Source: Asterias rubens (lineage: Eukaryota). Taken from it: a stretch of 64,000 nt of DNA. Made by a program: the position numbers and the translations under genes. Below are positions 1-64,000 of the stretch, piece after piece; positions within the stretch are counted from its first letter, which is position 1, and every line of letters starts with the position of its first letter. The notes under the pieces are model-generated. The model was given only the letters and a program-made list of their open reading frames with translations. It made no database searches and was not told the DNA's origin. Where the stretch lies: positions 12,152,001 through 12,216,000 of the forward strand of contig NC_047079.1 of NCBI RefSeq assembly GCF_902459465.1. The letters run 5' to 3'.

Positions 1-906
1 TCGGTCGCGACCGACCGAGCGAGAATAAGGAGAACGACAAAATTACATCCCAGTAAGGAAGGTCTTTTAATGATGTGAACTACATTACATCCAACTCCAT
101 GAGCGTAATGGACTACTTTACAGTAGGCATAATTGAATCATTTAAACTTTGCCTTTGAACCAAAATTCAAATTCAAATTTCAAAGTTGTAAACGAACGGT
201 GGGTAAACCAATTCATTTTTTTTTTTAAATCAAACAACACTCTTTAATTTTGTTAGTACCATTAAAAAGACCGTTTTCTCACCTTATAATAAAAGAATCG
301 GATACGCCTATGTACCTCCAGCCTCACTAAACTACCGACAATTGAGATCAGATCTCTTGAATATCACCTAATTAAACATGCATTTTGGTTAGAACCGTAA
401 ATTAGTGGTCGTTTCAGCATCATTTGTGCATTGATTGTAGTAGTAGGCATTGGTTTTCAGGACCGTTCACGTTGAAGAGCCCCCTCAACGTCAACATCTG
501 CTTATCTTTATACTTATTGGCAGTTGCATGTCACTATTTATTTTTTTGCAGAGTGCTTTTTATCTATCAATTTCTTTAACTTAAAAAACGGGATAATTTA
601 AGATTGTTTGTTTTTAATGATTAAGTTTGTTGTTGAAATTTCCCTTTCTTATTCACATTATTATGGGCATTTTTATAATCGTGAAAGACAAAATGTAGCA
701 AGTTTTGTTCAGTGAAAACAACATCAACTTAAAACAGCCGTTGAAACGTTTTATTACAGAACCAGTCTAATTTATATCGTTTAAAAATCAAATAACAAGT
801 GCAGGAAACCAGACAACAATTTATCTCGTGATTTCGTGGAGCCAAATTTCACAAACATAACTGGACTGAATTTTGTTTTCGCTGAAAAGCATACTTTCTC
901 GTCAAA

Positions 907-1170
907 ATGACAGACAACAATCCAGCAAATACAAATACTAGCATTGAAGATAATCTCGACGATGGTTCAACGCCTGAAGTTGCATACAGAGGTGGTACTT
1001 TGTCCTTAAATAGTATCGAAACTGGCAACTTATTGGCAGATGACAACCGTTCAGCAACCAATGTTCCAACTGCAGTTTCCAATGGCACAACCAACGGGAA
1101 TTTCGTGAGGGGCCGACCGCAGAGCGCGCCGCTAACACTCGGGGTGCAAAGTGGGTTTTACGCTTCAAAG
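907..1170 (+). CDS. TPRG1L: TPRG1L-like (tumor protein p63-regulated gene 1-like) coding exon 1 of 5
   Basis: ATG at 907, low-complexity N-terminus ending ...GFYASK, then GT donor (AAG|GTTGGT) at 1171. Phase 0 joins exon 2. 88 codons. Confidence 0.75.
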
Positions 1171-1774
1171 GTTGGTTCTTGGACTTATACATTTCTGGAA
1201 GTCATTTGTTTGTTGAATGTGTTAGTTTTGGATATGAAAATGTTGACTGTTTGTTTTTCACGTAAAAATATTGTTTTGCTAAAACTTGTAGTATTAATTT
1301 TAATTTTAAATTTAGCATTTTTTTTACAACACTGACTCAGCTCAGCAGGTGTTTTTCTGTCATTTCTCAGCTCAGCGGGGGAGTAAGAGGATAACTTTCC
1401 GCATGGCGCCACCACTTTTTCAATAATTTTTACAAAAAGGGATATATCAATCAGGTAAATTAGATACTATATTATTTTATTTCGAATGAAAAAGTGGTGG
1501 CGCCATACGGAAACTTTTCCGAGTAAGACTCAGTCATGTCATATCATTCATACCGTCACGACCGTGCGTGAACTGAACGTGAAAATTGGAAAAGTTGTTC
1601 CCGTTTTTTCTTTGTGGGCAAGGGGATATTTCTTTTTTTTAAACTTACCAAATGAAAATGTGTTGACAGAATTTAGGCGTTTACGTTTGTTTTCTACAAC
1701 AAGTACAATATGTATAGGATAATGCCTGAGGTGCGCGCCATTCCTTGGTACGAATGGCCCGAGGGCTTCGCCCA

Positions 1775-2059
1775 CTCTGAAGTAACGTAGTTTTTGAGAA
1801 AGAAGTGATTTTCCACCTAAATATTATTTGAATTTGATTTCGAGACCTCTCAGAATTAGAGTTTGAGGTCCCGAAATCAAGCATCTGAAAGCACACAACT
1901 TCATGTGACAATGGTGTTTTTTCTTCCATTATTATCTCGCAACTTCGACGACCAATTGAGTTCAAATTTTTACAGGTTTGTTATTTTATTCATATGTTGA
2001 GATACACCAAGTGATAAGACTGGTCTTTGACAACTACCAAAGGTGTCTAGTGCCTTTAA
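1775..2059. mobile_element. TTAA-flanked MITE family 1 (Kolobok-like), 5'-truncated
   Basis: Family body ctctgaag..gagacctc..gaggtc..caagcatctgaaagcacac; ends gtgtctagtgcctttaa. Confidence 0.7.
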
Positions 2060-2510
2060 ATGCAACCCCCTCCCAACCAGATCCGATCTGCAATATTCAT
2101 CATGTGAAATAAACAATAACATTGTATAAAAAAAAAAAATTCCAACTCCAAAGTTACCTAAAGTGGGCATTTCCACCCCTTCCTTCAGTGTCAGTGTCAA
2201 TGACCACGACTTGCGACAAAGAGTACTTGCATTTTGTAATCTGTTTTCATATGCCTTTCCAAAAAAATACAACTGTAGTTGTCAATTTATACCTACAATA
2301 ACCAAGGGTGACCAGGTGACAGTCACCCATATAAAAAGAAAAACCTCAAAATGTGGCTTCAAATCAAAGGTATCTCAGTCCCTTTTCTCTCTACAGACTG
2401 CTGAAAACACCCATTTAAAACTTCTGGTAAAAATTAACCCTGTTTCAGACCCCCTAATAATTTTTCGTTTGAAAAGCTTGATATTGCTATGTTAAGTAAT
2501 GTGTTTCAAT

Positions 2511-2862
2511 TGGTCGAGTTGGTATTTGAAAAGCGTTTGTAACCGTTTGTTTTAAAATGCAGTTGATTAGAAAGATATTTTAAAAGTAGAATATTGTAAT
2601 CCACACAAGTATTACTCGAAATTGGATGATTTTCCTTTACCTCGTCGACTAACACAATTAGGAGTCATGGGAGTCAACCATAAATGGCCGACCGTGTTAG
2701 TTACCAAAGTAAACGAGAACCACACAATTTCGAGGCAAATTTGTGTGGATCATTGTATTCTACTTTTAAAAACATCTTTCTAACAATATGCATTTTATAA
2801 CAAAGGTGACAAACGCTATTCAAAGACCAACTTGACCGATCCAAGGCAACGTGTTCCTTTAA
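2511..2862. mobile_element. Fully palindromic TTAA MITE family 2
   Basis: Arms ..gaaaagcgtttgtaaccg..aaagtagaata../..tattctacttt..ccaaggcaacgtgttcctttaa around the centre gggagtcaa/ttgactccc. Confidence 0.75.
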
Positions 2863-4884
2863 TCACACACAGGGTTCTCCACATGCGGTTTTGTGCGGGC
2901 GCTGCGCCCGGACATAATTCTCAAAATACCAAAAGCGCCCGGACAAAAAAAGGCGCGCCCGGACAAAATCGTCGTGCGCCCGGACAAAAAATATCGCGCC
3001 CGGACAAAACAAATTGAAAAACACTTCACGACAAACACAAACCACCGTGCGATGCCTGTATCAACTACCTCTGTATACAATAATAGTGTGCAAAGACTGG
3101 TACCCAGATCTTGGCAATTTCGTAACGGCTACTACGCATGCATTTTTCTCTGTGTCGCAGGGCATCCTGACTACCATTTGACAACAGCGTGGTGTTTAGA
3201 CTTGGTTCCAAGTCTGTGAATCGTGCAGTTAAGTCGCCCTGATATATTATTGGCTGAAACAGTGCCCTCTCATGAATTAACATCCGATGATCCATCATTA
3301 GAGCATATTATTTCGAGCGTGGTAGAAAATCTACGGGGGTTACCACACTCTCAGACTTAAAATCAATTTTACGTGGTATGAGGAGACCGATCAGAGATCG
3401 AAAAAATACCCGGACGTAAGTCTGAAACTCAATTTTTTTGGGGGTAATCGTGCATAAAAGGGTTTTGTCCGTTCTGAAATGATTTGTGCAAAATTGTTTG
3501 TTCAATCAGTCGGTCTTGTAGGAATAGTTTGTGCAACTGCCGATCGTGCAGGAATGGTTTGTGTAATCATGGAGGTATTTTTTTATTTTGGTTTATCTAA
3601 TTGAGCATGAATAGTTTGCGCAATGTACCAATAGTACAGGAGTAGTGTGCGCAATATGCCGATGGATATGGAATAATTTGCGCAATTTGAAAACAGTGCA
3701 GGAATGGTTTGCGCAATATTTAACAATAGTGCAGGATTGGTTTAGCGCCCGTACAAAATTTTACCCTGTGGACAACCCTGACACAGTTAAACCCTTCATC
3801 CATGGTTAAATACAATATATACAGTGCTCATCCACTTTACTGGGGTTTTTATTTTGTGTTTTCTTTAAAGCTCCTATTGCATTCCACCAGTGAACGATTT
3901 CCCTTGTATAGTAGAGCAATGCTACACAAATTGTTTCAATTGCTATTAAAAAATCATGATTAAAAAATCATCGTACACAAAATAAGAACAGTGTACATTT
4001 TTGCTGCAGTTTGTTTAAAAATGCTGGACGAAGTCATTCCCTGTCCACTTTTACTGTTTGTGGATTTTTGTAATGTGTACGTACTGTACAATACACTGTA
4101 CTACATGTACAACTAGTCCTAACATGCCTAACACGTACGCTTTACATTAAAAACAAAACCCACTTTGTACGTGTGTATACATGTATAGATGATGTTTGTG
4201 GGACCAGCTGTTCACATTGTTGTATAGATTCGTTATTGGATCAGTGGATAGTGCATTATAGTGGGTGCATCTACAAGGTCATGTACAACATCATCACCAT
4301 ACTCATTAGCATACATAACTCAATAATGGTTTTCTAAATTTGATTAAAAGTATCTCCATTTGACATCGTCACACTCAATGTATGCACAACATATTCAGTG
4401 TGTTTAACATTGTTTTTACTTTGATAATACGTTATGAACGATTTACAAATGTTTTGAATAGACAGACAACAGAGATGATGTTGATGTCTGTAAAATAATG
4501 ACTTTGACGGACGGACGCTAGGTGTCCATCAATTTTGCATACTAAAATATTTACCAGCATTCTGTCTGCCCAAAACACGTTTTCTAGACTGAACATGTTT
4601 TGTGCAGACAGAATGCTGGTCATAATTTTTGGATTTTGTTGACGAGCAACTGAATCATTTTAACAGGATTGTCAATTTAGAATGCATGCATACATGTACT
4701 GTATGAACAGTTTACAACGAATCGTTGTACTGTTACAATGTGCATTAGCATAAATAGCCAAGTGCAATAAAAAGTGTTGACTGCACACACATGAAATACC
4801 CTGACCAGCATAATTTTTTTTATCGCCAACACTTTTATAGGCACCCTTGCTATTAGTTGTATTTATCCAATAATAAAACATCCA

Positions 4885-5226
4885 TTAAAGGCAGTGGACA
4901 CTATTGGTAATTACTCAAAATAGTTATTAGCATAAAACCTATCTTGGTGATGAGTAATGGAAGTGCCATAGTTTTAGAAAAAGAAGCAATTTTCCACGAA
5001 TTTGATTTCATGACCTCAAGTTTAGAACTTGAGGTCTCGAAATCAACCATCTAAACGCACACAACTTCGTGTGACAAGTGTGATTTTTTCTTTCATTATT
5101 ATCTCGCAACTTTGATGACCGATTGAGCTCAAATTTTCACAGGTTACTTATTTTATGCATATGTTGAGAAACACCAACTGTGAAGGCTAGTCTTTGACAA
5201 TTACCAATAGTGTCCACTGCCTTTAA
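4885..5226. mobile_element. TTAA-flanked MITE family 1 (Kolobok-like)
   Basis: ttaa|aggcagtggacactattggtaatt ... aattaccaatagtgtccactgcct|ttaa. A TTAA TSD with purine-purine termini is Kolobok-type; the classification is inferred. Confidence 0.8.
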
Positions 5227-5735
5227 AACATTTAAAAATATAGTTACAATAAAAACACTAGAAAGAAAATTAAAGGTATACAAACAATTTAAAAACTATT
5301 AAAATCTGGACCTCGTAAGCATGCAAGATAAAAAGTAAAGGCAAACAAATATTAGACAAACAATAAAGCATTGTACATGTAGTGTATACAGGGAAAACAC
5401 ATTATTGTTGATTGATTAAACATTTATACTGGCATTTATAATTGGCTGAAGTTGGAGGCAGGGGACATTTTGAGTACAAATTTACATTTACAAGAATTAG
5501 ACTTAGTTAAAGGGGGTACAAGATTCCCATGGGAAACAGATCAGGGGTGGATTCCACAACGAGTAAAGACTAGTCTAATCTCGAGTTAGGGTGAGTCACT
5601 CGTCCTAACTTTAGGACTAGCCGTATGTTTTTTAATATGTCCTCCTAATTTGGGACTAGTCCTAACTCTTTGTGAAATCGACCCCTGGTCTTGTATGAAT
5701 AACTGTAGACACGTACATGTAGGGCTTGTGAAACA

Positions 5736-6200
5736 ACTAGCATTAAGTGGGAGGCAGTTTAAAAGTTAAACTATTATAAACTAAGGGTGTACGTGTGGCC
5801 TTTCACTTAGAGATTGCCATCCTAGGGTCAGGGCTGTATGCTTCGTTTTTGAAAGGGCAAGGGCACCAAGGCAATGACAAGGGGCAACGGAGGCAATCGC
5901 CTCCGTTGCCTCCGTGAAGTATCAGGCCTGACTAGCATTAAGTGGGAGGCAGTTTAAAAGTTAAACTATTATAAACTAAGGGTGTACGTGTGGCCTTTCA
6001 CTTAGAGATTGCCATCCTAGGGTCAGGGCTGTATGTATCGTTTTTGAAAGGGCAAGGGCACCAAGACATTTTCTCTTTGGCAAAAGGCACCCTATGAGGA
6101 AATTGTAAAGTACTACTTGAGCATTTCAAGGGCACCAAGGCAATGACAAGGGGCAACAGAGGTAATCGCCTTCGTTGCCTCGGTGAAGTATCTGGCCTGT
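5736..6200. repeat. Direct duplication (~195 bp) including a cagggctg..ggcctg MITE
   Basis: actagcattaagtgggaggcag... starts at 5736 and again at 5931. Confidence 0.8.
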
Positions 6201-6418
6201 AGGGTACTTTATGTGGAGTTTGTGGGGGTTCTCTGGGGGGGGGGTCTATGTAAGTATAACCTTACAACCTCACGGCACGGCACTGTTTTGGCCCTGTGCT
6301 TTAAGTGTCTACGAAATCATTTTCAAATCCAGTGTCTTACAAATAATATTTTCCCAGGTGGGGGTTGTTTAGTATTGTTGATTTGATTTGTTTGTTTGTT
6401 TATTGTTTTTCTATGCAG

Positions 6419-6513
6419 GTTGGGCGTCTTGAAGAGGCTGTTCTTGAATGCAAAAAGGCTACAATTGTTGAGCAATTGGATGGACAGGTCCTGGGAGTGT
6501 GGCTGTTAACAGA
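6419..6513 (+). CDS. TPRG1L: TPRG1L-like exon 2
   Basis: Acceptor tttttctatgcag, then VGRLEEAVLECKKATIVEQLDGQVLGVWLLT(E), then donor gtaagt. Matches the remembered TPRG1L motif GEIQGVWLLTE. Confidence 0.9.
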
Positions 6514-6728
6514 GTAAGTTTCATCTGTTTCATCTGTCTTTATCTAGGGTTTCAAAATTACCCCATGTTCTCAAATTTTCTGCATTGTCCATAAGGGCAA
6601 ATCTATTTGCTGTTCATTTGAGTACATGTGCTAGTTCTGAAAGTTAGTGACAAGACAGCAGTGAATGTTTCAAGCATTTGTACAGAATTTGGGATCAATT
6701 TGTCTCTTTGTGAAAACGCAGAGGAGGC

Positions 6729-7048
6729 TTAAAGCCATTGGACAGTTTCGATAAACAGTATTGTCCAAAGGCCCACACTTCGTGTATCACAACTTATATG
6801 TATAAAATAACAAACCTGTGAAAATTTAGTCTCAATCGGTCATCGGAGTCGGGAGAAAATAATAGGAAAACCCACCCTTGTTTCTGCACGTTTCGCCGTG
6901 TCATGACATGTGTTTAAAATAAATCCGTAATTCCGATATACAGATATATCGAGAATTGATAATTGTTTTAATGTTTTCTCAAAAAGTAAAGCATTTCATG
7001 GAATAATATTTCTAGAGAAGTCTTTCACCAAGTGTCCAATGACTTTAA
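6729..7048. mobile_element. TTAA MITE family 3 (second copy at ~24562-24885)
   Basis: ttaaagccattggaca ... tgtccaatgactttaa; the body is shared with the 24.6-24.9 kb copy. Confidence 0.75.
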
Positions 7049-7870
7049 GCCATGTCCAAAATGATAGCTTTGATAGTTACTACATGTACATAGTACGTAC
7101 AAGTGTCCAGAGTGCTACATTGTAAAAATGCAGGCCTTGCCCTTTCAAAAGTTTGCGATCAAGACTTAAAGATTTTCCAATGGACGAGCCCTTTGCAAAA
7201 TGAAAATGACCTTCCTTGCCCTTCCAAAGATGAAATTCCAGGCCTTAAAAAGGCCTACATTTTCAATGTTGACACTATATGCCCAAAAACTCTAGCCTTA
7301 GCCACAGCGCTTAGCCAGAATTCCATGACTTGGATGTAGTCTTAAGCCTGGTTCATACTTTCTGCGAATGCGAAGTTAATTTAGGCAATCCCTATGCTTC
7401 TGTCCATTTATTGTTTTTTTGTTACGTCCCTCATTGTTTTCCGAATGTTTTTAAATCCTACATTTTCTGTTATTGTTGCTGTGTTTTTTTGATGTTTTTA
7501 AAGCCTGAAGGAATAAATTAATAAATAAATGTTGACGTCACAGGGCTGTTTTCACAGCGAATGTTTTTGCAAGAGTGGAGCACAAGTCAACTGATGTGAG
7601 TTATTCAGTGCGAATTCGTGAAGTCAAAATTTGTATCGCAATGACATTCGTAGAAAATATGAACCGGGCTGTATACATATCAAATTGTATATATGCAGTG
7701 CATGAAAATATGAACCGGGCTTTATACATTGAAAGTATCAAAGTGACATAGATGTACAATTTTGATACGGAAAGCCGGGTTCATATTTCCTGCAACTGCG
7801 AATGCGCTACTAACAGTTAAAAGACCAAACGGATGCAATCTGACCATGGCTTGATTTGATGTGTGTTTAG

Positions 7871-8047
7871 GATTGACCATTGGGATCATGAGAAGGAGCG
7901 TCTGGCCATCTTGACCGATAACAGCTTCCTGCTCATCAAGTATGACTTTGTATCTGGAACTGTGAGAGAATACAAACGTATCAATCATGTCGCTGTCAAT
8001 ACTATGCAGATTGGTGTCTTCTCGTACCCAGAGAAGTCTCTAGTAAG
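7871..8047 (+). CDS. TPRG1L: TPRG1L-like exon 3
   Basis: Acceptor gtgtttag, then IDHWDHEKERLAILTDNSFLLIKYDFVSGTVREYKRINHVAVNTMQIGVFSYPEKSLV, then donor gtaaga. Similar to vertebrate DHWNNEKERLVLVT..KYDF. Phases 2/2 are consistent. Confidence 0.92.
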
Positions 8048-9232
8048 GTAAGATCTTAATACTTTTTTTCTGGGTCTGTGAGAGAATACAAACGTAACAA
8101 TCATGTCGCTGTCAGTACTACGCAGATTGGTGTCTTCTCGTACCCAGAGAAGTCTCTAGTAAGGTAAGATCTTAAAGTAAGACTTTGTATCTGGAACTGT
8201 GAGAGAATACAAACGTATCAATCATGTCGCTGTCAATACTACGCAGATTGGTGTCTTCTCGTACCCAGAGAAGTCTCTAGTAGGGTAAGATCTTAAGGTA
8301 CATATAACCTTGTATCCGGGTTTGTAAGAGAATACAAGCGTATCATTTAGGCCTGGACGACATGTAAAATTTACTACTCAACTCGTCGAGGTTGCTGTCA
8401 ATACTATGCAGATTGGTGTCTTCTCATACCCAGAGAAGTCTCTAGTCAGGTAAGATCTTAAAGTATATGACTTTTTATCTGGGTCTGTGAGAGAATACAA
8501 ATGTATCAATCATGTCGCTGTCAATACTTTGCAGATTGGTGTCTTCTCGTACCCAGAGAAGTCTCTAGTCAGGTAAGATCTTAAGGTATAACCTTGTATC
8601 CGGGTTTGTAAGAGAATACAAGCGTATCATTTAGGCCTGGACGACTTGTACAATTTACTACTCAACTCGTCGAGGTCGTTGTAAATACTATGCAGATTGG
8701 TGTCTTCTCGTACCCAGAGAAGTCTCTAGTAATGTAAGATCTAAAAGTATGACTTTGTAAATGAGACTGTTAGAGAATACATTGTATCATTTAGGCCTGG
8801 GCGACTAGTGAAATTTTCTACTCGACTCGTCGCACTTCAAGTAGTACAACACAGTAGTCGCGACAAATTTTTTAATTCGAAAGATGCATTGTAGCAATGT
8901 TTGCCGCAGGCGCAATATAGTAAAATTCAAGTTGAACGGATTGAAGGATTGTGTCACTGATGTCAGATTGTGTTTTGTAAGTAAATTATGGTTTTCCTGA
9001 GTAGTCGTGACTATTTTGTTAGTAGTCACAACTATTTTTGTAGTAGTCGTGGCAGCATGATTAATCGAGTAGTTGAAAACGGTGGTCGAGACTCAATTTA
9101 GCAATCAATAGTTGCGACTACAACACTAATCAAACTAGTCGCCCAGACCTACTCGGCAGATTGGTAGATGCTCGGCAGATTGGTGTCTTCTCCTTAATAC
9201 ACAGAGAAGTCTCTGGTTAGGTAAGATATATT
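8048..9232 (+). repeat. Tandem array of ~7 copies of the exon-3 3' half plus splice donor (120-165 bp units)
   Basis: Repeated gagaatacaaacgtatcaatcatgtcgctgtcaatactatgcagattggtgtcttctcgtacccagagaagtctctagtaaggtaagatct, identical or nearly identical to the end of exon 3. Confidence 0.9.
8792..9151. mobile_element. hAT-like MITE inserted in the last array unit
   Basis: TIRs taggcctgggcgactagt / actagtcgcccagaccta. No intact TSD seen. Confidence 0.6.
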
Positions 9233-9771
9233 ATAAGCTGGGGATTATCTTTACTAAAAATGCAAAGATGTTCAAATGTTGAATACCCATAATCAGTTCT
9301 AATCATCCATAGTACTTTGTTAGACCTACGTTATTGTACTCAAAAAGACAAATGAGATCAAGTTGTGTTTGTTCTTTATACATGTAGGTATAAAACAGAC
9401 AATACTGTAGAGAGTTTTCTCATGTTTAAAAATGTTGAGCTTGCGGTCTTGTGGAGTTAACCCTCACCACACAAAAAGATCTCGGCAGTTGTTTTACTTT
9501 TAATGTTACATTAAAGTTAATAGTCTACAAATCCTCTGTTTGGAATCGGCCAAGTGCAATAAAAAGTGTTGTCTGTACACACACGTGAAATATTCTGACC
9601 AGCATAATTTGCACAAAAATTGTTGAACTGTCAAAACTTGGCTGTTCAAAACCATACTTGTACACTGTTGAAACCCTGACTGGTTGACCCCTTGCAGCAG
9701 CGCCCACTGTGGCTATAGCACTGGTTATTAGCTACTTATGTAACCAAGTCGTTTGTATGATTTATTTACAG

Positions 9772-9928
9772 CCCACGAGATGGAACTGGTGTGCGCGTTA
9801 TCTGGAGCCATGGTCGACAACCATCATTCGCAGAACGCTGGAACCCATTTTGCGGCACCATACCATGGGTAACATTGACAAGCCACCCACTGGAGCATAA
9901 CAACACTAGGGAAGCTGAGAACTATCAG
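9772..9928 (+). CDS. TPRG1L: TPRG1L-like exon 4
   Basis: Acceptor tttatttacag, then PRDGTGVRVIWSHGRQPSFAERWNPFCGTIPWVTLTSHPLEHNNTREAENYQ, then donor gtaaaa. Similar to PSFINRWNPW..PYATFTEHP. Confidence 0.92.
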
Positions 9929-10501
9929 GTAAAATGGGGAGATAGTGCTTTCTGCTTTACCAGCCAGGCTCCCGATGGATGATACCCAAGTCCATACATC
10001 CGCATGGACTGTTAAGGGGGTACCTAAATTTCCTGCGGATAAGACACGTTTTATCTGACTTTTTAGACCCCATAAACATTGTTGCGTCTTACCTTTTGGA
10101 GCGCCCTTCTGCTAACGATTGAATTCTTTTGACGATCACCGCGTGAAGTCTTACGTTTATGCAGTAGAATTATACAGTAAAATGTTATCATTTTTCTTCA
10201 ATTGAAACCAGCATCGTACATGTTGTGTAGTTTTAACAAGCTTTGACGAACCATGGATGAACGTACCGACCAAAGAACTAACTCACTGCCATGCTGATGC
10301 CCGCTAGTACATGTAATTTAAAAAATGTGGGGCGCAATCTTTGAAAAGATGCATTAAACAAAAAAGTCACTAGGTGGCTTAGATTGATGGTAATATCCCT
10401 TGGCTTACATTGACAAGCCACACCCTGGACCACACCAACACACTCAGATAAGTTATTCCATTGTCTTATTCTTTGACGATGTTTCTTTACTTGTTTCTTA
10501 G

Positions 10502-10705
10502 ATTGATACCTTCAAGGGAGCATACATTCAAGCCATCAATTCCTGGCGTCAGAAACAGAACCAGGCATTGAGTAATGCAGCGTCTAGTACCCTGACTATC
10601 ATCGAGACTCCTATTGAATGTGACGTATTTCTGGGTTTGTCCTCTTCAGTACATAACCAGAGTCGGCTTGGTTTTTACAGAGAGAGGGGCGGAGTTAGCT
10701 TCTAG
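10502..10705 (+). CDS. TPRG1L: TPRG1L-like exon 5 (terminal)
   Basis: Acceptor ttgtttcttag, then IDTFKGAYIQAINSWRQKQNQALSNAASSTLTIIETPIECDVFLGLSSSVHNQSRLGFYRERGGVSF and TAG. C-terminus resembles TPRG1L ..NEAKLGYSMTRGKIGF. The spliced product is 298 aa. Confidence 0.9.
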   Translation: MDTFKGAYIQAINSWRQKQNQALSNAASSTLTIIETPIECDVFLGLSSSVHNQSRLGFYRERGGVSF

Positions 10706-11677
10706 AGAGGGGGCAAATTTCGCTGCTAGACGTCCATGAAGGTACATGACATAAAATATATGAAGAAAGCTTGAATTTATTTTTGTTGCTGTATTCACTA
10801 ATTGTTTGCTTGAGAGCATTATTGGGCCCAGTTTCATAGCGCTGCTTAATGGAAGCAATTCCATGCTAACTGTAGCAGAAAAAATTGCTTCAAAAGCATA
10901 AAGGGGATTTCATGAGTTAGCAATAAAATTAGGCGGCCATCTTGCGTGTTCTACATGGCTTTACATTGTTACAAGTACGTCGTTCATTTTCATATAGTAT
11001 TAGTAAGCACAGGAAGCTGAGCATGGGATTTTCATGTGCTTACGGTAAGCAGCAATATGAAATGGAATTTGTACAGTAAGCACAAAATCGGCTGTTTAGC
11101 AGCTCTGTAAAATTGGGCTCTGTTGTTTATTGGCAAACTGTGATGTCACACCATATGGGGGTTGTGGTACATGCAACAGAATTGTTGATAAGTGATTTTA
11201 TTTTTGAAGATGAAGTCCTAAAGTAAAGTTGCAGGTACAGGGATGAGATTGTTTTTTTTAAGGATCAAATTCATAAAAAAAAATGAAGATAAAACCATAT
11301 AATAATGCCCCAGATTGCAGAGTGGGGCTTTTAGAACAAAAGATAAATATTAATATTGGGCTTCATGCTCGCAAGTTTTCGAGCTTCCTTGCTTTCGTGC
11401 TTTGCGCTCAGAGTTCATTTTTTGTTCTCAACAGCCTATCGCATCCCTACAGGTATGCTGGCTCCTTTTGCGTCTTATTAAGATTGTTTCATTGCAAGTT
11501 AGAGATAATGTATATATGCTAGCTTGGAGATCTCTTTATCTTGTTAATAAGTTTGATGCAATTATACTCTTAGTCTTAGCCACTCCCTCTCTACTGAAGT
11601 TGTTCTTTGATTTTGATTTATTCAAGGAAAGTTCAATGATGGGACTTGGCGTTTAAAGACATTCTTCAAAGACTAAA

Positions 11678-11853
11678 GGCCCGGTCATACAGGCTCGATA
11701 ACAAGAACGAAAACGAGAATGTTGAAAATGCACGCCAACAATTGGTTGAATAAGCGTGGGCGTATTCTGCGGGGAGCAATTCAACCAATAGAATGCGCTC
11801 TCTTTGCGTCGTTATCGTTATCGTTTTTGTTAATGCTGCAGTGTGACTCGGCC
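11678..11853. mobile_element. PIF/Harbinger-like MITE
   Basis: TIRs ggcccggtcatac / gtgtgactcggcc, with TAA/TTA flanks. Confidence 0.5.
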
Positions 11854-12068
11854 TTAAGGCGTTTTCTGAATTAAAAGTTGTTGTCATGAGAAGTTTGTTT
11901 TGAAGATGAAGGGTTTTTGTGTGTGAAATGACACGAGGAGCTGGGTTTGGCAAGGACTTTGAGCATGCAGGAGATGCAGTTATAGGGGATTTGGGTACTT
12001 TTTCGAAATTCCACAGATTTACATTTTACTTACACGGTTTGAAGATAATGATAGAAGAAAGCTTCCCT

Positions 12069-12476
12069 TTAAAGGCAGTGGACACTACTGGTAATTACTC
12101 AAAATAATAATTGGCATAAAACTTTTCTTGGTGACGAGTAATGGGGAGAGGTTGATAGTATAAAACATTGTGAGAAACAGTTCCCTCTGAAGTGACGTAG
12201 TTTTCAAGAAAGAAATAATTTTCCACGAAGTTGATTTTGAGTCCTCAAGTTTAGAATTTGAGGTCTTGAAATCAAGTACATGTATCTGAATGCACACAAC
12301 TTCGTGTGACAAGGGTGTTTTTTCTTTCATACAGTAGTTATCTCGCAACTCCCATGACCAATTGAGCTCAAATTTTAACAGGTTTGTTATTTTATGCATA
12401 TGTTGAGATACACCAAGTGAGAAGACTAGCCTTTGACAATTACCAATAGTGTCCAATAGTGTCCCTGTGTCTTTAA
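12069..12476. mobile_element. MITE family 1, nested in another TTAA-family element
   Basis: Both TIRs and TTAA are present. The flanks (11980-12068, 12477-12530) match the element at 27.77-28.09 kb. Confidence 0.75.
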
Positions 12477-13098
12477 TGTAAATCTGTGGACATTGTGTTT
12501 TGTGTTAGAAAATAGTACACAGACCCTTTAATTATTGTAAATACAATTGTAAAGCTTTCAGCACTTAAATTTATAGAGTTTTGTTGTGTCTAAATGATTT
12601 TCAAAAAATACACGTAACCCCTTATGTTCCTTTAAAATTGCTTCTGTGTATTGGATGTGGAGGTATATCAGTTAAGAATGTACTTCAACATTTGGACATT
12701 ATTGGGTTAATTTTACGGAACATGGGGGGCCTGATCAAATGTAAGTAAAGTAAGTCACTGAATGTTGGTTTGAGTTATGTTTGATTATTCAATTGATGAC
12801 GGACTGAAAACATCATACTCTGTATTAAATGTAAGAGGCTGGATAAGTAAACGGGACTGGGGGACTGTATTTTTTACGGTTATTAAAGTAAATGTCTTTG
12901 ATAAAGGGATTTAATCTAATAGATTGAACTTTGCATCAAGGATAAAGAATATTAGTTTTTGGTTCTACCCATTTACTGTTAGCACTGTATACTCCAGTAC
13001 TTACCAGAGCTCTGTGAGCAAAAATTAATGAGTTACTACTCCGGTGGGATTCGGACCCACAACCTTTGCAATTCTAGAACAGTGTCTTTAATCTTGTT

Positions 13099-13457
13099 TT
13101 AAAAGGAACACGTTGCCTTGGATCGCACGAGTTTGCCTATAAAAAGCGTTTGTAACCGTTTTTTTTTTTTTTTTAATGCATGGTTGGAAAGATGTTTTAA
13201 AAATTGAATACAATGATCCAAACTTGCCTCAAAACTGTGTGGTTTCAAGGTCAAAATTTTTTAATTTGACTCCCATAAATGGATGACCGTGTTAGTCGAC
13301 GAGGTAAAAGGAAAACCGTGCAATTTCGAGGCATGTTTGTGTGGATCATTGTAATCTACTTTACAACATTTTACTACCCATTTGCATTTTATAACAAACT
13401 GTTACAAACGCTGTTCAAATACCAACTCGACTGGTCCAAGGCAATGTGTTCCTTTAA
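13099..13457. mobile_element. Palindromic MITE family 2
   Basis: ttaaaaggaacacgttgccttgg ... ccaaggcaatgtgttcctttaa. Confidence 0.8.
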
Positions 13458-13465
13458 GTTTGCAT

Positions 13466-13815
13466 TAAGCTTGGGCGATATCGCGATATTATTGAATATC
13501 GCGATATTTATTTGGAAACGATTTCGATATCGGATGGATTTGGTTTTAATCGAAATATCGATATATCGCGATATATCGCGATAATCGCGATGTATTTGCA
13601 AGCTAAGACATCTTGCACCACATGGGTTTGGAGTAAAACCAGAAGAATAGGTCATTAGAACACCTCTCTTATGCTATGACTGTCTCTTCTACAACTTTTA
13701 CTTGGAGTTTGAAGACTGATGATGTCAAATTTAATTAATCGCGATTATATCGAATATCGCCATATATTGTCGGCGATATATCGTGAATAAAATAAATCGC
13801 TATCGCCCAAGCTTA
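13466..13815. mobile_element. hAT-type MITE with 8-bp TSD
   Basis: TIRs taagcttgggcgata / tatcgcccaagctta; TSD gtttgcat at 13458-13465 and 13816-13823; subterminal atatcg repeats. Confidence 0.85.
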
Positions 13816-14600
13816 GTTTGCATATGTAACAACCGTGATTGGCCCAATATCCTCTTTGCTGAAATGAAGGATTCAGAAGGGTTCTTTCCATTGTTTTCAA
13901 CAAAGATGAGACCTTATTTGCAATCCGTCTATTATAAGAAGTTTGCAATCTTAGACGAACAATGAGAGAGAATAAGATAAACCATAGAGAGCTGGGAAAG
14001 AACAAAACATTAAATGAATATTGTAGTAGCGTACTAAATTATAAGGCATTATTCAAAATTAATTTCTTTCTTGGTTTAGAAGAATAATGAAATGAATTTT
14101 CTTGACATACGTTCCACAAGGAAAAGTTTTTTTAAGATAAAACTATAAGAAGAGGACTGAGAATATTTGTGTAAATATTAGTTTTGGTCATACACTGAAA
14201 TCAATTTGGAAATATAGGTTACTTATTACTATGAAACAAAAAACTTCATCTGCACGTACTATATTTTAAAAACTATATTTATGTTATGCTTAAAGCAAAT
14301 GAAATGTAAAATATGGAGGGATTAAGTTCTAGTAGAGTTCACCTGATGTTTAATTTAACATAAAGTGTTTTTCTATTTTAGTTATTTTCGTGGTAGATTA
14401 TCCGAGTACCAGGGTTGTAGTTTTGCCAAAAAGGACCCAATTTCATAGAGCTGCTTAAGCACACAAAGTAGCTAAGCACAACAAACTTATGCTTACCAGA
14501 ATAGGATTGCCAGCCAAAACAGGGCGTAACATGTACATCATGACTGGTATCCTGCTTTGTTTTGCTTAGCAGAACAATTGTAAAGTACTATTTCCTGCTT

Positions 14601-14947
14601 AAATAATTATTAGCACAAAACCTTACTTGGTAATGGGGAGAGGTTGGTAGTATAAAACATTGTGAGAAACGGCTCCCTCTGAAGTGGAGTAGTTTTCGAG
14701 AACGAAATAAATTTCCACGAATTTGATTTCAAGACCTCCGGCTTAGAACTTGAGGTCTCGTAATCAAGCATCTGAAAGCACACAACTTCGTGTGACAAGG
14801 GTGGTTTTTTCTTTCATTATTATCTCGCAACTTCGAAGACCAATTGAGCTCAAATTTTCACAGGTTTGATATTTTATGAATATATTGTGATACAGCAAGT
14901 GGGAAGACTGGTCATTGACAGTTACCAATAGTGTCCAGTGTCTTTAA
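14601..14947. mobile_element. MITE family 1 copy nested in a gggcccaatttcatag-type MITE (~14434-14965)
   Basis: Family body plus right TIR; outer TIRs ggacccaatttcatagagc / ctctatgaaattaggccc. A related outer element lies at ~10823-11120. Confidence 0.65.
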
Positions 14948-16504
14948 GGGGCTCTATGAAATTAGGCCCAGGTCTTCAATCAGTTAAATTCTCATATACA
15001 TGTACATGTACACTGTACACCAAAATCCTGCTACAATGTTGAATCTTATTTTCACACAAAGTTTATTTAAATAGAAACTCATTGCAATTTAAGAACACAC
15101 AAGGTTTCTGTACAAAGCTTTCCTGAGTAATTTGTTTTTCTCTTTTTGGATGTGATACTCTATATATGTACATTGTACACAGCATGGTAAGGGCAATTTG
15201 TAAAGCCAAACTTATATATTTTTGCTTTTTAACTTTGGTAAGTTTAAAGAAGATTTAGAACTATTTGATGCAGCTGGTTAGGACTGGTTTAAGTAAGAAA
15301 GAAAAGCTATAGTTTAATTTGTCCTTGTTTGTCTTATGTTTTTTAGGAGGTACATGTATTGATGTTTTTCTGCCATTCTATGTATATAATGTGTTTGTTG
15401 GGGTGTCAATCTGGTTTCCTGCCATTCTCTATTAACATTGATATAAGCTACATGAATCTGAGTGTCTATAACTTCAATCGTCAATTGTGTGTCTGAATCT
15501 GTTTGTTGGTCTGTTTGTCCATGCTTGTTTGTCCGTCCGTGCCATTTGTCTGTCTATTCTACATCTTGTAATCCTCAAGTACTGTAATCATCCTATTGTA
15601 ATAATTCTATTTCACTATGACCTCTGACCTATGTTTTGTTTATCCATCAACTATTTCTATTTGACTTCTGGAAACTTTCTTGAACTCAAATCTGTCTTGA
15701 CTTTTCCTTCTTCTTAGACTAACAATACTAAATGCATGAAAACAGGAGGAGGCATAGCTAACTAATAGAGGAGAGACATATGTAGATATGTGAGTATACA
15801 ATTCATTTTCATGTTCATATTTTCAACATTATTTTCTTTCAAATTCTTAAATTGTTGATTGTTGTTTTCTGCTTTTAAAGTTCTACTTTAAAACGTACGA
15901 TCTTGCACTATGGTTTTATGAACAACTGCAATAATACTATTCAGTGTGACACTTTGGAACGCTAGGTGGCAGCAGATAACCAGGGCTCTATTTCATACTG
16001 GGCCCCTGTCTTTAGCCACATAGATAAAGACAGGTACATGTTACTCAGATCCAGTGTCTGCTGCCACCTTGTGTCCCAAAAAGTCTCGTCAGTAAAGCTC
16101 CAGAAAACACATATTACATGTACTTTTTTCATTTCATCGGTTTATTTTGTAAAGTAATAAAGACATTTTCCAACTGTTGTCCAAAACTTTGTAACAGGTG
16201 AATGTTATGAGAGGAAGTGGATGGAAGAGAATGTTACATAGGCTTGGGTGATTTGAAGGTTTTGTTTTGTAAATATTTTGCTTTGCTTGCAGAGTTTTCT
16301 TTGCCTTTGTGACATTAAAAAAGAAAGAAATCAAACGTCATCAACTTATGCTCTAGACTTTTAAAAGGTTGGATTGAAAGCAAACGGTGGAAATAGATTT
16401 TTTGTTTACAAAGTTTTTTCTTGAGATTAACCACCCGTAATATATTTCAAAATATTTCAACATTGCTCCTGGTTGATAATTGTAGTGAAGTTGTCCCCTT
16501 TTGG

Positions 16505-16920
16505 GATGTCAAGAGGGGCCCACACCCGACCCAGACCCAACCTGAACCCAGACCTCACCTTTACCCAGACCCCACCCGTACCCTAACCCTCTCTGTACCC
16601 AGACACCTCCCCGATCCGTGCCCAGACTCCCTCCCCACCTGTACCCAGACCTCTTCCCGGTCCGTAACCAGACCTCAGCCATGCCCAAGCCCCCTCTCTC
16701 CTGTACCCAAATCCCTCCCCGATCTGTACCCGGACCCCCCCCCCCCCCCGAACCCAGACCCCCCCCCCCCCCCGAACCCAGACCGCTCTCTCCCCTGAAC
16801 CCAGGCCCCTCCCTCCCTTGTACCAAGACCCCTCCCTGATCCATACCAAGACACCGATCCGTACCCAGACCCCCTCCCCCATCCCTACCCAGACCCCAGC
16901 CATACCCGGACCCTCTGAAT
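16505..16920. repeat. C-rich degenerate minisatellite (ccgtacccagacccc-like units)
   Basis: Repeated tacccagac/aacccagac motifs with C runs. Confidence 0.8.
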
Positions 16921-16961
16921 AAGGAGAGTATCCTTATTCATACCCTTCTCCGATCATTACC

Positions 16962-17212
16962 TAGTCTAGGTTCCTAGACCATTGGTGTTGCGTGGTCACA
17001 CACAACGAACGTTCCGATTATGCACGGCAAAAACTGTACACGCTTGTAATGAACGAACGCTAGCGGGCGCTCTGTTTCTCTAATTTCCGGATCTCCCCAT
17101 GTCCTGTGCTCACCTTGGTGAGCACCGGAAATCAGAGAAACAGAGCGCCCGCTAGCGTTCGTTCATTACAGTGTGTGACCACGCAACACCAATGGTCTAG
17201 GAACCTAGACTA
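16962..17212. mobile_element. Foldback MITE with 9-bp TSD
   Basis: TIR tagtctaggttcctagaccattggtgttgcgtggtcacacac and its complement, with a second inner IR; TSD atcattacc at 16953-16961 and 17213-17221. Confidence 0.85.
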
Positions 17213-17926
17213 ATCATTACCCCTCCCTCCCCCATCCGTATACCTCCGAGTTTAATGTTTTATACTGTAGTTCCCTTGGTTTAGATCCTATTTTATTGTT
17301 TCTGTCGTAGAGTGGTCCGGAAGTTGGGCACTGTTAACTGTTTCCTGCATCATGTCACAAGTCCATTTACATGTATTTCCTTTTCACTATGAATGGTGAA
17401 GATTATATTAGCATATAAATCAGCTTATTGCGCAACAGGAAACTGTTCAACAAATTTTACCCCTTCCCCGGTTTCCACGAAACTGTGCTACACAGAATCG
17501 TTTTACCAATGTTGGTAGTCTAGAGCTATGACGGATACGCTGGAAGTCACTAGTGCAAACATTTCATTCGATTTTACTGTATATTTTACAGGTATTTGAA
17601 TGTTGAATGAAAAACAAGTAATCTCATGAAGCAAACACATGTTTACGAGTGTTACACATTAATTTAATCGATACAATCTTTCATTAAAGTTTTAACAATA
17701 AAGTCGAACATTTTAAACATAATTATCAAAATGTTAATAACTACTGAGCCAATTTTGTTGTTATATCGAGTGATACGGATATAACCCACACTTTTTGTTT
17801 TAAATCAAATACAATGTAACAGTTAAATTAACCGGGTAACTCGTGGATCATTTTGGAAATCTTTTTAAATCACTTTTGTTTCTTAATAGGCGGTGCTTTG
17901 GTAATCCATGGGTAATCCAATCCTTC

Positions 17927-18303
17927 AAAGGAACACGTTGCCTTAGATCGGTCGAGTTGGTCTTTGAAAAGCGTTCTGTAACCGTTTGTTATAAAATCGG
18001 TATGGTTAGAAAGATGTTGGAAAAGTAGAATATAATGATCTACACAAATATGCCTCGAAATTGCGTGGTTTTCGTTTAACATCGTCGACAAACACGGTCG
18101 GCCATAAAAAATTGACTCCCATAAAGGCCGACCGTGTTAGTTCGCGACGTAAAATAAAAACCGTGCAATTTGGAGTGATACTTGTGTGGATCATTATATT
18201 CTACTTTTAAAACATCTTTGTAACCATATGCATTTCATAACAAACGGTTTCAAACGCTTTTCATAGACCAACTCGTCCGATCCAAGGCAATGTGTTCTTT
18301 TAA
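17927..18303. mobile_element. Palindromic MITE family 2 (half copy duplicated at 19363-19541)
   Basis: aaaggaacacgttgcctt ... ccaaggcaatgtgttctttta. Confidence 0.8.
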
Positions 18304-18478
18304 ATGCCATGCACAATGTACAGCGTACATACCATGCACAATTTGTTTGCTTGTTTGTATAATGGTCGTGACTGACATACGTGAGATGATGACCCCACAA
18401 TAAAATCATCTTTTACATAAACTGATAAACCTGTAGAAAAGTTTGAGATCGATCGGCCATCTGGATGCCGAGAAAGAA

Positions 18479-18530
18479 CAAGTGAACACCAAACACACAC
18501 CAGCAGCACTATAGACATCCTTCCATCCAT
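18479..18530 (-). pseudogene. Ig receptor A0: truncated copy (17 signal-peptide codons plus upstream leader)
   Basis: MDGRMSIVLLVCVWCSL is identical to A1, then the frame runs into unrelated sequence. 18479-19351 duplicates 21117-21989. Confidence 0.85.
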
Positions 18531-19797
18531 TGTATTGAATCTGGTTCCTTGAAGTTGTTTGATGAAGAAGTTGGACGAGGATAGGGTTGGATGAAATAGC
18601 ATGAGCAGACAGACAGCTTGTAGGAATGTAAGAGTGATTGTATTCATGTACCTGACTGACAAGGTAACTTGGTTGTACTTGTTTATAAAGCATCGCACAC
18701 CAGTGAACTTCATCACGCACCGCTTAACTTCATCAATAATTTTGAGATTTGGGACGGGATGTTATTGAGTCATGTAGTCACCAAATCTAAAACTATTTCC
18801 ATTTATTGTGGCGACGATTGATACAGAATTTGCATAACAATAATCAGTGTTTACATTCTAAACGGTGATGTAATGAAAGAGTTAGGTTCGCGTAAATTAA
18901 GGATTTTTGCTACAAACCTAACAAAACTTGGCTGCAATTCCGCATGTTTAAGCGCTATTAAAAAAGTTACTGAAATTACCACCACAAAAATCTAATCGCA
19001 ATGTACTGTACCAACAAATATACAGTTTGTGTTAAATTTGTCCACTGTTTGTAATGTTTTAAGAACCCCCTAAGTTTTTACTAAACACGGGTTGGGTAAA
19101 GGTATTCATAAACATTTTGTAATTATTTTTCTTAAGTATTTTTTGTACCGAGTTAATTGGTTAAAAACACCCGACTTTGTGTAGAATACTATGATTTTAC
19201 CCATGAATTCGGAAGATTTGTCTTCACCGTTTGACCTCGTAAACTTGTTGCTAAATTATTTGTTTTCCGAATGATTTACAATAGATCAAAAGAATATTAT
19301 GAAACTAAATCACTGCACACAAATAATGTGTTTACTTTCAAAAATGGTTCTGGAAAGTAAACGGCCGACCGTGTTAGTTCGCGACGTAAAATTAAAAACC
19401 GTGCAATTTGGAGTGATACTTGTGTGGATCATTATATTCTACTTTTAAAACATCTTTCTAACCATATGCATTTCATAACAAACGGTTTCAAACGCTTTTC
19501 ATAGACCAACTCGTCCGATCCAAGGCAATGTGTTCTTTTAAATGCCATGCACAATGTACAGCGTACATACCATGCACAATTTGTTTGCTTGTTTGTATAA
19601 TGGTCGTAACTGACATACGTGAGATGATGACCACACAATAAAATCATCTTTTACATAAACTGATAAACCTGTAGAAAAGTTTGAGATCGATCGGCCATCT
19701 GGATGACGAGAAAGAAGTGAAAAAGCAAGAACACATTTTGCACGACATCGATTAAGTTTTTTTTTTTTTTAATAAAACGCTTACTGACTTTCCGTAT

Positions 19798-21168
19798 CTA
19801 CTTTAAACCTGGTTTGTAGTAGGTGTGTTTAATGCCAGTTGTTCCTGAGCTTGGTGCTGGGTCAACGTGCACAGTGACTTGGTGATTCCTTCTTTGCTGC
19901 TTGGGATCATGTGGCTGTGGTCGAAGGTAGCCATACTTAGGGCTGTCAGTCTCTACTTCAACCGGCTTGTAGTAGGTATCTTGTGTGGTAGTTGTTCGTG
20001 AGTCTGGTGTTGGGTCAACGTGCACAGCGACTTGGTGATTCCTTCTTTGCTCCTTGAGATGTGGCCGTGGTCGAAGGTAACCATCCTCTTGGCTTTCCTT
20101 CTCTGCTTCTTGTTTGGTAGTTGTAGCCGTAGTAGGTTCTGTGTATCCTGTGTTCTTGTCATCCGTTGGTTGCAGCGTCGTGTAGGGATCAGCTTTGGGC
20201 ATTTGAGATGTCTCGGTCTCTCTGATGACGCGTCTCATTTTGAAGATTTGAAATACACCAAGAATGATGATGATGGTGGATACACTGAGGGTAATTACAA
20301 ACGCTACAATCCATAGATTAAAAGAAGGGGTCTGGTTGGGTAGGGTTTGGGTTGGTGGGTGGGGCTGGTTGGGTTGGGTTGTCTCTGGTTCGATTGATGT
20401 TATTTCATTAGTCGCATCTGTCGAACTTGCTACACTGATTGGTCCAATGATACACGAACGTGTCATACTTGCACCACTCCCTTGTAATACAGAGCAGTTA
20501 AATGCAACACCATCGTCAGCAACAGTCACAGTCAAATTCAATGATAATGTATCCTTACCATCGACTCTTGAATATGTCCAGAGGTGGCTTCTGGGATCAG
20601 TCATTGGATGGGTTTCTATATCTGCAGGTTTACCAGTCTCAGACAGACATCTCAATTGTAGCTCTGTACCGGTGTCTACTGTGATAGGTCCAGAAGGGGA
20701 GCATATCGGGTACGATGGAGCTGACAGGAATACGCTGGATGTAGCTACAATTGTGTTCCCTCCTCCTCTGATAGGGTGGTTGACGTTACAAACATATTCA
20801 TCATAGTCGTCAATCTGCAGATAAGTAATCGTAAAGTCTTGAACAACCATCCCACTCTGTGGATAGGTTTTTTTGAACTTATACCGGTTAATGTTCGTTT
20901 GGTTAGAGTCTTTCCACCACAGAGTAGTATCGGGTTGAGTTGACCTCCACTCCACAATATGGTCCGACTCGAGGTTTGTAGCGTTACACATCATAACAAC
21001 TTGCCTGCCCATCCTACGATCGGCCTCTGGTGTTAAGATCACCGATGTCACCGACACCACTGGTTTGGGTGTTGCAATTGGTTGAGCAGTGACAGCCATC
21101 AGGAGTCCGCCTGCATCAAGTGAACACCAAACACACACCAGCAGCACTATAGACATCCTTCCATCCAT
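19798..21168 (-). CDS. Ig receptor A1: intronless SP-V-C2-TM receptor, 456 aa, Tyr-rich non-ITIM tail, probably C-terminally truncated
   Basis: Signal peptide MDGRMSIVLLVCVWCSL; V domain C..W..FTITYLQIDDYDEYVC; second Ig with 4 Cys; TM LWIVAFVITLSVSTIIIILGVFQIF; tail YTTL-x9-YTEP, 2x GYLRP and 2x TYYKP. Start set at the ATG shared by the paralogs (21168), not 21354. Confidence 0.88.
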   Translation of the reverse strand: MDGRMSIVLLVCVWCSLDAGGLLMAVTAQPIATPKPVVSVTSVILTPEADRRMGRQVVMMCNATNLESDHIVEWRSTQPDTTLWWKDSNQTNINRYKFKKTYPQSGMVVQDFTITYLQIDDYDEYVCNVNHPIRGGGNTIVATSSVFLSAPSYPICSPSGPITVDTGTELQLRCLSETGKPADIETHPMTDPRSHLWTYSRVDGKDTLSLNLTVTVADDGVAFNCSVLQGSGASMTRSCIIGPISVASSTDATNEITSIEPETTQPNQPHPPTQTLPNQTPSFNLWIVAFVITLSVSTIIIILGVFQIFKMRRVIRETETSQMPKADPYTTLQPTDDKNTGYTEPTTATTTKQEAEKESQEDGYLRPRPHLKEQRRNHQVAVHVDPTPDSRTTTTQDTYYKPVEVETDSPKYGYLRPQPHDPKQQRRNHQVTVHVDPAPSSGTTGIKHTYYKPGLK

Positions 21169-21403
21169 TGTATTGAATCTGGTTCCTTGAAGTTGTTTGA
21201 TGAAGAAGTTGGACGAGGATAGGGTTGGATGAAATAGCATGAGCAGACAGACAGCTTGTAGGAATGTAAGAGTGATTGTATTCATGTACCTGACTGACAA
21301 GGTAACTTGGTTGTACTTGTTTATAAAGCATCGCACACCAGTGAACTTCATCACGCACCGCTTAACTTCATCAATAATTTTGAGATTTGGGACGGGATGT
21401 TAT

Positions 21404-21446
21404 TGAGTCATGTAGTCACCAAATCTAAAACTATTTCCATTTATAG
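21404..21446 (-). promoter_or_regulatory. Candidate TATA (CTATAAAT) and AP-1 (TGACTCA) sites in the leader/promoter module upstream of A1
   Basis: TGAGTCA at 21404-21410 and ATTTATAG at 21439-21446. The AP-1 motif recurs intact in the homologous modules at ~18.77, 22.31 and 35.04 kb and is altered at ~30.03 and 33.72 kb. No transcript evidence. Confidence 0.3.
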
Positions 21447-22254
21447 TGGCGACGATTGATACAGAATTTGCATAACAATAATCAGTGTTTACATTCTAAA
21501 CGGTGATGTAATGAAAGAGTTAGGTTCGCGTAAATTAAGGATTTTTGCTACAAACCTAACAAAACTTGGCTGCAATTCCGCATGTTTAAGCGCTATTAAA
21601 AAAATTACTGAAATTACCACCACAAAAATCTAATCGCAATGTACTGTACCAACAAATATACAGTTTGTGTTAAATTTTTCCACTGTTTGTAATGTTTTAA
21701 GAGCCCCCTAAGTTTTTACTAAACACGGGTTGGGTAAAGGTATTCATAAACATTTTGTAATTATTTTTCTTAAGTATTTTTTGTACTGAGTTAATTGGTT
21801 AAAAACACCCGACTTTGTGTAGAATACTATGATTTTACCCATGAATTCGGAAGATTTGTCTTTACCGTTTGACCTCGTAAACTTGTTGCTAAATTATTTG
21901 TTTTCCGAATGATTTACAATAGATCAAAAGAATATTATGAAACTAAATCACTGCAAACAAATAATGTATTTACTTTCAAAAATGGTTCTTTGTTTCAGAT
22001 TCATTTGGATAAAGAAAACACATGTAAAAATATAACATTTTGGAAAACTAATGCAAAACACAAACATATAAATGACAGGATCAATAGGAAAATAAGTGGC
22101 TGCAACTCAATATAACTTCTTATCTAGCTACTATGGTTCAACAATTACAAAAAAGAAACAAAAGTTTTCATTTTGTTCTGCGTCATTTTACAATTTCTAA
22201 ACCGTATCCTGTTTGTTTGTCTGTTTGTTGAGATGGTTGTACAAGTTGCTTGTG

Positions 22255-22390
22255 CTCAGTATCACGCTCCAGTGAGCTTCTATTTTTGAGCTTTGGGATT
22301 TTATGTTTTGAGTCATGTTATTCAAAGAATCGTTATGTCCTATTGCCATAGTGGTGACGATTCAAATAGAATTTGCAGAATAATATTAAA
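22255..22390 (-). pseudogene. Diverged orphan copy of the receptor promoter/leader module
   Basis: atcacgctccagtgagcttc...ttgagtcatgt...tagtggtgacgatt...agaatttgca aligns by eye to the A1 upstream module. No coding sequence follows. Confidence 0.5.
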
Positions 22391-22422
22391 GTAGGATTTG
22401 AAACTTTGCATGGTGGAAATAC

Positions 22423-22637
22423 GATATGGAAAGGTTTGCGGTAACACCATGTAATGATTATCTCTAATAGAGTTGCGGTGGTTCTGAAAAAAACCGTTGG
22501 TTTCAACTCCTTTCTCCAGAAGACGATCAGAGCATACTGATCGAAACGTCGAGTTGAAACCAACCGTTCTTTTCAGAACCACCCCAACTCATTAGAGATA
22601 GTCATTACATGGTGTTACCGCAAACCTTTCCATATTG
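22423..22637. mobile_element. Foldback element with a hammerhead-like centre (half copy at ~55866-56005; related ends at 62385-62550)
   Basis: Arms atatggaaaggtttgcggtaacaccatgtaatga...ggtttcaactc / gagttgaaacc...catggtgttaccgcaaacctttccatat. Confidence 0.7.
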
Positions 22638-23230
22638 CATAATACTGTTCATCATTCAAACTGTTCTCAATACTATATATCTAGACAACAAGAACTGAAG
22701 CCACCACAGATTACTATTGTTTATTCCGATTGCTTCCATCAAAATAATTGCGCGATACAAAAACACATACAGACAATTCATGACGAACATCAATAATTTG
22801 TATTATTTTCACTCTAACGGGATCGGACAGCTGTGTTTATGGTGTCAACCGATGACTTCTTGTTATCCCATTGTTTGGACATATTTTTTTTTTAGACGTC
22901 CCCATTGGTTTGTACACGAAATCGAATCGAGGACGTCCTCCGCGGTGCGACTTTTTCCCGGATCCCATGTGTTATAGCCCTCTCCAAGTCCTCAGTCTGA
23001 ATGCGTGGACATGCCAAAAATACAAGGTAGAGATGGTTGTTCATTTTGGGTATTACCAATACACCGATGTGTGTTTCACTGTATACTCAGTACTAATACC
23101 CGAGTTGCGTTCTGTCAACAAAATCACATGCATATTACTCTGGTGGGATTCGAACCCACGACCTGCAATTCTAGAGCAGTGTTATATACTAACTAGACTA
23201 CCTATGCAAATTTAACATCCCATTAGATGG

Positions 23231-23819
23231 TTAAAGTCACCTGGAAGTGGTATTTTTTCAAATAAAGCTTTTGTCACTAATATATGTGTTTTGATGAGTG
23301 GAATGTGAATAAACAGTTAACTAAGGTTTTAAAAAATCAGTTCTTATGTTATTTACAAATTTAAGAGTAGACCCCGACCCGAGAGGGCGCTGTTCGCGAC
23401 GTCAATCGAGGCAGACTTTGCCTGTAATGCGTAGAGTAAACACAATTGCAAAGTACATGTACGGACCAAGTCGTGAGTTTGTACGTTTTAAAAACAGGTT
23501 TTTTTTTTTTTTTTTTTTTTTTTTCCGGCAATGCCGACCAGGTGTTTTGCTGCTGAATGCAGAAAAACACTTTTTGAAACGTACCAACTCACGACTTGGA
23601 CGTACATGTACTTTGCGCGTGTGTTTACTATACGCATTGCAGGCAAAAGGTGTAGGCGGAGTCAGCCCCCAAACAACTTTATATATTTTTTAAACATATT
23701 ATAAATCGTGACAAACAATTACTAAAAAAAATGTTTTATTGTTCGTAAGCATACTCTTATGTTTGAAAGAAAAAAAATTCTATTTCCAGGTGACTTTAAA
23801 GTTCAATATTACTCTTCCT
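23231..23819. mobile_element. TTAA MITE (aagtcacctggaa TIR)
   Basis: ttaaagtcacctggaa / ttccaggtgactttaa. Confidence 0.75.
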
Positions 23820-24108
23820 GAAACCAGTGATGTCGAATACCATTGAAGTATTTAACTCATTAATTGTAACAACTGATTACGCCTTGCACTCAATGGCTTT
23901 ACGTTTCAACCCAAGCAGAGTTAGATTCTGAAATGCTATTGATATATGTTTGTGTTTAATCTTTTACACAGAGAGTCAATCAAAATTTTAAATCTACAAA
24001 TTTGGCTCTTTCCTCAAAATCTACTTCTAACATTGAACTACTGTCGAAAATGAAGTTCTGTTTTATATCATAATGATTCATGGCACATGCTAAAAGGTTG
24101 TATCACCA

Positions 24109-24483
24109 GGAGCGTGTTTTGGCGACCATGACCAGAAACAAGTTTCTGACGTCAAATTCACTGACCGAAACAATTTCAGAGAGCTACGCGAAAACGGGTC
24201 GGTAACCAGAAACAGTTCATGACGTAGGTACATCTCTCAAAATATATAGCCGTCATTTTATTATCGACGACTGGAACTTAGTCTTTGTCATTTTATCAAC
24301 ATTGCTTCATAGTATTCCAGTACGTTTTCCGTTAGTTTTTAGAGTCCGCCATCTTAAAACCAAGCCTAAATCGACTTAACAAGTCGGTTACGGTTTGGTC
24401 GGAACAGCGGTTCAACCGAACACGCGGAAACGCTCGACCAATGACCAAACATGTTTCTGGTTAGGGTCGCCAAAACGCGCTCC
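24109..24483. mobile_element. MITE with ~32-bp TIRs
   Basis: ggagcgtgttttggcgaccatgaccagaaaca / tgtttctggttagggtcgccaaaacgcgctcc. Confidence 0.65.
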
Positions 24484-24934
24484 ATCCAGGGTTCTTCGTC
24501 CATGCTCATTATGACAAATGCTACAACGAGGGGGCGTTGTAAGAGGATCAGTGCTCTTATTTTAAGCCATTATACACTTTCGGTAAACAGTATTGTCCAA
24601 GTCCCACACTTCGTGTATCACAACTTATATATAAAACAACAAACCTGTGAAAAATTAGGCTCAATCGGTCTTTGGAGTCGGGAGAAAATAACGGGAAAAC
24701 CCACTCTTGTTTCCGCGCGTTTCGCCGTGTCATGACATGTGTTTAAAATAAATCCGTAATTCTCGCTAACGAGAATTTATATTGTTTTACCGTTTTCTCA
24801 AAAAGTAAAGCATTTCATGGACTAATATTTCAAGAGAAGTCTTTCACCATTACCTTCTGTAAACCCTGTAAATTATTTGTAAATCTGTGAATTTCTTTTT
24901 TTTTACCGAAAGGGTCCAATAAACAATAAAATGT

Positions 24935-26129
24935 CTAATTGTAAAGATTCTGATATGGTCTCTCAGCTGAACTCGGTGGCTGTCTGACCGCTTCATAGTC
25001 GGTGTTGGTGCTGCCCTCTGGCCGAGCGTAGTCATACTCATGGCTGTCTGTCTCTACTTCAACTGGTTGGTAGTAGGTATCTTGTGTGGTAGTTGTAGCC
25101 GTAGTAGGTTCCATATAGACTTTGTTCTTGTCCTCCGTTGGTTGCAGCTCCATGTAGGGATCAGCTTTGGGGACTTGAGATGCCTCTGTCTTTCGAAGAC
25201 TTTTTATGATATGTCTCATTTTGAAGATTTGAAATACACCAAGAATGATGATGATGGTGGATACACTGAGGGTAATTACAATCCATAGATTAAAAGAAGG
25301 GGTCTGGTTGGGTAGGGTTTGGGTTGGTGGGTGGGGCTGGTTGGGTTGGGTTGTCTCTGGTTTGATTGATGTTATTTCATTAGTCGCATCTGTCGAACTT
25401 GCTACACTGATTGGTCCAATGATACACGAACGTGTCATACTTGCACCACTCCCTTGTAATACAGAGCAGTTAAATGCAACACCATCGTCAGCAACAGTCA
25501 CAGTCAAATTCAATGATAATGTATCCTCACCATCGACACTTGATGATGTCCAGGGGTAGCTACTGTAATCAGTTATTGGGTTGGTTCTTGTTATATCTGC
25601 TGGGTTACCAGTCTCAGATAGACATCTCAAAGGTAGCTCTGTACCGGTGTCTACTGCGATAGCTCCAGAAGGGGAGCATTCTGGATACGGCTGAGGTGAT
25701 GATAGTATAACCTCAGATGTTCCTTCAACATCCACGTACTGTCTAAAGCGTGTTCGAAAAACCAAACAACAAAAGTTAGCATTATAGTCATCAGTCTGCA
25801 GATCGATAATCATTGGTTAAGTTTTGAACAACCATTCCTCTCTCTGGATAAAATGTGGTGTAGAAAAACCGTCTGTTGTACCTTAATGGGTGATCAATCC
25901 GTCTCACGTAACAGATGTCAAAAGTACTCCACTCCACGATGTGATCCGACTCTAGGTTTGTAGCGGTGCACCTAATAATAATCTGCCCACCCAATTTACG
26001 ATCAGCCTCTGGTGTTAAGATCTCAGCAGACACTGTTGGTTGAGCAGTGACAACCATCAGGAGTCCACCTGAATCAAGGGAACACCAAACACACACCAGC
26101 AACACATACATAGACATTCTTCCATCCAT
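24935..26129 (-). pseudogene. Ig receptor A2: frameshifted SP-V-C2-TM gene with a complete class-A tail
   Basis: ORFs 25791-26306 and 24935-25813 join through a +4 nt shift near 25811-25814 (QNLT|IIDLQTDDY versus paralog QDFTITYLQIDDY). Tail has YMEL-x9-YMEP, TYYQP, YDYARP, TDYEAV, PYQNLYN. Confidence 0.85.
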
Positions 26130-26613
26130 TGAATCTGAGTCCTTGAAGTTGCTTGATAAGATAATGAGTGATGATGATAATGAGTGATGAAATAGCATGA
26201 GCAGACACTCAGCTTGTAGGAATATTATAAGTGGTTTATTGTACATGCAATTGAATGACAAATTAAATTGGATGTACTTCCGTGTACTATTATTTTCATC
26301 ACACACCCGTGAACTTCCTCAAAGGGCTCATAATATCACAGGAAAAAGCAACGAGTTTACGTCACTTTGCTTTTCAGAATCGCATTTTTGGCAATTGACG
26401 ATATTTTGTTTAGCATTATAAATAAATGAAGCTTTCTTCAGGATAAAAAAGAAGAAGTTGTGACTGGAAATATTTATGGACAATGTGCATGGCATTTCTT
26501 CACAGCCCCTATCCCCAGTGACATTGATGTTGCAGTCAGTCTTTTGATGAAAGTATTAATAAACATGTTGTTTACAACTTGATTGTGATGAGGGAAGATG
26601 GAACCAGAGTTAG

Positions 26614-26750
26614 GCCGTGTCCGAATTAGCGGCTACAGCTCTGGCTACGGCTAGATTTCCGTGTCACCACGCACTGAGGTATAGGGCGCCCTTAGCAACA
26701 CCTTTAGCAACAGCCGTAGCCGTAGCCATAGCCGCCAGTTCGGATTCGGC
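26614..26750. mobile_element. PIF/Harbinger-like MITE
   Basis: tta|ggccgtgtccgaattagcggcta ... tagccgccagttcggattcggcc|tta. Confidence 0.55.
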
Positions 26751-26846
26751 CTTAGAGCTTGCAGTTCAACATGGTTTAGACATGGAGGAAGAAAGTCTCC
26801 CTCCATGGTTTAGATGGACACAACTACTTTGTTGTTCATGTAAATA

Positions 26847-27200
26847 GGCGTGACGTGGCCGAGCAGATAAAAACACCGCACCCATGCTCAGTGTGTTTCT
26901 GTTCAGCAGTGTGTGGGTTCGAGTCCCGGTCGTGACACTTCGGACGGGACGTAAATCAGTTGGTCCCGTATGTTGTGTAACGCAGTTAAAGAACCCATTG
27001 TATCGAAAAGAGCAGGGGTTCGCCCCGGTGTTCGTGGTTTGATTGTCTGCATTTTTTCAATGTACCTTGTAAACAGTTCATGGTGCTATGTAAACGAATA
27101 TGCCGCATACTTAAAAAAAAACAGTAGCTCCACATTTTTAACTTGAAAAAACATATTTGAATGTTGAGGCGCCTTGAGCGTCACTGACGGATATGGAAGC
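26847..27200 (+). mobile_element. tRNA-derived SINE
   Basis: Pol III A-box tggccgagcag (~26856) and B-box ggttcgagtcc (~26916), followed by a body shared with reverse-strand copies at 35.3-35.9 and 62.6-62.8 kb. Confidence 0.65.
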
Positions 27201-27590
27201 TTAATGGCAGTGGACACTGTTGGTAATTACTCAAAATAATTATGAGCAAAAAGCCTTTCTTGGTAACGAGTAATGGGGAGAGGTTGATAGTATGGTGAAA
27301 TCATTGTGAGAAACGGCTCACTCTGAAGTGACGTAGTTTTCAAGAAAGAAGTAATTTTCCACGAATTTGATTTGTGGACCTCAGAATTAGTTTTTGAGGT
27401 CTCGAAATCAAGCATCTGAAAGCACACAACTTCGTGTGACAAGGGTATTTTTTTCTTTCATAATTATCTAGCAACCTCGACGACCAATTGAGTTCAAATT
27501 TTCACAGGTTGGTTTTTTATGCATATGTTGAGATACACCAAGTGAGAAGACTGGTCTTTGACAATTACCAATAGTGTCCATTGTCTTTAA
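27201..27590. mobile_element. MITE family 1
   Basis: ttaatggcagtggacact ... agtgtccattgtctttaa. Confidence 0.8.
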
Positions 27591-28279
27591 GAAGAAACAA
27601 CTATTATTATTGTCCGTCTGATGTTCGCATTATACTTCGGAAAACACTACGACATTCAGTGTTATCACATGAAAATACATATTGAGAAACCAAACTCATT
27701 TTGGATACACTCACCAAAGGTTTTATTCTGTGAAAACTCGTTGTCAATTTTTGTTTGTCAACTATACACCATTGAACTTAAAAGGTTTTGTAGGACAAAG
27801 AACACAATGTCCACAGATTTACACTAAACTTACACAGTTTGAAGACAATGATAGTAGAAAGCTTCCCTGAAAATATTACGTGCTGAGGTGCTGTAGTTTT
27901 TGGGAAATGAGTAAAACAATGTCATGAAAATAATGTTCGTCTCATTTACAAACGTATTTTCATGACATTGTTTTACTCATTTCTCAAAAACTCCAGCACC
28001 TCAGTAAGAAATACTTGAAGAGAAGCTTTCCACTATCATTATCTTCAAACCCTGTAAGTTTAATGTAAATCTATGGACATTATGAAAAGGTACCCAAATC
28101 CTTTAAGTTGAACCAGTCAGTTTCCATTGTGATTTATTATTTTGATGTAACTCATTGTGGTATACCAATAACATACAAGAGTCACCTATTAATGATTCAA
28201 ACTAAATTCGTAAAGGCCATAAATACTTATTATTATCCTGAGTAAACAAAAACTATAAATTAAATCAAGGCTTGAATAC

Positions 28280-28640
28280 ATGTTTGCGATGGATCGGTCA
28301 AGTTGGTCCATGAAAAGCGTTTGAAACCGTCTGTAATAAAGTGCATAATATGGTTAGAAAGATGTTTTAAAAGTAGAATATAATGATCCACACAAACATG
28401 CCTCGGAATGGAATGGTTTTCCTTATAAGCCGTTAGCTAACACGGTCGGCCATTTTGTGGAGTCAAGTTTGTAAACTCCATAAAATGGCCGACCGTGTTA
28501 GTTCGCAAAGTAAAAGGAAAACCACGCAATTTTGAGGCATGTTTGTGTGGATCGTTACATTCTTCTTTTTAAAACATATTTCTAACATGCATTGTATAAC
28601 AAACGGTTTCAAGGACCAACTGGACCAATCAAAGGCCCTC
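28280..28640. mobile_element. Palindromic MITE family 2
   Basis: Arms around tttgtggagtcaagtttgtaaactccataaaa. Confidence 0.7.
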
Positions 28641-29535
28641 TAATTAAACTGCAAAACCCCATTTATTATTTCTGTACATTCCAATATAATATTATAGAAA
28701 AATTGCTTAAATTCTCTGTCCTGTTTATGAGTATAGTTCTTAGTTTCGGTAAATTCACAAATAAACTAGCAATGAGTTTGATTATATAATACGAATAAAG
28801 ACTGCATTATGCGATATATACAAACGGTTATGTTAACAAGATCCAAATCTGCGTATAGGTATTGTTTATAGTTTACAAATTTACTAGATTCATTGAAAGA
28901 AGTCTAAATTCATGAATGATCAATGAAGATTCATACCAACACCAAAGAGTCTGTGGTTAAATTGGAACCGCTAAGCTTTTAAAATGCAAGAAAATTGCCA
29001 CGGTATTCGAACAAATGATTTAAAAAAAGAATTTTTTGTTGTTGTATAGTTATATGAACTATGTTATTGTTTAACTTATGGTTATTTATGTTTGTTTTGT
29101 AACATCTTTTTTTGTTTGGCAGCACTTGAATTACAAGAATTCTTAATATTAGTGAATATTATGCAAATAAATAGAATTCTAGTCGAAATTTTAGTAAATT
29201 CTTCACTGTTCCCTCGAACCCGCGGCTGTATAAGCGCTGGAAATCGACTAACGCTGTGAACGATCAAGGTAATTTACATCGGTTAACAAAACTCACCTTA
29301 CCCGCCGCGTTGTGCAGCCATGGTACATGCGTTTTTGTTCCACATCACGTGATTGGTTCTCGACCAATCAAACTTTCTAATTTGTTACCGAGGTATAACA
29401 ATGTTTTATGGAGGATTTGATCAAATCTCCTGAAGTTCATTGAAATTCTTTCTAATATAGATTGCAACTAGTGACAACTGCAACTGATTTTGTCCCTGAT
29501 TTCAATCCATTTAGACTGAATTTCAGTCTAAAACT

Positions 29536-29813
29536 TTAAAGACACTGGACACTTATGGTAATTTTCAAAGACCAGTGTTCTCACTCTTACATAAAATAAC
29601 AAACTTGTGAACATTTGAACTCAATTGGTCGTCGAAGTTTCGAGATAATGAAAGAAAAAAACACCCTTGTCACATAAAGTTTTGTGCTTTCAGATACTTG
29701 ATTTTGAGACCTCAAAAATCTAATTCTGAGGTCTCGAAATCAAATTCGTGGAAAATTACTTCTTTCTCAATATTACTTCAGAGGAAGTAGTTTCTCACAA
29801 TGTTTTATACTAT
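29536..29813. mobile_element. MITE family 1, truncated, abutting the orphan ATG
   Basis: ttaaagacactggacac start, opposite orientation, truncated at tatactatc. Confidence 0.75.
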
Positions 29814-29814
29814 C

Positions 29815-30190
29815 CATGGTTTTGAATCCGATTCCTTGAAGTTATTTGATGGGGAAAGTTGGATGAGGACAAAATGGATGAAATAGCATGAGCAGACAGA
29901 CAGCTCGTATAAGAGTGTTTTAATGTACATGTACTTGACTGGTACCTGTTAACATACAGCACACTCCAGTGAACTTCATCACGCACCGCTGAAGTTCATC
30001 AATAATGTTGAGCTTTTGGATCGGGTGTTATTGAGTCCAGTTCTATTTATAGTCAAATCCAGAACTGTTGCCATTTTAATATAGTGGCGACGATTTACAT
30101 AGAAACTTAACAATAATGTTCAGTGTTAACGTTCTAAGCAGTGATATAATAAAAGAGTTGGGTTTGCGTACAGAGGATTTATGCTACATC
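29815..30190 (-). pseudogene. Orphan receptor leader/promoter ending at ATG-GAT; coding region replaced by a TTAA-family MITE
   Basis: The - strand reads GGAATCGGATTCAAAACCATGGATAG versus paralog GGAACCAGATTCAATACAATGGATGG. The upstream module continues to ~30.9 kb, interrupted by a MITE at 30196-30575. Confidence 0.75.
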
Positions 30191-30195
30191 ATACT

Positions 30196-30575
30196 TTAAA
30201 GACAGTGGACACTCTTGGTAATTGTCAAAGACCAGTCTGCTCACTTTGTATACTCAACATATGCATCAAATAACAAACCTGTGAAACTTTAAGCTCAACT
30301 GGTCGTCGTAGTCGCGAGATAACTATGAAAGAAAAAAACACGAAGTTGTGTGCTTTCAGATGCTTTGATTTATAGACCTCAAAATCTTATTCTGTGGTCT
30401 CGAAATCAAATTCGTGGAAAATTACTTCTTTCTCGAAAACTGCGGCACTTCAGAGGGAGCCGTTTCTCACAATGTTTTATACTATCAACCTCTCCCCATT
30501 ACTCGTTACCAAGTTAGGTTTCATGCTAATAATTATTTTGAGCAATTACCAATATATAGTGTCCACAGCCTTTAA
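30196..30575. mobile_element. MITE family 1 inserted in the orphan promoter module
   Basis: Both TIRs with TTAA. The flanks rejoin to the A1-like sequence gctac...aaacttggctgcaattcc. Confidence 0.8.
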
Positions 30576-31848
30576 CCAAACTTGGCTGCAATTCCGCATG
30601 TTTTCTAGGCGTCATTCGCACATTCACTTCAGAAAGTGCAACTATACAAAACTTTAATCGCGGTGTATTGTCCACTCACATAGACAAAAAAAAAACAGTT
30701 TAGTACAATTTGTCCACTATTTGTTTTGTTTAAAGAACTCTCACAGTTTTTACAGAAGGTATTTACTCGAAATTGACTATACCAATTTCAGAAGGGTGTT
30801 CTTTACCGTTTGACTCGTAAACTGTCGGCTAAATTACTTGTTTTCTGAATGAATTACAAATAGATAAAAAGAGTGAACCCAGGCAGAATAATTCTGAAAC
30901 GCTATTGATGTTTAATATTTTGTGTGTGATCTTTTTCTCAGTGACCCAGTTCCACCAGAATGTTTCTTGTTTTATTTATTTATTTTTTCATATTTATATT
31001 TATATTCATATTCATAGACACAATGATTACAAGTTGGACAGTGGCTGTCAAGGATTATTATACAAACGTTTAAAAACTGTCATCTTGAGATGTATAAAAC
31101 CAGACCCCGGCAAACGATAATTATATAATATAAAAAGGAGATTGCACTCCCCAACGCTTTTAAAATCACACATTATAAAACATTAAAACAGAGCAAATCC
31201 AGATTAGTGCAAATACAACACCCACAAAACACCATAAAACAGGAGGAAGGGACAACAATTCAAAAACCCAGAGCCAAAAACGCGAATGGGCTGAAAACCC
31301 TCTAAAGCAAACATACAACTGGTACCAAAGAACATCTTTCAAATCAATGAAGCAGGCGCTAAAATAAATGAGCTAAACATACAATTAAAAACCAACACTA
31401 ACATACAAAAAGTTCCACCCCGGCTGTGATTTTTTTTTTCTAAACGCCATTGCAATGATTTGGTGAAAGAGCAGGCCATTTCATGATGACGTAATCTGAC
31501 GGAAAGAGCCAATCACAGCGGCAGGGAAAAAAATATTGCAATGTCGTTTGGGGGAAAAAAATCGCATCCGGGCTACATTCGAAAGGACTTGTAACCCCCC
31601 ATAAAATAACCAAATTAAAACTGGTACATCAAAAATATTTCAAAACCATGAAGCAGGAACTTACAATTAATTTAGTAAACATACAATTAAAAACCAGCGG
31701 CACAAACCTACAAAAATAATACTAAAAGTTCCTAGCTCGGCTACATTTTGAAAGGACAAAATTTACAAACCCCAATGTCCTCAAACTCCGTAAGATGTTA
31801 GTGGGCCAAAAAAATCCAACAACTTTGCAGTAGCTGATCCCGTTCAAG

Positions 31849-32280
31849 CAGGCGCCCCAGAGTCGCGCCGAACCAAACAGATTAGGAGCGACCCTAGTCG
31901 ACCCAAAATTTGGTTTTAGACTAGACTTGTGGACAAGTCGTTAATGGTCCCACGCGATGAGATAGTCGAGTTGTGGCGGTGCTCTCGCGAGATCACTGCT
32001 CTGCATCAGCAGTTCGCGCGAGAGCAGTGATCTCGCGAGCGCACCGCCACAACTCGACTATCTCATCGCGTGGGTCCATTTACGACTTGTCCACAAGTCT
32101 AGTTTTCGACATTTACATTAGGTTCGGCTTATGACAAGATTTACGTCTGGAAGTCTGTCTGGAGTCGTTCCGAACGACTGCATCGGTCGATCTTTCGACT
32201 TCAAGCGTCCAGTCGCTCCTAACTGTTTCAGATGTCTAACGTATGCAATACATTGGTTCGGCGCGACGCTGGAACGCCTG
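31849..32280. mobile_element. MITE with a nested 184-bp near-perfect palindrome (31920-32103)
   Basis: Outer caggcgccccagagtcgcgccgaaccaa / ttggttcggcgcgacgctggaacgcctg; inner actagacttgtggacaagtcg...cgacttgtccacaagtctagt. Confidence 0.75.
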
Positions 32281-32426
32281 TCAAAAACGGGTGTTCTTCT
32301 CTAATTGTAAATATTCTGGTATCGTCGCTCAGAATGTTGTGGCTGTGTGAGTACCACTTCATAGCCGGTGCTAGTGTCTCCCTCTTGGCGTTCGTTCTCT
32401 AAATCAACTGGTTGGTTGAAGGTGTG

Positions 32427-33497
32427 TTAAATAGTAGTTGCTTCTGGGTTTGGTGTTGGGTCAACGTGCACAGTGACTTGATGATTCCTTCTTTGCTCAT
32501 TGGGATCATGTGGCCGTGGTCGAAGGTAGCCATCTTGGCTCACGTTCTCTACTTCTTGTATGGTAGTTGTAGCCGTAGTAGGTTCCGTGTATCCTCTGTT
32601 CTTGTGATCCGTTGGTTGCAGCTTCGCGTAGGGATCAGCTTTGGGGACTTGAGATGCCTCAGTCTTTCCAAGACTATTTATGAGACGTGTCTTTTTGAAG
32701 ATTTGAAATGCACCAAGAATGATGGCGATGGTGGATACACTGAGGGTAACTACAAAAGCTACAAGCCATGGGATGTGGTTGGGTGGGTTCGGGGTCTCTG
32801 GTTGGATTTGGATTGGTCCAAAGATACACGAACGTGTCATTGTACCACTCCCTTGTAAAACAGAGCAGTTAAATGCAACACCATCATCAGCAACAGTTAC
32901 ATTCAAATTCAATGATAATGTATACTTACCATCGACACTTGATGACGTCCAGTTGTAGTTACTGGGATCAGTCATTGGATAGGGTTCTATATCTGCAGGG
33001 TTATCCGCCTCAGATATACATCTCAATTGTAGCTCTGTACCAATGTAGACTGGTTTAAGTCCGGAAGGGGAGCACACAGGATACGATGGAGCTGACAGGT
33101 TTACGCTGGATGTAGCTACAATTGTGCTCCCTCCTTTACTGAGAGGGTGGTGGACGTTACAAACATATTCATCATAGTCGTCAATCTGCAGATGATTAAT
33201 CGTAAAGGTTTGAACAATCTTCCCACTCTCTGGAGAACTTTTAGTGACCATAAACCGTATGCTGGAAATGTCCTTTATTGGTTTGTTGTCCCGCCTCCAT
33301 TCAATAAAGGAATCCGGCTGGAGGTTTGTAGCGTTACAATTCATCACCAACTTCCCACCCACGTTACGGTCAGCTTCTGGTGTTAAGATCTCAGCATACA
33401 CTTTTGGTTCAGCAGTGGCAACCATCAGGAGTCCGCCTGCATCAAGTGAACACCAAACACACACCAGCAACACATACATAGACATTCTTCCATCCAT
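32427..33497 (-). CDS. Ig receptor A3: intronless SP-V-C2-TM receptor, 356 aa, with a premature TAA (ancestral stop at 32301)
   Basis: Same domain layout; tail YAKL-x9-YTEP and GYLRP. 41 more in-frame codons (HTFNQPVDLENERQEGDTSTGYEVVLTQPQHSERRYQNIYN) follow the TAA and match the A2 terminus. Confidence 0.85.
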   Translation of the reverse strand: MDGRMSMYVLLVCVWCSLDAGGLLMVATAEPKVYAEILTPEADRNVGGKLVMNCNATNLQPDSFIEWRRDNKPIKDISSIRFMVTKSSPESGKIVQTFTINHLQIDDYDEYVCNVHHPLSKGGSTIVATSSVNLSAPSYPVCSPSGLKPVYIGTELQLRCISEADNPADIEPYPMTDPSNYNWTSSSVDGKYTLSLNLNVTVADDGVAFNCSVLQGSGTMTRSCIFGPIQIQPETPNPPNHIPWLVAFVVTLSVSTIAIILGAFQIFKKTRLINSLGKTEASQVPKADPYAKLQPTDHKNRGYTEPTTATTTIQEVENVSQDGYLRPRPHDPNEQRRNHQVTVHVDPTPNPEATTI

Positions 33498-34076
33498 TAT
33501 ATTGAATCTGATTCCTTTAAGTTGTTTGATAAGAAGTTGTATGAGGATAAGGATGGATAAAATAGCATGAGCAGACAGACAGCTTGTAAGAATGTAAGAG
33601 TGATTTAATGTAGGCCCCTACGTGTATTTGACTGACAATTTTACTTGGATGTACTTGTTTATATAAGCATCACGCACCACTGAACTTAATAAATCATTTT
33701 GAGCACCTGGATTGGGTGTTATTGAGTCTTGTTATGGGTCGTTTATGACGTAGAGAGCCGAATTCAAATCTATTGCCATTTATAGTAGCAACGATTTACA
33801 CAGAATTTGAACAATAATGTTCAGTGTTAACATTGTAAACGGTGATGTAATGAAAGAGTTGGGTTCGCGTAAAATGAGGATTGTTTGCTACACCATGCTT
33901 GGCTGCAATTCCGCATGTTTTTGAAGCGTCATTTATACAGTTACTTCAGAAATTACAACTGCAAAACTAGTAAATCGCGATTTACTATACCCACACACAG
34001 AGAAAATACACACTTTTTGTAGAATTTTTCCAATTTGTAATGTAATATAAGAACCTCCCAAGTGTTTGGTATATGT

Positions 34077-34412
34077 TTAAAGACACTGGACACCTTTGGT
34101 AATTGTCAAAGACAGCAGCATTTTCACTTGGTGTATCTCAACATATGCCTATAATACCAAACCTGTGAAACTTTCGAGCTCAATATTGGCCGTCGAAGAT
34201 GCGAGAGAATAATGGAAGAAAAACGCCCTTACGTCGCATAAGTTGTGTGCTTTCAGATGCTTGATTTCGAGACCCCAGCTGAGGTCTCGAATTCAATTCA
34301 AATATTTTGGTGAGAAATTAGCTAATTCTCATAAACTACTTTACTTCAGAGGGAGCTGTTTCTCACAATGTTTTATACTATCAACAGCTCTCCATTACTT
34401 GTTACCAATTAA
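34077..34412. mobile_element. MITE family 1
   Basis: ttaaagacactggacac start and family body, fused to a family-2 palindrome. Confidence 0.7.
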
Positions 34413-34778
34413 GGAACACGTTGCCTTGGATCGGTCGAGTTGGTCTTTGAAAAGCGTTATAACCGTTTGTTTTAAAATGCATATGGGTAGAAAGATGTTG
34501 GAAAAGTAGAATACAATGATCCACACAAACATGCCTCGAAATTGCACGGTTTTCCTTTTACCTCGTCGACTAACACGGTCGGCCATTTATGGGAGTCAAA
34601 TTTTTGACTCCCATAAATGGCCGACCGTGTTAGATTGCACAGTTAAAAGAAAACCACGCAATTTCGAGGCAAATTTGTGTGGATCATTGTATTCTACTTT
34701 TAAAACATCTTTCCAACCATATGCATTTAATAAAAAACGGTTACAAACCTTTTTTATAGACCAACTCGCGTCCGATCC
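34410..34778. mobile_element. Palindromic MITE family 2, running into the assembly gap
   Basis: ttaaggaacacgttgccttggatcgg ... ccaactcgcgtccgatcc then N. Confidence 0.8.
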
Positions 34779-34933
34779 NNNNNNNNNNNNNNNNNNNNNN
34801 NNNNNNNNNNNNNNNNNNNNNNNNNNNNNNNNNNNNNNNNNNNNNNNNNNNNNNNNNNNNNNNNNNNNNNNNNNNNNNNNNNNNNNNNNNNNNNNNNNNN
34901 NNNNNNNNNNNNNNNNNNNNNNNNNNNNNNNNN
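34779..34933. other. Assembly gap (155 N)
   Basis: Run of N directly after a palindromic MITE. Confidence 0.99.
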
Positions 34934-34964
34934 TAAGGGTTTTTTTTGGGTGTTTGTTTGGTTG

Positions 34965-35230
34965 GTTGTGCTCAGCATCACGCGATACTGAGCTTCTTTA
35001 GAAATTTGAGCTTTGGAATTTGATGTAGTTTTTTATGGTACTGAGTCATGTTATTCAAAAGGTCGTAGTGTAATAGGTAACCAAATCCAGAACTAATGCC
35101 AACGTGGTGACGACTTCGTGTTCTGACAGCAGTTTGTAACAGTGATGTAATGAAAGGGTGGGGGTCGTGTGAATCTAGAGTTTTTGTTAAGTTAACTTGG
35201 CTGTATTTCTTTCGCTTTAGCGCCATACAC
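34965..35230 (-). pseudogene. Diverged orphan copy of the receptor promoter module next to the gap
   Basis: ctgagtcatgttattcaaa...gtggtgacgac...gtgatgtaatgaaag...aacttggctg matches the A-type upstream module and the 22.3 kb remnant. Confidence 0.55.
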
Positions 35231-35297
35231 ATTTATTTAATTAATAACCGCACTCCTCATCTCTTTTACATTTTGATGATGAAGTGTAGTGCTGTGT

Positions 35298-35925
35298 CGA
35301 TAATAATAGTAATAATAATATCGAAGTCTTATATAGCGCACGTATCTATCAATGGGGTACTCAAGGCGCTTAGTATATACAATTTTAATTATGAATTCTG
35401 AGACCCAATTATGTAGCACATTATGGGTTTACAAGGTTCTACACGGCGCATTCAGCAACCACAGCCAGGAACATCGGGGGAGAACCCTTTCTTTTCAAAT
35501 AAGTGCAGTGGGTTCTTTTACGTGCGTTACACAACACACGGGACCAACGGCTGTACGTCCCATCCGAAGAACGAAGCGATAGTCTTGCTTTAGACGCCGC
35601 TTCTACTGCGATGGAAAAGTGGCCGAGAGCGTGACCAACCGCGCACCAATCGTAGGCCAAACGTGGGAGGATCTCATGGGCGTGGTTTGGTCGGGGTGGG
35701 ATCTCCCAGGTCGAGAAGCTGCACGCTCTCCCCACGCGTATAGCCGGGTCGTGGCCAACAATAAGCGGGGCAAAGTCGTTGTGGGAGCGACATTATCGTA
35801 CAAGCATCGTGGTAGCATCGGCAACCATTTCGAAGTAGAAAACCGCGTGTCACGACTGGGATTTGAACCCAGGCTCTCTTGGAGTTTGAATTCGGCGCTC
35901 TTACAACCGCTCGACCACGACACAG
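35298..35925 (-). mobile_element. tRNA-derived SINE (reverse), (AAT)n tail at left and tRNA head at right
   Basis: aataataataatatcgaagtcttatatagcgcacgtatc tail; gggatttgaacccag (reverse-complement B-box) at ~35860. A + strand tail fragment also lies at ~51695-51770. Confidence 0.55.
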
Positions 35926-36310
35926 GTTTCTCACAACTTGATTGTGATTATATTAAGTTACATGTATCAGAGAGTTTTATTTTGGGCACAACCACATTTA
36001 TATTCCCTTGTCGGCCTGTTAGCGCTTCTCCGGAAGGAAACAATGACGCCATGGGTTATTACAACATGGACAATAAACATAGACTAAGCTCAATGTCATT
36101 CCTAATCCAAATCAGTAACGGTATTATTATTTGACAAAACACAACAAATAAAGTGCAAGACTTCAAAAGTAATCATCATTCCAATTGTTCTCGTCCATTT
36201 AATACTATCCAGACAGTAAGAACAGAAGTCCCCACAAATCTGCATCTGCCTATATCATTCCGATTACTTATATCAAAATAATCGCGTGATACAGAAACAC
36301 GTGCAGACAA

Positions 36311-36660
36311 TGGGGGACTTTTGGGACGCTAGGTGGCAGCAGACTTATTAGGTAAAATCACTGATCCCTATTAAAGTTTTTGTACTGTTTGTGTAGATCG
36401 GTGGGTACAATTGAATCTATTGTTTTCGGTAATGTGCTCAAAACTACGTCAACAATAGACCTTTTCGCAAATACCATTGCGCAGGCGCAAACTGTCGAAT
36501 GAGGTGCATGCTGGTCTAGCTAGTGATCAAATTTGATAGCTAGCTAGACAAGCATGCACCTCATTCCACGTATATTGTGCGCGTACCGAGTATTTGCGGT
36601 AAGGTCTATGGAAATTAACCTGGCAAGTCTGCTGCCATCTAGCGTTCAAAAATTTCCCAT
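36311..36660. mobile_element. gctaggtggcagcaga-TIR MITE with a nested palindrome (related short copy at 15953-16082)
   Basis: gggacgctaggtggcagcagactt / aagtctgctgccatctagcgttc; inner atagacctt...aaggtctat. Confidence 0.65.
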
Positions 36661-37448
36661 ACCAGACGATCATCAACCATGGTTTCACTCATTACAGATG
36701 GGATCACAAAAACACAAATAGGTGGTTTTGTTGATGCCTATACAGTTACTTATTTACTCTTCAAGAACCCATGATGTCAAATACCATTAAATTTTCAATA
36801 TATTGATTGTATTGGTGATAACGCCTTGCGCATCTCCGATTAAACACTCTGAGTAAATTCTGTTTTATCCTCCCCAATCCACCAATAGTTATTTATAAAT
36901 TCTACAATTCATACATTTGTTTTCCATACATTTGAACTGCGTTGGTTAGACGGAAGTAAACGTACTGTTGTACCAAGAGAAAGTGACGTGTTTGTTGACA
37001 CAATGACGGTCTTTGTTCGTCTCTGACTGCATTGTTCTATTCTATTGTTAAACCCAGGGACTGGGTCAGAAAGGGAAATTCCCTCCTATGAAATCTCTCT
37101 GTGGGTTGCACAACACTCATATACATGTAATAGTACTTCCATTCACACAATAGTGTTGTGCATGCAATGAGGAACAGAATATGAATAGTCTTCCCATAAA
37201 TTTGAAGCAACCTGCTTCAATTAGTACATTTCCTAGAAAACTTAAACATTACTTGTTAGATACACATCTGCAATGCCGTCATTAAATGTCGTCGTTCTTT
37301 TTAATGGGTTATGTTTGTTTGGTCTCAGCAGTCAGCTTGTGTATACAAGTTTGTTTTTTTGTCTGTCAAATAGGGAAAAGAAGAAAAGTAACATTGTATT
37401 GCTTCACGTACATTTATTATATTTTTAGTAAACCAATGTATGCATTGA

Positions 37449-37839
37449 TTAAAGACAATGGACACTATCGGTAATTGTGTAAGACCAGTCTTCTCACTTG
37501 GTGTATATCTCAACATATACATAAAACAACAAACCTGTGACAATTTGAGCTCAATCGGTCGTCGAAGTTGCGAGATAATAATGCAAGAAAAAAACACCCT
37601 TGTCACACGAAGTTGTGGGCTTTCAGATGCTTGATTTCGAGACCTCAAATTCTAAATCTGAGGTCTCGAAATCAAAACTCGTGGAAAATTACTTCTTTCT
37701 CAAAAACTACGTTACTTCAGAGGGAGCCGTTTCTCACAATATTTTATACTATCAACGGCTCCCCATTACTTGTTACCAATTAAGAGTTTTATGCTAATAA
37801 ATATTTTGTGTAATTACCAATAGTGTCCAATGCCTGTAA
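37449..37839. mobile_element. MITE family 1
   Basis: ttaaagacaatggacactatcggtaatt ... aattaccaatagtgtccaatgcc. Confidence 0.8.
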
Positions 37840-39364
37840 TTATTTGCGTTTCTACAAAATTGAGTCGGTTTCAATTTAAAATGTTTCCTGTCTGTGATGG
37901 TGAGATATCTAAATAAAAAACCCTTAAATAGGGTTTCAGTTTCAACTTTACCCACTGACTATACAGGTCTTGTAGCCCAGGCATTGGATTAACTGCTCCA
38001 TTTTTGTTTTGACAAGAACAACATGCTTAAGTTGAACCTTTTAGAACGAGGATTTGGACATGAAAAGCTAAATCATGAATTAATAAATCGCAAAAAGTTT
38101 GAGGGGAAAACAAATCAAGACTGTGTGTCATGTGCGGTGTGATGTAAACTTGATGCCCATCCCAATACAGAAACTACCCGACCCTGGGAGTAAGCAGTAG
38201 ATATTTTGAGCTCTGTACAAATTTAAAAGTATATCATGAAAATATATGTATAAAACACAATTCATTGATAAGAAGTAGGAAATTGACACATAATTTTTTT
38301 TATCAAATTTTAGACTTCCAACAAATATGTACATGGTGCTGGTTAAGATCAAACTGAGTGAATTCGGTATCAATTAATGTTACAGCTATAAAACGAAGCA
38401 TGTTTAGGTAACAGATTTGTTTTTTCCAATGCAAGAAATGTGCCAAAGTTTAACAAATAAAGAAGTTTTAAAAAGCAAAATTACATATGATTTAGTATTT
38501 AGTTAAACAGGTCAGTTGTTAATTTATTGGTAAATAATTTTCATTATGTGGCATCATTTTTGCTATGCCTCGAGTCAAGCATTAGCCTACTCCAGTCTGA
38601 ATACGTTTGGTAATGACCTAAATCAATTAATGCGATACAAACTTACGCGGTAAAAAGTACAACATGCAGCTTTTGATAATATAGTGCATTTTGAGAAACA
38701 TTTCGCTTCGAAGTGCTGCGGTTTTGCAAAAAGATATCACTTTTTATCCCCAAAAGTTTGAATATAAAAATTGTTACCGCGGTAACGCTTCTCAGATTGT
38801 GTGTTCCTATAGGGATTGTTTCCCTGCGTGGACATTCGCTCCGAAGTTGTCTGCGATATCTCAAAAACGCGACAACTTGTGTGTACAGTGTATCTACATT
38901 TATATAGACGATGTGACCTGTGACACCACATGTTTACAAAAGAGACACCAAACCTGGACTTCCTGCAGGCACGATTTATACATGCAGCCTAAGGGAAGGA
39001 AACATCAAGCTGATATTTTATGGAGATTGCACTGTCCAATTTTTATCAACTTTTGATATGATGAAATGGGGGCACATCCCACATCTTGACCAGCTTTTAC
39101 TTTCATAGCTCTTGGATTGATGTGGAATTCATGACACAAAATGTCAACTTTCCCATATGACCAGTGCAGTATATTGCCTGCCAGCCTAGCCAAAGAATGT
39201 ACAAGGTCACACTTATTGTAAACAAAGTTCACATGGTCTATATGATTAAAACAAAAGATATACAATGCCTTTAAGCTTCTCTTTGAGAATGTTTCTTGTT
39301 CTATAAAAACTTGGTTTTATTTTTGTCGCAGTTTATTGGTTGAACTAGGAGCTAAGAAAACATT

Positions 39365-41167
39365 TTAACTTTGCAAGAACTGTTTTCTCATAACACTTGC
39401 GTACGTCACTGCATCAGAAGACGAAGGAGAAGCGAGTCCGCCGTCTTGAATCTCATCTGATTGCAAATCCAAATCAGCGTAGACAAGGTGGTCTGGGTTG
39501 TCATGGGTACCCTGCTGCCTCATGGGACGAGAGACCTGGGTATCAGTAGGATCACTGGGTGCTGGGTGGGCTTCCTCCTTGGTAGAGAGACCGGCATCTG
39601 GGTGCATTGGGATTGACACTGGGTGTATTTGGGATGGAACTGTCTGGTTGTCACTGTGAGTTAGGGGATTGCTACGCTGTGCTGATTTAGGCTGATAGGG
39701 TTTAGGCTTGGGGGGTTTTGACCGTGAGGATGGAATTGGTTTGACAGTTGCCGTCGGTTTGGGGGATGTGAGTAACCCGTCACGAGAGGGCCTTGTTGTT
39801 ACATCAGAGACATTAGAAACAGCGTATCGCTGACCGTTATCAGTGGTAGTAGGTTTAAATGATTGGTCTGGTTGCTGCCTCATCGACTCATGAGCAGGGG
39901 GGTGAGCTTGGTATGGTTTAGCGTATATTAGACTTGGATCAGTCGCCTGTGCTCTTTGTGCCGGCATTGTGCCGGACGCGTCAACGTCGCGGTGCTGAGT
40001 GCTTAAATACATGGTATTGTTCTGTAATCCTTCTTGTAACGTACCAAGACCTCCGCATTCATTAAGACTGATCTGAGAATCGTCAAGTCTATTAAGAGTT
40101 TGTTCAGTGTTTGTTTGGTTGTATGACTGTACCGGTTTGGGATCTGAGAATGCGAGGCGACGTTTACGGCAAGTGATGATCAGGATAATGGTGAGAAGAA
40201 GAGCTACGACTGCAGCGGAGACTATACCAGCGATGACTGCACGGCTGAATGGTGACGACGATGGTAACCTAGTGGTTTCGTTGAACGGAGTAAACGGTGT
40301 TTCAGATGGCTGTAAAGACGTAGTGTTGGTGATTGGTGTTGGGTTTCTCATCTCGGTTGATGTCATTGAAGACATAGACGGCATACATGTGGGAGTGGGT
40401 ACCGCTGTTGGCTGAGTTATTGTGATTGGTCCAATGGTACAAGAACGTGCCATATTGGGGAAAAACTGCGCTGATGTAATGGTGCATGTGAATACAATAC
40501 AATTATCAGCTACGCCTGCTATCGAACTAGATGTCCTGATGAGTGTATCGGTGTCAACAGTGATTTGTGATGTCCATGAAGTGAAGCTAGACGTATAAAT
40601 CGAAGTTGTGACTGCTGCTATGACTGCCGGATGACCGCTCTCAGATGTACATCTCATATTCAACACTGTTCCTTCGTTTACTGTAATGGGTCCATCTGGA
40701 GAGCATATAGGGAAGGATGCATTGGGGAAGTAAAACACTGAAAGTGTAACACTGGATGAGGCTATAACGTTGTACGCTCCATCTGGTGTGGGGGAAACGA
40801 CTTTGCAGCCATACCGATTGGAATCTTCCCTTTGGACATTGATGATGGTAAAGTCTTGAACTGTCCTCCCAGTTGTCATATCTTCCTGTGTACTAAACGT
40901 GAATCGTGACTCCGCGGTTACAGTTACATCCCCCAATCTCAAGACACGGTCTGGGTTTGTTGCGCTCCATGAAACTATGTAATCCGACTGGAGGTTCATA
41001 GCGGTGCACCTCAAATCAACCTGCCCGCCCTCCTTACGATCAGCATATTGTGTTAAGAACACCGCAGATACTGTTGTTCGAGCAGTGACAACCATCAGGA
41101 GTCCGCCTGCATCAAGTGAACACCAAACACACACCAGCAACACATACATAGACATCCTTCCATCCAT
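39365..41167 (-). CDS. Ig receptor B1: intronless SP-V-C2-TM inhibitory-type receptor, 600 aa, two ITIMs
   Basis: V domain ..FTIINVQREDSNRYGC; TM AVIAGIVSAAVVALLLTIILIITC; Pro/Ser/Thr-rich tail with LVYADL and VTYASV. Confidence 0.92.
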   Translation of the reverse strand: MDGRMSMYVLLVCVWCSLDAGGLLMVVTARTTVSAVFLTQYADRKEGGQVDLRCTAMNLQSDYIVSWSATNPDRVLRLGDVTVTAESRFTFSTQEDMTTGRTVQDFTIINVQREDSNRYGCKVVSPTPDGAYNVIASSSVTLSVFYFPNASFPICSPDGPITVNEGTVLNMRCTSESGHPAVIAAVTTSIYTSSFTSWTSQITVDTDTLIRTSSSIAGVADNCIVFTCTITSAQFFPNMARSCTIGPITITQPTAVPTPTCMPSMSSMTSTEMRNPTPITNTTSLQPSETPFTPFNETTRLPSSSPFSRAVIAGIVSAAVVALLLTIILIITCRKRRLAFSDPKPVQSYNQTNTEQTLNRLDDSQISLNECGGLGTLQEGLQNNTMYLSTQHRDVDASGTMPAQRAQATDPSLIYAKPYQAHPPAHESMRQQPDQSFKPTTTDNGQRYAVSNVSDVTTRPSRDGLLTSPKPTATVKPIPSSRSKPPKPKPYQPKSAQRSNPLTHSDNQTVPSQIHPVSIPMHPDAGLSTKEEAHPAPSDPTDTQVSRPMRQQGTHDNPDHLVYADLDLQSDEIQDGGLASPSSSDAVTYASVMRKQFLQS

Positions 41168-41669
41168 TGTATTGAATCTGATTCCTTGTAGTTGTTTGAT
41201 AAGAAGTTGGATGAGGATTGGGTTGGATGAAATAGCATGAGCAGACACACAGCTTGTAGGAAATTATTGAGTAATATTGAATGTGCATGCACTTAAATAC
41301 CAAGTTTTGGTTGTATGTGCTTCCGTGTAATAAGCATCACACACCAGTGAACTTCGTCAATGATAATAATATGAACTTAGAGTTGTGTTTTTAAATGAGG
41401 GCCATATTGTCGCGGGTAACTAAATCCGGATCCCACTGCCACACGTAGTAGTGACGATGTACATATAAATTGGAAAATATGCCTCAGGCTGGTTTCATAT
41501 TCAAAGTTTTGAACTCTGAGGTGAATATTGGGAGAGGGTTGCGTGAAAGTAGGATTTTTGCTGCATATACTTGGATGCCGGTTTACGCTTATTTTCATGC
41601 ACCACAGGCCACTACTTTACGTGACTGACAGTGTGAGAAGCACAGCTGTGGTAACTTCAATGAATGTTT

Positions 41670-42160
41670 TGAGTCAAAATAGTTGTTAGCATAACAACTT
41701 ACTTGGTAACAAGCAATGGAGAGCTGTTGATAGTATAAAACAGTGTGAGAAACGGCTGCCTCTGAAGTAAAGTAGTTTTTGAGAAAGAAGTAACTCACTT
41801 AGATATTTGAACTTAATTCGAGACCTCAGCTGAGGTCTAGAAGTCAAGCATCTGAAAGCACAACCTGAGTTGACAAGGGTGTTTTTTCTCCCATAATTCT
41901 CTCGCTCGCAACTTCGATGACCAAATGAGTTCAAATTTTCATAGTTTGGTAGTTTGTTCATGTTGAGATACACCAAGTGAGAAGACTGGTCTTTGAAAAT
42001 TACCAAAGGTTTCCAGGGGTCGATTTCACAAAGGGTTAGGACTAATCCTAACTTAGGACTAGTCCTAAGAGATATCAAAAATGTACAGCTGGTCCTAAGT
42101 TAGGACGGGTAACTCGTCCTAACTCGAGATAAGACTAATCTTAACTCTTTGTGAAATCCG
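41670..42160. mobile_element. MITE family 1 fragment plus a ggggtcgatttcacaaa-type MITE (duplicated at 45590-46088)
   Basis: Family-1 body followed by gatttcacaaag..ttaggactagtcc..ctttgtgaaatcc. The same second element occurs at 5544-5685. Confidence 0.7.
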
Positions 42161-42741
42161 TTCCTGGTGCCTTTAACTGCTCCATTTTTGTTTTGACAAG
42201 AACAAGCTATTAGTTTTTTCTGTTTTTTTTTGTGTGTTGAACCTTTTAGAACGTGTTTGACCCCGGGGAAAGGCAGTGGATATTTTGAGCTCTGTACAAA
42301 AGTATATCATGAAAATAGATATGTACAACAAAAACAGTTCAATGATAAGATATAGGAAGCTAAAACATAATTTTTATTATTTTTAGATTGCCAACACTAA
42401 TGTACATGGTGCTGGGTAAGATCAAACTGAGTGAATTCGGTATTAATTAATGTTACAGCTATAAAACGAAGCGTGTTTAGATATCGGATTTGTTTTTTTA
42501 CAATGCAAGAAATGTGCAGAAGTTTAACAAACAAACAAGTTTTAAAAAGCAAAATAACCAACGATTTAGTGTTTAGTCAAACAGGTCAGTTGTTAATTTA
42601 TTGGTATTTAATTTTATTATGTGGCACAAATTTTGCTATGCCTCGAATCAAGCATTACTCCGGTCTGTATACGTTTAGTAATGACTGAAAATAAATGCGA
42701 TACAAAAACTTGAGTGGTAAAAAGTAAAGCAGCTTGGAAAG

Positions 42742-42967
42742 TTAAAGGAACACGTAGCCTTGGATCAAGTTTTTGACTCCCATGAATGGCCGACCGTGTT
42801 AGCTCGCAAAGTAAAAGAAAAACCACGCATTTTCGAGGCAAAAGTGTGTGGATAATTGGATTCTACTTTTAAAACATCTTTCTAACCATATTTTATAACA
42901 AACGGTTACAAACGCTTTTCAAATACATACTCGACCGATCCCACCCGCAGGTAACGTGTTCATTTAA
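42742..42967. mobile_element. MITE family 2, internally deleted (duplicate at 46782-47007)
   Basis: ttaaaggaacacg..ccttggatc joined directly to the centre, with one full arm. Confidence 0.7.
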
Positions 42968-43679
42968 GTGCGTTTAGAGAAACAAGTGCTGCGTTTATGG
43001 AAAAATACGTCACTTTTCATCCACCAATACTTGAATATAAAAAGCGTTAGCACGGTAACGCTTCTCAGATTGTGTATTCCTATAGGGATATTTTTTTCAG
43101 CATGGACATAATATTCGCTCCGAAAATTGTCGGCGATACTTCAAAAACGTGACCACCTTTTGAAATGAAATGTTCAGAGGTTGGTTTAATTGTATGTACA
43201 GTGTATCTACATTTTATATAATAGACGATGTGAACTGTGACATCACATGTTTACAAAAGAGACACCAAGCCTGGACTTCCTGCAGGCACGATTTATACAT
43301 GCAGCCTAAGGGAAGGATACATAAAATCTTATATTTTATTGAGATTGCACTGTCAAACTTTTATCAACTTTTGATATGATAAAATGGGGCACATCTCAAA
43401 ACTTGTCCAGCTTTTACTTTCATGACTCTTGGATTGATGTGGAAATTATGGCACAAAATGTCAACTTGCCCATATGACCAGTGCAGTATATTGCCTGCCA
43501 GCCTAGCCAAAGAATGTACAAGGTCACACTTATTGTAAACAAAGTTCACATGGTATATATGATTAAAACAAAAGATATACAATGCCTATAAGCTTCTCTT
43601 TGAGAATGTTTCTTGTTCTATAAAAAACGTGTTTTTTTTTTCACAGTTTATTGGTTGAACTATGAACTAAGAAATCCCT

Positions 43680-45092
43680 TCAACTTTGCAAGAACTGTTT
43701 TCTCATAACACTTGCGTACGTCACTGCATCAGAAGACGAAGGAGAAGGGAGTCCGCCATCTTGAATCTCATCTGATTGCAAATCCAAATCAGCGTAGACA
43801 AGGTGGTCTGGGTTGCCATGGGTACTCTGCTGCCCCATGGGACGAGAGACCTGGGTATAAGTAGGATCACTGGGTGCTTGGTGGGCTTCCTCCTGGGTAG
43901 AGAGACCGGCATCTGGGTGCGTTGGGATTGACACTGGGTGTGTTTGGGATGGAGCCATCTGGTTGTCACTGTGAGTTATGGGGTTGTTACGCTGTGCTGA
44001 TTTAGCCTGATAGGGTCTATTAAGAGTTTGTTCAGTGTTTGTTTGGTTGATGGACTGTACCGGTTTGGGATTTGAGGTTGCGAGGCGACGTCTACGGCAA
44101 GTTACGATCAGGATAATGGTGAGAAGAAGAGATACGACTGCAGCGGAGACTATACCAGCAATGACTGCAGGGCTGAATGAAGATGATACTAAATTAGAGG
44201 TATCGTTGAACGGAGTGATTGGTGTTGGGTAGCCCATCTCGTGGGGTGGCATTGAAGACGCAGTCAAACATAGTGTTCTAGTGGGAGTGGAGTCTGATGC
44301 GGAGGGGGTTATTGTTATTGGTCCAATGGTACAAGATCGTTCCATATTGGGGAAATTGACTGAAGTAATGGTGCATGTGAATGCAATACAATTATCAACT
44401 ACAACAGCTGTCAAACTAGAAGTCCTGATGAGTGTATCGGTGTCATTAAGAACTTGTGATGTCCATGGAGTGTATCTAGCAGTATAAAACGAGTGAGTGA
44501 CTACTGCTGTGACTGCCCGATGACTGCTCTCAGATGTACACTTCATATTCAACACTGTCCCTTCGTCTACTGTTATGGGCCCAGCTGGGAAGCAGATAGG
44601 GAAGGATGCATTGGGGAAGTAGAACACTGAAAGTGTAACACTGACTGAGGCTACAACGTCTTGCGCTGCTCCTCTTAGTGCGCTCCTCTCGGAACTGACT
44701 GTGCAGAAGTAATCATTAGAATCTTCCCTCTGCACATTGATGATGGTAAAGTCTTGAACAGTCATCCCAGTTATCGTATATTCCGTCGTGTTAAATAAGA
44801 ATCGTGGCCCTAAAGGGGGAACAGTTTCATTTCCAAATCTCAGGACCATCTTTGGACCTTCAGTGGTCCACGAAACAATGTGATTTGGCTGTAGGTTTGT
44901 AGCGGTACACCTTATGTCAACCTGCCCACCCTCCTTACGATCAGCCTCTGGTGTTAAGATCACCGCAGACACTTTCGGATCTGTTGTGGGTGTTACAACT
45001 GGTTGAGCAGTGACAACCATCAGGAGTCCGCCTGCATCAAGTGAACACCAAACACACAACAGCAACACATACATAGACATCCTTCCATCCAT
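43680..45092 (-). CDS. Ig receptor B2: inhibitory-type, 470 aa, short tail, two ITIMs
   Basis: Paralog of B1 with an in-frame ~129-aa tail deletion (LNR|PYQ). PTYTQV, LVYADL and VTYASV are retained. Confidence 0.92.
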   Translation of the reverse strand: MDGRMSMYVLLLCVWCSLDAGGLLMVVTAQPVVTPTTDPKVSAVILTPEADRKEGGQVDIRCTATNLQPNHIVSWTTEGPKMVLRFGNETVPPLGPRFLFNTTEYTITGMTVQDFTIINVQREDSNDYFCTVSSERSALRGAAQDVVASVSVTLSVFYFPNASFPICFPAGPITVDEGTVLNMKCTSESSHRAVTAVVTHSFYTARYTPWTSQVLNDTDTLIRTSSLTAVVVDNCIAFTCTITSVNFPNMERSCTIGPITITPSASDSTPTRTLCLTASSMPPHEMGYPTPITPFNDTSNLVSSSFSPAVIAGIVSAAVVSLLLTIILIVTCRRRRLATSNPKPVQSINQTNTEQTLNRPYQAKSAQRNNPITHSDNQMAPSQTHPVSIPTHPDAGLSTQEEAHQAPSDPTYTQVSRPMGQQSTHGNPDHLVYADLDLQSDEIQDGGLPSPSSSDAVTYASVMRKQFLQS

Positions 45093-47732
45093 TGTATTGA
45101 ATCTGATTCCTTGAAGTTGCTTGATAAGAAGTTGGATGAGTACAAAGTTGGATGAAATAGCATGAGCTGACACACAGCTTGTAGGAAAGTATTGAGTAAT
45201 ATTGAATGTGCATGCACTTAAATACCAAGTTTTGGTTGTATGTGCTTCCGTGTAATAAGCATCACACACCAGTGAACTTCGTCAATGATAATAACATGAA
45301 CTTAGAGTTGTGCTTTTAAATGAGGGCCATATTGTCGCGGGTAACTAAACCCGGATCCCACTGCCACACGTAGTAGTGACGATGTACATATAAATTGGAA
45401 AATATGCCTCAGGCTGGTTTCATATTCAAAGTTTTGAACTCTGAGGTGAATATTGGGAGAGGGTTGCGTGAAAGTAGGATTTTTGCTGCATATACTTGGA
45501 TGCGTTTCCGCTTATTTTCAAGCACCACACGCCACTACTTTACGTGACTGACAGTGTGAGAAGCACAGCTGTGGTAACTTCAATGAATGTTTTGAGTCAA
45601 AATAGTTGTTAGCATAACAACTTACTTGGTAACAAGCAATGGAGAGCTGTTGATAGTATAAAACATTGTGAGAAACGGCTGCCTCTGAAGTAACGTAGTT
45701 TTTGAGAAAGAAGTTACTCACTTAAATATTTGAATTTAATTCGAGACCTCAGCTGAGGTCTAGAAGTCAAGCATCTGAAAGCACAACCTGAGTTTACAAG
45801 GGTGTTTTTTCTCCCATAATTCTCTCGCTCGCAACTTCGATGACCAAATGAGTTCAAATTTTCACAGTTTGGTAGTTTGTTCATGTTGAGATACACCAAG
45901 TGAGAAGACTGGTCTTTGAAAGTTATCAAAGGTTTCCACTGGTCGATTTCACAAAGAGTTAGGACTAGTCCTAACTCAGGACTAGTCCTAAGAGATATCA
46001 AAAATGTACAGCTAGTCCTAAGTTAGGACGGGTAACTCGTCCTAACTCGAGATAAGACTAGTCCTAACTCTTTGTGAAATCCACTCCTGGTGCATTTAAC
46101 TGCTCCATTTTTGTTTTGACAAGAACAAGCTATTAGTTTTTTTCTGGTTTTGTGTGTGTTGAACCTTTTAGAACGAGGATTCGGACATGGGAAGCAAAAT
46201 CATGAGTTAGTAAATCGCAAAAAGTTTGAGCAAAAAAAATCAAGACTGTGTGTCTTGATCGGTTGTGCCGTAACTTGATGCCCAATAAAGAAAGTGTTTG
46301 ACCCCGGGGAAAGGCAGTGGATATTTTGAGCTCTGTACAAAAGTATATCATGAAAATAGATATGTACAACAAAAACAGTTCAATGATAAGATATAGGAAG
46401 CTAAAATATAATTTTTATTATTTTTAGATTGCCAACACTAATGTACATGGTGCTGGGTAAAATCAAACTGAGTGAATTCGGTATTAATTAATGTTACAGC
46501 TATAAAACGAAGCGTGTTTAGATATCGGATTTGTTTTTTACAATGCAAGAAATGTGCAGAAGTTTAACAAACAAACAAGTTTTAAAAAGCAAAATAACCA
46601 ACGATTTAGTGTTTAGTCAAACAGGTCAGTTGTTAATTTATTGGTATTTAATTTTATTATGTGGCACAAATTTTGCTATGCCTCGAATCAAGCATTACTC
46701 CGGTCTGTATACGTTTAGTAATGACTGAAAATAAATGCGATACAAAAACTTGAGTGGTAAAAAGTAAAGCAGCTTGGAAAGTTAAAGGAACACGTTGCCT
46801 TGGATCAAGTTTTTGACTCCCATGAATGGCCGACCGTGTTAGCTCGCAAAGTAAAAGAAAAACCACGCAATTTCGAGGCAAATGTGTGTGGATAATTGGA
46901 TTCTACTTTTAAAACATCTTTCTAACCATATTTTATAACAAACGGTTACAAACGCTTTTCAAATACATACTCGACCGATCCCACCCGCAGGCAACGTGTT
47001 CATTTAAGTGCGTTTAGAGAAACAAGAGCTGCGTTTATGGAAAAATACGTCACTTTTCATCCCCCAATACTTGAATATAAAAAGCGTTAGCACGGTAACG
47101 CTTCTCAGATTGTGTATTCCTATAGGGATTTTTTTCAGCATGCACATAATATTAGCTCTGAAAATTGTCGATGTCTCAAAAACGTGACCACCTTTTGGAA
47201 TGAAATGTTCAGAGGTTGGTTTAATTGTATGTACAGTGTATCTACATTTATATAATAGACGATGTGACCTGTGACACCACATGTTTACAAAAGAGCCACC
47301 AAGCTTGGACTTCCTGCAGGCACGATTTATACATGCAGCCTAAGGGAAGGATACATAAAATCTTATATTTTATTGAGATTGCACTGTCAAACTTTTGTCA
47401 ACTTTTGATATGATGAAATGGGGCACATCTCAAAACTTGTCCAGCTTTTACTTTCATGACTCTTGGATTGATGTGGAAATCATGACACAAAATGTAAACT
47501 TGCCCATAATGACCAGTGCAGTATCTTGCCTGCCTGACTAGCCAAAGAATGTACAAGGTTACACTTATTGTAAACAAAGTTCACATGGTCTATATGATTA
47601 AAACAAAAGATATACAATGCCTTTAAGCTTCTCTTTGAGAATGTTTCTTGTTCTATAAAAACTGTTTTTTTGTCGCAGTTTATTGGTTGAACTAGGAGCT
47701 AAGAAAACCCTTCAACTTTGCAAGAACTATTT

Positions 47733-49493
47733 TCACATAACACTTGCGTACGTCACTGCATCAGAAGACGAAGGAGAAGGGAGTCCGCCATCTTGAATCT
47801 CATCTGATTGCAAATCCAAATCAGCGTAGACAATGTGATCTGGGTTGCCATGGGTACTCTGCTGCCTCATGGGACGAGAGACCTGGGTATAAGTAGGATC
47901 ACTGGGTGCTGGGTGGGCTTCCTCCTGGGTAGAGGGATCGGCTTCTGGGTGCATTGGGATTGACACTGGGTGTATTTGGGATGGAGCCATCTGGTTGTCA
48001 CTGTGAGTGAGGGGGTTGTTACGCTGTGCTGATTTAGGCTGATAGGGTTTAGGCTTGGGGGGTTTTGACCGCGAAGATGGAATTGGTTTGACAGTTGCCG
48101 TCGGTTTGGGGGATGTGAGTAACCCGTCACGAGAGGGCCTTGTTGTTACATCAGAGGCATTAAAAACAGCGTAACGCTGATCGTGGTCAGTGGTTGGTTC
48201 CAATGACTGGTCTGGTTGCTGCCTCAGCGACTCATGAGCAGTAGGGTGAGCTTGGTGTGGTTTAGCGTATATTAAACTCGGATCAGTCGCCTGTGCTCTT
48301 TGTGCCGGCATTGTGCCGGACGCGCCCACGTCGTGGTACTGAGTGCTTAAATACATGTTATTGTTCTGTAATCCTTGTAATGTATCACGACCTCCGTATT
48401 CACTGGGACTGATCCGAGTATTGTCAAGTCTACTAAGATTTAGTTCAGTGTTTGTTTGGCTGTTGGACTGTACCGGTTTGGGATTTGAGGTTGCGAGGTG
48501 ACGTTTACGGCAAGTTACGATCAGGATAATGGTGAGAAGAAGTGCTACGACTGCAGCGGAGACTATACCAGCGATGACTGCATGACTGAATGAAGATGAT
48601 ACTAAAGTAGAGGTATCGTTGAACGGAGTGGACGGTGTTTCAGATGGTTTGATGGAAGAAGTAGGCATTGGTGTTGGGTTTCCCATCTTGGTTGATGGCA
48701 TTGAAGACGCAGTCATACATGGTGTTCTAGTGGGAGTGGGGTCTGGTGCGGAGGGAGTTATTGTTATTGGTCCAATGGTACAAGATCGTTCCATATTGGG
48801 GAAATTGACTGAAGTAATGGTGCATGTGAATGCAATACAGTTATCATCTTCGTCAGCTTTCAAACTAGATCTCCTGATGAGTGTATCGGTGTCTTCAATA
48901 ACTTGTGATGTCCATGGAGTGTATCTAGCAGTATAAAACGAGTGACTGACTATTGCTGTGACTGCCCGATGATTGCTCTCAGATGTACACTTCATATTCA
49001 ACACTGTTCCATTGTTTAATGTAATGGGTCCAGCTGGGAAGCAGATAGGGAAGAATGCATTGGGGCAGTATAAAACTGAAAGTGTTACACTGGATGAGGC
49101 TATAGTGTTGTACGCTCCATCTGTTGTGGGGTCATTGACTTTGCAGACATACCGATTGGAATCTTCCCTCTGCACATTGATGATGGTAAAGTTTTGAACT
49201 GTCCTCCCAGTTGTCATATCTTCCTGTGTACTAAACATGAATCGTGACTCCGCGGTTACATTTACATCTCCCAATCTCAAGACACGGTCTGGGTTTGTTA
49301 GGCTCCATGAGACAATGTGATCCGACTGGAGGTTCATAGCGGTGCACCTCATATCAACCTGCCCGCCCTCCTTACGATCAGCCTCTGGTGTTAAGATCTC
49401 AGCAGACACGTATGGTTGAGCAGTGACAACCATCAGGAGTCCGCCTGCATCAAGTGAACACCAAACACACACCAGCAACACGTACATAGACAT
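47733..49493 (-). CDS. Ig receptor B3: inhibitory-type, ~586 aa, two ITIMs
   Basis: The first ATG is mutated to ATT (49503-49505), so the start is placed at the second Met (MSMYVLL). IVYADL and VTYASV are present; the stop falls one residue after the last ITIM. Confidence 0.88.
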   Translation of the reverse strand: MSMYVLLVCVWCSLDAGGLLMVVTAQPYVSAEILTPEADRKEGGQVDMRCTAMNLQSDHIVSWSLTNPDRVLRLGDVNVTAESRFMFSTQEDMTTGRTVQNFTIINVQREDSNRYVCKVNDPTTDGAYNTIASSSVTLSVLYCPNAFFPICFPAGPITLNNGTVLNMKCTSESNHRAVTAIVSHSFYTARYTPWTSQVIEDTDTLIRRSSLKADEDDNCIAFTCTITSVNFPNMERSCTIGPITITPSAPDPTPTRTPCMTASSMPSTKMGNPTPMPTSSIKPSETPSTPFNDTSTLVSSSFSHAVIAGIVSAAVVALLLTIILIVTCRKRHLATSNPKPVQSNSQTNTELNLSRLDNTRISPSEYGGRDTLQGLQNNNMYLSTQYHDVGASGTMPAQRAQATDPSLIYAKPHQAHPTAHESLRQQPDQSLEPTTDHDQRYAVFNASDVTTRPSRDGLLTSPKPTATVKPIPSSRSKPPKPKPYQPKSAQRNNPLTHSDNQMAPSQIHPVSIPMHPEADPSTQEEAHPAPSDPTYTQVSRPMRQQSTHGNPDHIVYADLDLQSDEIQDGGLPSPSSSDAVTYASVM

Positions 49494-49810
49494 CCTTCCA
49501 TCAATTGTATTGAATCTGATTCCTTGAAGTTGTTTGATAAGAAGTTGGATGAGGATAGGGTTGGATGAAATAGCATGAGCAGACACACAGCTTGTAGGAA
49601 AGTATTGAGTAATATTGAATGTGCATGCACTTAAATACCAAGTTTTATATGTATGTACTTCCGTGTAATAAGCATCACACACCAGTGAACTTTGTCAATG
49701 ATATGAACTTTTAGAGTTATGTTTTTCAATGAGGGTCATAATTTCACAGGTAACTTGAACCCGGATTGTACTGCCACACGTAGTAGTGACGATTTACATA
49801 TAATTTACCT

Positions 49811-50055
49811 TTAAGGCACTGGACACTTTTGGTAATTACTCAAAACTATTAAAGCTGAATCATTTCATTATGCATCAGAAAGCACACAAAGTATTATGAA
49901 ACAAGGATGTTTTGTCTTTCCTTATTCTCTTGCAAATTCGATGACCAATTGAACCCAAATTTTCACAGGTTTGTTATTTTATGCAAATATTGAGATACAC
50001 CAAGTGAGAAGACCGGTCTTTATTGACAATTACAAAAGGTGTCCGTTGCCTTTAA
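49811..50055. mobile_element. MITE family 1, internally deleted
   Basis: ttaaggcactggacactt ... aggtgtccgttgcctttaa. Confidence 0.7.
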
Positions 50056-51251
50056 TATGCTCCTGGCTGGTTTCGGCCCTAAAGTTTTGAACTCTGGGGT
50101 GAATATTGGGTGAGGGCTGTGTTAATAATGTAGAATGTTTGTTGCCTGTACTTGACTGCGAAGTTAAACTTGGGTGTGTGTCTGCACGCTTCAAGCATGC
50201 ACTAAGGAACTTCAGTCATAACTTTAACAGTTTACTGGCGTGATATATAGGCAGAAGACGTTCAAAAACGTGAATATACACAACGAAACAAAGTGTTAAC
50301 GTTATCCTGTGATTCTTTTCTGAAACGCATAGTGTAAGTCAACAGGAAACGACAGAAAGAATTCGAGATTTAATTTGAATCGAAATACTAATAGGAAGTT
50401 GATTTGTTTGTACACGGGGTGGCTGGAATATGCTTAACCACCACGATATTTTGATTGTTTCAGGTAAATTATTGTCCATTTTTAAAAGTATCCAATGAAT
50501 GTTGTTACAGAGTGTGAGTTTCCAGCAAGTCTCATTAACTAGCTTATAGATTGACATAATATTAGTGTTTACAATCTCGCAGATCCTTCGTGTTTATTAT
50601 TTTACTTCTGTCTTTACGTGAGCCTTTACGCCTTGACAATGTAACCACACTGGATGTGTGAGAAGACTGGTCTTTGACAATTACCAAAGGTGTTCAGTGT
50701 CGTTAAAACGTGAGAATTTAACAACACAATATCCTGACGTTCACGTTCACGTATTTTGCTCACGCAACGTGCAGCTAAGCCTCCCTATTGTGTACAACGT
50801 GTGTTCAAGTAAGGTTACGTTTAGTGTTCGTCTCATGAAATATGTCACGTCTCATATCCATAGGGAGTTCCTTCATTAGCATCGATAGGATATCCGTTGG
50901 AAAACAATATATCTGTATCATAAAAAAAACAAAATAAACAAATAAGATCAATGACTGTGATTCTTACAAGATGAGGTATGTTGGTTTTTGTTTGCCTGAA
51001 GACGAGCAGCGTATACTAGTTGAAACGTCGAGACCAAAACGGCTCTTTTCGGAGCCAACACTCCCTCAAAAGAGATTTTACCCATGGTTCTACCCGCCAG
51101 TTTACCATTTATATTTATACTTATATCGAACAAACAAGGACAAGGTAACCGGTAGTGTGGCGGCACTCTTTGCTTAGCAATTAAAATTGATACAAAGTTA
51201 AGATCAATCGTAGTGCTTTGTGAAATCGAACAGCACGGGAATCTAGCGGGA

Positions 51252-51280
51252 CCCGCGCGTAGCGCGGGTTTTCGCGCTAG
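51252..51280 (+). mobile_element. Helitron-type 3' terminus
   Basis: GC hairpin cccgcgc-gta-gcgcggg, 8 nt spacer, then CTAG followed by T. This is the canonical Helitron 3' signature; the 5' end was not identified. Confidence 0.5.
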
Positions 51281-52450
51281 TATTTATAGTTACTCTTTTT
51301 CATAACATTGTTTGTGCTTGATGTTCACAAGTTAACATAAATTATGATTGACGATGGCTCGTATTTTTATGTGTTGTAAATCTTAGCTCTCAAGCAATAG
51401 TGTGAAAACGCAAACATGATTTCAGCAACATTCAGGCCATCATTAAACCTGTCTGACAGTAAGGTTCCTAACTTGGGTTTACTTCGGGTGCTAATAATGC
51501 ATCACGTACCAATGAACTCCATCATCTTATACCATGTTATTAAGCAATAAGACCTGTGCCTTGTAGCCTAAGACATATAACACAACTAGACAAGTTACAA
51601 TTCAAATCATGTTTCATTTCCTTCAAATCTATAGACCAAAAATACAATTTATTTTTTACAATTCGTAGCCTATCTTTCTGAAAGTTTGTATATACTCAGC
51701 GTCTTGAGTACCTTGTTTGGTAGATACGTGCGCTAGATAGGACTTCGATATTATTATTATTATTATTATTTATAGTTTAATAGCGTATAATGTACACGTA
51801 AATCCAAGGTATTGTATCAGCACCCCCACAGGCCCCACCTACATTACTAACATAATTTTACTGTTTTAATGATTAAGGTAATAATCAGTAAGACATTTTT
51901 AACAAAAAAATACTCGTTTATACCACTAAGGACGGGTTTTGGAAATAACACATTATCGTGGGCATCATTTTTTCGACTCTATCGAAAGTGACAATCATTT
52001 GTAAACATGATTAAATACAAAAAAACATACAAGCATTAATAAATACAAAAGTAATAGCATAAGGAAACATCAAAAATAAGAAAACGCACTGCTCTTATTA
52101 GCTAAACAGTGATCAAAATTTAATCACGAGAGGGCGCTGTGAGATATGACAAAAACACAACTTCGCAAAAAGATTTTACTAGCGTAAAGACGTACAATAA
52201 TGTACACGATCTACATGTACATACATGACAAACTAGTCTAGAACACAAGCCATATGCCTTCAATCAAGTACCATGTTCATGCAATTCTAGTTCATGGTGC
52301 ATTTGTGAATTCCTAATCCGTCAGCGGATTTTATGCAGTCAGCCAAGTCATTGTAATAAATTTATAAATAGGACAAAAATAACCATGTACATTGTTATTA
52401 TGATGCGTACAACTAAATAGAATGATATTCTGATGTGGGCGGTATTTTCT

Positions 52451-52610
52451 ATGGGTGCGTTCGTTTAGCTTCCCTGGGTCGACCCCGGTGTGTGGCGATT
52501 TTTTTTTCTCCAGGACGAACGTAGGTAATTATTTGCCCACGTTCGTCATTGAAAAAAAAAACCCGCCACACACCGGGGTCGACCCAGGGAAGCTAAACGA
52601 ACGCAACCTA
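52451..52610. mobile_element. Foldback MITE (gggtgcgttcg TIR family)
   Basis: gtgcgttcgtttagcttccctgggtcgaccccggtgtgtggcg and its reverse complement. Confidence 0.75.
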
Positions 52611-52785
52611 TAAGAAACAATTGCAACGTTGTGACGTCATACATGGCTGTTTTCGAAGCTACGGCTTGGGCTTCAGAATAGAGATGTGGTTATCGCCCGG
52701 CTGTTTGAAGAGCCCTGCACAGCCAGAGCCTTAAACAGAGCCCAAAGCCAAAACCGTAGTTTCGAGAAGGGACTCTGTACCATGC

Positions 52786-53166
52786 TTAAAGGCAGTGGAC
52801 CCTATTGGTAATTACTCAAAGTAATTATTAGCATAAAACCTTACTTAGTAACGAGTAATGGGGAGAGGTTGATAGTATACAACATTCTGAGAAACGGCTC
52901 CCTCTGAAGTGCCATAGTTTTTGAGAAAAAAAGTAATTTTCCACGAATTTGATTTCGAGACCTCAGATTTAGAATTTTGAGGTCTCGAAATCAAGCATCT
53001 GAAAGCACACAAATTTGTGTCACAAGGGTGTTTTTTCATTCATAGTTATCTCGCAACTTCGAAGACCAATTGAGCTCAAACTTTCACAGGTTTGTTTATT
53101 TTATGCATACGTTGAGATACACCAAGACTGGTCTTTGACAATTACCAATAGTGTCCACTGTCTTTA
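52786..53166. mobile_element. MITE family 1
   Basis: ttaaaggcagtggaccctattggtaatt ... aattaccaatagtgtccactgtcttta. Confidence 0.8.
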
Positions 53167-53963
53167 GGTGTGTCCAGTGTACTGATGCTAATGCAATCTT
53201 GTACTGAAAGTTTGTACATAAATGTGAATGTCACTACAATGAAAAGCTTTATACGGTTGAGTGCCTCCGCCCAGTCGCGATAGAGCACACACTTATGCAA
53301 TAGCCATGTAGACTTGTATTAGGCGTCTCATCATTTTTTGACGCAACAGGTAGTCCTTGTTATCATTTTAGACTTGTGTTATGCGTCTCATCATTTTTGA
53401 CGCTACAGTAAGGACAGTCCTTGTTTCACACCACGCTATGAGCCATTTAGGAGGAACTAGTAACGAGTCTAACACATGTCTAAGGAACGACTCAACTTTC
53501 TGAAATTGTCTATTATAACCCTCATGGATTTAAATTTACAAAATGTACACATTGTTTATACGGTGTGCATAGCACGTTCTAAAATGAACATAACTTGACA
53601 ACTGAAATTAAATAGCTTTAAAGCCTGTTATAGTATGCTACATTTGGATATAAGACGCGTGAGCTGTTTTTGGTTTTAAATTAAACTTTGTCAAATACCT
53701 CTTGCTTATAATATCTCAGAGTGCAAATAATGAAAACGCGCACGTGTGAGACGCGCCATGCGTATTCCTGGCCATTGAGATGGCCAAAGGTCTAGTACAG
53801 TATTAGCCTTTTTAAGATATGGTGGACAGTATACGAGTGCACTGTTTGGTTTGGGTGTATACTGGCAAATTCACCAAACCTGTTATTATAGTAATGTTTC
53901 CATCAAAATGTCAAAATTGCGTTTGGTTACACAATGCATATTCAAGTCTAATTCAAGTGCAAT

Positions 53964-54187
53964 GGGTGCGTTCGATTAGCTTCCCTGGCTCGACCCCAGT
54001 CTGCCCCCGGTACGTTCGAATAGCTTTGACGGCATTCCAGGGGCACACCCGGGTCAACCCCCAAGTGCCCTGCTTGTGGAACATGTAACCTGGGGCTGGC
54101 CCGCGGTGCACAACTACACCACGAATGTCAGGGGCTCACCGGAGTGAGCAGGGGTCGACCCAGGGGGAAGCTAATCGAATGCACACT
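53964..54187. mobile_element. Foldback MITE (gggtgcgttcg TIR family) just 3' of the B4 stop
   Basis: gtgcgttcgattagcttccc.. / ..gggaagctaatcgaatgcac. Confidence 0.7.
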
Positions 54188-54205
54188 TTATAACCGTGTT
54201 GATGT

Positions 54206-55837
54206 TTACGTTGTCGTAACAGTTGCGTACACTACTTGACCATCATCGGCTGGTGACGGCTTTGAGATGTCTGCCCTTGTGTCTGCTTGCAAATCCAAAT
54301 CAGCGTAGACAATACCATCTTGGTTGTCATGACTACTAGGCTGCCTCTTGGGTACACTAGAGACTTCAGCATAAGTTGGGTCGTCGGGCAAGATGGTTTC
54401 GTCTTGGGGAACGGTGGGGGATTGGAAAGGCATAAGGTTCTCTTGGTGGTTCAGATTATTGTCAGGAATCTTATGGCTTGATTTGGGCTTATAAGGCTGA
54501 GGTTTTTTAGGTGGTTTGGCCGCCATTGGTTTAACCGTTGCTACTGGTTTACCAGTAGATGCATAGGAGTGGTCTTTGGCTGGTGACGTCACGATATCTT
54601 GATCAAACACAGGGTTATCGTAAGTCTGCTCTGTCGAGATGGGTTGCCTCATCACAGCTGGTGAATTATCCATGTTCGATTTGACTTTATTAGGCTGAGC
54701 GTATATTGGACCTGTTTGTATGTTGGATTCTGAATGTCTTGGTGATGCGGTACGTCGTGGTGATGCAGGATTTGCATCGCGAGTGGTCTGAGATGTAGTC
54801 TGGATCGACTCAAGTCCAGCGTATTCGTTGAAGCTTTGACGGGGGATCTCGGTCGATTCCTCGGGGTTTGATTGACCCGCGCCTAGCTTGGTATCCTTCG
54901 GAAACAGAGCACACTTGAAGAGGCCTCGTCTTAGGCAAATGATTATTAGGATCGTGATGAGTAGAATAGCAGCTACGCCCCCAACGGCTGCCCCTATGAT
55001 CACCGCTAAGTTACTGCTTGGTGTGTTTGGCACAGTCGTAATAGACGTTGTGGATGTTATCATGTTTGTAGTCTCTACACTTCCTATAGTTGTTGCAGTT
55101 TCAGCGACGTTAATGGGCCCGATTGTACAAGAAGCTTTCATTGAAGGGAAATAGAACAGAGATGTAACGGTACAATCAAATGTGATGTTATCTACTGGGG
55201 CATTTACCAATAACATCAATGATGACTCAATCGTGCTCGATCCAACGGTTGATGATGCCCATGTATAGCTATTTGACTGAGCTGGGACTTGGGTTACCGC
55301 TACTGCTACTAATGGATTGCCAATCTCACTTGAGCATTTCAGGTATAAATTCGTTCCTTCATCAACTGTCAGAGGTCCTGCAGGGAAACATTCAGGGAAA
55401 GACGGGCTTGGGAAATATAACACTGAAAGTGTTACCCTTGATGAAGCCACGGCGTTGCTGCCTCCAGTCGAAATTGGTTGGTAGACAGTACACACATATT
55501 CATCAGTATCACTCCTCTGCACATTCATTATAGTAAAATCCTGAACGGTTGAAATGCTGGTATACCGTGTATTAAACACAAACCTTGACTGTGTAGTAAT
55601 TCTAGTCGCACCCCATATTAAGACTTTCTCAGGGTCCTCAGTCCTCCATGCTACGATGTCACCTGCCCCGAGGTTCGTAGCGGTACACGTCATGTCAACC
55701 TGCCCACCCTCCTTACGATTAGCCTCTGATGTTAAGATCACCGCACCCACTGTTGGTTGAAGTTGTGCAGTGACAACCATCAGGAGTCCGCCTGCATTAA
55801 GTGAACACAACAGCAAAATCAACATCATTCGATCCAT
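54206..55837 (-). CDS. Ig receptor B4: divergent inhibitory-type paralog, 543 aa, two ITIMs
   Basis: MDRMMLILLLCSL signal; V domain ..FTIMNVQRSDTDEYVC; TM with GxxxG (GAAVG); PTYAEV, IVYADL and VVYATV. Confidence 0.92.
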   Translation of the reverse strand: MDRMMLILLLCSLNAGGLLMVVTAQLQPTVGAVILTSEANRKEGGQVDMTCTATNLGAGDIVAWRTEDPEKVLIWGATRITTQSRFVFNTRYTSISTVQDFTIMNVQRSDTDEYVCTVYQPISTGGSNAVASSRVTLSVLYFPSPSFPECFPAGPLTVDEGTNLYLKCSSEIGNPLVAVAVTQVPAQSNSYTWASSTVGSSTIESSLMLLVNAPVDNITFDCTVTSLFYFPSMKASCTIGPINVAETATTIGSVETTNMITSTTSITTVPNTPSSNLAVIIGAAVGGVAAILLITILIIICLRRGLFKCALFPKDTKLGAGQSNPEESTEIPRQSFNEYAGLESIQTTSQTTRDANPASPRRTASPRHSESNIQTGPIYAQPNKVKSNMDNSPAVMRQPISTEQTYDNPVFDQDIVTSPAKDHSYASTGKPVATVKPMAAKPPKKPQPYKPKSSHKIPDNNLNHQENLMPFQSPTVPQDETILPDDPTYAEVSSVPKRQPSSHDNQDGIVYADLDLQADTRADISKPSPADDGQVVYATVTTT

Positions 55838-56322
55838 CTTATGTCTTTCGTTAGATATACTTTGAAGACACCCACAAGTTGATATGGAAAGGTTTGCGGT
55901 ATAAACACCATGTAATGACTATCTCTCTATGAGATGGGTGGTTCTGTAACGAACCGTTGGTTTCAACTCGACTTTTCGATCTGTAATTGCTCTGATCGTC
56001 TTCTGGTGAAAGTTTGTTGATTTGACAACTTGGCAGATAGAACCATGATAGAACTAAAGACAAATACCACCGGTGTACATTCCGCGTGTGCTCGCTGATT
56101 AGTGATAGTGGTAATATATGTCCTAGCCGATCACCAGTACACCACACACCAATGGGTTTCAACAATAAGATCAACACCAATGTTTGCTTTAATAGTTATT
56201 CAGGGAAGTTCCTGCTTCGAGGGTCATCTTGTATGAATACGTCACAGTTGAACGGAAACCAGATTACGCCATACAGAAAGTACATACAGCTGACCAAGGC
56301 AGCCTGTTGGGCCTTTTATGGT

Positions 56323-58140
56323 CCCAGCTAACACACGACCTTACTGCAACGTTGCCTGAAGGTTGCGGTTTCGTCATGTTACCTAGTAACGTTCACACAA
56401 TGTTGCAACAACGTTAAATGGTGACGTTGTATCGCAACATTGCTAGAAAGTTCTGCCGCAATGTTGCTGGAAGGTTGCGCTTTCGTCATGTTACATGCTG
56501 ACGTATATACAACGTTGCAACAACGTTTTAGTTGTACATTGCTTTGGAACATTGCTTCCACGTTTTGTCGCAACGTTGCATGAAGGTTGCAGTTTCGTCA
56601 TGTTACATTATAACTTATACCAAACGTTGCAACAACGTTACAATTGTCTGTTCCCTAAACATCTCCCGCACGTTTCTTCGAAACGTTGCCTGAAGGTTGT
56701 GGTTTCGTCATGTTACTAGAAACGTTCATACATTGTTGTGAAAACATTAAATGGTGACGTTGTGTCGAAACATTGCCAGAAGGTTTGGCCGCAATGTTGC
56801 TAGAAGGTTGCGCTTTCGTCATGTTACATGCTGACGTATAAACAACGTTGCAACAGCGTTTTATTCGGACATTGCTTTGGAACGTTGCTTCCACGTTTTG
56901 TCGCAACGTTGCATGAAGGTTGCAGTTTCGTCATGTTACATTCTCACCTATACCAAACGTTGCAACAATGTTACAATATTGTCTGTTCCCTAAACATCGC
57001 CCGCACGTTTCTTAGAAACGTTGCCTGAAGGTTGTGGTTTCATCATGTTACTAGAAACGTTCATACATTGTTGTGACAACGTTAAATGGTGACGTTGTGT
57101 CAAAACATTGCCAGAAGGTTTGGCCGCAATGTTGCTAGAAGGTTGCGCTTTTGTCATGTTACAGGCTGACGTATATACAACGTTGCAACAGCGTTTTATT
57201 CGGACATTGCTTGGAACGTTGCTTCCATGTTTAACGTTGCATGAAGGTTGCAGTTTCGTCGTGTTACATTCTCACTTATACCAAACGTTGCAGCAATGTC
57301 ACAATTGTCTGTTTCCTAAACATCGCCTGGACGTTTCTTAGAAACGTTGCCTGAAGGTTGTGGTTTCGTCATGTTACTAGAAACGTTCATACAATGTTGT
57401 GACAACGTTAAATGGTGACGTTGTGCCGAAACATTGCCAGAAGGTTTGGCCGCAATGTTGCTAGAAGGTTGCGCTTTCGTCATGTTACATGCTTACGTAT
57501 ATACAACGTTGCAACCTCGTTTTATTCGGACATTGCTTTGGAACGTTGCTTCCACGTTTTGTCGCGTTTTGTCTGTTCCCTAAACATCGCCGCACGTTTC
57601 TCATAGAAACATTGCCTGAATGTTGCGCTTACGTAAATACAACATTGCAACAATGTATCAATATTGGACATTGTTTACGAACGTTGCTTCCACGATTTGT
57701 CGCAACATTGCAACGTTGCAACAATGCTACAATTTTCTGTTCCAATAACATCACCCAGACGTTGTTTTAGAAACGTTGCGTGAAGGTTGCATTGTCGTCA
57801 CGTTACTGAGTAACCTATATAAAATGTTGCAACAACGTTTAATGGTGACGTGGTATCGCAACATTGCGAGAAGGTTTTGCCTCAAGGTTGCCTAAAGGTT
57901 GCACTTTCATCATGTTACATACTGACGTATACAACGTTGCAACAACGTATCAGTTGGACGTTGTTTTGGAACGTTGCTGCCACGGTTTTGTCGCAACATT
58001 GCCTGAAGTTGCAGTTTCAATTTCATGTTAGATTGTAACTTATACACGTTGCAACAATGATTATTATTTTGTTCCCTGTTTATAACATCGTCCAGACGTT
58101 TTTCTAATAGAAACGTTGCCTGAGGTTGATGTTTCGTCAA
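56323..58140. repeat. AACGTT-rich satellite, ~335-bp higher-order unit made of three ~111-bp subunits
   Basis: gttgcctgaaggttg at 56351, 56685, 57020 and 57346; gaaggttg..tttcgtcatgttac recurs every ~110-112 bp. Confidence 0.9.
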
Positions 58141-58390
58141 GCCAAAAGTTATACATACTTACTGAGTTTTGAGAGCACAGTGACAAGATGCTAAAATTCA
58201 ACATTTTGGCGGGTAATTTTGTTCTTGTTTTTTGGATTGAAAAATGCTTTTAACCCTAAGTTTAGGTAGCTGATGGGACATCTCAAACTAAATTTTGTGC
58301 AAATCCCATGTTGCATTAACATTTTACAAGCAAAAAGCTATACATACTCACTGGGTTTTGAGAGCACAGTGACAAGATGCTAAAATTCAA

Positions 58391-59150
58391 CAAATTTACT
58401 GCAGTAAAAACTGCATTCAAACCCAAGTCAAACTATAGTGAATCTGCAGTATTTAAGAAGTAATACTGTAGTATTTCTACTCTTAGTTTACTGTAAATTC
58501 ACTTTAATTTTACTGCAATAAAAACTACAGTAATACTGCAGTATCCTTGTAGTAAAACAATGGTAATTTTTTTGATAATACTACAAATTTACTGCAGTAA
58601 AAACTGCATCCAAACCCAAGTCAAACTATAGTGAATCTGCAGTATTTTAGAAGTAATACTATAGTGTCTCTACTCTTAGTTTACTTTAGATTCACTTTAA
58701 CTTTACTGCAATAAAAACTGCAGTAATACTGCAGTATCCTTGTAGTAAAACAATGGTAGTTTGTTTGATAATACTTTAAATTTACTGCAGTAAAAACTGC
58801 ATCAAACCCCAAGTCAAACTATAGTGAATCTGCAGTGTTTTAGAAGTAATACTAAAGCATTTCTACTCTTATTTTTCTGTAGATTCACTTTAACTTTACT
58901 GCAATAGAAATTGCAGTAATACCGCAGTATCCTTGTAGTAAACAATAGTAGTTTGTTTGATAATACTTTAAATTTACTGCAGTAAAAACTGCATCAAAAC
59001 CCTAGTCAAACTATAGTGAATCTGCAGTATTATAGAAGTAATACTGTAGTATTTCTAACCATGGTTTACTGTAGATTCACTTTAACTTTACTGCAATGAT
59101 AACAGCAGCAATTCTGCAGTATCCTTGTAGTAAAACAATTGTTTTTTGTG
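58391..59150. repeat. Four tandem copies of a 193-bp ACTGCAGTA-rich unit
   Basis: actgcagtaaaaactgca at 58398, 58591, 58784 and 58976. Confidence 0.92.
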
Positions 59151-61249
59151 CATGAAACTATAAGCTATGGTAATACGAAAGTATCATTGTCGCACTTAGA
59201 ATGTTTTCAGAAGATGGATGCTGTCAGTACATATTATAGTCATGTAGAAAAGTTTATTTAAAAATTGGCGTCCCCACTTTTCTATAGAATTTTTAAGGTT
59301 ATTGTCTATAGAAATCAGTTTCCTTCGCCGCCTGTAGAATTCTAGTTTTCTATGGATCTAAATTCTAGTATAAAAACTTTTATTTTCAAAAGAGTCCCAT
59401 TTCAGGTTGTCTAATATTCTATAGAACTTAGACTTAGTTTCTTTTATAAATATATCCATAAACAAACAACAAAACTGTTCAAAAGTAGAATCCCAACTTC
59501 TCCATTTTATAGAATTCTAAAAAAATAATAAGCTTTCTATTATGGGTCTGTTTCAGGTTGTCTATATTCTATGGAACTTAGTTTCTATTGTGAACATTTA
59601 AAAAAATTAAAACTTTTCAAAAGTAGAATCCCACATTTAATACTTCCCATCCACAACCCCCCCCCCCCCCCCTGAGCTAGTTCCCAATTCTTTGGTAGCT
59701 TCGAAAAATAATGACTGGACATTTTTCCGTCAATAGAGGGCGCTATATGATAGTTGTGTGTAAAAACGGTCGGCACCCAGACTTCGCGCATGTAAACTGA
59801 ACAGCTATGTTATGCACAACATGTGGAGCTCCGTCTATCTATCACTCAGAGCCAGTTTCAAACCGTTTCTAACGGCCGGCGGACCAACGGATTCTAATTT
59901 CTGTGATGATGATGTTCATTGTTGTATGTTTTGGCGTATGATTATTGTACATTTTGGAGGTATTTCCAGTGAATAAAGGCTGACCGTGTGGGGCTGATTA
60001 GATGTGAATTTTACAGTGAAAATTAAGAGCAAGAGAGAGTCGACGTCCGTCAGGTACCGTCGCCGTGATGATGTGGGTGATCATTTTTGTTTGGTAAGTA
60101 ACGTACGTACGTGTTTGAAACTTAAAGATTTTCTTTTAGAAAGTTCTTCTTCAATCCACTTCCTTGTAAATTGTAAATAAATAGCTTATTTTTTACTGAA
60201 ACTTCCGCTGGGGAACTTGGCAAGGAAGTCAGGAGAACTGTTTTTTTCTAGCCTAATGGTTGTATAGATATAATTTTTTTGTAAATAGTCTACTTTACTT
60301 GCTTTGGTTTGGTTGGACTTGGAATGGAAATCTATGATGAGGGAAAGGTTAACCTCCATGGTTAAAGATTCATACATACTTGATACTCTGTCTGGGTGTA
60401 CCCCGTACATTATAATTCAGAAAGCACTGCAGTGAGGTTAACTAACTTTTATTTAATTTTGTTTAAAAAAAAACTCTATGGTATGTTTCAATTTTGTTTG
60501 TGTTTATAAATTTTATCCTTAGTTATTTTTTTTGGCCCTGCTTTACTTGTTTTCTTGGGTAGAAAAAGAAAACGACAATGGGTTTGACTTGCCTTGGGTC
60601 CGACATTTAAACCCAAATTATATATAACAAAAAATTCAACATTAATTGTCATGTTCATATTAATCATGACAGTATGAAGTACTTAGAGGGGAGGAGAGTA
60701 ATAATGGGTATTCAAAACCTTTTTGCCTCATCTTGACTTTACGGACTGGAGAGCTGTGCAAACTTAAACCATTGAAATTTTCTACAAATGTTTCATTATT
60801 TCTGACACATATTTTCCATTTTTTTTCTTTTACAGATATTGTGCTTCTCTGATAAAGACAACTCAATCAACATCGCCATCAACAGAAGGCTGGCAATGAA
60901 GCATGGCGCGGTGTTAGGGCTACGTCTTGCTCAAGATAATTATTTCAAAAAGAGATTAATCCTGTCCTGTGGTATTGCAAAAAAAGGTGCTGCATGTATT
61001 TATTTACACTGCTTTCTCTCTCATTATATTTTGTACTAATTATAATCGTACAACCGTCAACTGCACAAATTTGTAAAGACTGCATTGAAACTGCAATAAA
61101 ACTATAGTAATTATGTGGTAGCAACGGGTTATTTTGAGGTAAAATAATGCTGAAACTACAGTAACAGTGTAGTTTTACTGCAGTAAAGACTGCATTGAAC
61201 ATTTCGAACATTTTGGGAGGTTGCAGGAACGTTAATTTTGCACATATTG

Positions 61250-61744
61250 GGACGATGCTGGAACGTTTATTTATAACATTGAGACGTTGTAGCAACGTAA
61301 GTTAACAACATAATTGGGAGGTTGTCAGAAGGTTAATTTTGGATGTGGTATGGACGTTGGCTTACAACGTTAGAGACAACGTTGTCACAACATCAAGAAG
61401 AGTCCACACAAATTCGTTACCACAACGCTACACATCAACGTTGCAACAACAGAAAATGTACAGATGCAACAACGTTCTCGCAACGTTTTTTTAAGACGTT
61501 GCTGGAACGTTAACTTACAACATTGAGACGTTGTAGGAACGTTAGTTAACAACATATTGTGACGTTGTCAGAAAGTTAATTTTGGATGTGGTATGGACGT
61601 TGGCTCACAACGTTAGAGACAACGTTGTCACAACATCAAGGAGAGTCCACACAAATTCGTTGCCACAACATTACACATCAACGTTGCCACAACAAAAAAG
61701 TAACGTTGTAACAACGTTCTCGCAACGTTTTTTGGTTAGCTGGG
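61250..61744. repeat. Two ~243-bp AACGTT-rich units ending in gttagctggg
   Basis: gctggaacgtt..acattgagacgttgtag at ~61258 and 61501. Confidence 0.85.
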
Positions 61745-63620
61745 GTGTTTGTAATAGGGTCTACATCTACCATGTTCTTCCCCATAGAGTTCTGACTGAT
61801 CAATACCAGTCAATACTAGATCCCCTATACCCATAGGGGGGAGGGGGGGGGGGGGGGCTCATGTAACATTTTCTTCTCCCAGCAAGATTCTATTGACACC
61901 CTTCTGAATTTCTCAACATTGTGAGCTCGTTCCGGTAGAGCTTTTTTTCCCCATTATAACGATGAAGCCTATAATTAACTGCGTTTCCAAATAATTTTAT
62001 GTCTTTTATTTGCCGTTTTAAAAGGGAACGAAACTGTGTGATGAAGCTAAACCAATGATTTTGTTTAGTTAAAATTCCTAGCTTTCGGGGATTGGAACAA
62101 AGAATTGACTAGAGTGGGATTCGAACCAACGACCTGCGGATGAATGTGACGGCGCTCTACCAACTGATGAGTTATCTAGCCCTATGTTGGTGGTCTCCCT
62201 ATTTTGTCTCTGTCTTTGTTCGGGGATGACTGTCAGAAGCCATACAACTGTCCTAGCTTTCCGTACAATTTCTCGACTAATTGTTATTTATTATTATACT
62301 GATGTTACCTTTCCCAGGGTTTGTTCCAGTTTCAAAAAAAAAAAAAAAATACAAATACATAATAGTAATAATAATGATGTATACTTGGTTTGCGGTAACA
62401 CCATGTGTGTAAAACTACTTGCCAGGTAGAGTTGTTCTTAGAGAACTGTCTGGAGAATAAGTTGTTCTTAGAGAATAAAGCAAGACAGTTCTCTGAGAAC
62501 AACTCTACCTGGCAAGTAGATACACACATGGTGTTACCGCAAACCAAATATACATTGATACCTCACCACGCAATGCCTCAAATCCTATATAATTATAATA
62601 ATAATAATTTATACCGGAGTCTTACTTGGCACGTATCCAATAAAAATGTATTAAAGGTGCTTGGTAAACACATTTTTACAGAAAGATTGAATTGAATTTT
62701 ATTGAATTTATGATATTCTACCTCCATGGATATTCTGAGACCAAAATGTATCATCTTCTAAAGGGTTTACGTGGCGCTACGGCGCACTCAGCAGCCACTG
62801 CAAGGAACACCGGGCGATCCCTTCCTTATAGCGATAAGTGTTTCCGTCTTCGGTTGAGTGAGATTGTTTCCCGCAGTCTTGCCAATGTGGCCACTGACGT
62901 CACAATTCATTACTCAGTATACAATAGGTTTTACTTTAGCAACAGTGTCACTACTTCCTCCTTCTTATCTTTAGACATTTATATTTCGTTTGATTTTAGT
63001 GTGATACTTTTCTGGTAATTAAACCAACAAGGGACCCTCTAAAGTTACCATCAGTCTATATGTTTGAATATCCGTGTAGAGGAAGATGATGAAGAAATAG
63101 TTTCTAGATGCTGAAAACAGGCTTTGATGAGAACCCTTATAGATATACATGTAGATGGTGGACACACTCATTATGACACCATTAGGTTTGGGTAAATTTG
63201 TTTGTACACACCCAAATCAGACAGTGCACTCCTACAGTATCCGCCACCTCAAAAAGGCTAATGGTTTCATGGGAAGGGGAAACCCCCAAAGAGAAAATCC
63301 ACGCATAATAGGGACCGAAAACCGAATCCGCACATAGCTCTTGCACTGGATCTGATCCTTGGTCCAAAGAGGTGAAAGACAACAAAGAAACCAATGAGCC
63401 ACTCTGAATTACCCATTCAAATCAACCCTAGCAAAGCCGTAGCTATAGCCACTAATTCGGATACGGCTTTGGTTTTATACACGACATGAGACGCAGAAGC
63501 AGTTTGGCCCAATTGCGTCATGAGAACCCGAGTCGTGGAATGTTTCGCAGACAGGGAACACGGCAGGAGTTTTGTAGACAAACTGATCATGTTAGTGGTT
63601 TGGTAAAGTTCTATTGCCTA

Positions 63621-64000
63621 TAAAAGCAGTGGACACTATCGGTAATTACTCAAAATAATTAATGACGTAAAACCTTACTTGGTAACGAGTAATGACGTAA
63701 AACCTTACTTGGTAACGAGTAATGGGAAGCTGTGTTGATACTATAAAACATTGTGAGAAACGGCTCCCTCTGAAGTGACGTAGTTTTTGAGAAAGAAGTA
63801 ATTTTCCACGAATTTGATTTCGAGACGTCAGTATTAGATTTTGAGGTCTGCAAATCAAGCATCTAAACGCACACAACTTCGCGTGATAAGGGTGTTTGTT
63901 CTTTCATTATTATCTCGACGACCAATTGAGCTCAAGTTTCACAGGTTTTGTTATTTTATGCATATGTTGAGATAAAGCGAGAAGACTAGTCGTTGACAAT
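63621..64000. mobile_element. MITE family 1 (runs off the window edge)
   Basis: agcagtggacactatcggtaattactc start; internal 30-bp tandem duplication aatgacgtaaaaccttacttggtaacgagt. Confidence 0.75.

Follow-up and report, generated by a model that had tools for sequence, protein, structure and literature searches.

An intron-free Ig receptor cluster in a sea star, with ITIM and putatively ITAM-derived tails, is laid out like vertebrate paired immune receptors

Gene Content of the Locus

We analyzed a window of 64,000 nucleotides of Asterias rubens LR699109.1. It contains seven co-oriented receptor genes on the minus strand, each laid out, apart from the lesions described below, as one uninterrupted ORF (Table 1). 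Every gene encodes, in order, a signal peptide, a V/I-like Ig domain, a four-Cys Ig domain, a Ser/Thr/Pro-rich stalk, a single transmembrane (TM) segment and a Tyr-rich tail. The initial annotation had placed seven co-oriented genes here and had assigned the A and B classes to separate physical blocks; the ORF coordinates of A1–A3 and B1–B4 bore out both points. Its common signal peptide was recovered in all seven genes, in B4 as the variant MDRMM..CSLNAGGLLM. Of the three A genes, A1 is intact; a frameshift disrupts A2 and a premature stop shortens A3.

One assembly gap separates the two blocks, with A3 1.3 kb downstream of it and B1 4.4 kb upstream. Its edges showed no homology to the family, and the sole ORF spanning it consists of N. 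The gap disrupts no gene and no gene depends on it; the adjacency of the A and B blocks rests on the scaffold join across it. In the public annotation of the A. rubens assembly, no product is on record for the B genes or A3, and the A3 position carries no gene call.

Table 1. Features of the cluster, in positions of the window.
Feature	Position	Strand	Description
Truncated A1 copy	18123..19329	-	A1 5' flank with codons 1-17 (18480-18530) fused to A1 3' flank
A1	19798..21168	-	Intact 456-aa receptor: signal peptide, two Ig domains, TM, Tyr-rich tail
Candidate core promoter or 5'UTR (A1)	21169..21360	-	About 190 nt immediately 5' of ATG
A2	24935..26129	-	Pseudogene or damaged gene; reads as two ORFs
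Orphan upstream-region copy	29819..30196	-	73-74% identity to A1/A3 upstream regions
A3	32304..33497	-	356-aa ORF (32427-33497) and in-frame tail remnant (32304-32426)
Assembly gap	34779..34933	none	155 N; intergenic between A block and B block
B1	39365..41167	-	600-aa ITIM type; LVYADL 39470-39487, VTYASV 39392-39409
B2	43680..45092	-	470-aa ITIM type; ITIMs 43785-43802 and 43707-43724
B3	47733..49505	-	590-codon ITIM type; ITIMs 47817-47834 and 47739-47756
B4	54206..55837	-	543-aa ITIM type; IVYADL 54296-54313, VVYATV 54218-54235; NPVF motif 54605-54616

Ectodomains and Tails of the Two Classes

The ectodomain had been labeled V-C2. An Ig fold is supported for both domains, but the label is loose: domain 1 matched Ig_3/ig/V-set in Pfam and was modeled as V/I-like without a C'' strand, and the Pfam search of domain 2 gave no significant match. 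Four invariant Cys form two Cys pairs in domain 2, which AlphaFold modeled as a beta sandwich; a disordered stalk comes next in the model, and then a TM helix. Variability of Ig1 is greatest in the C'-D, DE and FG loops.

B-type tails are 140–270 aa long and carry a conserved NPxF block. As had been noted, B1–B4 end in two ITIMs, L/IVYADL followed by VTYASV or VVYATV, with a Tyr-Tyr distance of 26 residues in all four. B2 has lost about 130 aa by an internal tail deletion. B3 has ATA at the shared ATG position, its next Met being codon 5, and it is a mosaic whose Ig1 is nearest B1 and whose Ig2 is nearest B2. B4 is the oldest copy.

The motifs listed earlier for the A class (YxxL-x9-YxxP, GYLRP, TYY(K/Q)P, TxYxxV and YQN) are present in the A tails. 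A1 carries YTTL-x9-YTEP and two copies each of GYLRP and TYYKP, forming a repeat-type tail subclass with Asterias amurensis P0017/P0018; NCBI annotates it as single-exon with a start at an upstream ATG. The A2 tail is of the YQN type (YMEL-x9-YMEP, TYYQPV, YDYARP, TDYEAV, YQN). DNA alignment with A1 and A3 placed a 4-nt insertion near 25818 that shifts the A2 frame within Ig1 and garbles the F-G region, a lesion that the NCBI model LOC117302220 bypasses using an intron. The A3 ORF is closed by a premature TAA, with TGYEVV and YQN still readable in frame in what remains of the ancestral tail. Damage thus affects two of the three A genes in the window. No A-class TM contains a charged residue for adaptor pairing, and at the second half-site, where a canonical ITAM needs YxxL/I, the A tails in the window have YxxP.

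Partial Copies and Gene Turnover

Truncated copies and orphan promoters had been reported around the genes; two such items stood, the A1 copy and the upstream-region copy of Table 1. In the former, the remaining coding sequence is deleted, the flanks are 98–99% identical to A1 (blastn), and tblastn recovered the signal-peptide fragment alone. A 300-nt direct repeat of 100% identity, with a spacing of 2638 nt, further supports it as a copy. For the latter, tblastn found no match to a coding sequence downstream. The upstream element of about 190 nt is kept at A1–A3, B1–B3 and the two orphan copies (74–90% identity), but not at B4.

Between A1 and B1, dS was 0.05 in the signal peptide versus 1.4 in Ig1; therefore, the 5' end has been homogenized, and the shared 5' region of the paralogues undergoes this process. 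The family turns over by birth and death, through tandem duplication, deletion, frameshift and nonsense mutation, and the window itself bears traces of this turnover.

Relatives in Sea Stars and Brittle Stars

The family reaches beyond the seven genes of the initial annotation. All matches bearing a species name came from sea stars or brittle stars. Full-length ITIM-type proteins were found in A. amurensis (XP_071805797, XP_071805432), in Acanthaster planci (XP_022090403, XP_022090203) and in ENA assemblies. Patiria miniata XP_038076270 is also of the ITIM type, its annotated end stopping after the first ITIM. Both ITIM tyrosines are invariant in every relative in which the tail end is present, and the pair spans asteroid orders; across the ITIM-type relatives, the YA(D/E)L core is retained while the remaining tail is about 35–45% identical.

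A canonical ITAM occupies the place of the A-class motif in many relatives of about 390 aa, one of them from the brittle star Amphiura. In the alignment, each column of the A-class YxxL-x9-YxxP has its counterpart in the YxEL-x7-11-YMxL of the named Amphiura protein and many relatives, and the same columns read YVEL-x10-YMEL in Patiria and YTEL-x10-YTEL in A. rubens LOC117302085. This alignment suggests that the A-class tail derives from an ITAM-bearing tail.

The B4 protein is 92% identical to its one-to-one A. amurensis orthologue, and with a dN/dS of 0.45 overall and 0.29 in the tail it is under purifying selection. Old paralogue pairs gave dN/dS of about 0.3–0.6 across domains with unsaturated dS; recent paralogues gave 0.5–0.9 or more, values compatible with relaxed constraint and diversification alike. 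The A. amurensis genes are also intron-free in the coding part (gene length = 3 × aa + 3), as are the ENA contigs. RNA support is thin. RNA reads and contigs from a congener span the B4 coding sequence without splice joints, with true RNA-seq reaching about 5× depth. Other RNA matches were one 151-nt poly(A) plankton contig and one run of uncertain type, and the sequencing runs matching B1 behaved as genomic DNA.

Tail Switching and Paired Architecture

The tail types are interspersed in the ectodomain tree, whose starred branches force at least five tail-type switches. P0043 (ITIM) and P0051 (ITAM-like) of A. amurensis are paired on the same chromosome, and further opposite-tail pairs are B1–3/P0001, A1/P0023 and P0003/P0020. 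Each pair shares a largely identical ectodomain or stalk, joined to TM segments and tails that are unrelated. Largely identical ectodomains with unrelated TM segments and tails, as found in some of the pairs, are the hallmark of paired receptors. The intron-free paralogues recombine at breakpoints that fall after Ig2 or within the stalk, and this repeatedly rejoins ectodomains to either tail.

The initial annotation had read the cluster as candidate paired receptors. The architecture and the repeated occurrence of both tail types on closely related ectodomains across sea stars agree with this reading, but the nearest relative of an A ectodomain in the window is not a B ectodomain, nor the reverse; the partners with the opposite tail come from A. 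amurensis. Judged from these comparisons, the paired architecture is more strongly supported than could be seen from the window.

Proposed Function and Alternative Explanations

On balance, we favor the reading that the window holds a single cluster belonging to a multigene family of type I membrane receptors, with two signalling types on interchangeable ectodomains that would act in opposition. In the B type, a Src-family kinase would phosphorylate the two ITIM tyrosines, and the phosphorylated pair may bind an SHP-2-like phosphatase through its tandem SH2 domains, dampening signalling. The relatives with a canonical ITAM (Patiria, LOC117302085, brittle star) could recruit a Syk-family kinase; the A tails of the window, with YxxP sites, TxYxxV and YxN, would more likely engage Crk/Nck/Grb2-type adaptors. 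Such opposing signalling may take place on coelomocytes, in self/non-self or microbe recognition; the countering of pathogen decoys put forward in the initial annotation is likewise hypothetical. Allograft rejection occurs in sea stars, and PMC9763293 names no receptor for it.

The proteins could instead be genuine signalling receptors of a non-immune kind, serving adhesion or recognition between cells of nervous, epithelial, larval or reproductive tissue. Tyrosine motifs tune adhesion signalling in SIRP-alpha, PECAM-1, PZR, nephrin/Neph and Dpr/DIP, and the broadly expressed SIRP-alpha and PECAM-1 bear similarly worded ITIM pairs. The best structural matches of the tandem Ig ectodomain were also two-Ig adhesion and wiring proteins (Dpr/DIP, Neph1/SYG-1/Rst, nectin/CADM), and the B4 fragment in a poly(A) plankton metatranscriptome hints at larval expression. 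However, identity to these proteins is 11–20% with no specific family match, and the family is lineage-specific and expanded, not a set of one-to-one orthologues of nectin/CADM-like proteins. Rapid lineage-specific expansion, tail swaps, pseudogenes and loop-focused variability are typical of immune or allorecognition families, not of conserved adhesion orthologues. We consider an adhesion role rather unlikely.

It is very improbable that the tyrosine motifs serve chiefly in endocytosis or sorting, as YxxPhi/NPxF signals, with the tail types directing the trafficking of scavenger or uptake receptors instead of opposing phosphotyrosine signalling. The ITIM matches do double as YxxPhi matches, as short motifs overlapping endocytic signals; the B tails hold the NPxF block; and a lone ITIM match in a tail would not be a surprising chance event. 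Yet the C-terminal motif pair, with its fixed spacing and conserved −2 and +1 residues ((I/L)VYADL, VxYA(S/T)V), exceeds YxxPhi, and in alignments the other tail type matches a two-site ITAM of canonical form. That the cluster is for the most part a relic in decay, expressed poorly or not at all, with the functional members elsewhere, is very improbable: the lesions of A2 and A3, the ATG loss of B3, the tail deletion of B2, the truncated and orphan copies, the missing product records for B1 and B4 and gene call at A3, and dN/dS among B1–B3 near or above 0.6–0.8 would fit it, but four ORFs of 470–600 codons are still open although inter-copy dS is 0.1–0.4, B4 is constrained and has an annotated protein as its A. 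amurensis orthologue, and congener RNA-seq reads cover its coding sequence.

Comparison with Known Receptor Systems

Like the vertebrate paired families KIR, LILR/PIR, SIRP, CD300, Siglec and teleost NITR, the opposing-receptor family favored here consists of clustered, fast-turnover type I Ig receptors with closely related ectodomains on an ITIM or activation-type tail. For cis-ITAMs, the comparison is with CEACAM1 versus CEACAM3 and Fc-gamma-RIIB versus RIIA. With about 26 residues between them, the tandem ITIMs are spaced much as in SIRP-alpha, PECAM-1, PD-1 and KIR, and the motif wording is near that of SIRP-alpha (xTYADL.., xEYASV). Unlike the vertebrate families, the sea star receptors have two Ig domains of distinct type with an extra Cys pair, and their activating-type members have no charged TM residue but their own putatively ITAM-derived tail (YxxP, non-canonical in the window). 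The sea star coding sequences also differ in being intron-free; therefore, tail exchange cannot be exon shuffling. As the comparisons detected nothing shared with any vertebrate paired family other than the generic Ig fold, independent evolution from the vertebrate paired receptors is plausible.

We found no description in the literature of such paired ITIM/ITAM-like Ig receptors in echinoderms. The closest invertebrate analogues are Botryllus FcoR and Hydractinia Alr. The FcoR proteins of the Botryllus schlosseri fuhc locus are IgSF members with ITIM, hemITAM or core Tyr motifs in their long tails; they are clustered, variable in gene content and tied by the authors to allorecognition (PMC12065747, PMC12582321). 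Like the sea star family, they are invertebrate deuterostome IgSF proteins with Tyr-motif tails, a likeness by description and not by homology. They differ in having a V-Ig, a sushi domain and two C2 Ig domains, in their fester partners, and in being multi-exon with motif switching via alternative splicing. Hydractinia Alr is a large clustered IgSF family with ITAM-/ITIM-like tail motifs (Huene et al. 2022, PMC9546547). Compared by description, it resembles the sea star family as a clustered invertebrate IgSF with such tails and differs in being cnidarian and in its domain types. The Alr genes are not known to be intron-free.

Nectin/CADM (Necl) proteins have three Ig domains, PDZ/FERM-binding tails and conserved one-to-one orthologues. 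Compared with nectin/CADM, Neph/SYG-1 and Dpr/DIP, the sea star family is set apart by combining a two-Ig ectodomain with ITIM or ITAM-type tails and expansion within its lineage.

Organization of the Gene Cluster

The seven minus-strand open reading frames (ORFs) lie where the initial annotation had placed seven co-oriented genes of one family, and all share one domain order. They can be aligned over the signal peptide, two domains, the stalk, the transmembrane (TM) segment and the tail. With seven genes and fragments within 38 kb, the window holds a clustered multigene family of type I Ig-domain receptors. The first domain (Ig1) matched the Pfam families Ig_3, ig, V-set and I-set, near the threshold. 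No significant Pfam match was obtained for the second domain (Ig2), for which only C2-set_2 appeared at E 0.4–0.9. Its four cysteines are invariant in 21 family members, and an AlphaFold model of B1 residues 1–340 (mean pLDDT 66) contains two beta sandwiches (33–143 and 154–251), a disordered stalk and a TM helix. Since Pfam support is weak, Ig2 is called Ig-like on the basis of the model and the cysteine pattern, which agrees with the four-Cys second Ig domain proposed earlier. NCBIfam gave no match, as expected for an animal protein.

Both C-terminal ITIMs claimed for B1–B4 are present: the tails end in (L/I)VYADL followed by VTYASV or VVYATV, with the two tyrosines 26 residues apart, so that each protein has, from sequence alone, two matches to (I/V/L/S)xYxx(L/V/I). 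The two motifs cannot be read together as an ITAM, because 22 residues separate the four-residue motifs, compared with 6–12 in an ITAM. All motifs listed for the A class (A1–A3, without ITIMs) were found again in the tails, that is, YxxL-x9-YxxP, GYLRP, TYY(K/Q)P, TxYxxV and YQN.

Table. Positions of the family genes (all on the minus strand) and of other features in the window.
Feature	Position	Details
Proline-rich low-complexity ORF	16421-16798	within the C-skewed region
C-skewed region	16000-18000	GC-richer
A1 copy, coding sequence deleted	18123-19329	homology search of the window
A1	19798-21168	
In-frame extension upstream of A1	21169-21354	ATG used by NCBI
A2	24935-26129	
In-frame extension upstream of A2	26130-26246	ATG used by NCBI
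Orphan upstream region	29819-30196	homology search of the window
A3	32427-33497	
Assembly gap	34779-34933	single, 155 N; 1.3 kb upstream of A3, 4.4 kb downstream of B1
B1	39365-41167	
Dispersed repeat	41600-42200	
B2	43680-45092	
B3	47733-49505	
Dispersed repeat	53928-54248	
B4	54206-55837	
Dispersed repeat	55854-56067	
Tandem-repeat array	56271-58139	unit ~112/335 nt
Tandem-repeat array	58362-59149	unit ~193 nt

Origin of the A-Class Tail

Many relatives of about 390 amino acids, among them XP_072046751 of the brittle star Amphiura filiformis, have the same ectodomain and a TM segment, and their short tail contains a canonical ITAM, YxEL-x7-11-YMxL. The tail of the Patiria relative P0013 reads YVEL-x10-YMEL, and that of A. 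rubens LOC117302085, on the same chromosome at a distance of 8.8 Mb, reads YTEL-x10-YTEL. A canonical ITAM is also found in P0093 of A. amurensis. When these tails are aligned together, both ITAM tyrosines and the first leucine are invariant and in register with the A-class motif. This alignment with canonical ITAMs points to an ITAM-derived tail in the A class.

In the A genes of the Asterias cluster, the second half-site is YxxP, and extra YxxP motifs are abundant in the tails. YxxP is preferred by SH2 domains of the Crk/Nck type, not by Syk. Among the A-type members listed, none has a charged residue in the hydrophobic core of the TM segment.

LOC117302085 (locus L002, 10001–11870; LR699109.1, ~3.35 Mb) is single-copy, has a C-terminal YQNI and is about 90% conserved with P0093. 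Because the gene span is longer than the coding length, it probably carries an intron, unlike the cluster genes.

Relatives in Other Genomes

The word-based search returned 17 A. amurensis proteins from at least six chromosomes, together with one Patiria and one A. rubens protein, most of them with A-type tails, and one B-type protein from ENA. A word search with the tail only gave a single fragment, and thus an index-free profile search was needed for the ITIM-type relatives. It yielded 700 matches at E ≤ 1e-3; among the weaker ones there may be generic Ig proteins. The named matches that were looked up (about 60 names) all come from sea stars or brittle stars.

Annotated full-length proteins of the ITIM type are XP_071805797 and XP_071805432 (A. 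amurensis), XP_022090403 and XP_022090203 (Acanthaster planci), and XP_038076270 (Patiria miniata), the last of which stops, as annotated, just past the first ITIM. A comparison of 13 B-type tails, which span asteroid genera, shows both ITIM tyrosines and the YA(D/E)L core in every tail whose end is available; the remainder of the tail is about 35–45% identical. Further conserved blocks of the B tail are xYA(K/Q)P, NPxF, KPxAxVKP, PYKPK and YAQV. The distal motif is TLYASI, a match to the ITSM, in two members.

The orthologue of B4 lies at the A. amurensis locus L005; its protein is 92% identical, and dN/dS is 0.29 for the tail, compared with 0.45 overall. The coding sequences at this locus are likewise single exons. 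At L005 (CP134969.1, ~4.43–4.45 Mb), it stands head-to-head with P0023, an ITIM-type gene bearing an A1-type ectodomain, and a third, truncated ITIM-type ORF is found nearby. From this arrangement, the cluster content differs between the two Asterias species.

Pairing of Ectodomains and Tails

The initial annotation proposed a candidate paired receptor family with two tail classes. We built a tree of 35 proteins from the ectodomains only. The tail types are interspersed on it, and the starred branches force at least five switches. The pairwise alignment of P0043 (ITIM) and P0051 (ITAM-like), two relatives from the same A. amurensis chromosome, is largely identical over the signal peptide, Ig1 and Ig2, with unrelated stalk, TM segment and tail. 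Largely identical ectodomains followed by unrelated stalks, TM segments and tails were also found for B1–B3 with the relative P0001 (B3 being the gene aligned) and for A1 with P0023, and in a fourth pair, P0003 and P0020, the stalk is common up to the TM segment. Within the window, ectodomain identity between the two classes is only about 40%. The switches on the tree and the four pairs with shared ectodomain or stalk bear out such a pairing. Largely identical ectodomains joined to unrelated tails are what defines paired receptors. The paired architecture is real, and it is conserved; opposing signalling and an immune role are inferred.

Comparison with Known Receptor Systems

Fold and sequence searches found only generic two-Ig relatives with 11–20% identity, namely Dpr/DIP, Neph/SYG-1, nectin/CADM, CEACAM and antibody chains, and the family lies outside all of these groups. 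The low Foldseek TM-scores are due to the uncertain orientation between the domains (pTM 0.38).

By their published descriptions, Botryllus FcoR and Hydractinia Alr appear to be the nearest invertebrate analogues. SIRP has tail motifs like those of the family, but it differs in domain number (V-C1-C1), and no SIRP chain occurred among the best 60 listed sequence matches or the best 50 Foldseek PDB matches; the family cannot be assigned to SIRP. One-to-one orthology with an adhesion family of the nectin/CADM kind, which would have spoken against an immune family, was looked for and not found. Nectin/CADM proteins have three Ig domains (V-C2-C2), conserved orthology and a PDZ/FERM-binding tail, whereas the family has two Ig domains, tails ending in ITIMs and a lineage-specific expansion; they are also absent from the best PDB sequence matches, and the fold match is generic.

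Echinoderm immunogenomics has focused on the expansions of TLR, NLR, SRCR and Transformer genes, and our literature search found no description of ITIM/ITAM Ig receptors in echinoderms. As a conserved and expanded family with ITIM and ITAM-type tails on shared Ig ectodomains, these receptors provide testable candidate genes for inhibitory and activating recognition in a non-chordate deuterostome. Together with Botryllus FcoR and Hydractinia Alr, this would be the third invertebrate lineage with ITIM/ITAM logic on variable Ig receptors, which bears on the question of whether this logic is ancestral or was repeatedly assembled.

Allograft rejection is known in sea stars and sea urchins (Karp and Hildemann 1976; PMC9763293), and PMC9763293 names no receptor for it. 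It is conceivable, though we think it rather unlikely, that the family is this missing receptor system. In that case, sea stars and brittle stars would have a germline-encoded 'missing-self' system like that of NK cells, evolved independently of the vertebrate paired receptors, in which polymorphic and copy-number-variable receptors of the ITIM and ITAM types on coelomocytes integrate opposing signals, and whose diversity arises by recombination that re-pairs the ectodomains and tails of intron-free genes.

Turnover and Selection within the Cluster

B1–B3 form tandem units of 4.0–4.4 kb, the intergenic DNA of which is 94–100% identical. Synonymous divergence is a mosaic: dS is about 0.05 in the signal peptide, even between A1 and B1, and 1.4 in Ig1. 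By the same measure, the nearest gene to B3 is B1 in Ig1, and B2 in Ig2 and in those parts of the tail that could be aligned. This mosaic, in which the affinities of B3 switch by domain, indicates gene conversion or unequal exchange. In old comparisons (B1 or B2 with B4, A with B), dN/dS is about 0.3–0.6 where dS is unsaturated; in recent copies it is 0.5–0.9 or more, with few substitutions. Variability in Ig1 peaks in the C'-D, DE and FG loops.

Birth-and-death evolution is seen in the frameshift of A2, the nonsense codon of A3, the deleted A1 copy, the orphan promoter and the near-identical tandem units. The units give no sign of an origin from retrogenes, transposons or viruses; the family genes are the only long ORFs in them.

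One DNA-like run (X5) had almost no contig depth over B2 (43600–44599), although its depth over B1 was normal; both genes were covered in two other runs. The presence of B2 may differ between individuals, although contigs do not prove absence.

Two tandem-repeat arrays lie directly upstream of B4. Short dispersed repeats of about 200–300 nt, in both orientations and with very high depth in every run, flank most family genes; besides those in the table, they occur at about 15 further places. At the other end, a region before the deleted A1 copy is strongly C-skewed.

Damaged Genes, Starts and Annotation

All seven genes are present, but the initial annotation had not taken into account that A2 is frameshifted, A3 prematurely stopped and B3 without the shared ATG, which is replaced by ATA. 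In the DNA alignment, Ig1 of A2 is disrupted by a 4-nt insertion, and the F-G region is garbled; A2 is therefore a pseudogene, unless the assembly is wrong at this place. LOC117302220 [Asterias rubens] (GCA_902459465.3, LR699109.1, near 12.17 Mb) is A2 read with a modelled intron. Behind the premature TAA of A3, a remnant of the lost tail can still be read in frame, and B2 misses about 130 tail residues. A1 is intact, and its repeat-type tail is matched by annotated A. amurensis proteins. Truncated copies and orphan promoters had been described in the plural; both kinds exist, but there is only one of each.

About 190 nt 5' of the ATG are common to every family gene of the window except B4. 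A1 and A2 have an in-frame ATG upstream of the shared start. The B genes have none, which argues that the conserved methionine of MDGRMS is the real start.

No family homology abuts the assembly gap, and the sole ORF crossing it is made of N. No gene depends on the gap, but that the A block adjoins the B block rests on the scaffold join.

For this assembly, B1 and B4 are without a product on record, alternative starts included, and no gene is called at A3. Intron-free receptor genes such as these are being overlooked by annotation.

Expression

For B1, the runs with a high word share cover intergenic DNA as well as the gene, and hence behave like genomic DNA. A run labelled as RNA reached hardly any depth on the B1 gene body.

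In true RNA-seq data of a congener, whose DNA is about 96% identical, the B4 coding sequence was covered about 5x, compared with about 0.5x in the upstream flank, and splice joints were absent. Positions 53558–55885 are tiled by another run, the type of which is uncertain. In a poly(A) marine-plankton metatranscriptome, a 151-nt contig matched the TM-proximal part of B4 (54808–54957) with 2 mismatches; it may derive from sea star larvae. These tissue-blind data give a weak indication of an unspliced B4 transcript.

Follow-up and report, generated by a model that had tools for sequence, protein, structure and literature searches.

Paired activating and inhibitory Ig receptors, such as those of the KIR, LILR, SIRP and Siglec families, are central to vertebrate innate immunity, and comparable paired systems have been described only recently, in one cnidarian and one tunicate. 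To our knowledge, sea stars have no link to allorecognition. In Hydractinia Alr (PMC9546547) and Botryllus FcoR/fester (PMC12582321), the IgSF genes form clusters that are specific to the lineage and rich in pseudogenes, their members split by ITIM versus ITAM, hemITAM or other tyrosine "core" motifs, and the respective genomes encode Syk, SHP, Grb2 and similar proteins (PMC9546547, PMC12582321). The starfish genes treated here resemble both systems in these respects but belong to another phylum and have unrelated sequences, and their non-ITIM motifs fail the ITAM definition of these two studies (Yxx[I/L]x6-9Yxx[L/I]). A sea-star family with such a genomic logic would carry the paired-receptor principle into echinoderms.

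The window, a stretch of 64,000 nucleotides from the starfish Asterias rubens, contains between positions 19798 and 33497 three tandem single-exon genes, A1, A2 and A3, whose products are cell-surface receptors that cross the membrane once and carry two Ig domains. These genes, which share the tail type termed class A, and the features associated with them are (window coordinates):

19358-19716, no strand assigned: copy of X, a dispersed repeat, immediately after the stop of A1 (self-BLAST)
19788-20109, minus strand: tandem duplication within the tail of A1 (self-BLAST and translation)
19798-21165, minus strand: A1, an open reading frame with Pfam Ig matches, two Ig folds in the model and a signal peptide
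24935-26129, minus strand: A2, in two frames in the assembly (25791-26129 and 24935-25813)
25808-25817, minus strand: A2 frameshift site, 10 nt where 6 are predicted from the A. amurensis protein P0004, a surplus of 4 nt
32301-32426, minus strand: in-frame remnant of the tail of A3, beyond its stop (sequence reading)
32427-33497, minus strand: A3, a frame of 356 codons with two Ig domains (Pfam Ig matches)

The family has the Cys...Trp...Cys core, signal peptide and single span of two-domain type I IgSF receptors. Domain 1 matches Pfam Ig_3/ig/I-set, the Ig cysteines are invariant across 22 relatives, and the AlphaFold model consists of two beta-sandwich domains (residues 38-146 and 154-246, pLDDT 80-94). 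Protein searches gave uncharacterised proteins of A. amurensis and A. rubens as the best matches. The Foldseek matches of the model are generic two-Ig modules, e.g., Dpr, Rst and nectin-2 (E about 1e-8), so the sequence relationship to vertebrate paired families is limited to the Ig fold. All motifs that an earlier note on this DNA had listed for A1, A2 and A3 were located where it had put them, and its description of uncharged membrane spans was borne out on reading the sequence, with D, E, K and R absent from the spans of A1 (20242-20313), A2 and A3 (32697-32768).

Four paralogues with ITIM-bearing tails follow further along the window:

39365-41167, minus strand: B1, ITIM paralogue whose long tail closes with LVYADL and VTYASV at a tyrosine spacing of 26 residues
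43680-45092, minus strand: B2, ITIM paralogue with a shorter tail and the two ITIMs of B1
47733-49505, minus strand: B3, ITIM paralogue whose usual start reads ATT, the next ATG lying four codons downstream
54206-55837, minus strand: B4, a more distant ITIM paralogue (IVYADL, VVYATV)

The ITIM pattern [I/L/V/S]xYxx[I/V/L], which typically comes in two copies 20-30 residues apart, occurs twice in each of B1-B4 and in the gene just right of the window, with a tyrosine spacing of 26-27 residues; among 61 distinct class-A tails, only three contain an ITIM. The four ITIM genes had been called intact, which holds for their open frames, but the ATG-to-ATT change in B3 would shift its start four codons downstream.

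The genome-wide catalogue for A. rubens comprises approximately 33 class-A genes and 10 ITIM genes, and both classes are co-clustered on at least three chromosomes (at three sites on C19, and on C13 and C1). Between the two classes, the outer parts show identities of 68% (A1 with the ITIM gene immediately to the right of the window), 79% (C6 with B3) and 93% (the C13 pair), and nucleotide identity between the classes is 80-100% before it drops sharply to background at about nucleotide 900, which is the boundary of stalk and membrane span. The Patiria miniata locus L056 has the gene order A-ITIM-A, with Ig2 domains 82-84% identical. Similar outer parts on different tails in shared clusters are what defines paired receptors; however, the charged span residue through which the non-ITIM partner in such systems signals via an ITAM adaptor is missing here. 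As class-A spans lack D/E/K/R, there is no sign of an adaptor of the DAP12 or FcR-gamma type. What is supported of the proposal that class A forms the activating or switch arm is its place as the alternative arm in a family of paired receptors.

Like KIR, LILR, SIRP, the CD33-related Siglecs and teleost NITR/NILT, the starfish genes form a clustered multigene family with near-identical outer parts and alternative tails, and they resemble the vertebrate paired families also in fast evolution, birth, death and segment exchange. The inhibitory arm (LVYADL/VTYASV, about 26 residues apart) closely resembles the ITIM pair of KIR. Unlike in the vertebrate families, the non-ITIM arm has its own eight-tyrosine tail, and since the starfish genes are single-exon, tails are swapped by recombination or conversion rather than by exon shuffling. 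What we describe here is the class-A cassette and the way in which it is paired with ITIM genes. A1-A3 would be tandem intronless members of a sea-star family of Ig surface receptors organised like vertebrate paired receptors, in which a rapidly evolving outer part, composed of signal peptide, both Ig domains and stalk, is fused to either of two exchangeable cassettes of span and tail. This explanation, which also takes A1 and A3 as a divergent sub-type A' and A2 as likely intact, accounts best for the whole of the data and we regard it as probable, with some reserve.

The class-A cassette comprises about 77 residues with eight tyrosines, in the order PYMEL, nine residues, YMEP, TYYQPV, YDYARP, TxYEAV, ten residues and YQN, and its middle module is optionally repeated. 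A2 carries the canonical tail of 77 residues with Y1-Y6 complete: DPYMEL (25145-25162) is followed after nine residues by YMEP, and TDYEAV (24986-25003) and YQNL (24944-24955) lie distally. By sequence comparison, the cassette is conserved across Asterias species and its proximal half also in Patiria, and it is found on at least four kinds of outer part. Recombination or gene conversion keeps the tails of paralogues similar: tail dS is 0.05-0.5 where dS of the outer parts is saturated. The cassette is also under purifying selection (dN/dS of canonical tails mostly 0.1-0.6). Class-A genes share 75-87% identity with A. amurensis; the sole ITIM gene compared shares 77-79%. A more far-reaching version of the proposal, which we hold tentatively and would put at somewhat below even, is an old sea-star paired system common to Forcipulatida and Valvatida, in which gene conversion moves double-ITIM cassettes and novel, eight-tyrosine, non-ITAM, adaptor-free activating cassettes among diversifying intronless Ig genes. 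If true, "go" and "stop" receptors would be balanced in echinoderms in an NK-like manner, perhaps serving to recognise pathogens or to tell self from non-self.

The Y1-x9-Y2 unit is present in 54 and TxYxx[VI] in 55 of the 61 distinct class-A tails, the latter with two sites per canonical tail, and YxN occurs at the tail end (as YQN or YKN) in 36 tails and anywhere in 37. Shuffled A2 tails contain TxYxx[VI], YxN and YxxP at frequencies of 6.6, 39 and 63%, respectively; single motif matches are therefore weak, and the weight rests on conservation. The tail is a restricted module, with 21 cluster representatives among 1.84 billion proteins. Its conservation spans about 70 contiguous residues and not the tyrosines alone, and thus does not single out phosphotyrosine docking. 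The ITSM (TxYxx[V/I]) that had been read in these tails was found in A2 (TYYQPV and TDYEAV) and A1 (TYYKPV) and, in A3, only behind the stop (TGYEVV); the T at -2 is lost in Patiria-type tails, e.g., DKYEAV. The Grb2-type YxN motif was likewise recovered by sequence, being present in A2, lost in A1 and located behind the stop in A3. Two Ig domains, one span and a tail that in 55/61 cases has TxYxx[VI] sites recall the SLAM/CD2 family, but homology to it is undetectable and the most conserved part of the starfish tail, PYMEL-x9-YMEP, is not an ITSM.

In contrast, the ITAM-like and hemITAM labels given to the class-A tails did not hold. With an ITAM defined as Yxx[I/L], 6 to 9 (broad definition 6 to 12) residues and Yxx[L/I], none of the 61 distinct tails matched under either definition: Y1-Y2 reads YxxL-x9-YxxP, and Y5-Y6, which reads YEAV-x10-YQN[IL], fits only when V is permitted (32/61). 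A Tara Oceans contig encodes YMEL-x9-YMGL, with weak similarity (E about 3e-4). A hemITAM of the Dectin-1/CLEC-2 type, defined as a single YxxL after a tri-acidic stretch ([DE][DE][DE]xYxxL), was also found in none of the 61 tails, where the context K-A-D-P-Y provides a single acidic residue.

For class A as such, we infer an activating role. Upon ligand binding, Src-type kinases would phosphorylate the tail, SH2 proteins would be recruited via the ITSM-type, Grb2-type and YxxP sites, and the output would differ from that of the ITIM partner and probably oppose it. ITSMs are able to recruit both phosphatases and activating adaptors, and those of PD-1, PECAM-1 and the SLAM receptors are able to bind phosphatases. 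An alternative is a non-activating tail, which would act either as a regulatory or inhibitory "switch", combining ITSMs with SHP-2- or SHIP-type phosphatases, or in AP-2-dependent endocytosis and sorting, so that the pairs would differ in trafficking or signal strength and not in sign. The two TxYxx[VI] sites per canonical tail together with the absence of an ITAM fit this alternative, as do several YxxPhi matches, among which YMEL, YEAV and YQNI/L conform to the AP-2 signal. However, the ITIM cassette is already present on near-identical outer parts, which would make a second inhibitory cassette, retained throughout sea-star history, redundant, and the conserved stretch of about 70 residues extends far beyond the needs of a sorting signal. 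We thus consider a non-activating tail unlikely. The class-A cassette would be a new, compact candidate signalling module that is testable with peptides and chimeric receptors. Sea stars possess Syk, Grb2, Src-family kinases, Csk, Abl and PLC-gamma (PMC11593052).

A1 and A3 deviate from the canonical tail. In A1, DPYTTL (20173-20190) is followed after nine residues by YTEP (20134-20148), and the A'-type tail further contains two copies of GYLRP and TYYKPV. It ends at a TAG (19798-19800), and the distal TxYEAV/YQN unit is absent. A1 indeed ends early, as had been claimed, since about 35 C-terminal residues are missing relative to its nearest A. amurensis protein, P0001, which continues over this length through TDYEAV and YQN; an independent ENA contig (P0047) has the identical A1 end with one residue different. 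The duplication within the tail (19788-19959 versus 19943-20109, 80% identical) doubles the module GYLRP...HQVTVHVDP...TYYKP. The repeat X copy behind the stop is 98.3% identical to 18122-18478 and has relatives at about eight further sites in the window (self-BLAST). Because homology to other class-A tails stops just before X, the distal tail was lost at this repeat, presumably by a rearrangement beside it. In A3, the A'-type tail contains DPYAKL (32619-32636), nine residues, YTEP and GYLRP, and the reported nonsense codon is present in the assembly as an in-frame TAA (32427-32429), for which A1 has CAA; the distal unit would here have been lost by a CAA-to-TAA change. The remnant behind the stop, which runs to a second stop (32301-32303), retains TGYEVV (32352-32369) and YQNI (32310-32321), but already lacks the Y3 pair (TFN instead) and the Y4 unit. 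No close A. amurensis counterpart of A3 was found, the best identity being 60-62%.

A1 and A3 would accordingly represent the A' sub-type without the distal TxYEAV/YQN unit. Whether they have a further role as working short-tail variants, with altered output or as decoys, that kept the proximal PYxxL-x9-YxEP and GYLRP and shed the distal unit, is doubtful, although this idea has several points in its favor. Both frames stay open from the signal peptide across the Ig domains and span into 70-130 residues of tail, it is the proximal unit whose conservation extends to Patiria, and the second sample shares the A1 end. Moreover, C3, C10, C17 and C13 carry genes that are otherwise open but lack the distal unit, as do the A. 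amurensis proteins P0003, P0004 and P0005. Tail dN/dS of A1 versus A3 is 0.88 and hence near neutral, however, the A3 region behind the stop had already lost Y3 and Y4, and the NCBI protein set holds no product for either gene. The overall range of tail dN/dS for A1 and A3 (0.5-0.9) is compatible with both decay and functional change.

A2 had been described as frameshifted, which is true of the assembly with its 4-nt surplus but apparently not of contigs from three other DNA read sets. Across 25536-25958, the contigs of X1, X3 and X14, three out of four such read sets, lack a net 4 nt relative to the assembly, and one of these contigs is otherwise identical to it; the contig from the fourth set (X5) is 5 nt shorter, not 4. 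Any 4-nt deletion at 25808-25817 restores a single open frame of 396 codons, and there are strong grounds to assign the gap within 25536-25958 to this site. Other 4-nt slip sites were rejected because they contradict the A. amurensis ortholog. The surplus 4 nt at 25808-25817 are thus probably missing from the real DNA of most individuals, and the shorter read-set contigs make an assembly error or a private allele the probable source of the frameshift. The NCBI model of A2, P0006 (LOC117302220), spans the break by a 139-nt GT-AG gap (25743-25881) that deletes the second cysteine of Ig1; this false intron conceals the probable assembly error. Most likely, A2 is an intact canonical gene and the frameshift is confined to the assembly or to one allele. 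With an assembly error as the probable source of one of the three "lesions" on which the idea of class-A decay was founded, counting pseudogenes in clusters of this kind calls for checks at read level.

The statement that every class-A gene in the window is damaged consequently applies to the shortened A1 and A3 but probably not to A2. It had been part of a wider proposal, in which class A is an activating arm with hemITAM/ITAM-like signalling that decays faster, as do activating KIR, Ly49 and Siglec-14/16, with all three local copies being pseudogenes. As assembled, the window has 3/3 damaged class-A versus 0/4 damaged ITIM genes (Fisher p = 0.029), any deviation from the canonical tail end is found in 21/33 class-A versus 2/10 ITIM genes (p = 0.028), and the elevated tail dN/dS of A1 and A3 and the isolation of A3 from A. 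amurensis also agree with fast decay. Strict lesions, however, affect about 12/33 class-A versus 2/10 ITIM genes (Fisher p = 0.46), or 7/33 versus 1/10 when frameshift-only calls are excluded (p = 0.66). Faster decay of class A is thus unsupported, as at least 12 class-A genes are complete genome-wide while 2/10 ITIM genes are broken; the dN/dS of canonical tails and the identities of both classes to A. amurensis given above also tell against it. Together with the lack of ITAMs and hemITAMs, the absence of the A2 lesion from independent read sets and an old cassette common to Patiria, this renders the wider proposal quite unlikely. In the paired-family reading preferred here, class A as a whole is well kept. 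The ...AERP stop is common to A. rubens C3 and A. amurensis P0005 and P0003, and some short ends, being common to both species, are therefore kept forms and not fresh damage.

The window spans C19:12152001-12216000, and its receptor genes stand in a row on one strand, each as a single open reading frame (ORF):

19798-21165, minus strand, A1, class-A gene (tyrosine-rich tail), single ORF
24935-26129, minus strand, A2, class-A gene, a single-ORF gene split in the assembly
32427-33497, minus strand, A3, class-A gene, single ORF
Between 39365 and 55837, minus strand, B1-B4, four longer ITIM-class genes, single ORFs

Every gene encodes a signal peptide, an Ig domain recognized by Pfam and a second domain, followed by a Ser/Thr/Pro stalk, a single membrane span and a tail. 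In an AlphaFold model (22 relatives) the outer part of A1 forms two beta-sandwich domains (pLDDT 80-94), for which Foldseek retrieved only generic two-Ig modules (Dpr, Rst, nectin-2, antibody fragments) and no specific nearest family. In protein searches the window proteins hit only uncharacterized proteins from Asterias amurensis and A. rubens, among them the NCBI model of A2 (P0006, LOC117302220, A. rubens). Pfam detected nothing above noise in the tails, an Rfam scan of the whole window gave 0 matches, and literature searches found neither a mention of the annotated loci nor a description of such a sea-star family. The start of B3 reads ATT (49503-49505) where all other family members read ATG GAT GGA AG.; its next in-frame ATG lies four codons downstream, still upstream of the hydrophobic signal sequence.

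Class-A and ITIM genes share outer parts and carry alternative tails. On chromosome C13, the outer parts of a class-A gene (15108266) and an ITIM gene (15128855) are 92.7% identical over 247 residues; at the nucleotide level this pair is 80-100% identical for ~900 nt, after which identity falls to the background level immediately upstream of the membrane span. The outer part of a class-A gene on chromosome C6 is 78.6% identical to that of B3, which equals the closeness of B1 to B3. A1 shares 68% identity with an ITIM gene outside the window, more than it does with A3 (64%). This gene and a comparable arrangement in Patiria miniata are located as follows:

C19:12216765-12218276 (L037/L046), plus strand, just right of the window, intact ITIM gene of 503 codons with an outer part of the class-A kind
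GCA_015706575.1, JADOBP010000028.1:8336173-8348180 (L056), P. miniata tandem of a class-A, an ITIM and a class-A gene

The A. amurensis counterparts of the right-flank gene are P0009 and P0015. Within the 12-kb P. miniata stretch, where the three genes follow in this order, the Ig2 domains are 82-84% identical; in the public model at this locus (P0050), the ITIM tail of one gene runs on into the following gene. In each of the five local ITIM genes the cassette ends with [LI]VYADL and V.YA[ST]V, whose tyrosines are separated by 26-27 residues, and an ITIM occurs inside only 3 of 61 distinct class-A tails. This architecture is that of a paired receptor family, a reading that is well supported and favors the core of the earlier note; being found also in P. 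miniata, the arrangement appears older than the window alone could show.

The A2 tail had 46 matches in the whole 417.6-Mb genome, and the fetched loci were catalogued as ~33 genes with a class-A tail and 10 with an ITIM tail, counts that are lower bounds, with the 5' side of the ITIM gene at C13:15101213 and the full flanks of several loci left out. The canonical class-A tail comprises 77-79 near-invariant residues in the order KADPYMELQPTEDKN.VYMEP, a Thr-rich linker, TYYQPVEVE, EYDYARP, TxYEAV, ten residues, and YQN with two to three more; some genes contain 1-6 inserted copies of a ~45-residue module repeating the TYYQP/DYA.P part. It is joined to four or more clearly distinct outer parts, namely the "MDGRMS" types of the window and of C13, two types ("MGRG..." and "MDFTSW...") on C19 at 11.78-12.03 Mb, and one-Ig forms. 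Between such subfamilies dS is saturated (>1) in the outer parts and 0.05-0.5 in the tails, and for canonical tails with sufficient dS for an estimate, dN/dS lies mostly at 0.1-0.6. Hence, the tail is both homogenized between paralogues and constrained. Only 21 cluster representatives among 1.84 billion carry it, among them A. amurensis, draft assembly GCA_014845345.1 and P. miniata (GCA_015706575.1). The Patiria tail retains QADPYMELQPTDD...VYTEP, a DDYERP and TDYEVT, without YQN; therefore, the proximal PYMEL-x9-Y.EP unit, to which the earlier note had drawn attention, is the oldest part of the tail. A related tail was observed in L057 (Tara Oceans contig, ERZ908283) and in the proteins P0052 and P0053, with YMEL-x9-YMGL or -YTGL as proximal unit and YENI at the end. 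Their proximal unit would fit a broad ITAM, they resemble the A2 tail only weakly (E ~3e-4), and these short contigs probably originate from an echinoderm.

Reading of the sequence recovered every tail motif listed in the earlier note: DPYTTL-x9-YTEP in A1, DPYMEL-x9-YMEP together with TDYEAV and YQNL in A2, and DPYAKL-x9-YTEP in A3, followed by TGYEVV and YQNI in frame downstream of a TAA codon. As claimed, the membrane spans of A1, A2 and A3 contain no charged residue. Equally conserved are tyrosines that had been omitted, namely those of TYYQPV (which also fits TxYxxV), of YDYARP and of the GYLRP modules that A1 and A3 carry. The labels hemITAM and ITAM had to be abandoned under published definitions (PMC9546547): none of the 61 tails matches an ITAM, even with spacers of 6-12, and none provides the tri-acidic context of a hemITAM. 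The two proximal units (PYMEL and YMEP) fail as an ITAM because the second half is YxxP, and the two distal ones (YEAV-x10-YQN[IL]) fit only with Val accepted. The proposed ITSM-type motif, TxYxx[VI], is present in 55 of the 61 tails. YxN also occurs as proposed (37/61), though it is common by chance (39% of shuffles), and YxxP (59/61 tails; 63% of shuffles) is likewise common by composition.

Likely readers of such tyrosine sites are present in sea stars: Syk, Grb2, Src-family kinases, Csk, Abl and PLC-gamma have been reported for P. miniata (PMC11593052). Src-type kinases would phosphorylate the class-A tail, the phosphorylated tail would dock SH2 proteins, and the output would be opposed to that of the ITIM partner; this scheme is a proposal by analogy, as is the activating sign suggested for class A.

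All three class-A genes of the window had been considered damaged. The frameshift of A2 is present in the assembly, but crossing contigs from all four DNA runs are 4-5 nt shorter. Relative to P0004 (LTITDLQTDDY...), its counterpart in A. amurensis, A2 carries 10 nt in place of an expected 6, at ~25808-25817. The NCBI model P0006 removes 139 nt here (25743-25881, GT-AG) in an otherwise intronless family and so passes over the frameshift, at the cost of the second Ig1 cysteine; this "intron" was probably annotated to get around an assembly error. Logan contigs of the four runs (X1, X3, X5, X14) were placed on 20400-26399, and all of them represent genomic DNA because intergenic sequence is also covered.

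Read contigs crossing the A2 frameshift
X1, window span 527 nt, contig 523 letters, 1 mismatch
X3, window span 487 nt, contig 483 letters, 0 mismatches
X14, window span 470 nt, contig net 4 nt shorter, 30 mismatches, looks like another species
X5, window span 528 nt, contig net 5 nt shorter, 3 mismatches

The 4-nt gap was assigned to the predicted site by inference, with other slip sites excluded. Only two further sites prone to 4-nt slips exist in the shared interval, GGTTGGTT at 25579 and (CT)4 at 25838; both were rejected, as at each the assembly equals the A. amurensis protein and a deletion breaks the frame. Removal of any 4 nt at the predicted site yields a single open frame of 396 codons (...LTIIDLQTDDYNANFCC...). 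A protein search with the A2 piece adjoining the frameshift, aimed at read-derived fragments spanning it, gave 0 matches. Judged from these sequences, the frameshift is very probably an assembly error or a private allele, and the ground for refutation named in the earlier note, that the lesions are sequencing errors with intact transcripts, thus applies in part. The X5 contig (25498-26025), from a differently labelled organism, shows clustered changes at 25858/25860 beside an A5 run; A2 in this sample may bear a genuine 1-nt lesion of another kind, or the contig may be in error. X5 also has a 9-nt insertion within 25222-25390, the membrane-span region of A2.

The truncation of A1 was corroborated. 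P0001, the nearest A. amurensis protein to A1 (76% identical), runs ~35 residues further through TDYEAV and YQN; homology of A1 ends right after TYYKP, beyond which lie three novel codons and a stop codon, then a run of A and a dispersed repeat. The same tail and end, with one substitution, recur in P0047 from an 844-nt contig of an unrelated ENA assembly; the truncation is real. The nonsense codon of A3 is a TAA in the assembly, aligned with CAA (Gln) of A1; downstream of it, the tyrosine pair of TYYQPV is replaced by TFN and the YDYARP unit is gone, and the two distal units persist. Protein searches found no A. amurensis counterpart of A3 closer than 62%, and the recorded holders of A3 sequence include no RNA datasets. 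A1 and A3 share a tail sub-type (Y.TL or Y.KL, YTEP, then QE.E...GYLRPRPH...HQVTVHVDP) that is also seen in P0001 and in a gene at C19:11810392 that is degraded. When their tails are compared with canonical ones, dN/dS is 0.5-0.9, and between the two it is 0.88, values that fit either relaxed constraint or a functional shift. Both genes may be dead or may be short-tail variants.

A "hollow" second copy of the A1 locus was observed at 18122-19351 (compare 19358-19716 and 21117-21989), in which the whole gene body is missing. There, a copy of the repeat downstream of the A1 stop (98.3% identical) is fused directly to the A1 5' flank, which, with the first 17 signal-peptide codons, is 99.1% identical over 873 nt. 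Read contigs cover the duplicated 5' flank at ~2x the single-copy depth in X1 (293 vs 155-169) and at ~1.7x in X5; therefore, the duplication seems real and not an assembly haplotig.

In the window as assembled, damage is found in 3/3 class-A and 0/4 ITIM genes (p = 0.029); if A2 is taken as intact and the right-flank ITIM gene is included, the ratio becomes 2/3 vs 0/5 (p = 0.11). Across the genome, lesions in the strict sense (a frameshift, an internal stop or a fragment) were counted in ~12 of 33 class-A and 2 of 10 ITIM genes (p = 0.46), and 7/33 vs 1/10 (p = 0.66) after exclusion of frameshift-only calls, which the case of A2 shows to be unreliable. Uniform damage to class A is thus contradicted both by the reads and by the genome-wide count, and the per-class lesion counts do not bear out the faster turnover attributed to it. 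The ITIM frames of the window are open, and the two damaged ITIM genes of the genome-wide count are both on C13:

C13:15133825-15135744 (L036/L050), ITIM gene with an in-frame stop in Ig1 and the first ITIM tyrosine lost (IVFADL)
C13:15101213-15103088 (L034), ITIM gene with an Ig1 frameshift in the assembly

The feature special to class A is frequent loss of the distal end, as any departure from the canonical end was counted in 21/33 class-A vs 2/10 ITIM genes (p = 0.028). A stop after ...AERP is common to A. rubens chromosome C3 and the A. amurensis proteins P0005 and P0003, and the split of these species is estimated at ~28 Mya (PMC11090083); such shared short ends give the impression of retained variants and not of recent damage. 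The best pairs between both species are 75-87% identical for class A and 77-79% for ITIM (one gene compared), and the whole receptor family is, by sequence comparison, fast-evolving.

The spacers between the receptor genes are full of high-copy dispersed repeats (for example 22200-24900, 27199-27590, 30196-30578, 34077-34413, 37449-37834 and 52784-53166), with read-contig depths thousands of times that of single-copy sequence. One family of ~390 nt has more than 10 copies in the window, in both orientations. The region 16001-18000 has a raised GC content (0.44) and a strong negative GC skew (-0.21), and an ORF at 16421-16798 is a proline-rich low-complexity frame with PDPPPPPNP repeats.

What the first reader, a model, noticed from the sequence alone, without database searches (positions are those of the whole stretch)
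20700..55760. Diversity concentrates in V-domain loops equivalent to CDR2 and CDR3, on a conserved framework
Seen: the framework (ILTPEADRKxGGQV..CxAxNL..IVxW ... VQxFTI..xQxxD...YxC ... VAxSSVxLS) is kept, but the segment after the Trp differs almost completely: RSTQPDTTLWWKDSNQTNIN, STFDICYVRRIDHPLRYNR, RRDNKPIKDISSI, TTEGPKMVLRFGNETVPPLGP, RTEDPEKVLIWGATRITTQS. The post-Cys loop also differs, including in length: NVNHPIRGGGNT, LVFRTRFRQYVD, TVSSERSALRGAAQD, KVVSPTPDGAYN, TVYQPISTGGSN. Signal peptides, leaders and ITIM regions of the same genes are near-identical. Inference: diversifying selection on a ligand-binding face.
Basis: partly seen in the sequence, partly recalled or inferred. Interest (0 to 1): 0.7.

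Follow-up and report, generated by a model that had tools for sequence, protein, structure and literature searches.

The report
Variable-loop Ig receptor genes, sea star
Seven neighbouring starfish genes for antibody-like surface receptors do differ most in the loops of their tip domain, but this comes mainly from segment swapping between gene copies and loose constraint, with only weak signs of selection for novelty.

Summary
All ten quoted peptides are real, on the minus strand. They lie in seven tandem single-ORF genes (G1-G7, 19.8-55.8 kb) of an Asterias rubens family with at least 91 matches genome-wide. The proteins run signal peptide, V-like Ig domain, C2-like domain, stalk, TM, tail. 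The N gap lies between genes.

Variability is concentrated in the block from the C-strand Trp to the E strand and in the F-G loop: 1.96 against 1.01 bits, p=1e-6. The CDR1-equivalent loop is conserved.

Selection is not demonstrated:
- Loop dN/dS is 0.7-0.9 with segment-specific trees, 0.91 in four A. amurensis orthologue pairs and 0.82 in twelve independent closest pairs.
- Synonymous divergence in the post-Trp segment is as high as nonsynonymous.
- F-G loops barely change between orthologues.
- M2a finds a class with omega 2.3-5.7 confined to loop sites. With synonymous-rate variation only the G4-G6 clade stays significant (p=0.002).
- A per-site test finds nothing beyond chance.

Gene segments reject each other's trees (AU p<0.004), so paralogues exchange segments.

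ITIM pairs exist only in G4-G7. G7's signal peptide differs.

The scan had already noted related intronless Ig-receptor pairs elsewhere in this genome.

The parts
19798..21168 (-). G1: single-ORF receptor gene, 456 aa. Signal peptide, V-like D1, C2-like D2, stalk, TM, Tyr-rich tail without ITIM.
   Evidence: The syntenic A. amurensis orthologue is at L033:14899-16224.
24935..26129 (-). G2: the same architecture, but the reading frame breaks inside the E strand at about 25794-25816.
   Evidence: The A. amurensis orthologue P0029 is intact at 411 aa.
32427..33497 (-). G3: 356 aa. It has a short post-Trp segment. The tail ends early; its homologous continuation lies in another frame at 32304-32426.
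39365..41167 (-). G4: 600 aa, with a long tail ending in two ITIMs.
43680..45092 (-). G5: 470 aa, ITIM tail. This is the gene whose ectodomain was modelled.
47733..49505 (-). G6: 590 codons, ITIM tail. The canonical start codon reads ATT, and the next ATG is codon 5. Its V block is G4-like and its D2 and tail are G5-like.
   Evidence: The A. amurensis orthologue at L035:17072-19180 has ATG.
54206..55837 (-). G7: 543 aa, ITIM tail, divergent signal peptide.
   Evidence: The orthologue P0041 is 92% identical.
20848..20946 (-). G1 variable block after the C-strand Trp: C-C' loop, C', C'-D loop, D strand, D-E turn.
25833..25928 (-). G2 variable block after the Trp.
33219..33296 (-). G3 variable block after the Trp, 7 residues shorter than in the other genes.
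40865..40966 (-). G4 variable block after the Trp. It is 95% nt-identical to G6's block.
44763..44867 (-). G5 variable block after the Trp.
49203..49304 (-). G6 variable block after the Trp.
55550..55645 (-). G7 variable block after the Trp.
20752..20787 (-). G1 F-G loop (CDR3 equivalent). It is identical in the A. amurensis orthologue.
25730..25765 (-). G2 F-G loop.
33123..33158 (-). G3 F-G loop, similar to G1's.
40769..40804 (-). G4 F-G loop.
44658..44702 (-). G5 F-G loop, 3 residues longer than in the other genes. It is modelled as a short helix.
49107..49142 (-). G6 F-G loop. It is identical in the orthologue.
55454..55489 (-). G7 F-G loop. It is identical in the orthologue.
39392..39487 (-). 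G4 pair of ITIMs, LVYADL and VTYASV, with the tyrosines 26 residues apart.
43707..43802 (-). G5 pair of ITIMs.
47739..47834 (-). G6 pair of ITIMs.
54218..54313 (-). G7 pair of ITIMs, IVYADL and VVYATV.
44883..45282 (-). Conserved 5' module, shown here for G5: about 190 nt upstream, the signal peptide and strands A to C. The coding half is 79-85% nt-identical in at least 27 loci on eight chromosomes.
34779..34933 (.). Assembly gap. It is intergenic, between G3 and G4, and is part of no gene of the family.

Best explanation
The region is a tandem array of seven single-exon genes from a large, fast-evolving Asterias family of type I membrane receptors. Each protein has a signal peptide, a V-like Ig domain, a C2-like Ig domain, a Ser/Thr/Pro stalk, a TM segment and a tail.

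G4-G7 end in two ITIMs 26 residues apart. That is the spacing which suits tandem-SH2 phosphatases of the SHP type; this reading is inferred. G1-G3 carry a Tyr-rich tail without ITIMs.

Sequence differences pile up in two places in the tip domain: the block from the C-strand Trp to the E strand, and the F-G loop. I explain this by three things.
1. These segments are under weak constraint (omega 0.7-1.0). Strands A-C, E-F and the D2 domain are under clear purifying selection (omega 0.4-0.6).
2. The family grows by duplication and loss.
3. Paralogues exchange gene segments, so each gene is a mosaic. The 5' module is kept alike across the family, and old, diverged loop cassettes are carried and re-dealt. 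This is why synonymous divergence in the loops is as high as nonsynonymous.

A minority of loop sites, roughly 10%, may also be under diversifying selection. The case is best in the G4-G6 clade.

Shown: gene anatomy, the variability map, the omega values, the mosaic structure, and orthologue behaviour.

Inferred: ligand binding by the variable surface, inhibitory signalling, and an immune or cell-recognition role.
For: Anatomy and family:
- Long intact ORFs of 456-600 codons, an Ig domain by Pfam, and invariant Cys, Trp and Cys.
- At least 91 six-frame matches in the genome, all as single ORFs.
- AF2 model of the ectodomain with pLDDT 88 and two beta-sandwich domains.
- The nearest folds are V-C2 adhesion and recognition proteins: Rst, Neph1, SYG-1, CADM, Kirrel, JAM, butyrophilin.
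- ITIM pairs in G4-G7.

Variability map.

Constraint:
- Partition omegas with own trees: framework 0.49-0.53 and D2 0.57-0.59, both below 1 at p<1e-10. Loops 0.83-0.93, not significantly different from 1.
- 33 of 111 sites are under significant negative selection, mostly in the framework.

Mosaicism:
- Four gene segments each reject the trees of the other three (AU p from 4e-3 to 1e-79).
- The nearest paralogue switches from segment to segment. For example, L006 is 96% like L019 in the loop block but 94-96% like L007 in F-G/G and D2. G6 equals a G4-type V plus a G5-type D2 and tail.
- pS ranges from 0.05 in the signal peptide to saturation elsewhere within one gene pair.
- The signal peptide has omega 0.94 and the shortest tree, so it is kept alike at the DNA level and not by protein-level selection.

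Orthologues:
- Synteny with A. amurensis has flanks 91-97% identical, while coding windows fall to 71-85%.
- Loop omega is 0.91, and the F-G loops are almost unchanged.
- Twelve independent pairs give loop omega 0.82.

Residual selection signal.
Against: - Standard site-class tests are strongly significant, and they place the omega>1 class only in the loops, in the whole family and in three separate clades. In the G4-G6 clade this survives synonymous-rate variation (p=0.0017, omega 5.1 at 10% of sites). Selection may therefore be a bigger part of the story than I allow.
- The site models are my own code. It reproduces the IQ-TREE likelihood, but branch lengths are fixed up to one scale factor and optimisation is by Nelder-Mead.
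- Alignment inside the loops is uncertain between subfamilies.
- Exchange between chromosomes is inferred from incongruent trees, not seen as events. Nucleotide-level constraint on the 5' module would look the same as homogenisation.
- No expression data were obtained. G2, G3 and G6 carry defects, so part of the array may be decaying.
Confidence: 0.55

Rival explanations
1. Diversifying selection on a ligand-binding surface is the main cause of the loop diversity. New amino acids in the C-C'/C'-D/D-E block and the F-G loop are repeatedly favoured, as in KIR, NITR or allorecognition receptors.
For: - M2a against M1a gives 2dlnL 69 for the V domain and 33 for the loops, and 18, 39 and 25 in three clades, with omega2 of 2.3-5.7.
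- All high-posterior sites lie in the loops. The framework shows no signal.
- The G4-G6 clade remains significant with synonymous-rate variation (p=0.0017).
- F-G and D-E have omega 1.2-1.5 in independent close pairs.
- Orthologous coding DNA is more diverged than its flanks.
Against: - Region-average omega is at or below 1 by three independent routes.
- Synonymous divergence in the post-Trp segment equals nonsynonymous divergence. That segment is significantly below 1 in close pairs (0.55, p=0.02).
- F-G loops are nearly invariant between orthologues.
- The signal falls to p=0.012, 0.07 and 0.23 when synonymous rates vary.
- The per-site test is at chance level.
- Pervasive recombination inflates such tests.
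Confidence: 0.25
2. Purely neutral drift. The loops are simply unconstrained parts of an Ig fold in a redundant family that is partly decaying. There is no selection for change and no special role for the variable surface.
For: - Loop omega is 0.8-0.9 and not different from 1.
- G2 has a frame break, G3 has a truncated tail, and G6 has lost its canonical ATG.
- No RNA evidence was found.
- G5 is not in the protein collection by exact look-up. Neither the G5 nor the G7 search returned an A. rubens protein matching the query.
Against: - Conserved positions inside the loops (Pro, Leu, Gly and the RF motif) are under significant negative selection.
- ORFs of 456-600 codons stay open in both species.
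- The framework, D2 and the tails have omega well below 1.
- The site-class heterogeneity within the loops is significant even with synonymous-rate variation.
Confidence: 0.15

Closest known systems
Vertebrate leukocyte-receptor-complex families (KIR, LILR, chicken CHIR)
   Same: - Tandem arrays of type I Ig-domain receptors.
- Some members have a pair of ITIMs about 26-30 residues apart; sister genes have other tails.
- Birth-and-death evolution with domain and segment exchange, and fast turnover between close species.

The family features come from my own knowledge and from the abstracts of PMC1458963 and PMC1559706 listed.
   Different: - Those receptors use C2/I-type domains encoded by separate exons. 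Here a V-like plus a C2-like domain sit in one exon.
- Their activating forms have a charged TM residue and short tails. G1-G3 have an uncharged TM and long Tyr-rich tails.
- There is no sequence relationship beyond the Ig fold.
Teleost NITR / NILT V-type immune receptors
   Same: Clustered multigene families with an N-terminal V-type domain, hypervariable CDR-like regions, and ITIM or activating variants. This rests on my own knowledge and on the abstract of PMC3022915 listed.
   Different: - NITR V domains carry a J-like G-x-G motif in the G strand. That motif is absent here: the G strand reads VVASVSVTL in G5.
- Those genes have introns.
- The CDR1 equivalent is conserved here.
Invertebrate IgSF allorecognition families (Hydractinia Alr; Botryllus receptors)
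   Same: Lineage-restricted clusters of IgSF membrane proteins with a variable V-like first domain and ITIM/ITAM-like tails. This comes from the abstract of bioRxiv 10.1101/2022.03.04.482883 and from PMC12582321, both listed.
   Different: Those systems are defined by extreme allelic polymorphism and by genetics of fusion and rejection. Neither is known for this locus. Homology was not tested.
Kirrel/Neph/SYG-1/Rst and CADM/nectin adhesion proteins, and the intronless echinoderm gene kirrelL
   Same: - These are the best structural matches for D1-D2. Foldseek against PDB gives E 3e-11, TM 0.5-0.59 and 19-20% identity. Swiss-Prot models of CADM3/4 and Kirrel1-3 also match.
- kirrelL is also intronless in all echinoderms examined (PMC8903837).
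   Different: - Kirrel proteins have five Ig domains and are conserved single genes. These genes have two domains and number in the dozens.
- Sequence profiles do not single out Kirrel. CEACAM, antibody light chains and SYG-2 score alike.
- Relationship to kirrelL itself was not tested here.
Sea urchin 185/333 (SpTransformer) genes
   Same: An echinoderm multigene family whose members align as mosaics of sequence blocks ('elements') that are present or absent. This comes from the abstract of PMC1831783; PMC1988830 describes the gene family (both listed).
   Different: 185/333 genes are not IgSF. Their diversity lies in the presence or absence of elements, not in the loops of a fold. That the proteins are secreted is my own knowledge.

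Membership tests
Immunoglobulin superfamily domain (Pfam Ig_3 PF13927 / ig PF00047) | Profile match above the curated cut-off. | tested here: met
   - ig: 23.2-30.5 bits against a cut-off of 21.8 in G3-G7.
- Ig_3: 41.6 in G3 and 30.2 in G7, against a cut-off of 30.
- G1 is below both cut-offs.

Immunoglobulin superfamily domain | B-strand Cys, C-strand Trp and F-strand Y-x-C. | tested here: met
   Invariant C61, W74, Y125 and C127 in the six-gene alignment. They sit on strands B, C and F of the model.
V-set Ig domain (PF07686) | Profile match above the cut-off, and C' and C'' strands. | tested here: inconclusive
   - V-set scores are 15-24.8 bits against a cut-off of 26.
- The model has a C' strand (residues 52-56) but only a two-residue C'' bridge (59-60).
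- The domain is therefore V-like or I-like.
Antigen-receptor-type V-J domains (Ig/TCR/NITR) | J-like F/W-G-x-G motif in the G strand. | tested here: not met
   No G-x-G in the G strand of any of the seven genes.
ITIM-bearing inhibitory receptors | (S/I/V/L)-x-Y-x-x-(I/V/L) in the cytoplasmic tail, usually as a pair. | tested here: met
   G4-G7 each have two, with the tyrosines 26 residues apart. G1-G3 have none.
ITIM-bearing inhibitory receptors | Tyrosine phosphorylation and recruitment of SHP/SHIP phosphatases. | not testable with these tools
   This needs biochemistry.
Genes under diversifying selection (site-model sense) | A class of codons with omega>1 that is robust to synonymous-rate variation and recombination. 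| tested here: inconclusive
   - Constant synonymous rate: significant everywhere.
- With synonymous-rate variation: p=0.012 for the loops, and 0.23, 0.07 and 0.0017 by clade.
- The per-site test is at chance level.
- Recombination is present.
Echinoderm kirrelL-like intronless Ig genes | Sequence relationship to KirrelL. | not tested
   - No KirrelL sequence was available by reference.
- Only fold-level similarity to Kirrel D1-D2 was seen.
- Absence of introns is shared.

The most novel reading that the evidence does not exclude
An echinoderm counterpart of the vertebrate leukocyte receptor complex. It would be a repertoire of about 90 germline-encoded paired receptors, some with ITIMs and some with Tyr-rich tails. 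Diverged cassettes for the C-C'/C'-D/D-E block and the F-G loop would be re-dealt among paralogues by gene conversion behind a homogenised 5' module. This would generate recognition diversity used in sea-star immunity or allorecognition, with selection acting on about 10% of loop sites.
Probability: 0.2. Interest if true: 0.7.

Novelty: new member of a known kind. Interest (0 to 1): 0.45.

Why it matters
Paired inhibitory and other-tailed Ig-receptor arrays that diversify quickly are central to vertebrate innate recognition. Comparable systems in invertebrates are few and unrelated to one another.

This family is large. By these searches it is confined to Asterias, and the public annotation names members only as 'uncharacterized' or 'mucin-5AC-like'. 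I found no paper describing it in the library searched.

Its clear mosaic structure and its well-resolved synteny with a sister species make it a usable case for a specific question: how much receptor diversity comes from segment exchange, and how much from selection?

For the scan itself the lesson is methodological. 'Variable loops on a conserved framework' is not evidence of positive selection when synonymous divergence tracks nonsynonymous divergence.

Tried and rejected
- **Expression.** Two run searches and the single read-laying run gave only short contigs covering genes and spacers alike, which is DNA-like. Two metatranscriptomes held 5-8% of G7's sampled words. Expression therefore remains untested.
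- **Variants.** Seven variant positions in G5's V domain in run X3 were 5 nonsynonymous and 2 synonymous. They may come from cross-mapped paralogues, so I did not use them.
- **Missing orthologues.** Orthologues of G3 (middle part), G4 and G5 in A. amurensis could not be reached. The fetched loci stop about 200 bases upstream of G5's start codon, so G5 is not covered. The gene at the G3 position there has a different V middle.
- **Timeouts.** A codon-model tree search in IQ-TREE timed out. It was replaced by nucleotide trees plus codon fitting. The first clade-wise script also timed out and was rerun.
- **Not run.** M7/M8 models were not run.
- **Literature.** Four searches found no description of this family in sea stars.
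- **KirrelL.** A lead from the scan's earlier notes pointed to KirrelL. I checked it only at fold level and in one paper. A sequence test was not possible without typing in sequences.
- **Kirrel by sequence.** The PDB sequence profile search gave only generic IgSF hits, so I rejected a specific Kirrel assignment by sequence.
- **Assembly gap.** The idea that the assembly gap affects the finding is rejected.

Full report
**What is there.**
They belong to seven tandem genes, each read as one long open frame:
- G1 19798-21168
- G2 24935-26129
- G3 32427-33497
- G4 39365-41167
- G5 43680-45092
- G6 47733-49505
- G7 54206-55837

The assembly gap at 34779-34933 lies in the spacer between G3 and G4. 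No ORF of the family touches it, so continuity across it has no bearing on the finding.

Each product has a signal peptide, an N-terminal Ig domain, a second Ig-like domain, a Ser/Thr/Pro-rich stalk, one TM segment and a tail.
- The N-terminal domain matches Pfam ig and Ig_3 above cut-off in most genes. V-set and I-set scores are just below cut-off.
- Cys, Trp and Y-x-C are invariant.
- G4-G7 end in two ITIMs, LVYADL or IVYADL and then VTYASV or VVYATV, with the tyrosines 26 residues apart.
- G1-G3 have Tyr-rich tails without ITIMs and uncharged TM segments.

**Which genome, how big a family.**
Two family members elsewhere in the genome are 100% identical to proteins named as Asterias rubens. 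A six-frame search of the assembly finds at least 91 matches, nearly all as single long ORFs. They lie in clusters on C19, C13, C1, C21, C6 and other chromosomes.

[quoted passage not shown] G5's exact sequence is not in the protein collection. Neither the G5 search nor the G7 search returned an A. rubens protein matching the query. G7's A. amurensis orthologue is in the collection (P0041, 92% identical).

**Structure.**
An AlphaFold2 model of the G5 ectodomain (pLDDT 88) gives D1 the following strands, in mature numbering:
- A 10-15, B 27-35, C 41-47, C' 52-56
- a two-residue C'' bridge at 59-60
- D 68-75, E 80-88, F 96-104, G 116-124

A second sandwich domain follows. The nearest solved folds are D1-D2 of Rst, Neph1 and SYG-1, then Dpr, butyrophilin, Fabs and nectin. 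Among Swiss-Prot models the nearest are CADM3/4, IGSF5, Kirrel1-3, tapasin and JAM-C. All are at 13-20% identity. A sequence profile hits only generic IgSF chains.

The 'post-Cys loop' is the F-G loop.

**The observation.**
Column entropy over 25 A. rubens paralogues is 1.96 bits in the C-C', C'-D, D-E and F-G elements, against 1.01 elsewhere (Mann-Whitney p=1.3e-6). For the six intact window genes it is 1.43 against 0.88 (p=2e-4).

The variable part after the Trp is one contiguous block of about 35 residues that also takes in the D strand and the D-E turn. The B-C loop, which is the CDR1 equivalent, is among the most conserved parts (0.85 bits), and so is the A-B region (0.46 bits).

The side claims are only partly right.
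- Signal-peptide DNA is 94-97% identical among G2-G6, but G7's is about 65%.
- Only G4-G7 have ITIMs. Only the G4-G6 tails are near-identical.
- G4 and G6 share the loop block at 95%.

**Is it selection? Region averages.**
Paralogue pairs show synonymous divergence in the post-Trp segment as high as nonsynonymous. G5/G6 give pS 0.37 and pN 0.43; G5/G4 give 0.43 and 0.39; L006/L007 give 0.71 and 0.33.

I fitted a Goldman-Yang codon model to each partition on its own tree.

| Partition | omega | Tree length per codon |
|---|---|---|
| Post-Trp segment | 0.73-0.76 | 24-25 |
| D/D-E | 0.86-1.04 | 16-17 |
| F-G loop | 0.70-0.73 | 31-32 |
| All loops | 0.83-0.93 (not different from 1) | 24-25 |
| Strands A-C | 0.41-0.44 | 7.5-7.7 |
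| E-F | 0.38-0.40 | 10.6-11.4 |
| Framework | 0.49-0.53 | 9.4-9.7 |
| D2 | 0.57-0.59 | 11.1-11.7 |
| Signal peptide | 0.94 | 3.7-3.8 |

The A-C, E-F, framework and D2 partitions are all below 1, at p from 2e-6 to 3e-13. The loops change about three times faster than the framework at synonymous and nonsynonymous sites alike. The signal peptide is kept alike at both kinds of site, which points to DNA-level homogenisation or DNA-level constraint and not to protein-level selection.

**Orthologues.**
Loci fetched from A. amurensis are syntenic with window 14.1-34.5 kb and 45.3-64 kb. Noncoding flanks are 91-97% identical, while coding windows drop to 71-85%.

Codon comparison of G1, G2, G6 and G7 with their syntenic copies gives these omegas:
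- loops 0.91 (33.5 nonsynonymous and 10.5 synonymous differences)
- framework 0.62
- D2 0.45
- tail 0.53

Loops against framework is not significant (Fisher p=0.29). The F-G loops carry only four nonsynonymous changes in four genes and are identical in G1 and G7.

Twelve phylogenetically independent closest pairs give these omegas:
- loops 0.82 (p=0.32 against 1)
- framework 0.60 (p=0.005)
- F-G 1.19
- D-E 1.51
- post-Trp 0.55 (p=0.02 below 1)

**Site models.**
I wrote a codon-likelihood routine. It reproduces IQ-TREE's log-likelihood to two decimals.

With a constant synonymous rate, M2a against M1a gives:
- 2dlnL=69.4 for the V domain (omega2 2.7 at 12% of sites)
- 33.3 for the loops on their own tree
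- 1.6 for the framework

Every high-posterior site lies in the C-C', C'-D, D-E or F-G elements.

Three less saturated clades give 18.2, 39.4 and 25.1. When synonymous rates may vary (gamma distribution, three classes), these fall as follows:
- loops 8.9 (p=0.012, omega2 1.5)
- C13 clade 2.95 (p=0.23)
- G1-G3 clade 5.3 (p=0.07)
- G4-G6 clade 12.8 (p=0.0017, omega2 5.1 at 10% of sites)

A per-site test with site-specific synonymous and nonsynonymous rates and segment trees finds 6 of 111 sites with beta>alpha at p<0.1, which is what chance gives. It finds 33 sites under negative selection. The codons that M2a flags in the C-C' loop also have high synonymous rates.

**Recombination.**
I split the gene into four segments: signal peptide plus A-C; the loop block; E to G; and D2. 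Each segment rejects the ML trees of the other three (deltaL 37-288; AU p from 4e-3 to 1e-79; 25 sequences).

The nearest paralogue changes from segment to segment, and G6 combines a G4-type V block with a G5-type D2 and tail. The coding half of the 5' module is 79-85% nt-identical in at least 27 loci on eight chromosomes, while loop blocks are 50-70% identical.

Such mosaicism explains the high synonymous divergence in the loops. It is also a known cause of false positives in site-class tests; that last point is established knowledge, not tested here.

**Reading.**
The best-supported account is a fast birth-and-death family in which weakly constrained loop segments, many of them old and diverged, are re-dealt among paralogues behind a homogenised 5' module. 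Selection for amino-acid change may act at a small set of loop sites, with the best case in the G4-G6 clade.

Several steps are inferred only:
- that the variable surface binds a ligand;
- that the ITIM genes signal through SHP-type phosphatases;
- that the family serves immunity or cell recognition.

By standard Ig topology the C-C' loop lies at the opposite end of the domain from the F-G and C'-C'' loops. The variable residues may therefore line the C-C'-F-G sheet edge used by adhesion-type IgSF proteins, and not a CDR-like tip. I could not compute this because model coordinates are not exposed.

**Known relatives and novelty.**
In working principle the array resembles vertebrate KIR, LILR and CHIR clusters, teleost NITR/NILT, and invertebrate IgSF allorecognition families. 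Its fold is closest to Kirrel- and CADM-type V-C2 pairs. It lacks the J motif of antigen-receptor V domains.

Earlier notes of this scan describe other intronless Ig-receptor pairs in the same genome and propose a link to the echinoderm gene kirrelL, which is intronless (PMC8903837). I could test that link only at fold level.

I found no paper on this family. I file it as a new member of a known kind.

**Limits.**
- No expression evidence was obtained.
- Loop alignment between subfamilies is uncertain.
- My site models fix branch lengths up to one scale factor.
- G2 has a frame break, G3 has an early tail stop, and G6 has ATT in place of the start ATG, so these three may not be functional.

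Noticed in passing
window 18303-18761 and 19541-19768 (- strand): Orphan copies of the family's 5' module lie downstream of G1. Each has the leader and signal peptide and then runs into unrelated sequence. They match the 5' modules of G2-G6 at 76-84%, and the A. amurensis syntenic locus has matching sequence.
   Followed up: partly
window 49503-49505: G6's canonical start codon reads ATT. The next in-frame ATG is codon 5 and would still give a signal peptide. The A. amurensis orthologue has ATG.
   Followed up: partly
window 25794-25816: G2's reading frame breaks inside the E strand of the V domain. The A. amurensis orthologue (P0029, 411 aa) is intact and shares G2's unusual F-C-C motif and F-G loop.
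   Followed up: partly
L033:1068-2393 (A. amurensis), syntenic with window G3: The gene at the G3 position in A. amurensis shares G3's upstream region, first ~180 coding bases and 3' end at 85-88%. Its V-domain middle is different, with a much shorter post-Trp segment. This looks like a replaced segment.
   Followed up: partly
window 19363-22382 against L033:13033-16662: Orthologous coding DNA is more diverged than its noncoding flanks. 60-nt coding windows fall to 71-85% identity, while flanks are mostly 92-100%. Synonymous divergence is 0.10-0.13, roughly twice the flank divergence.
   Followed up: partly
window 16397-16937: A Pro/Gly-rich low-complexity stretch is open in several frames on both strands, with a local GC of 0.44 and GC skew of -0.2. 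It is probably a simple repeat.
   Followed up: no
window 56380-58040: A run of similar ORF-like units repeats about every 270-340 nt on both strands. It looks like a tandem repeat or satellite, downstream of the array.
   Followed up: no
window 44644-44809: Contigs of one public run (X3) differ from the window at seven places in G5's V domain, 5 nonsynonymous and 2 synonymous. They may be alleles or cross-mapped paralogues.
   Followed up: partly
G000:C13:15.09-15.14 Mb (L005-L008, L010, L018-L020, L022, L024): A second dense cluster of the family mixes two kinds of member: V+D2 genes, and V-only genes that keep the Tyr-rich tail and lack D2.
   Followed up: partly
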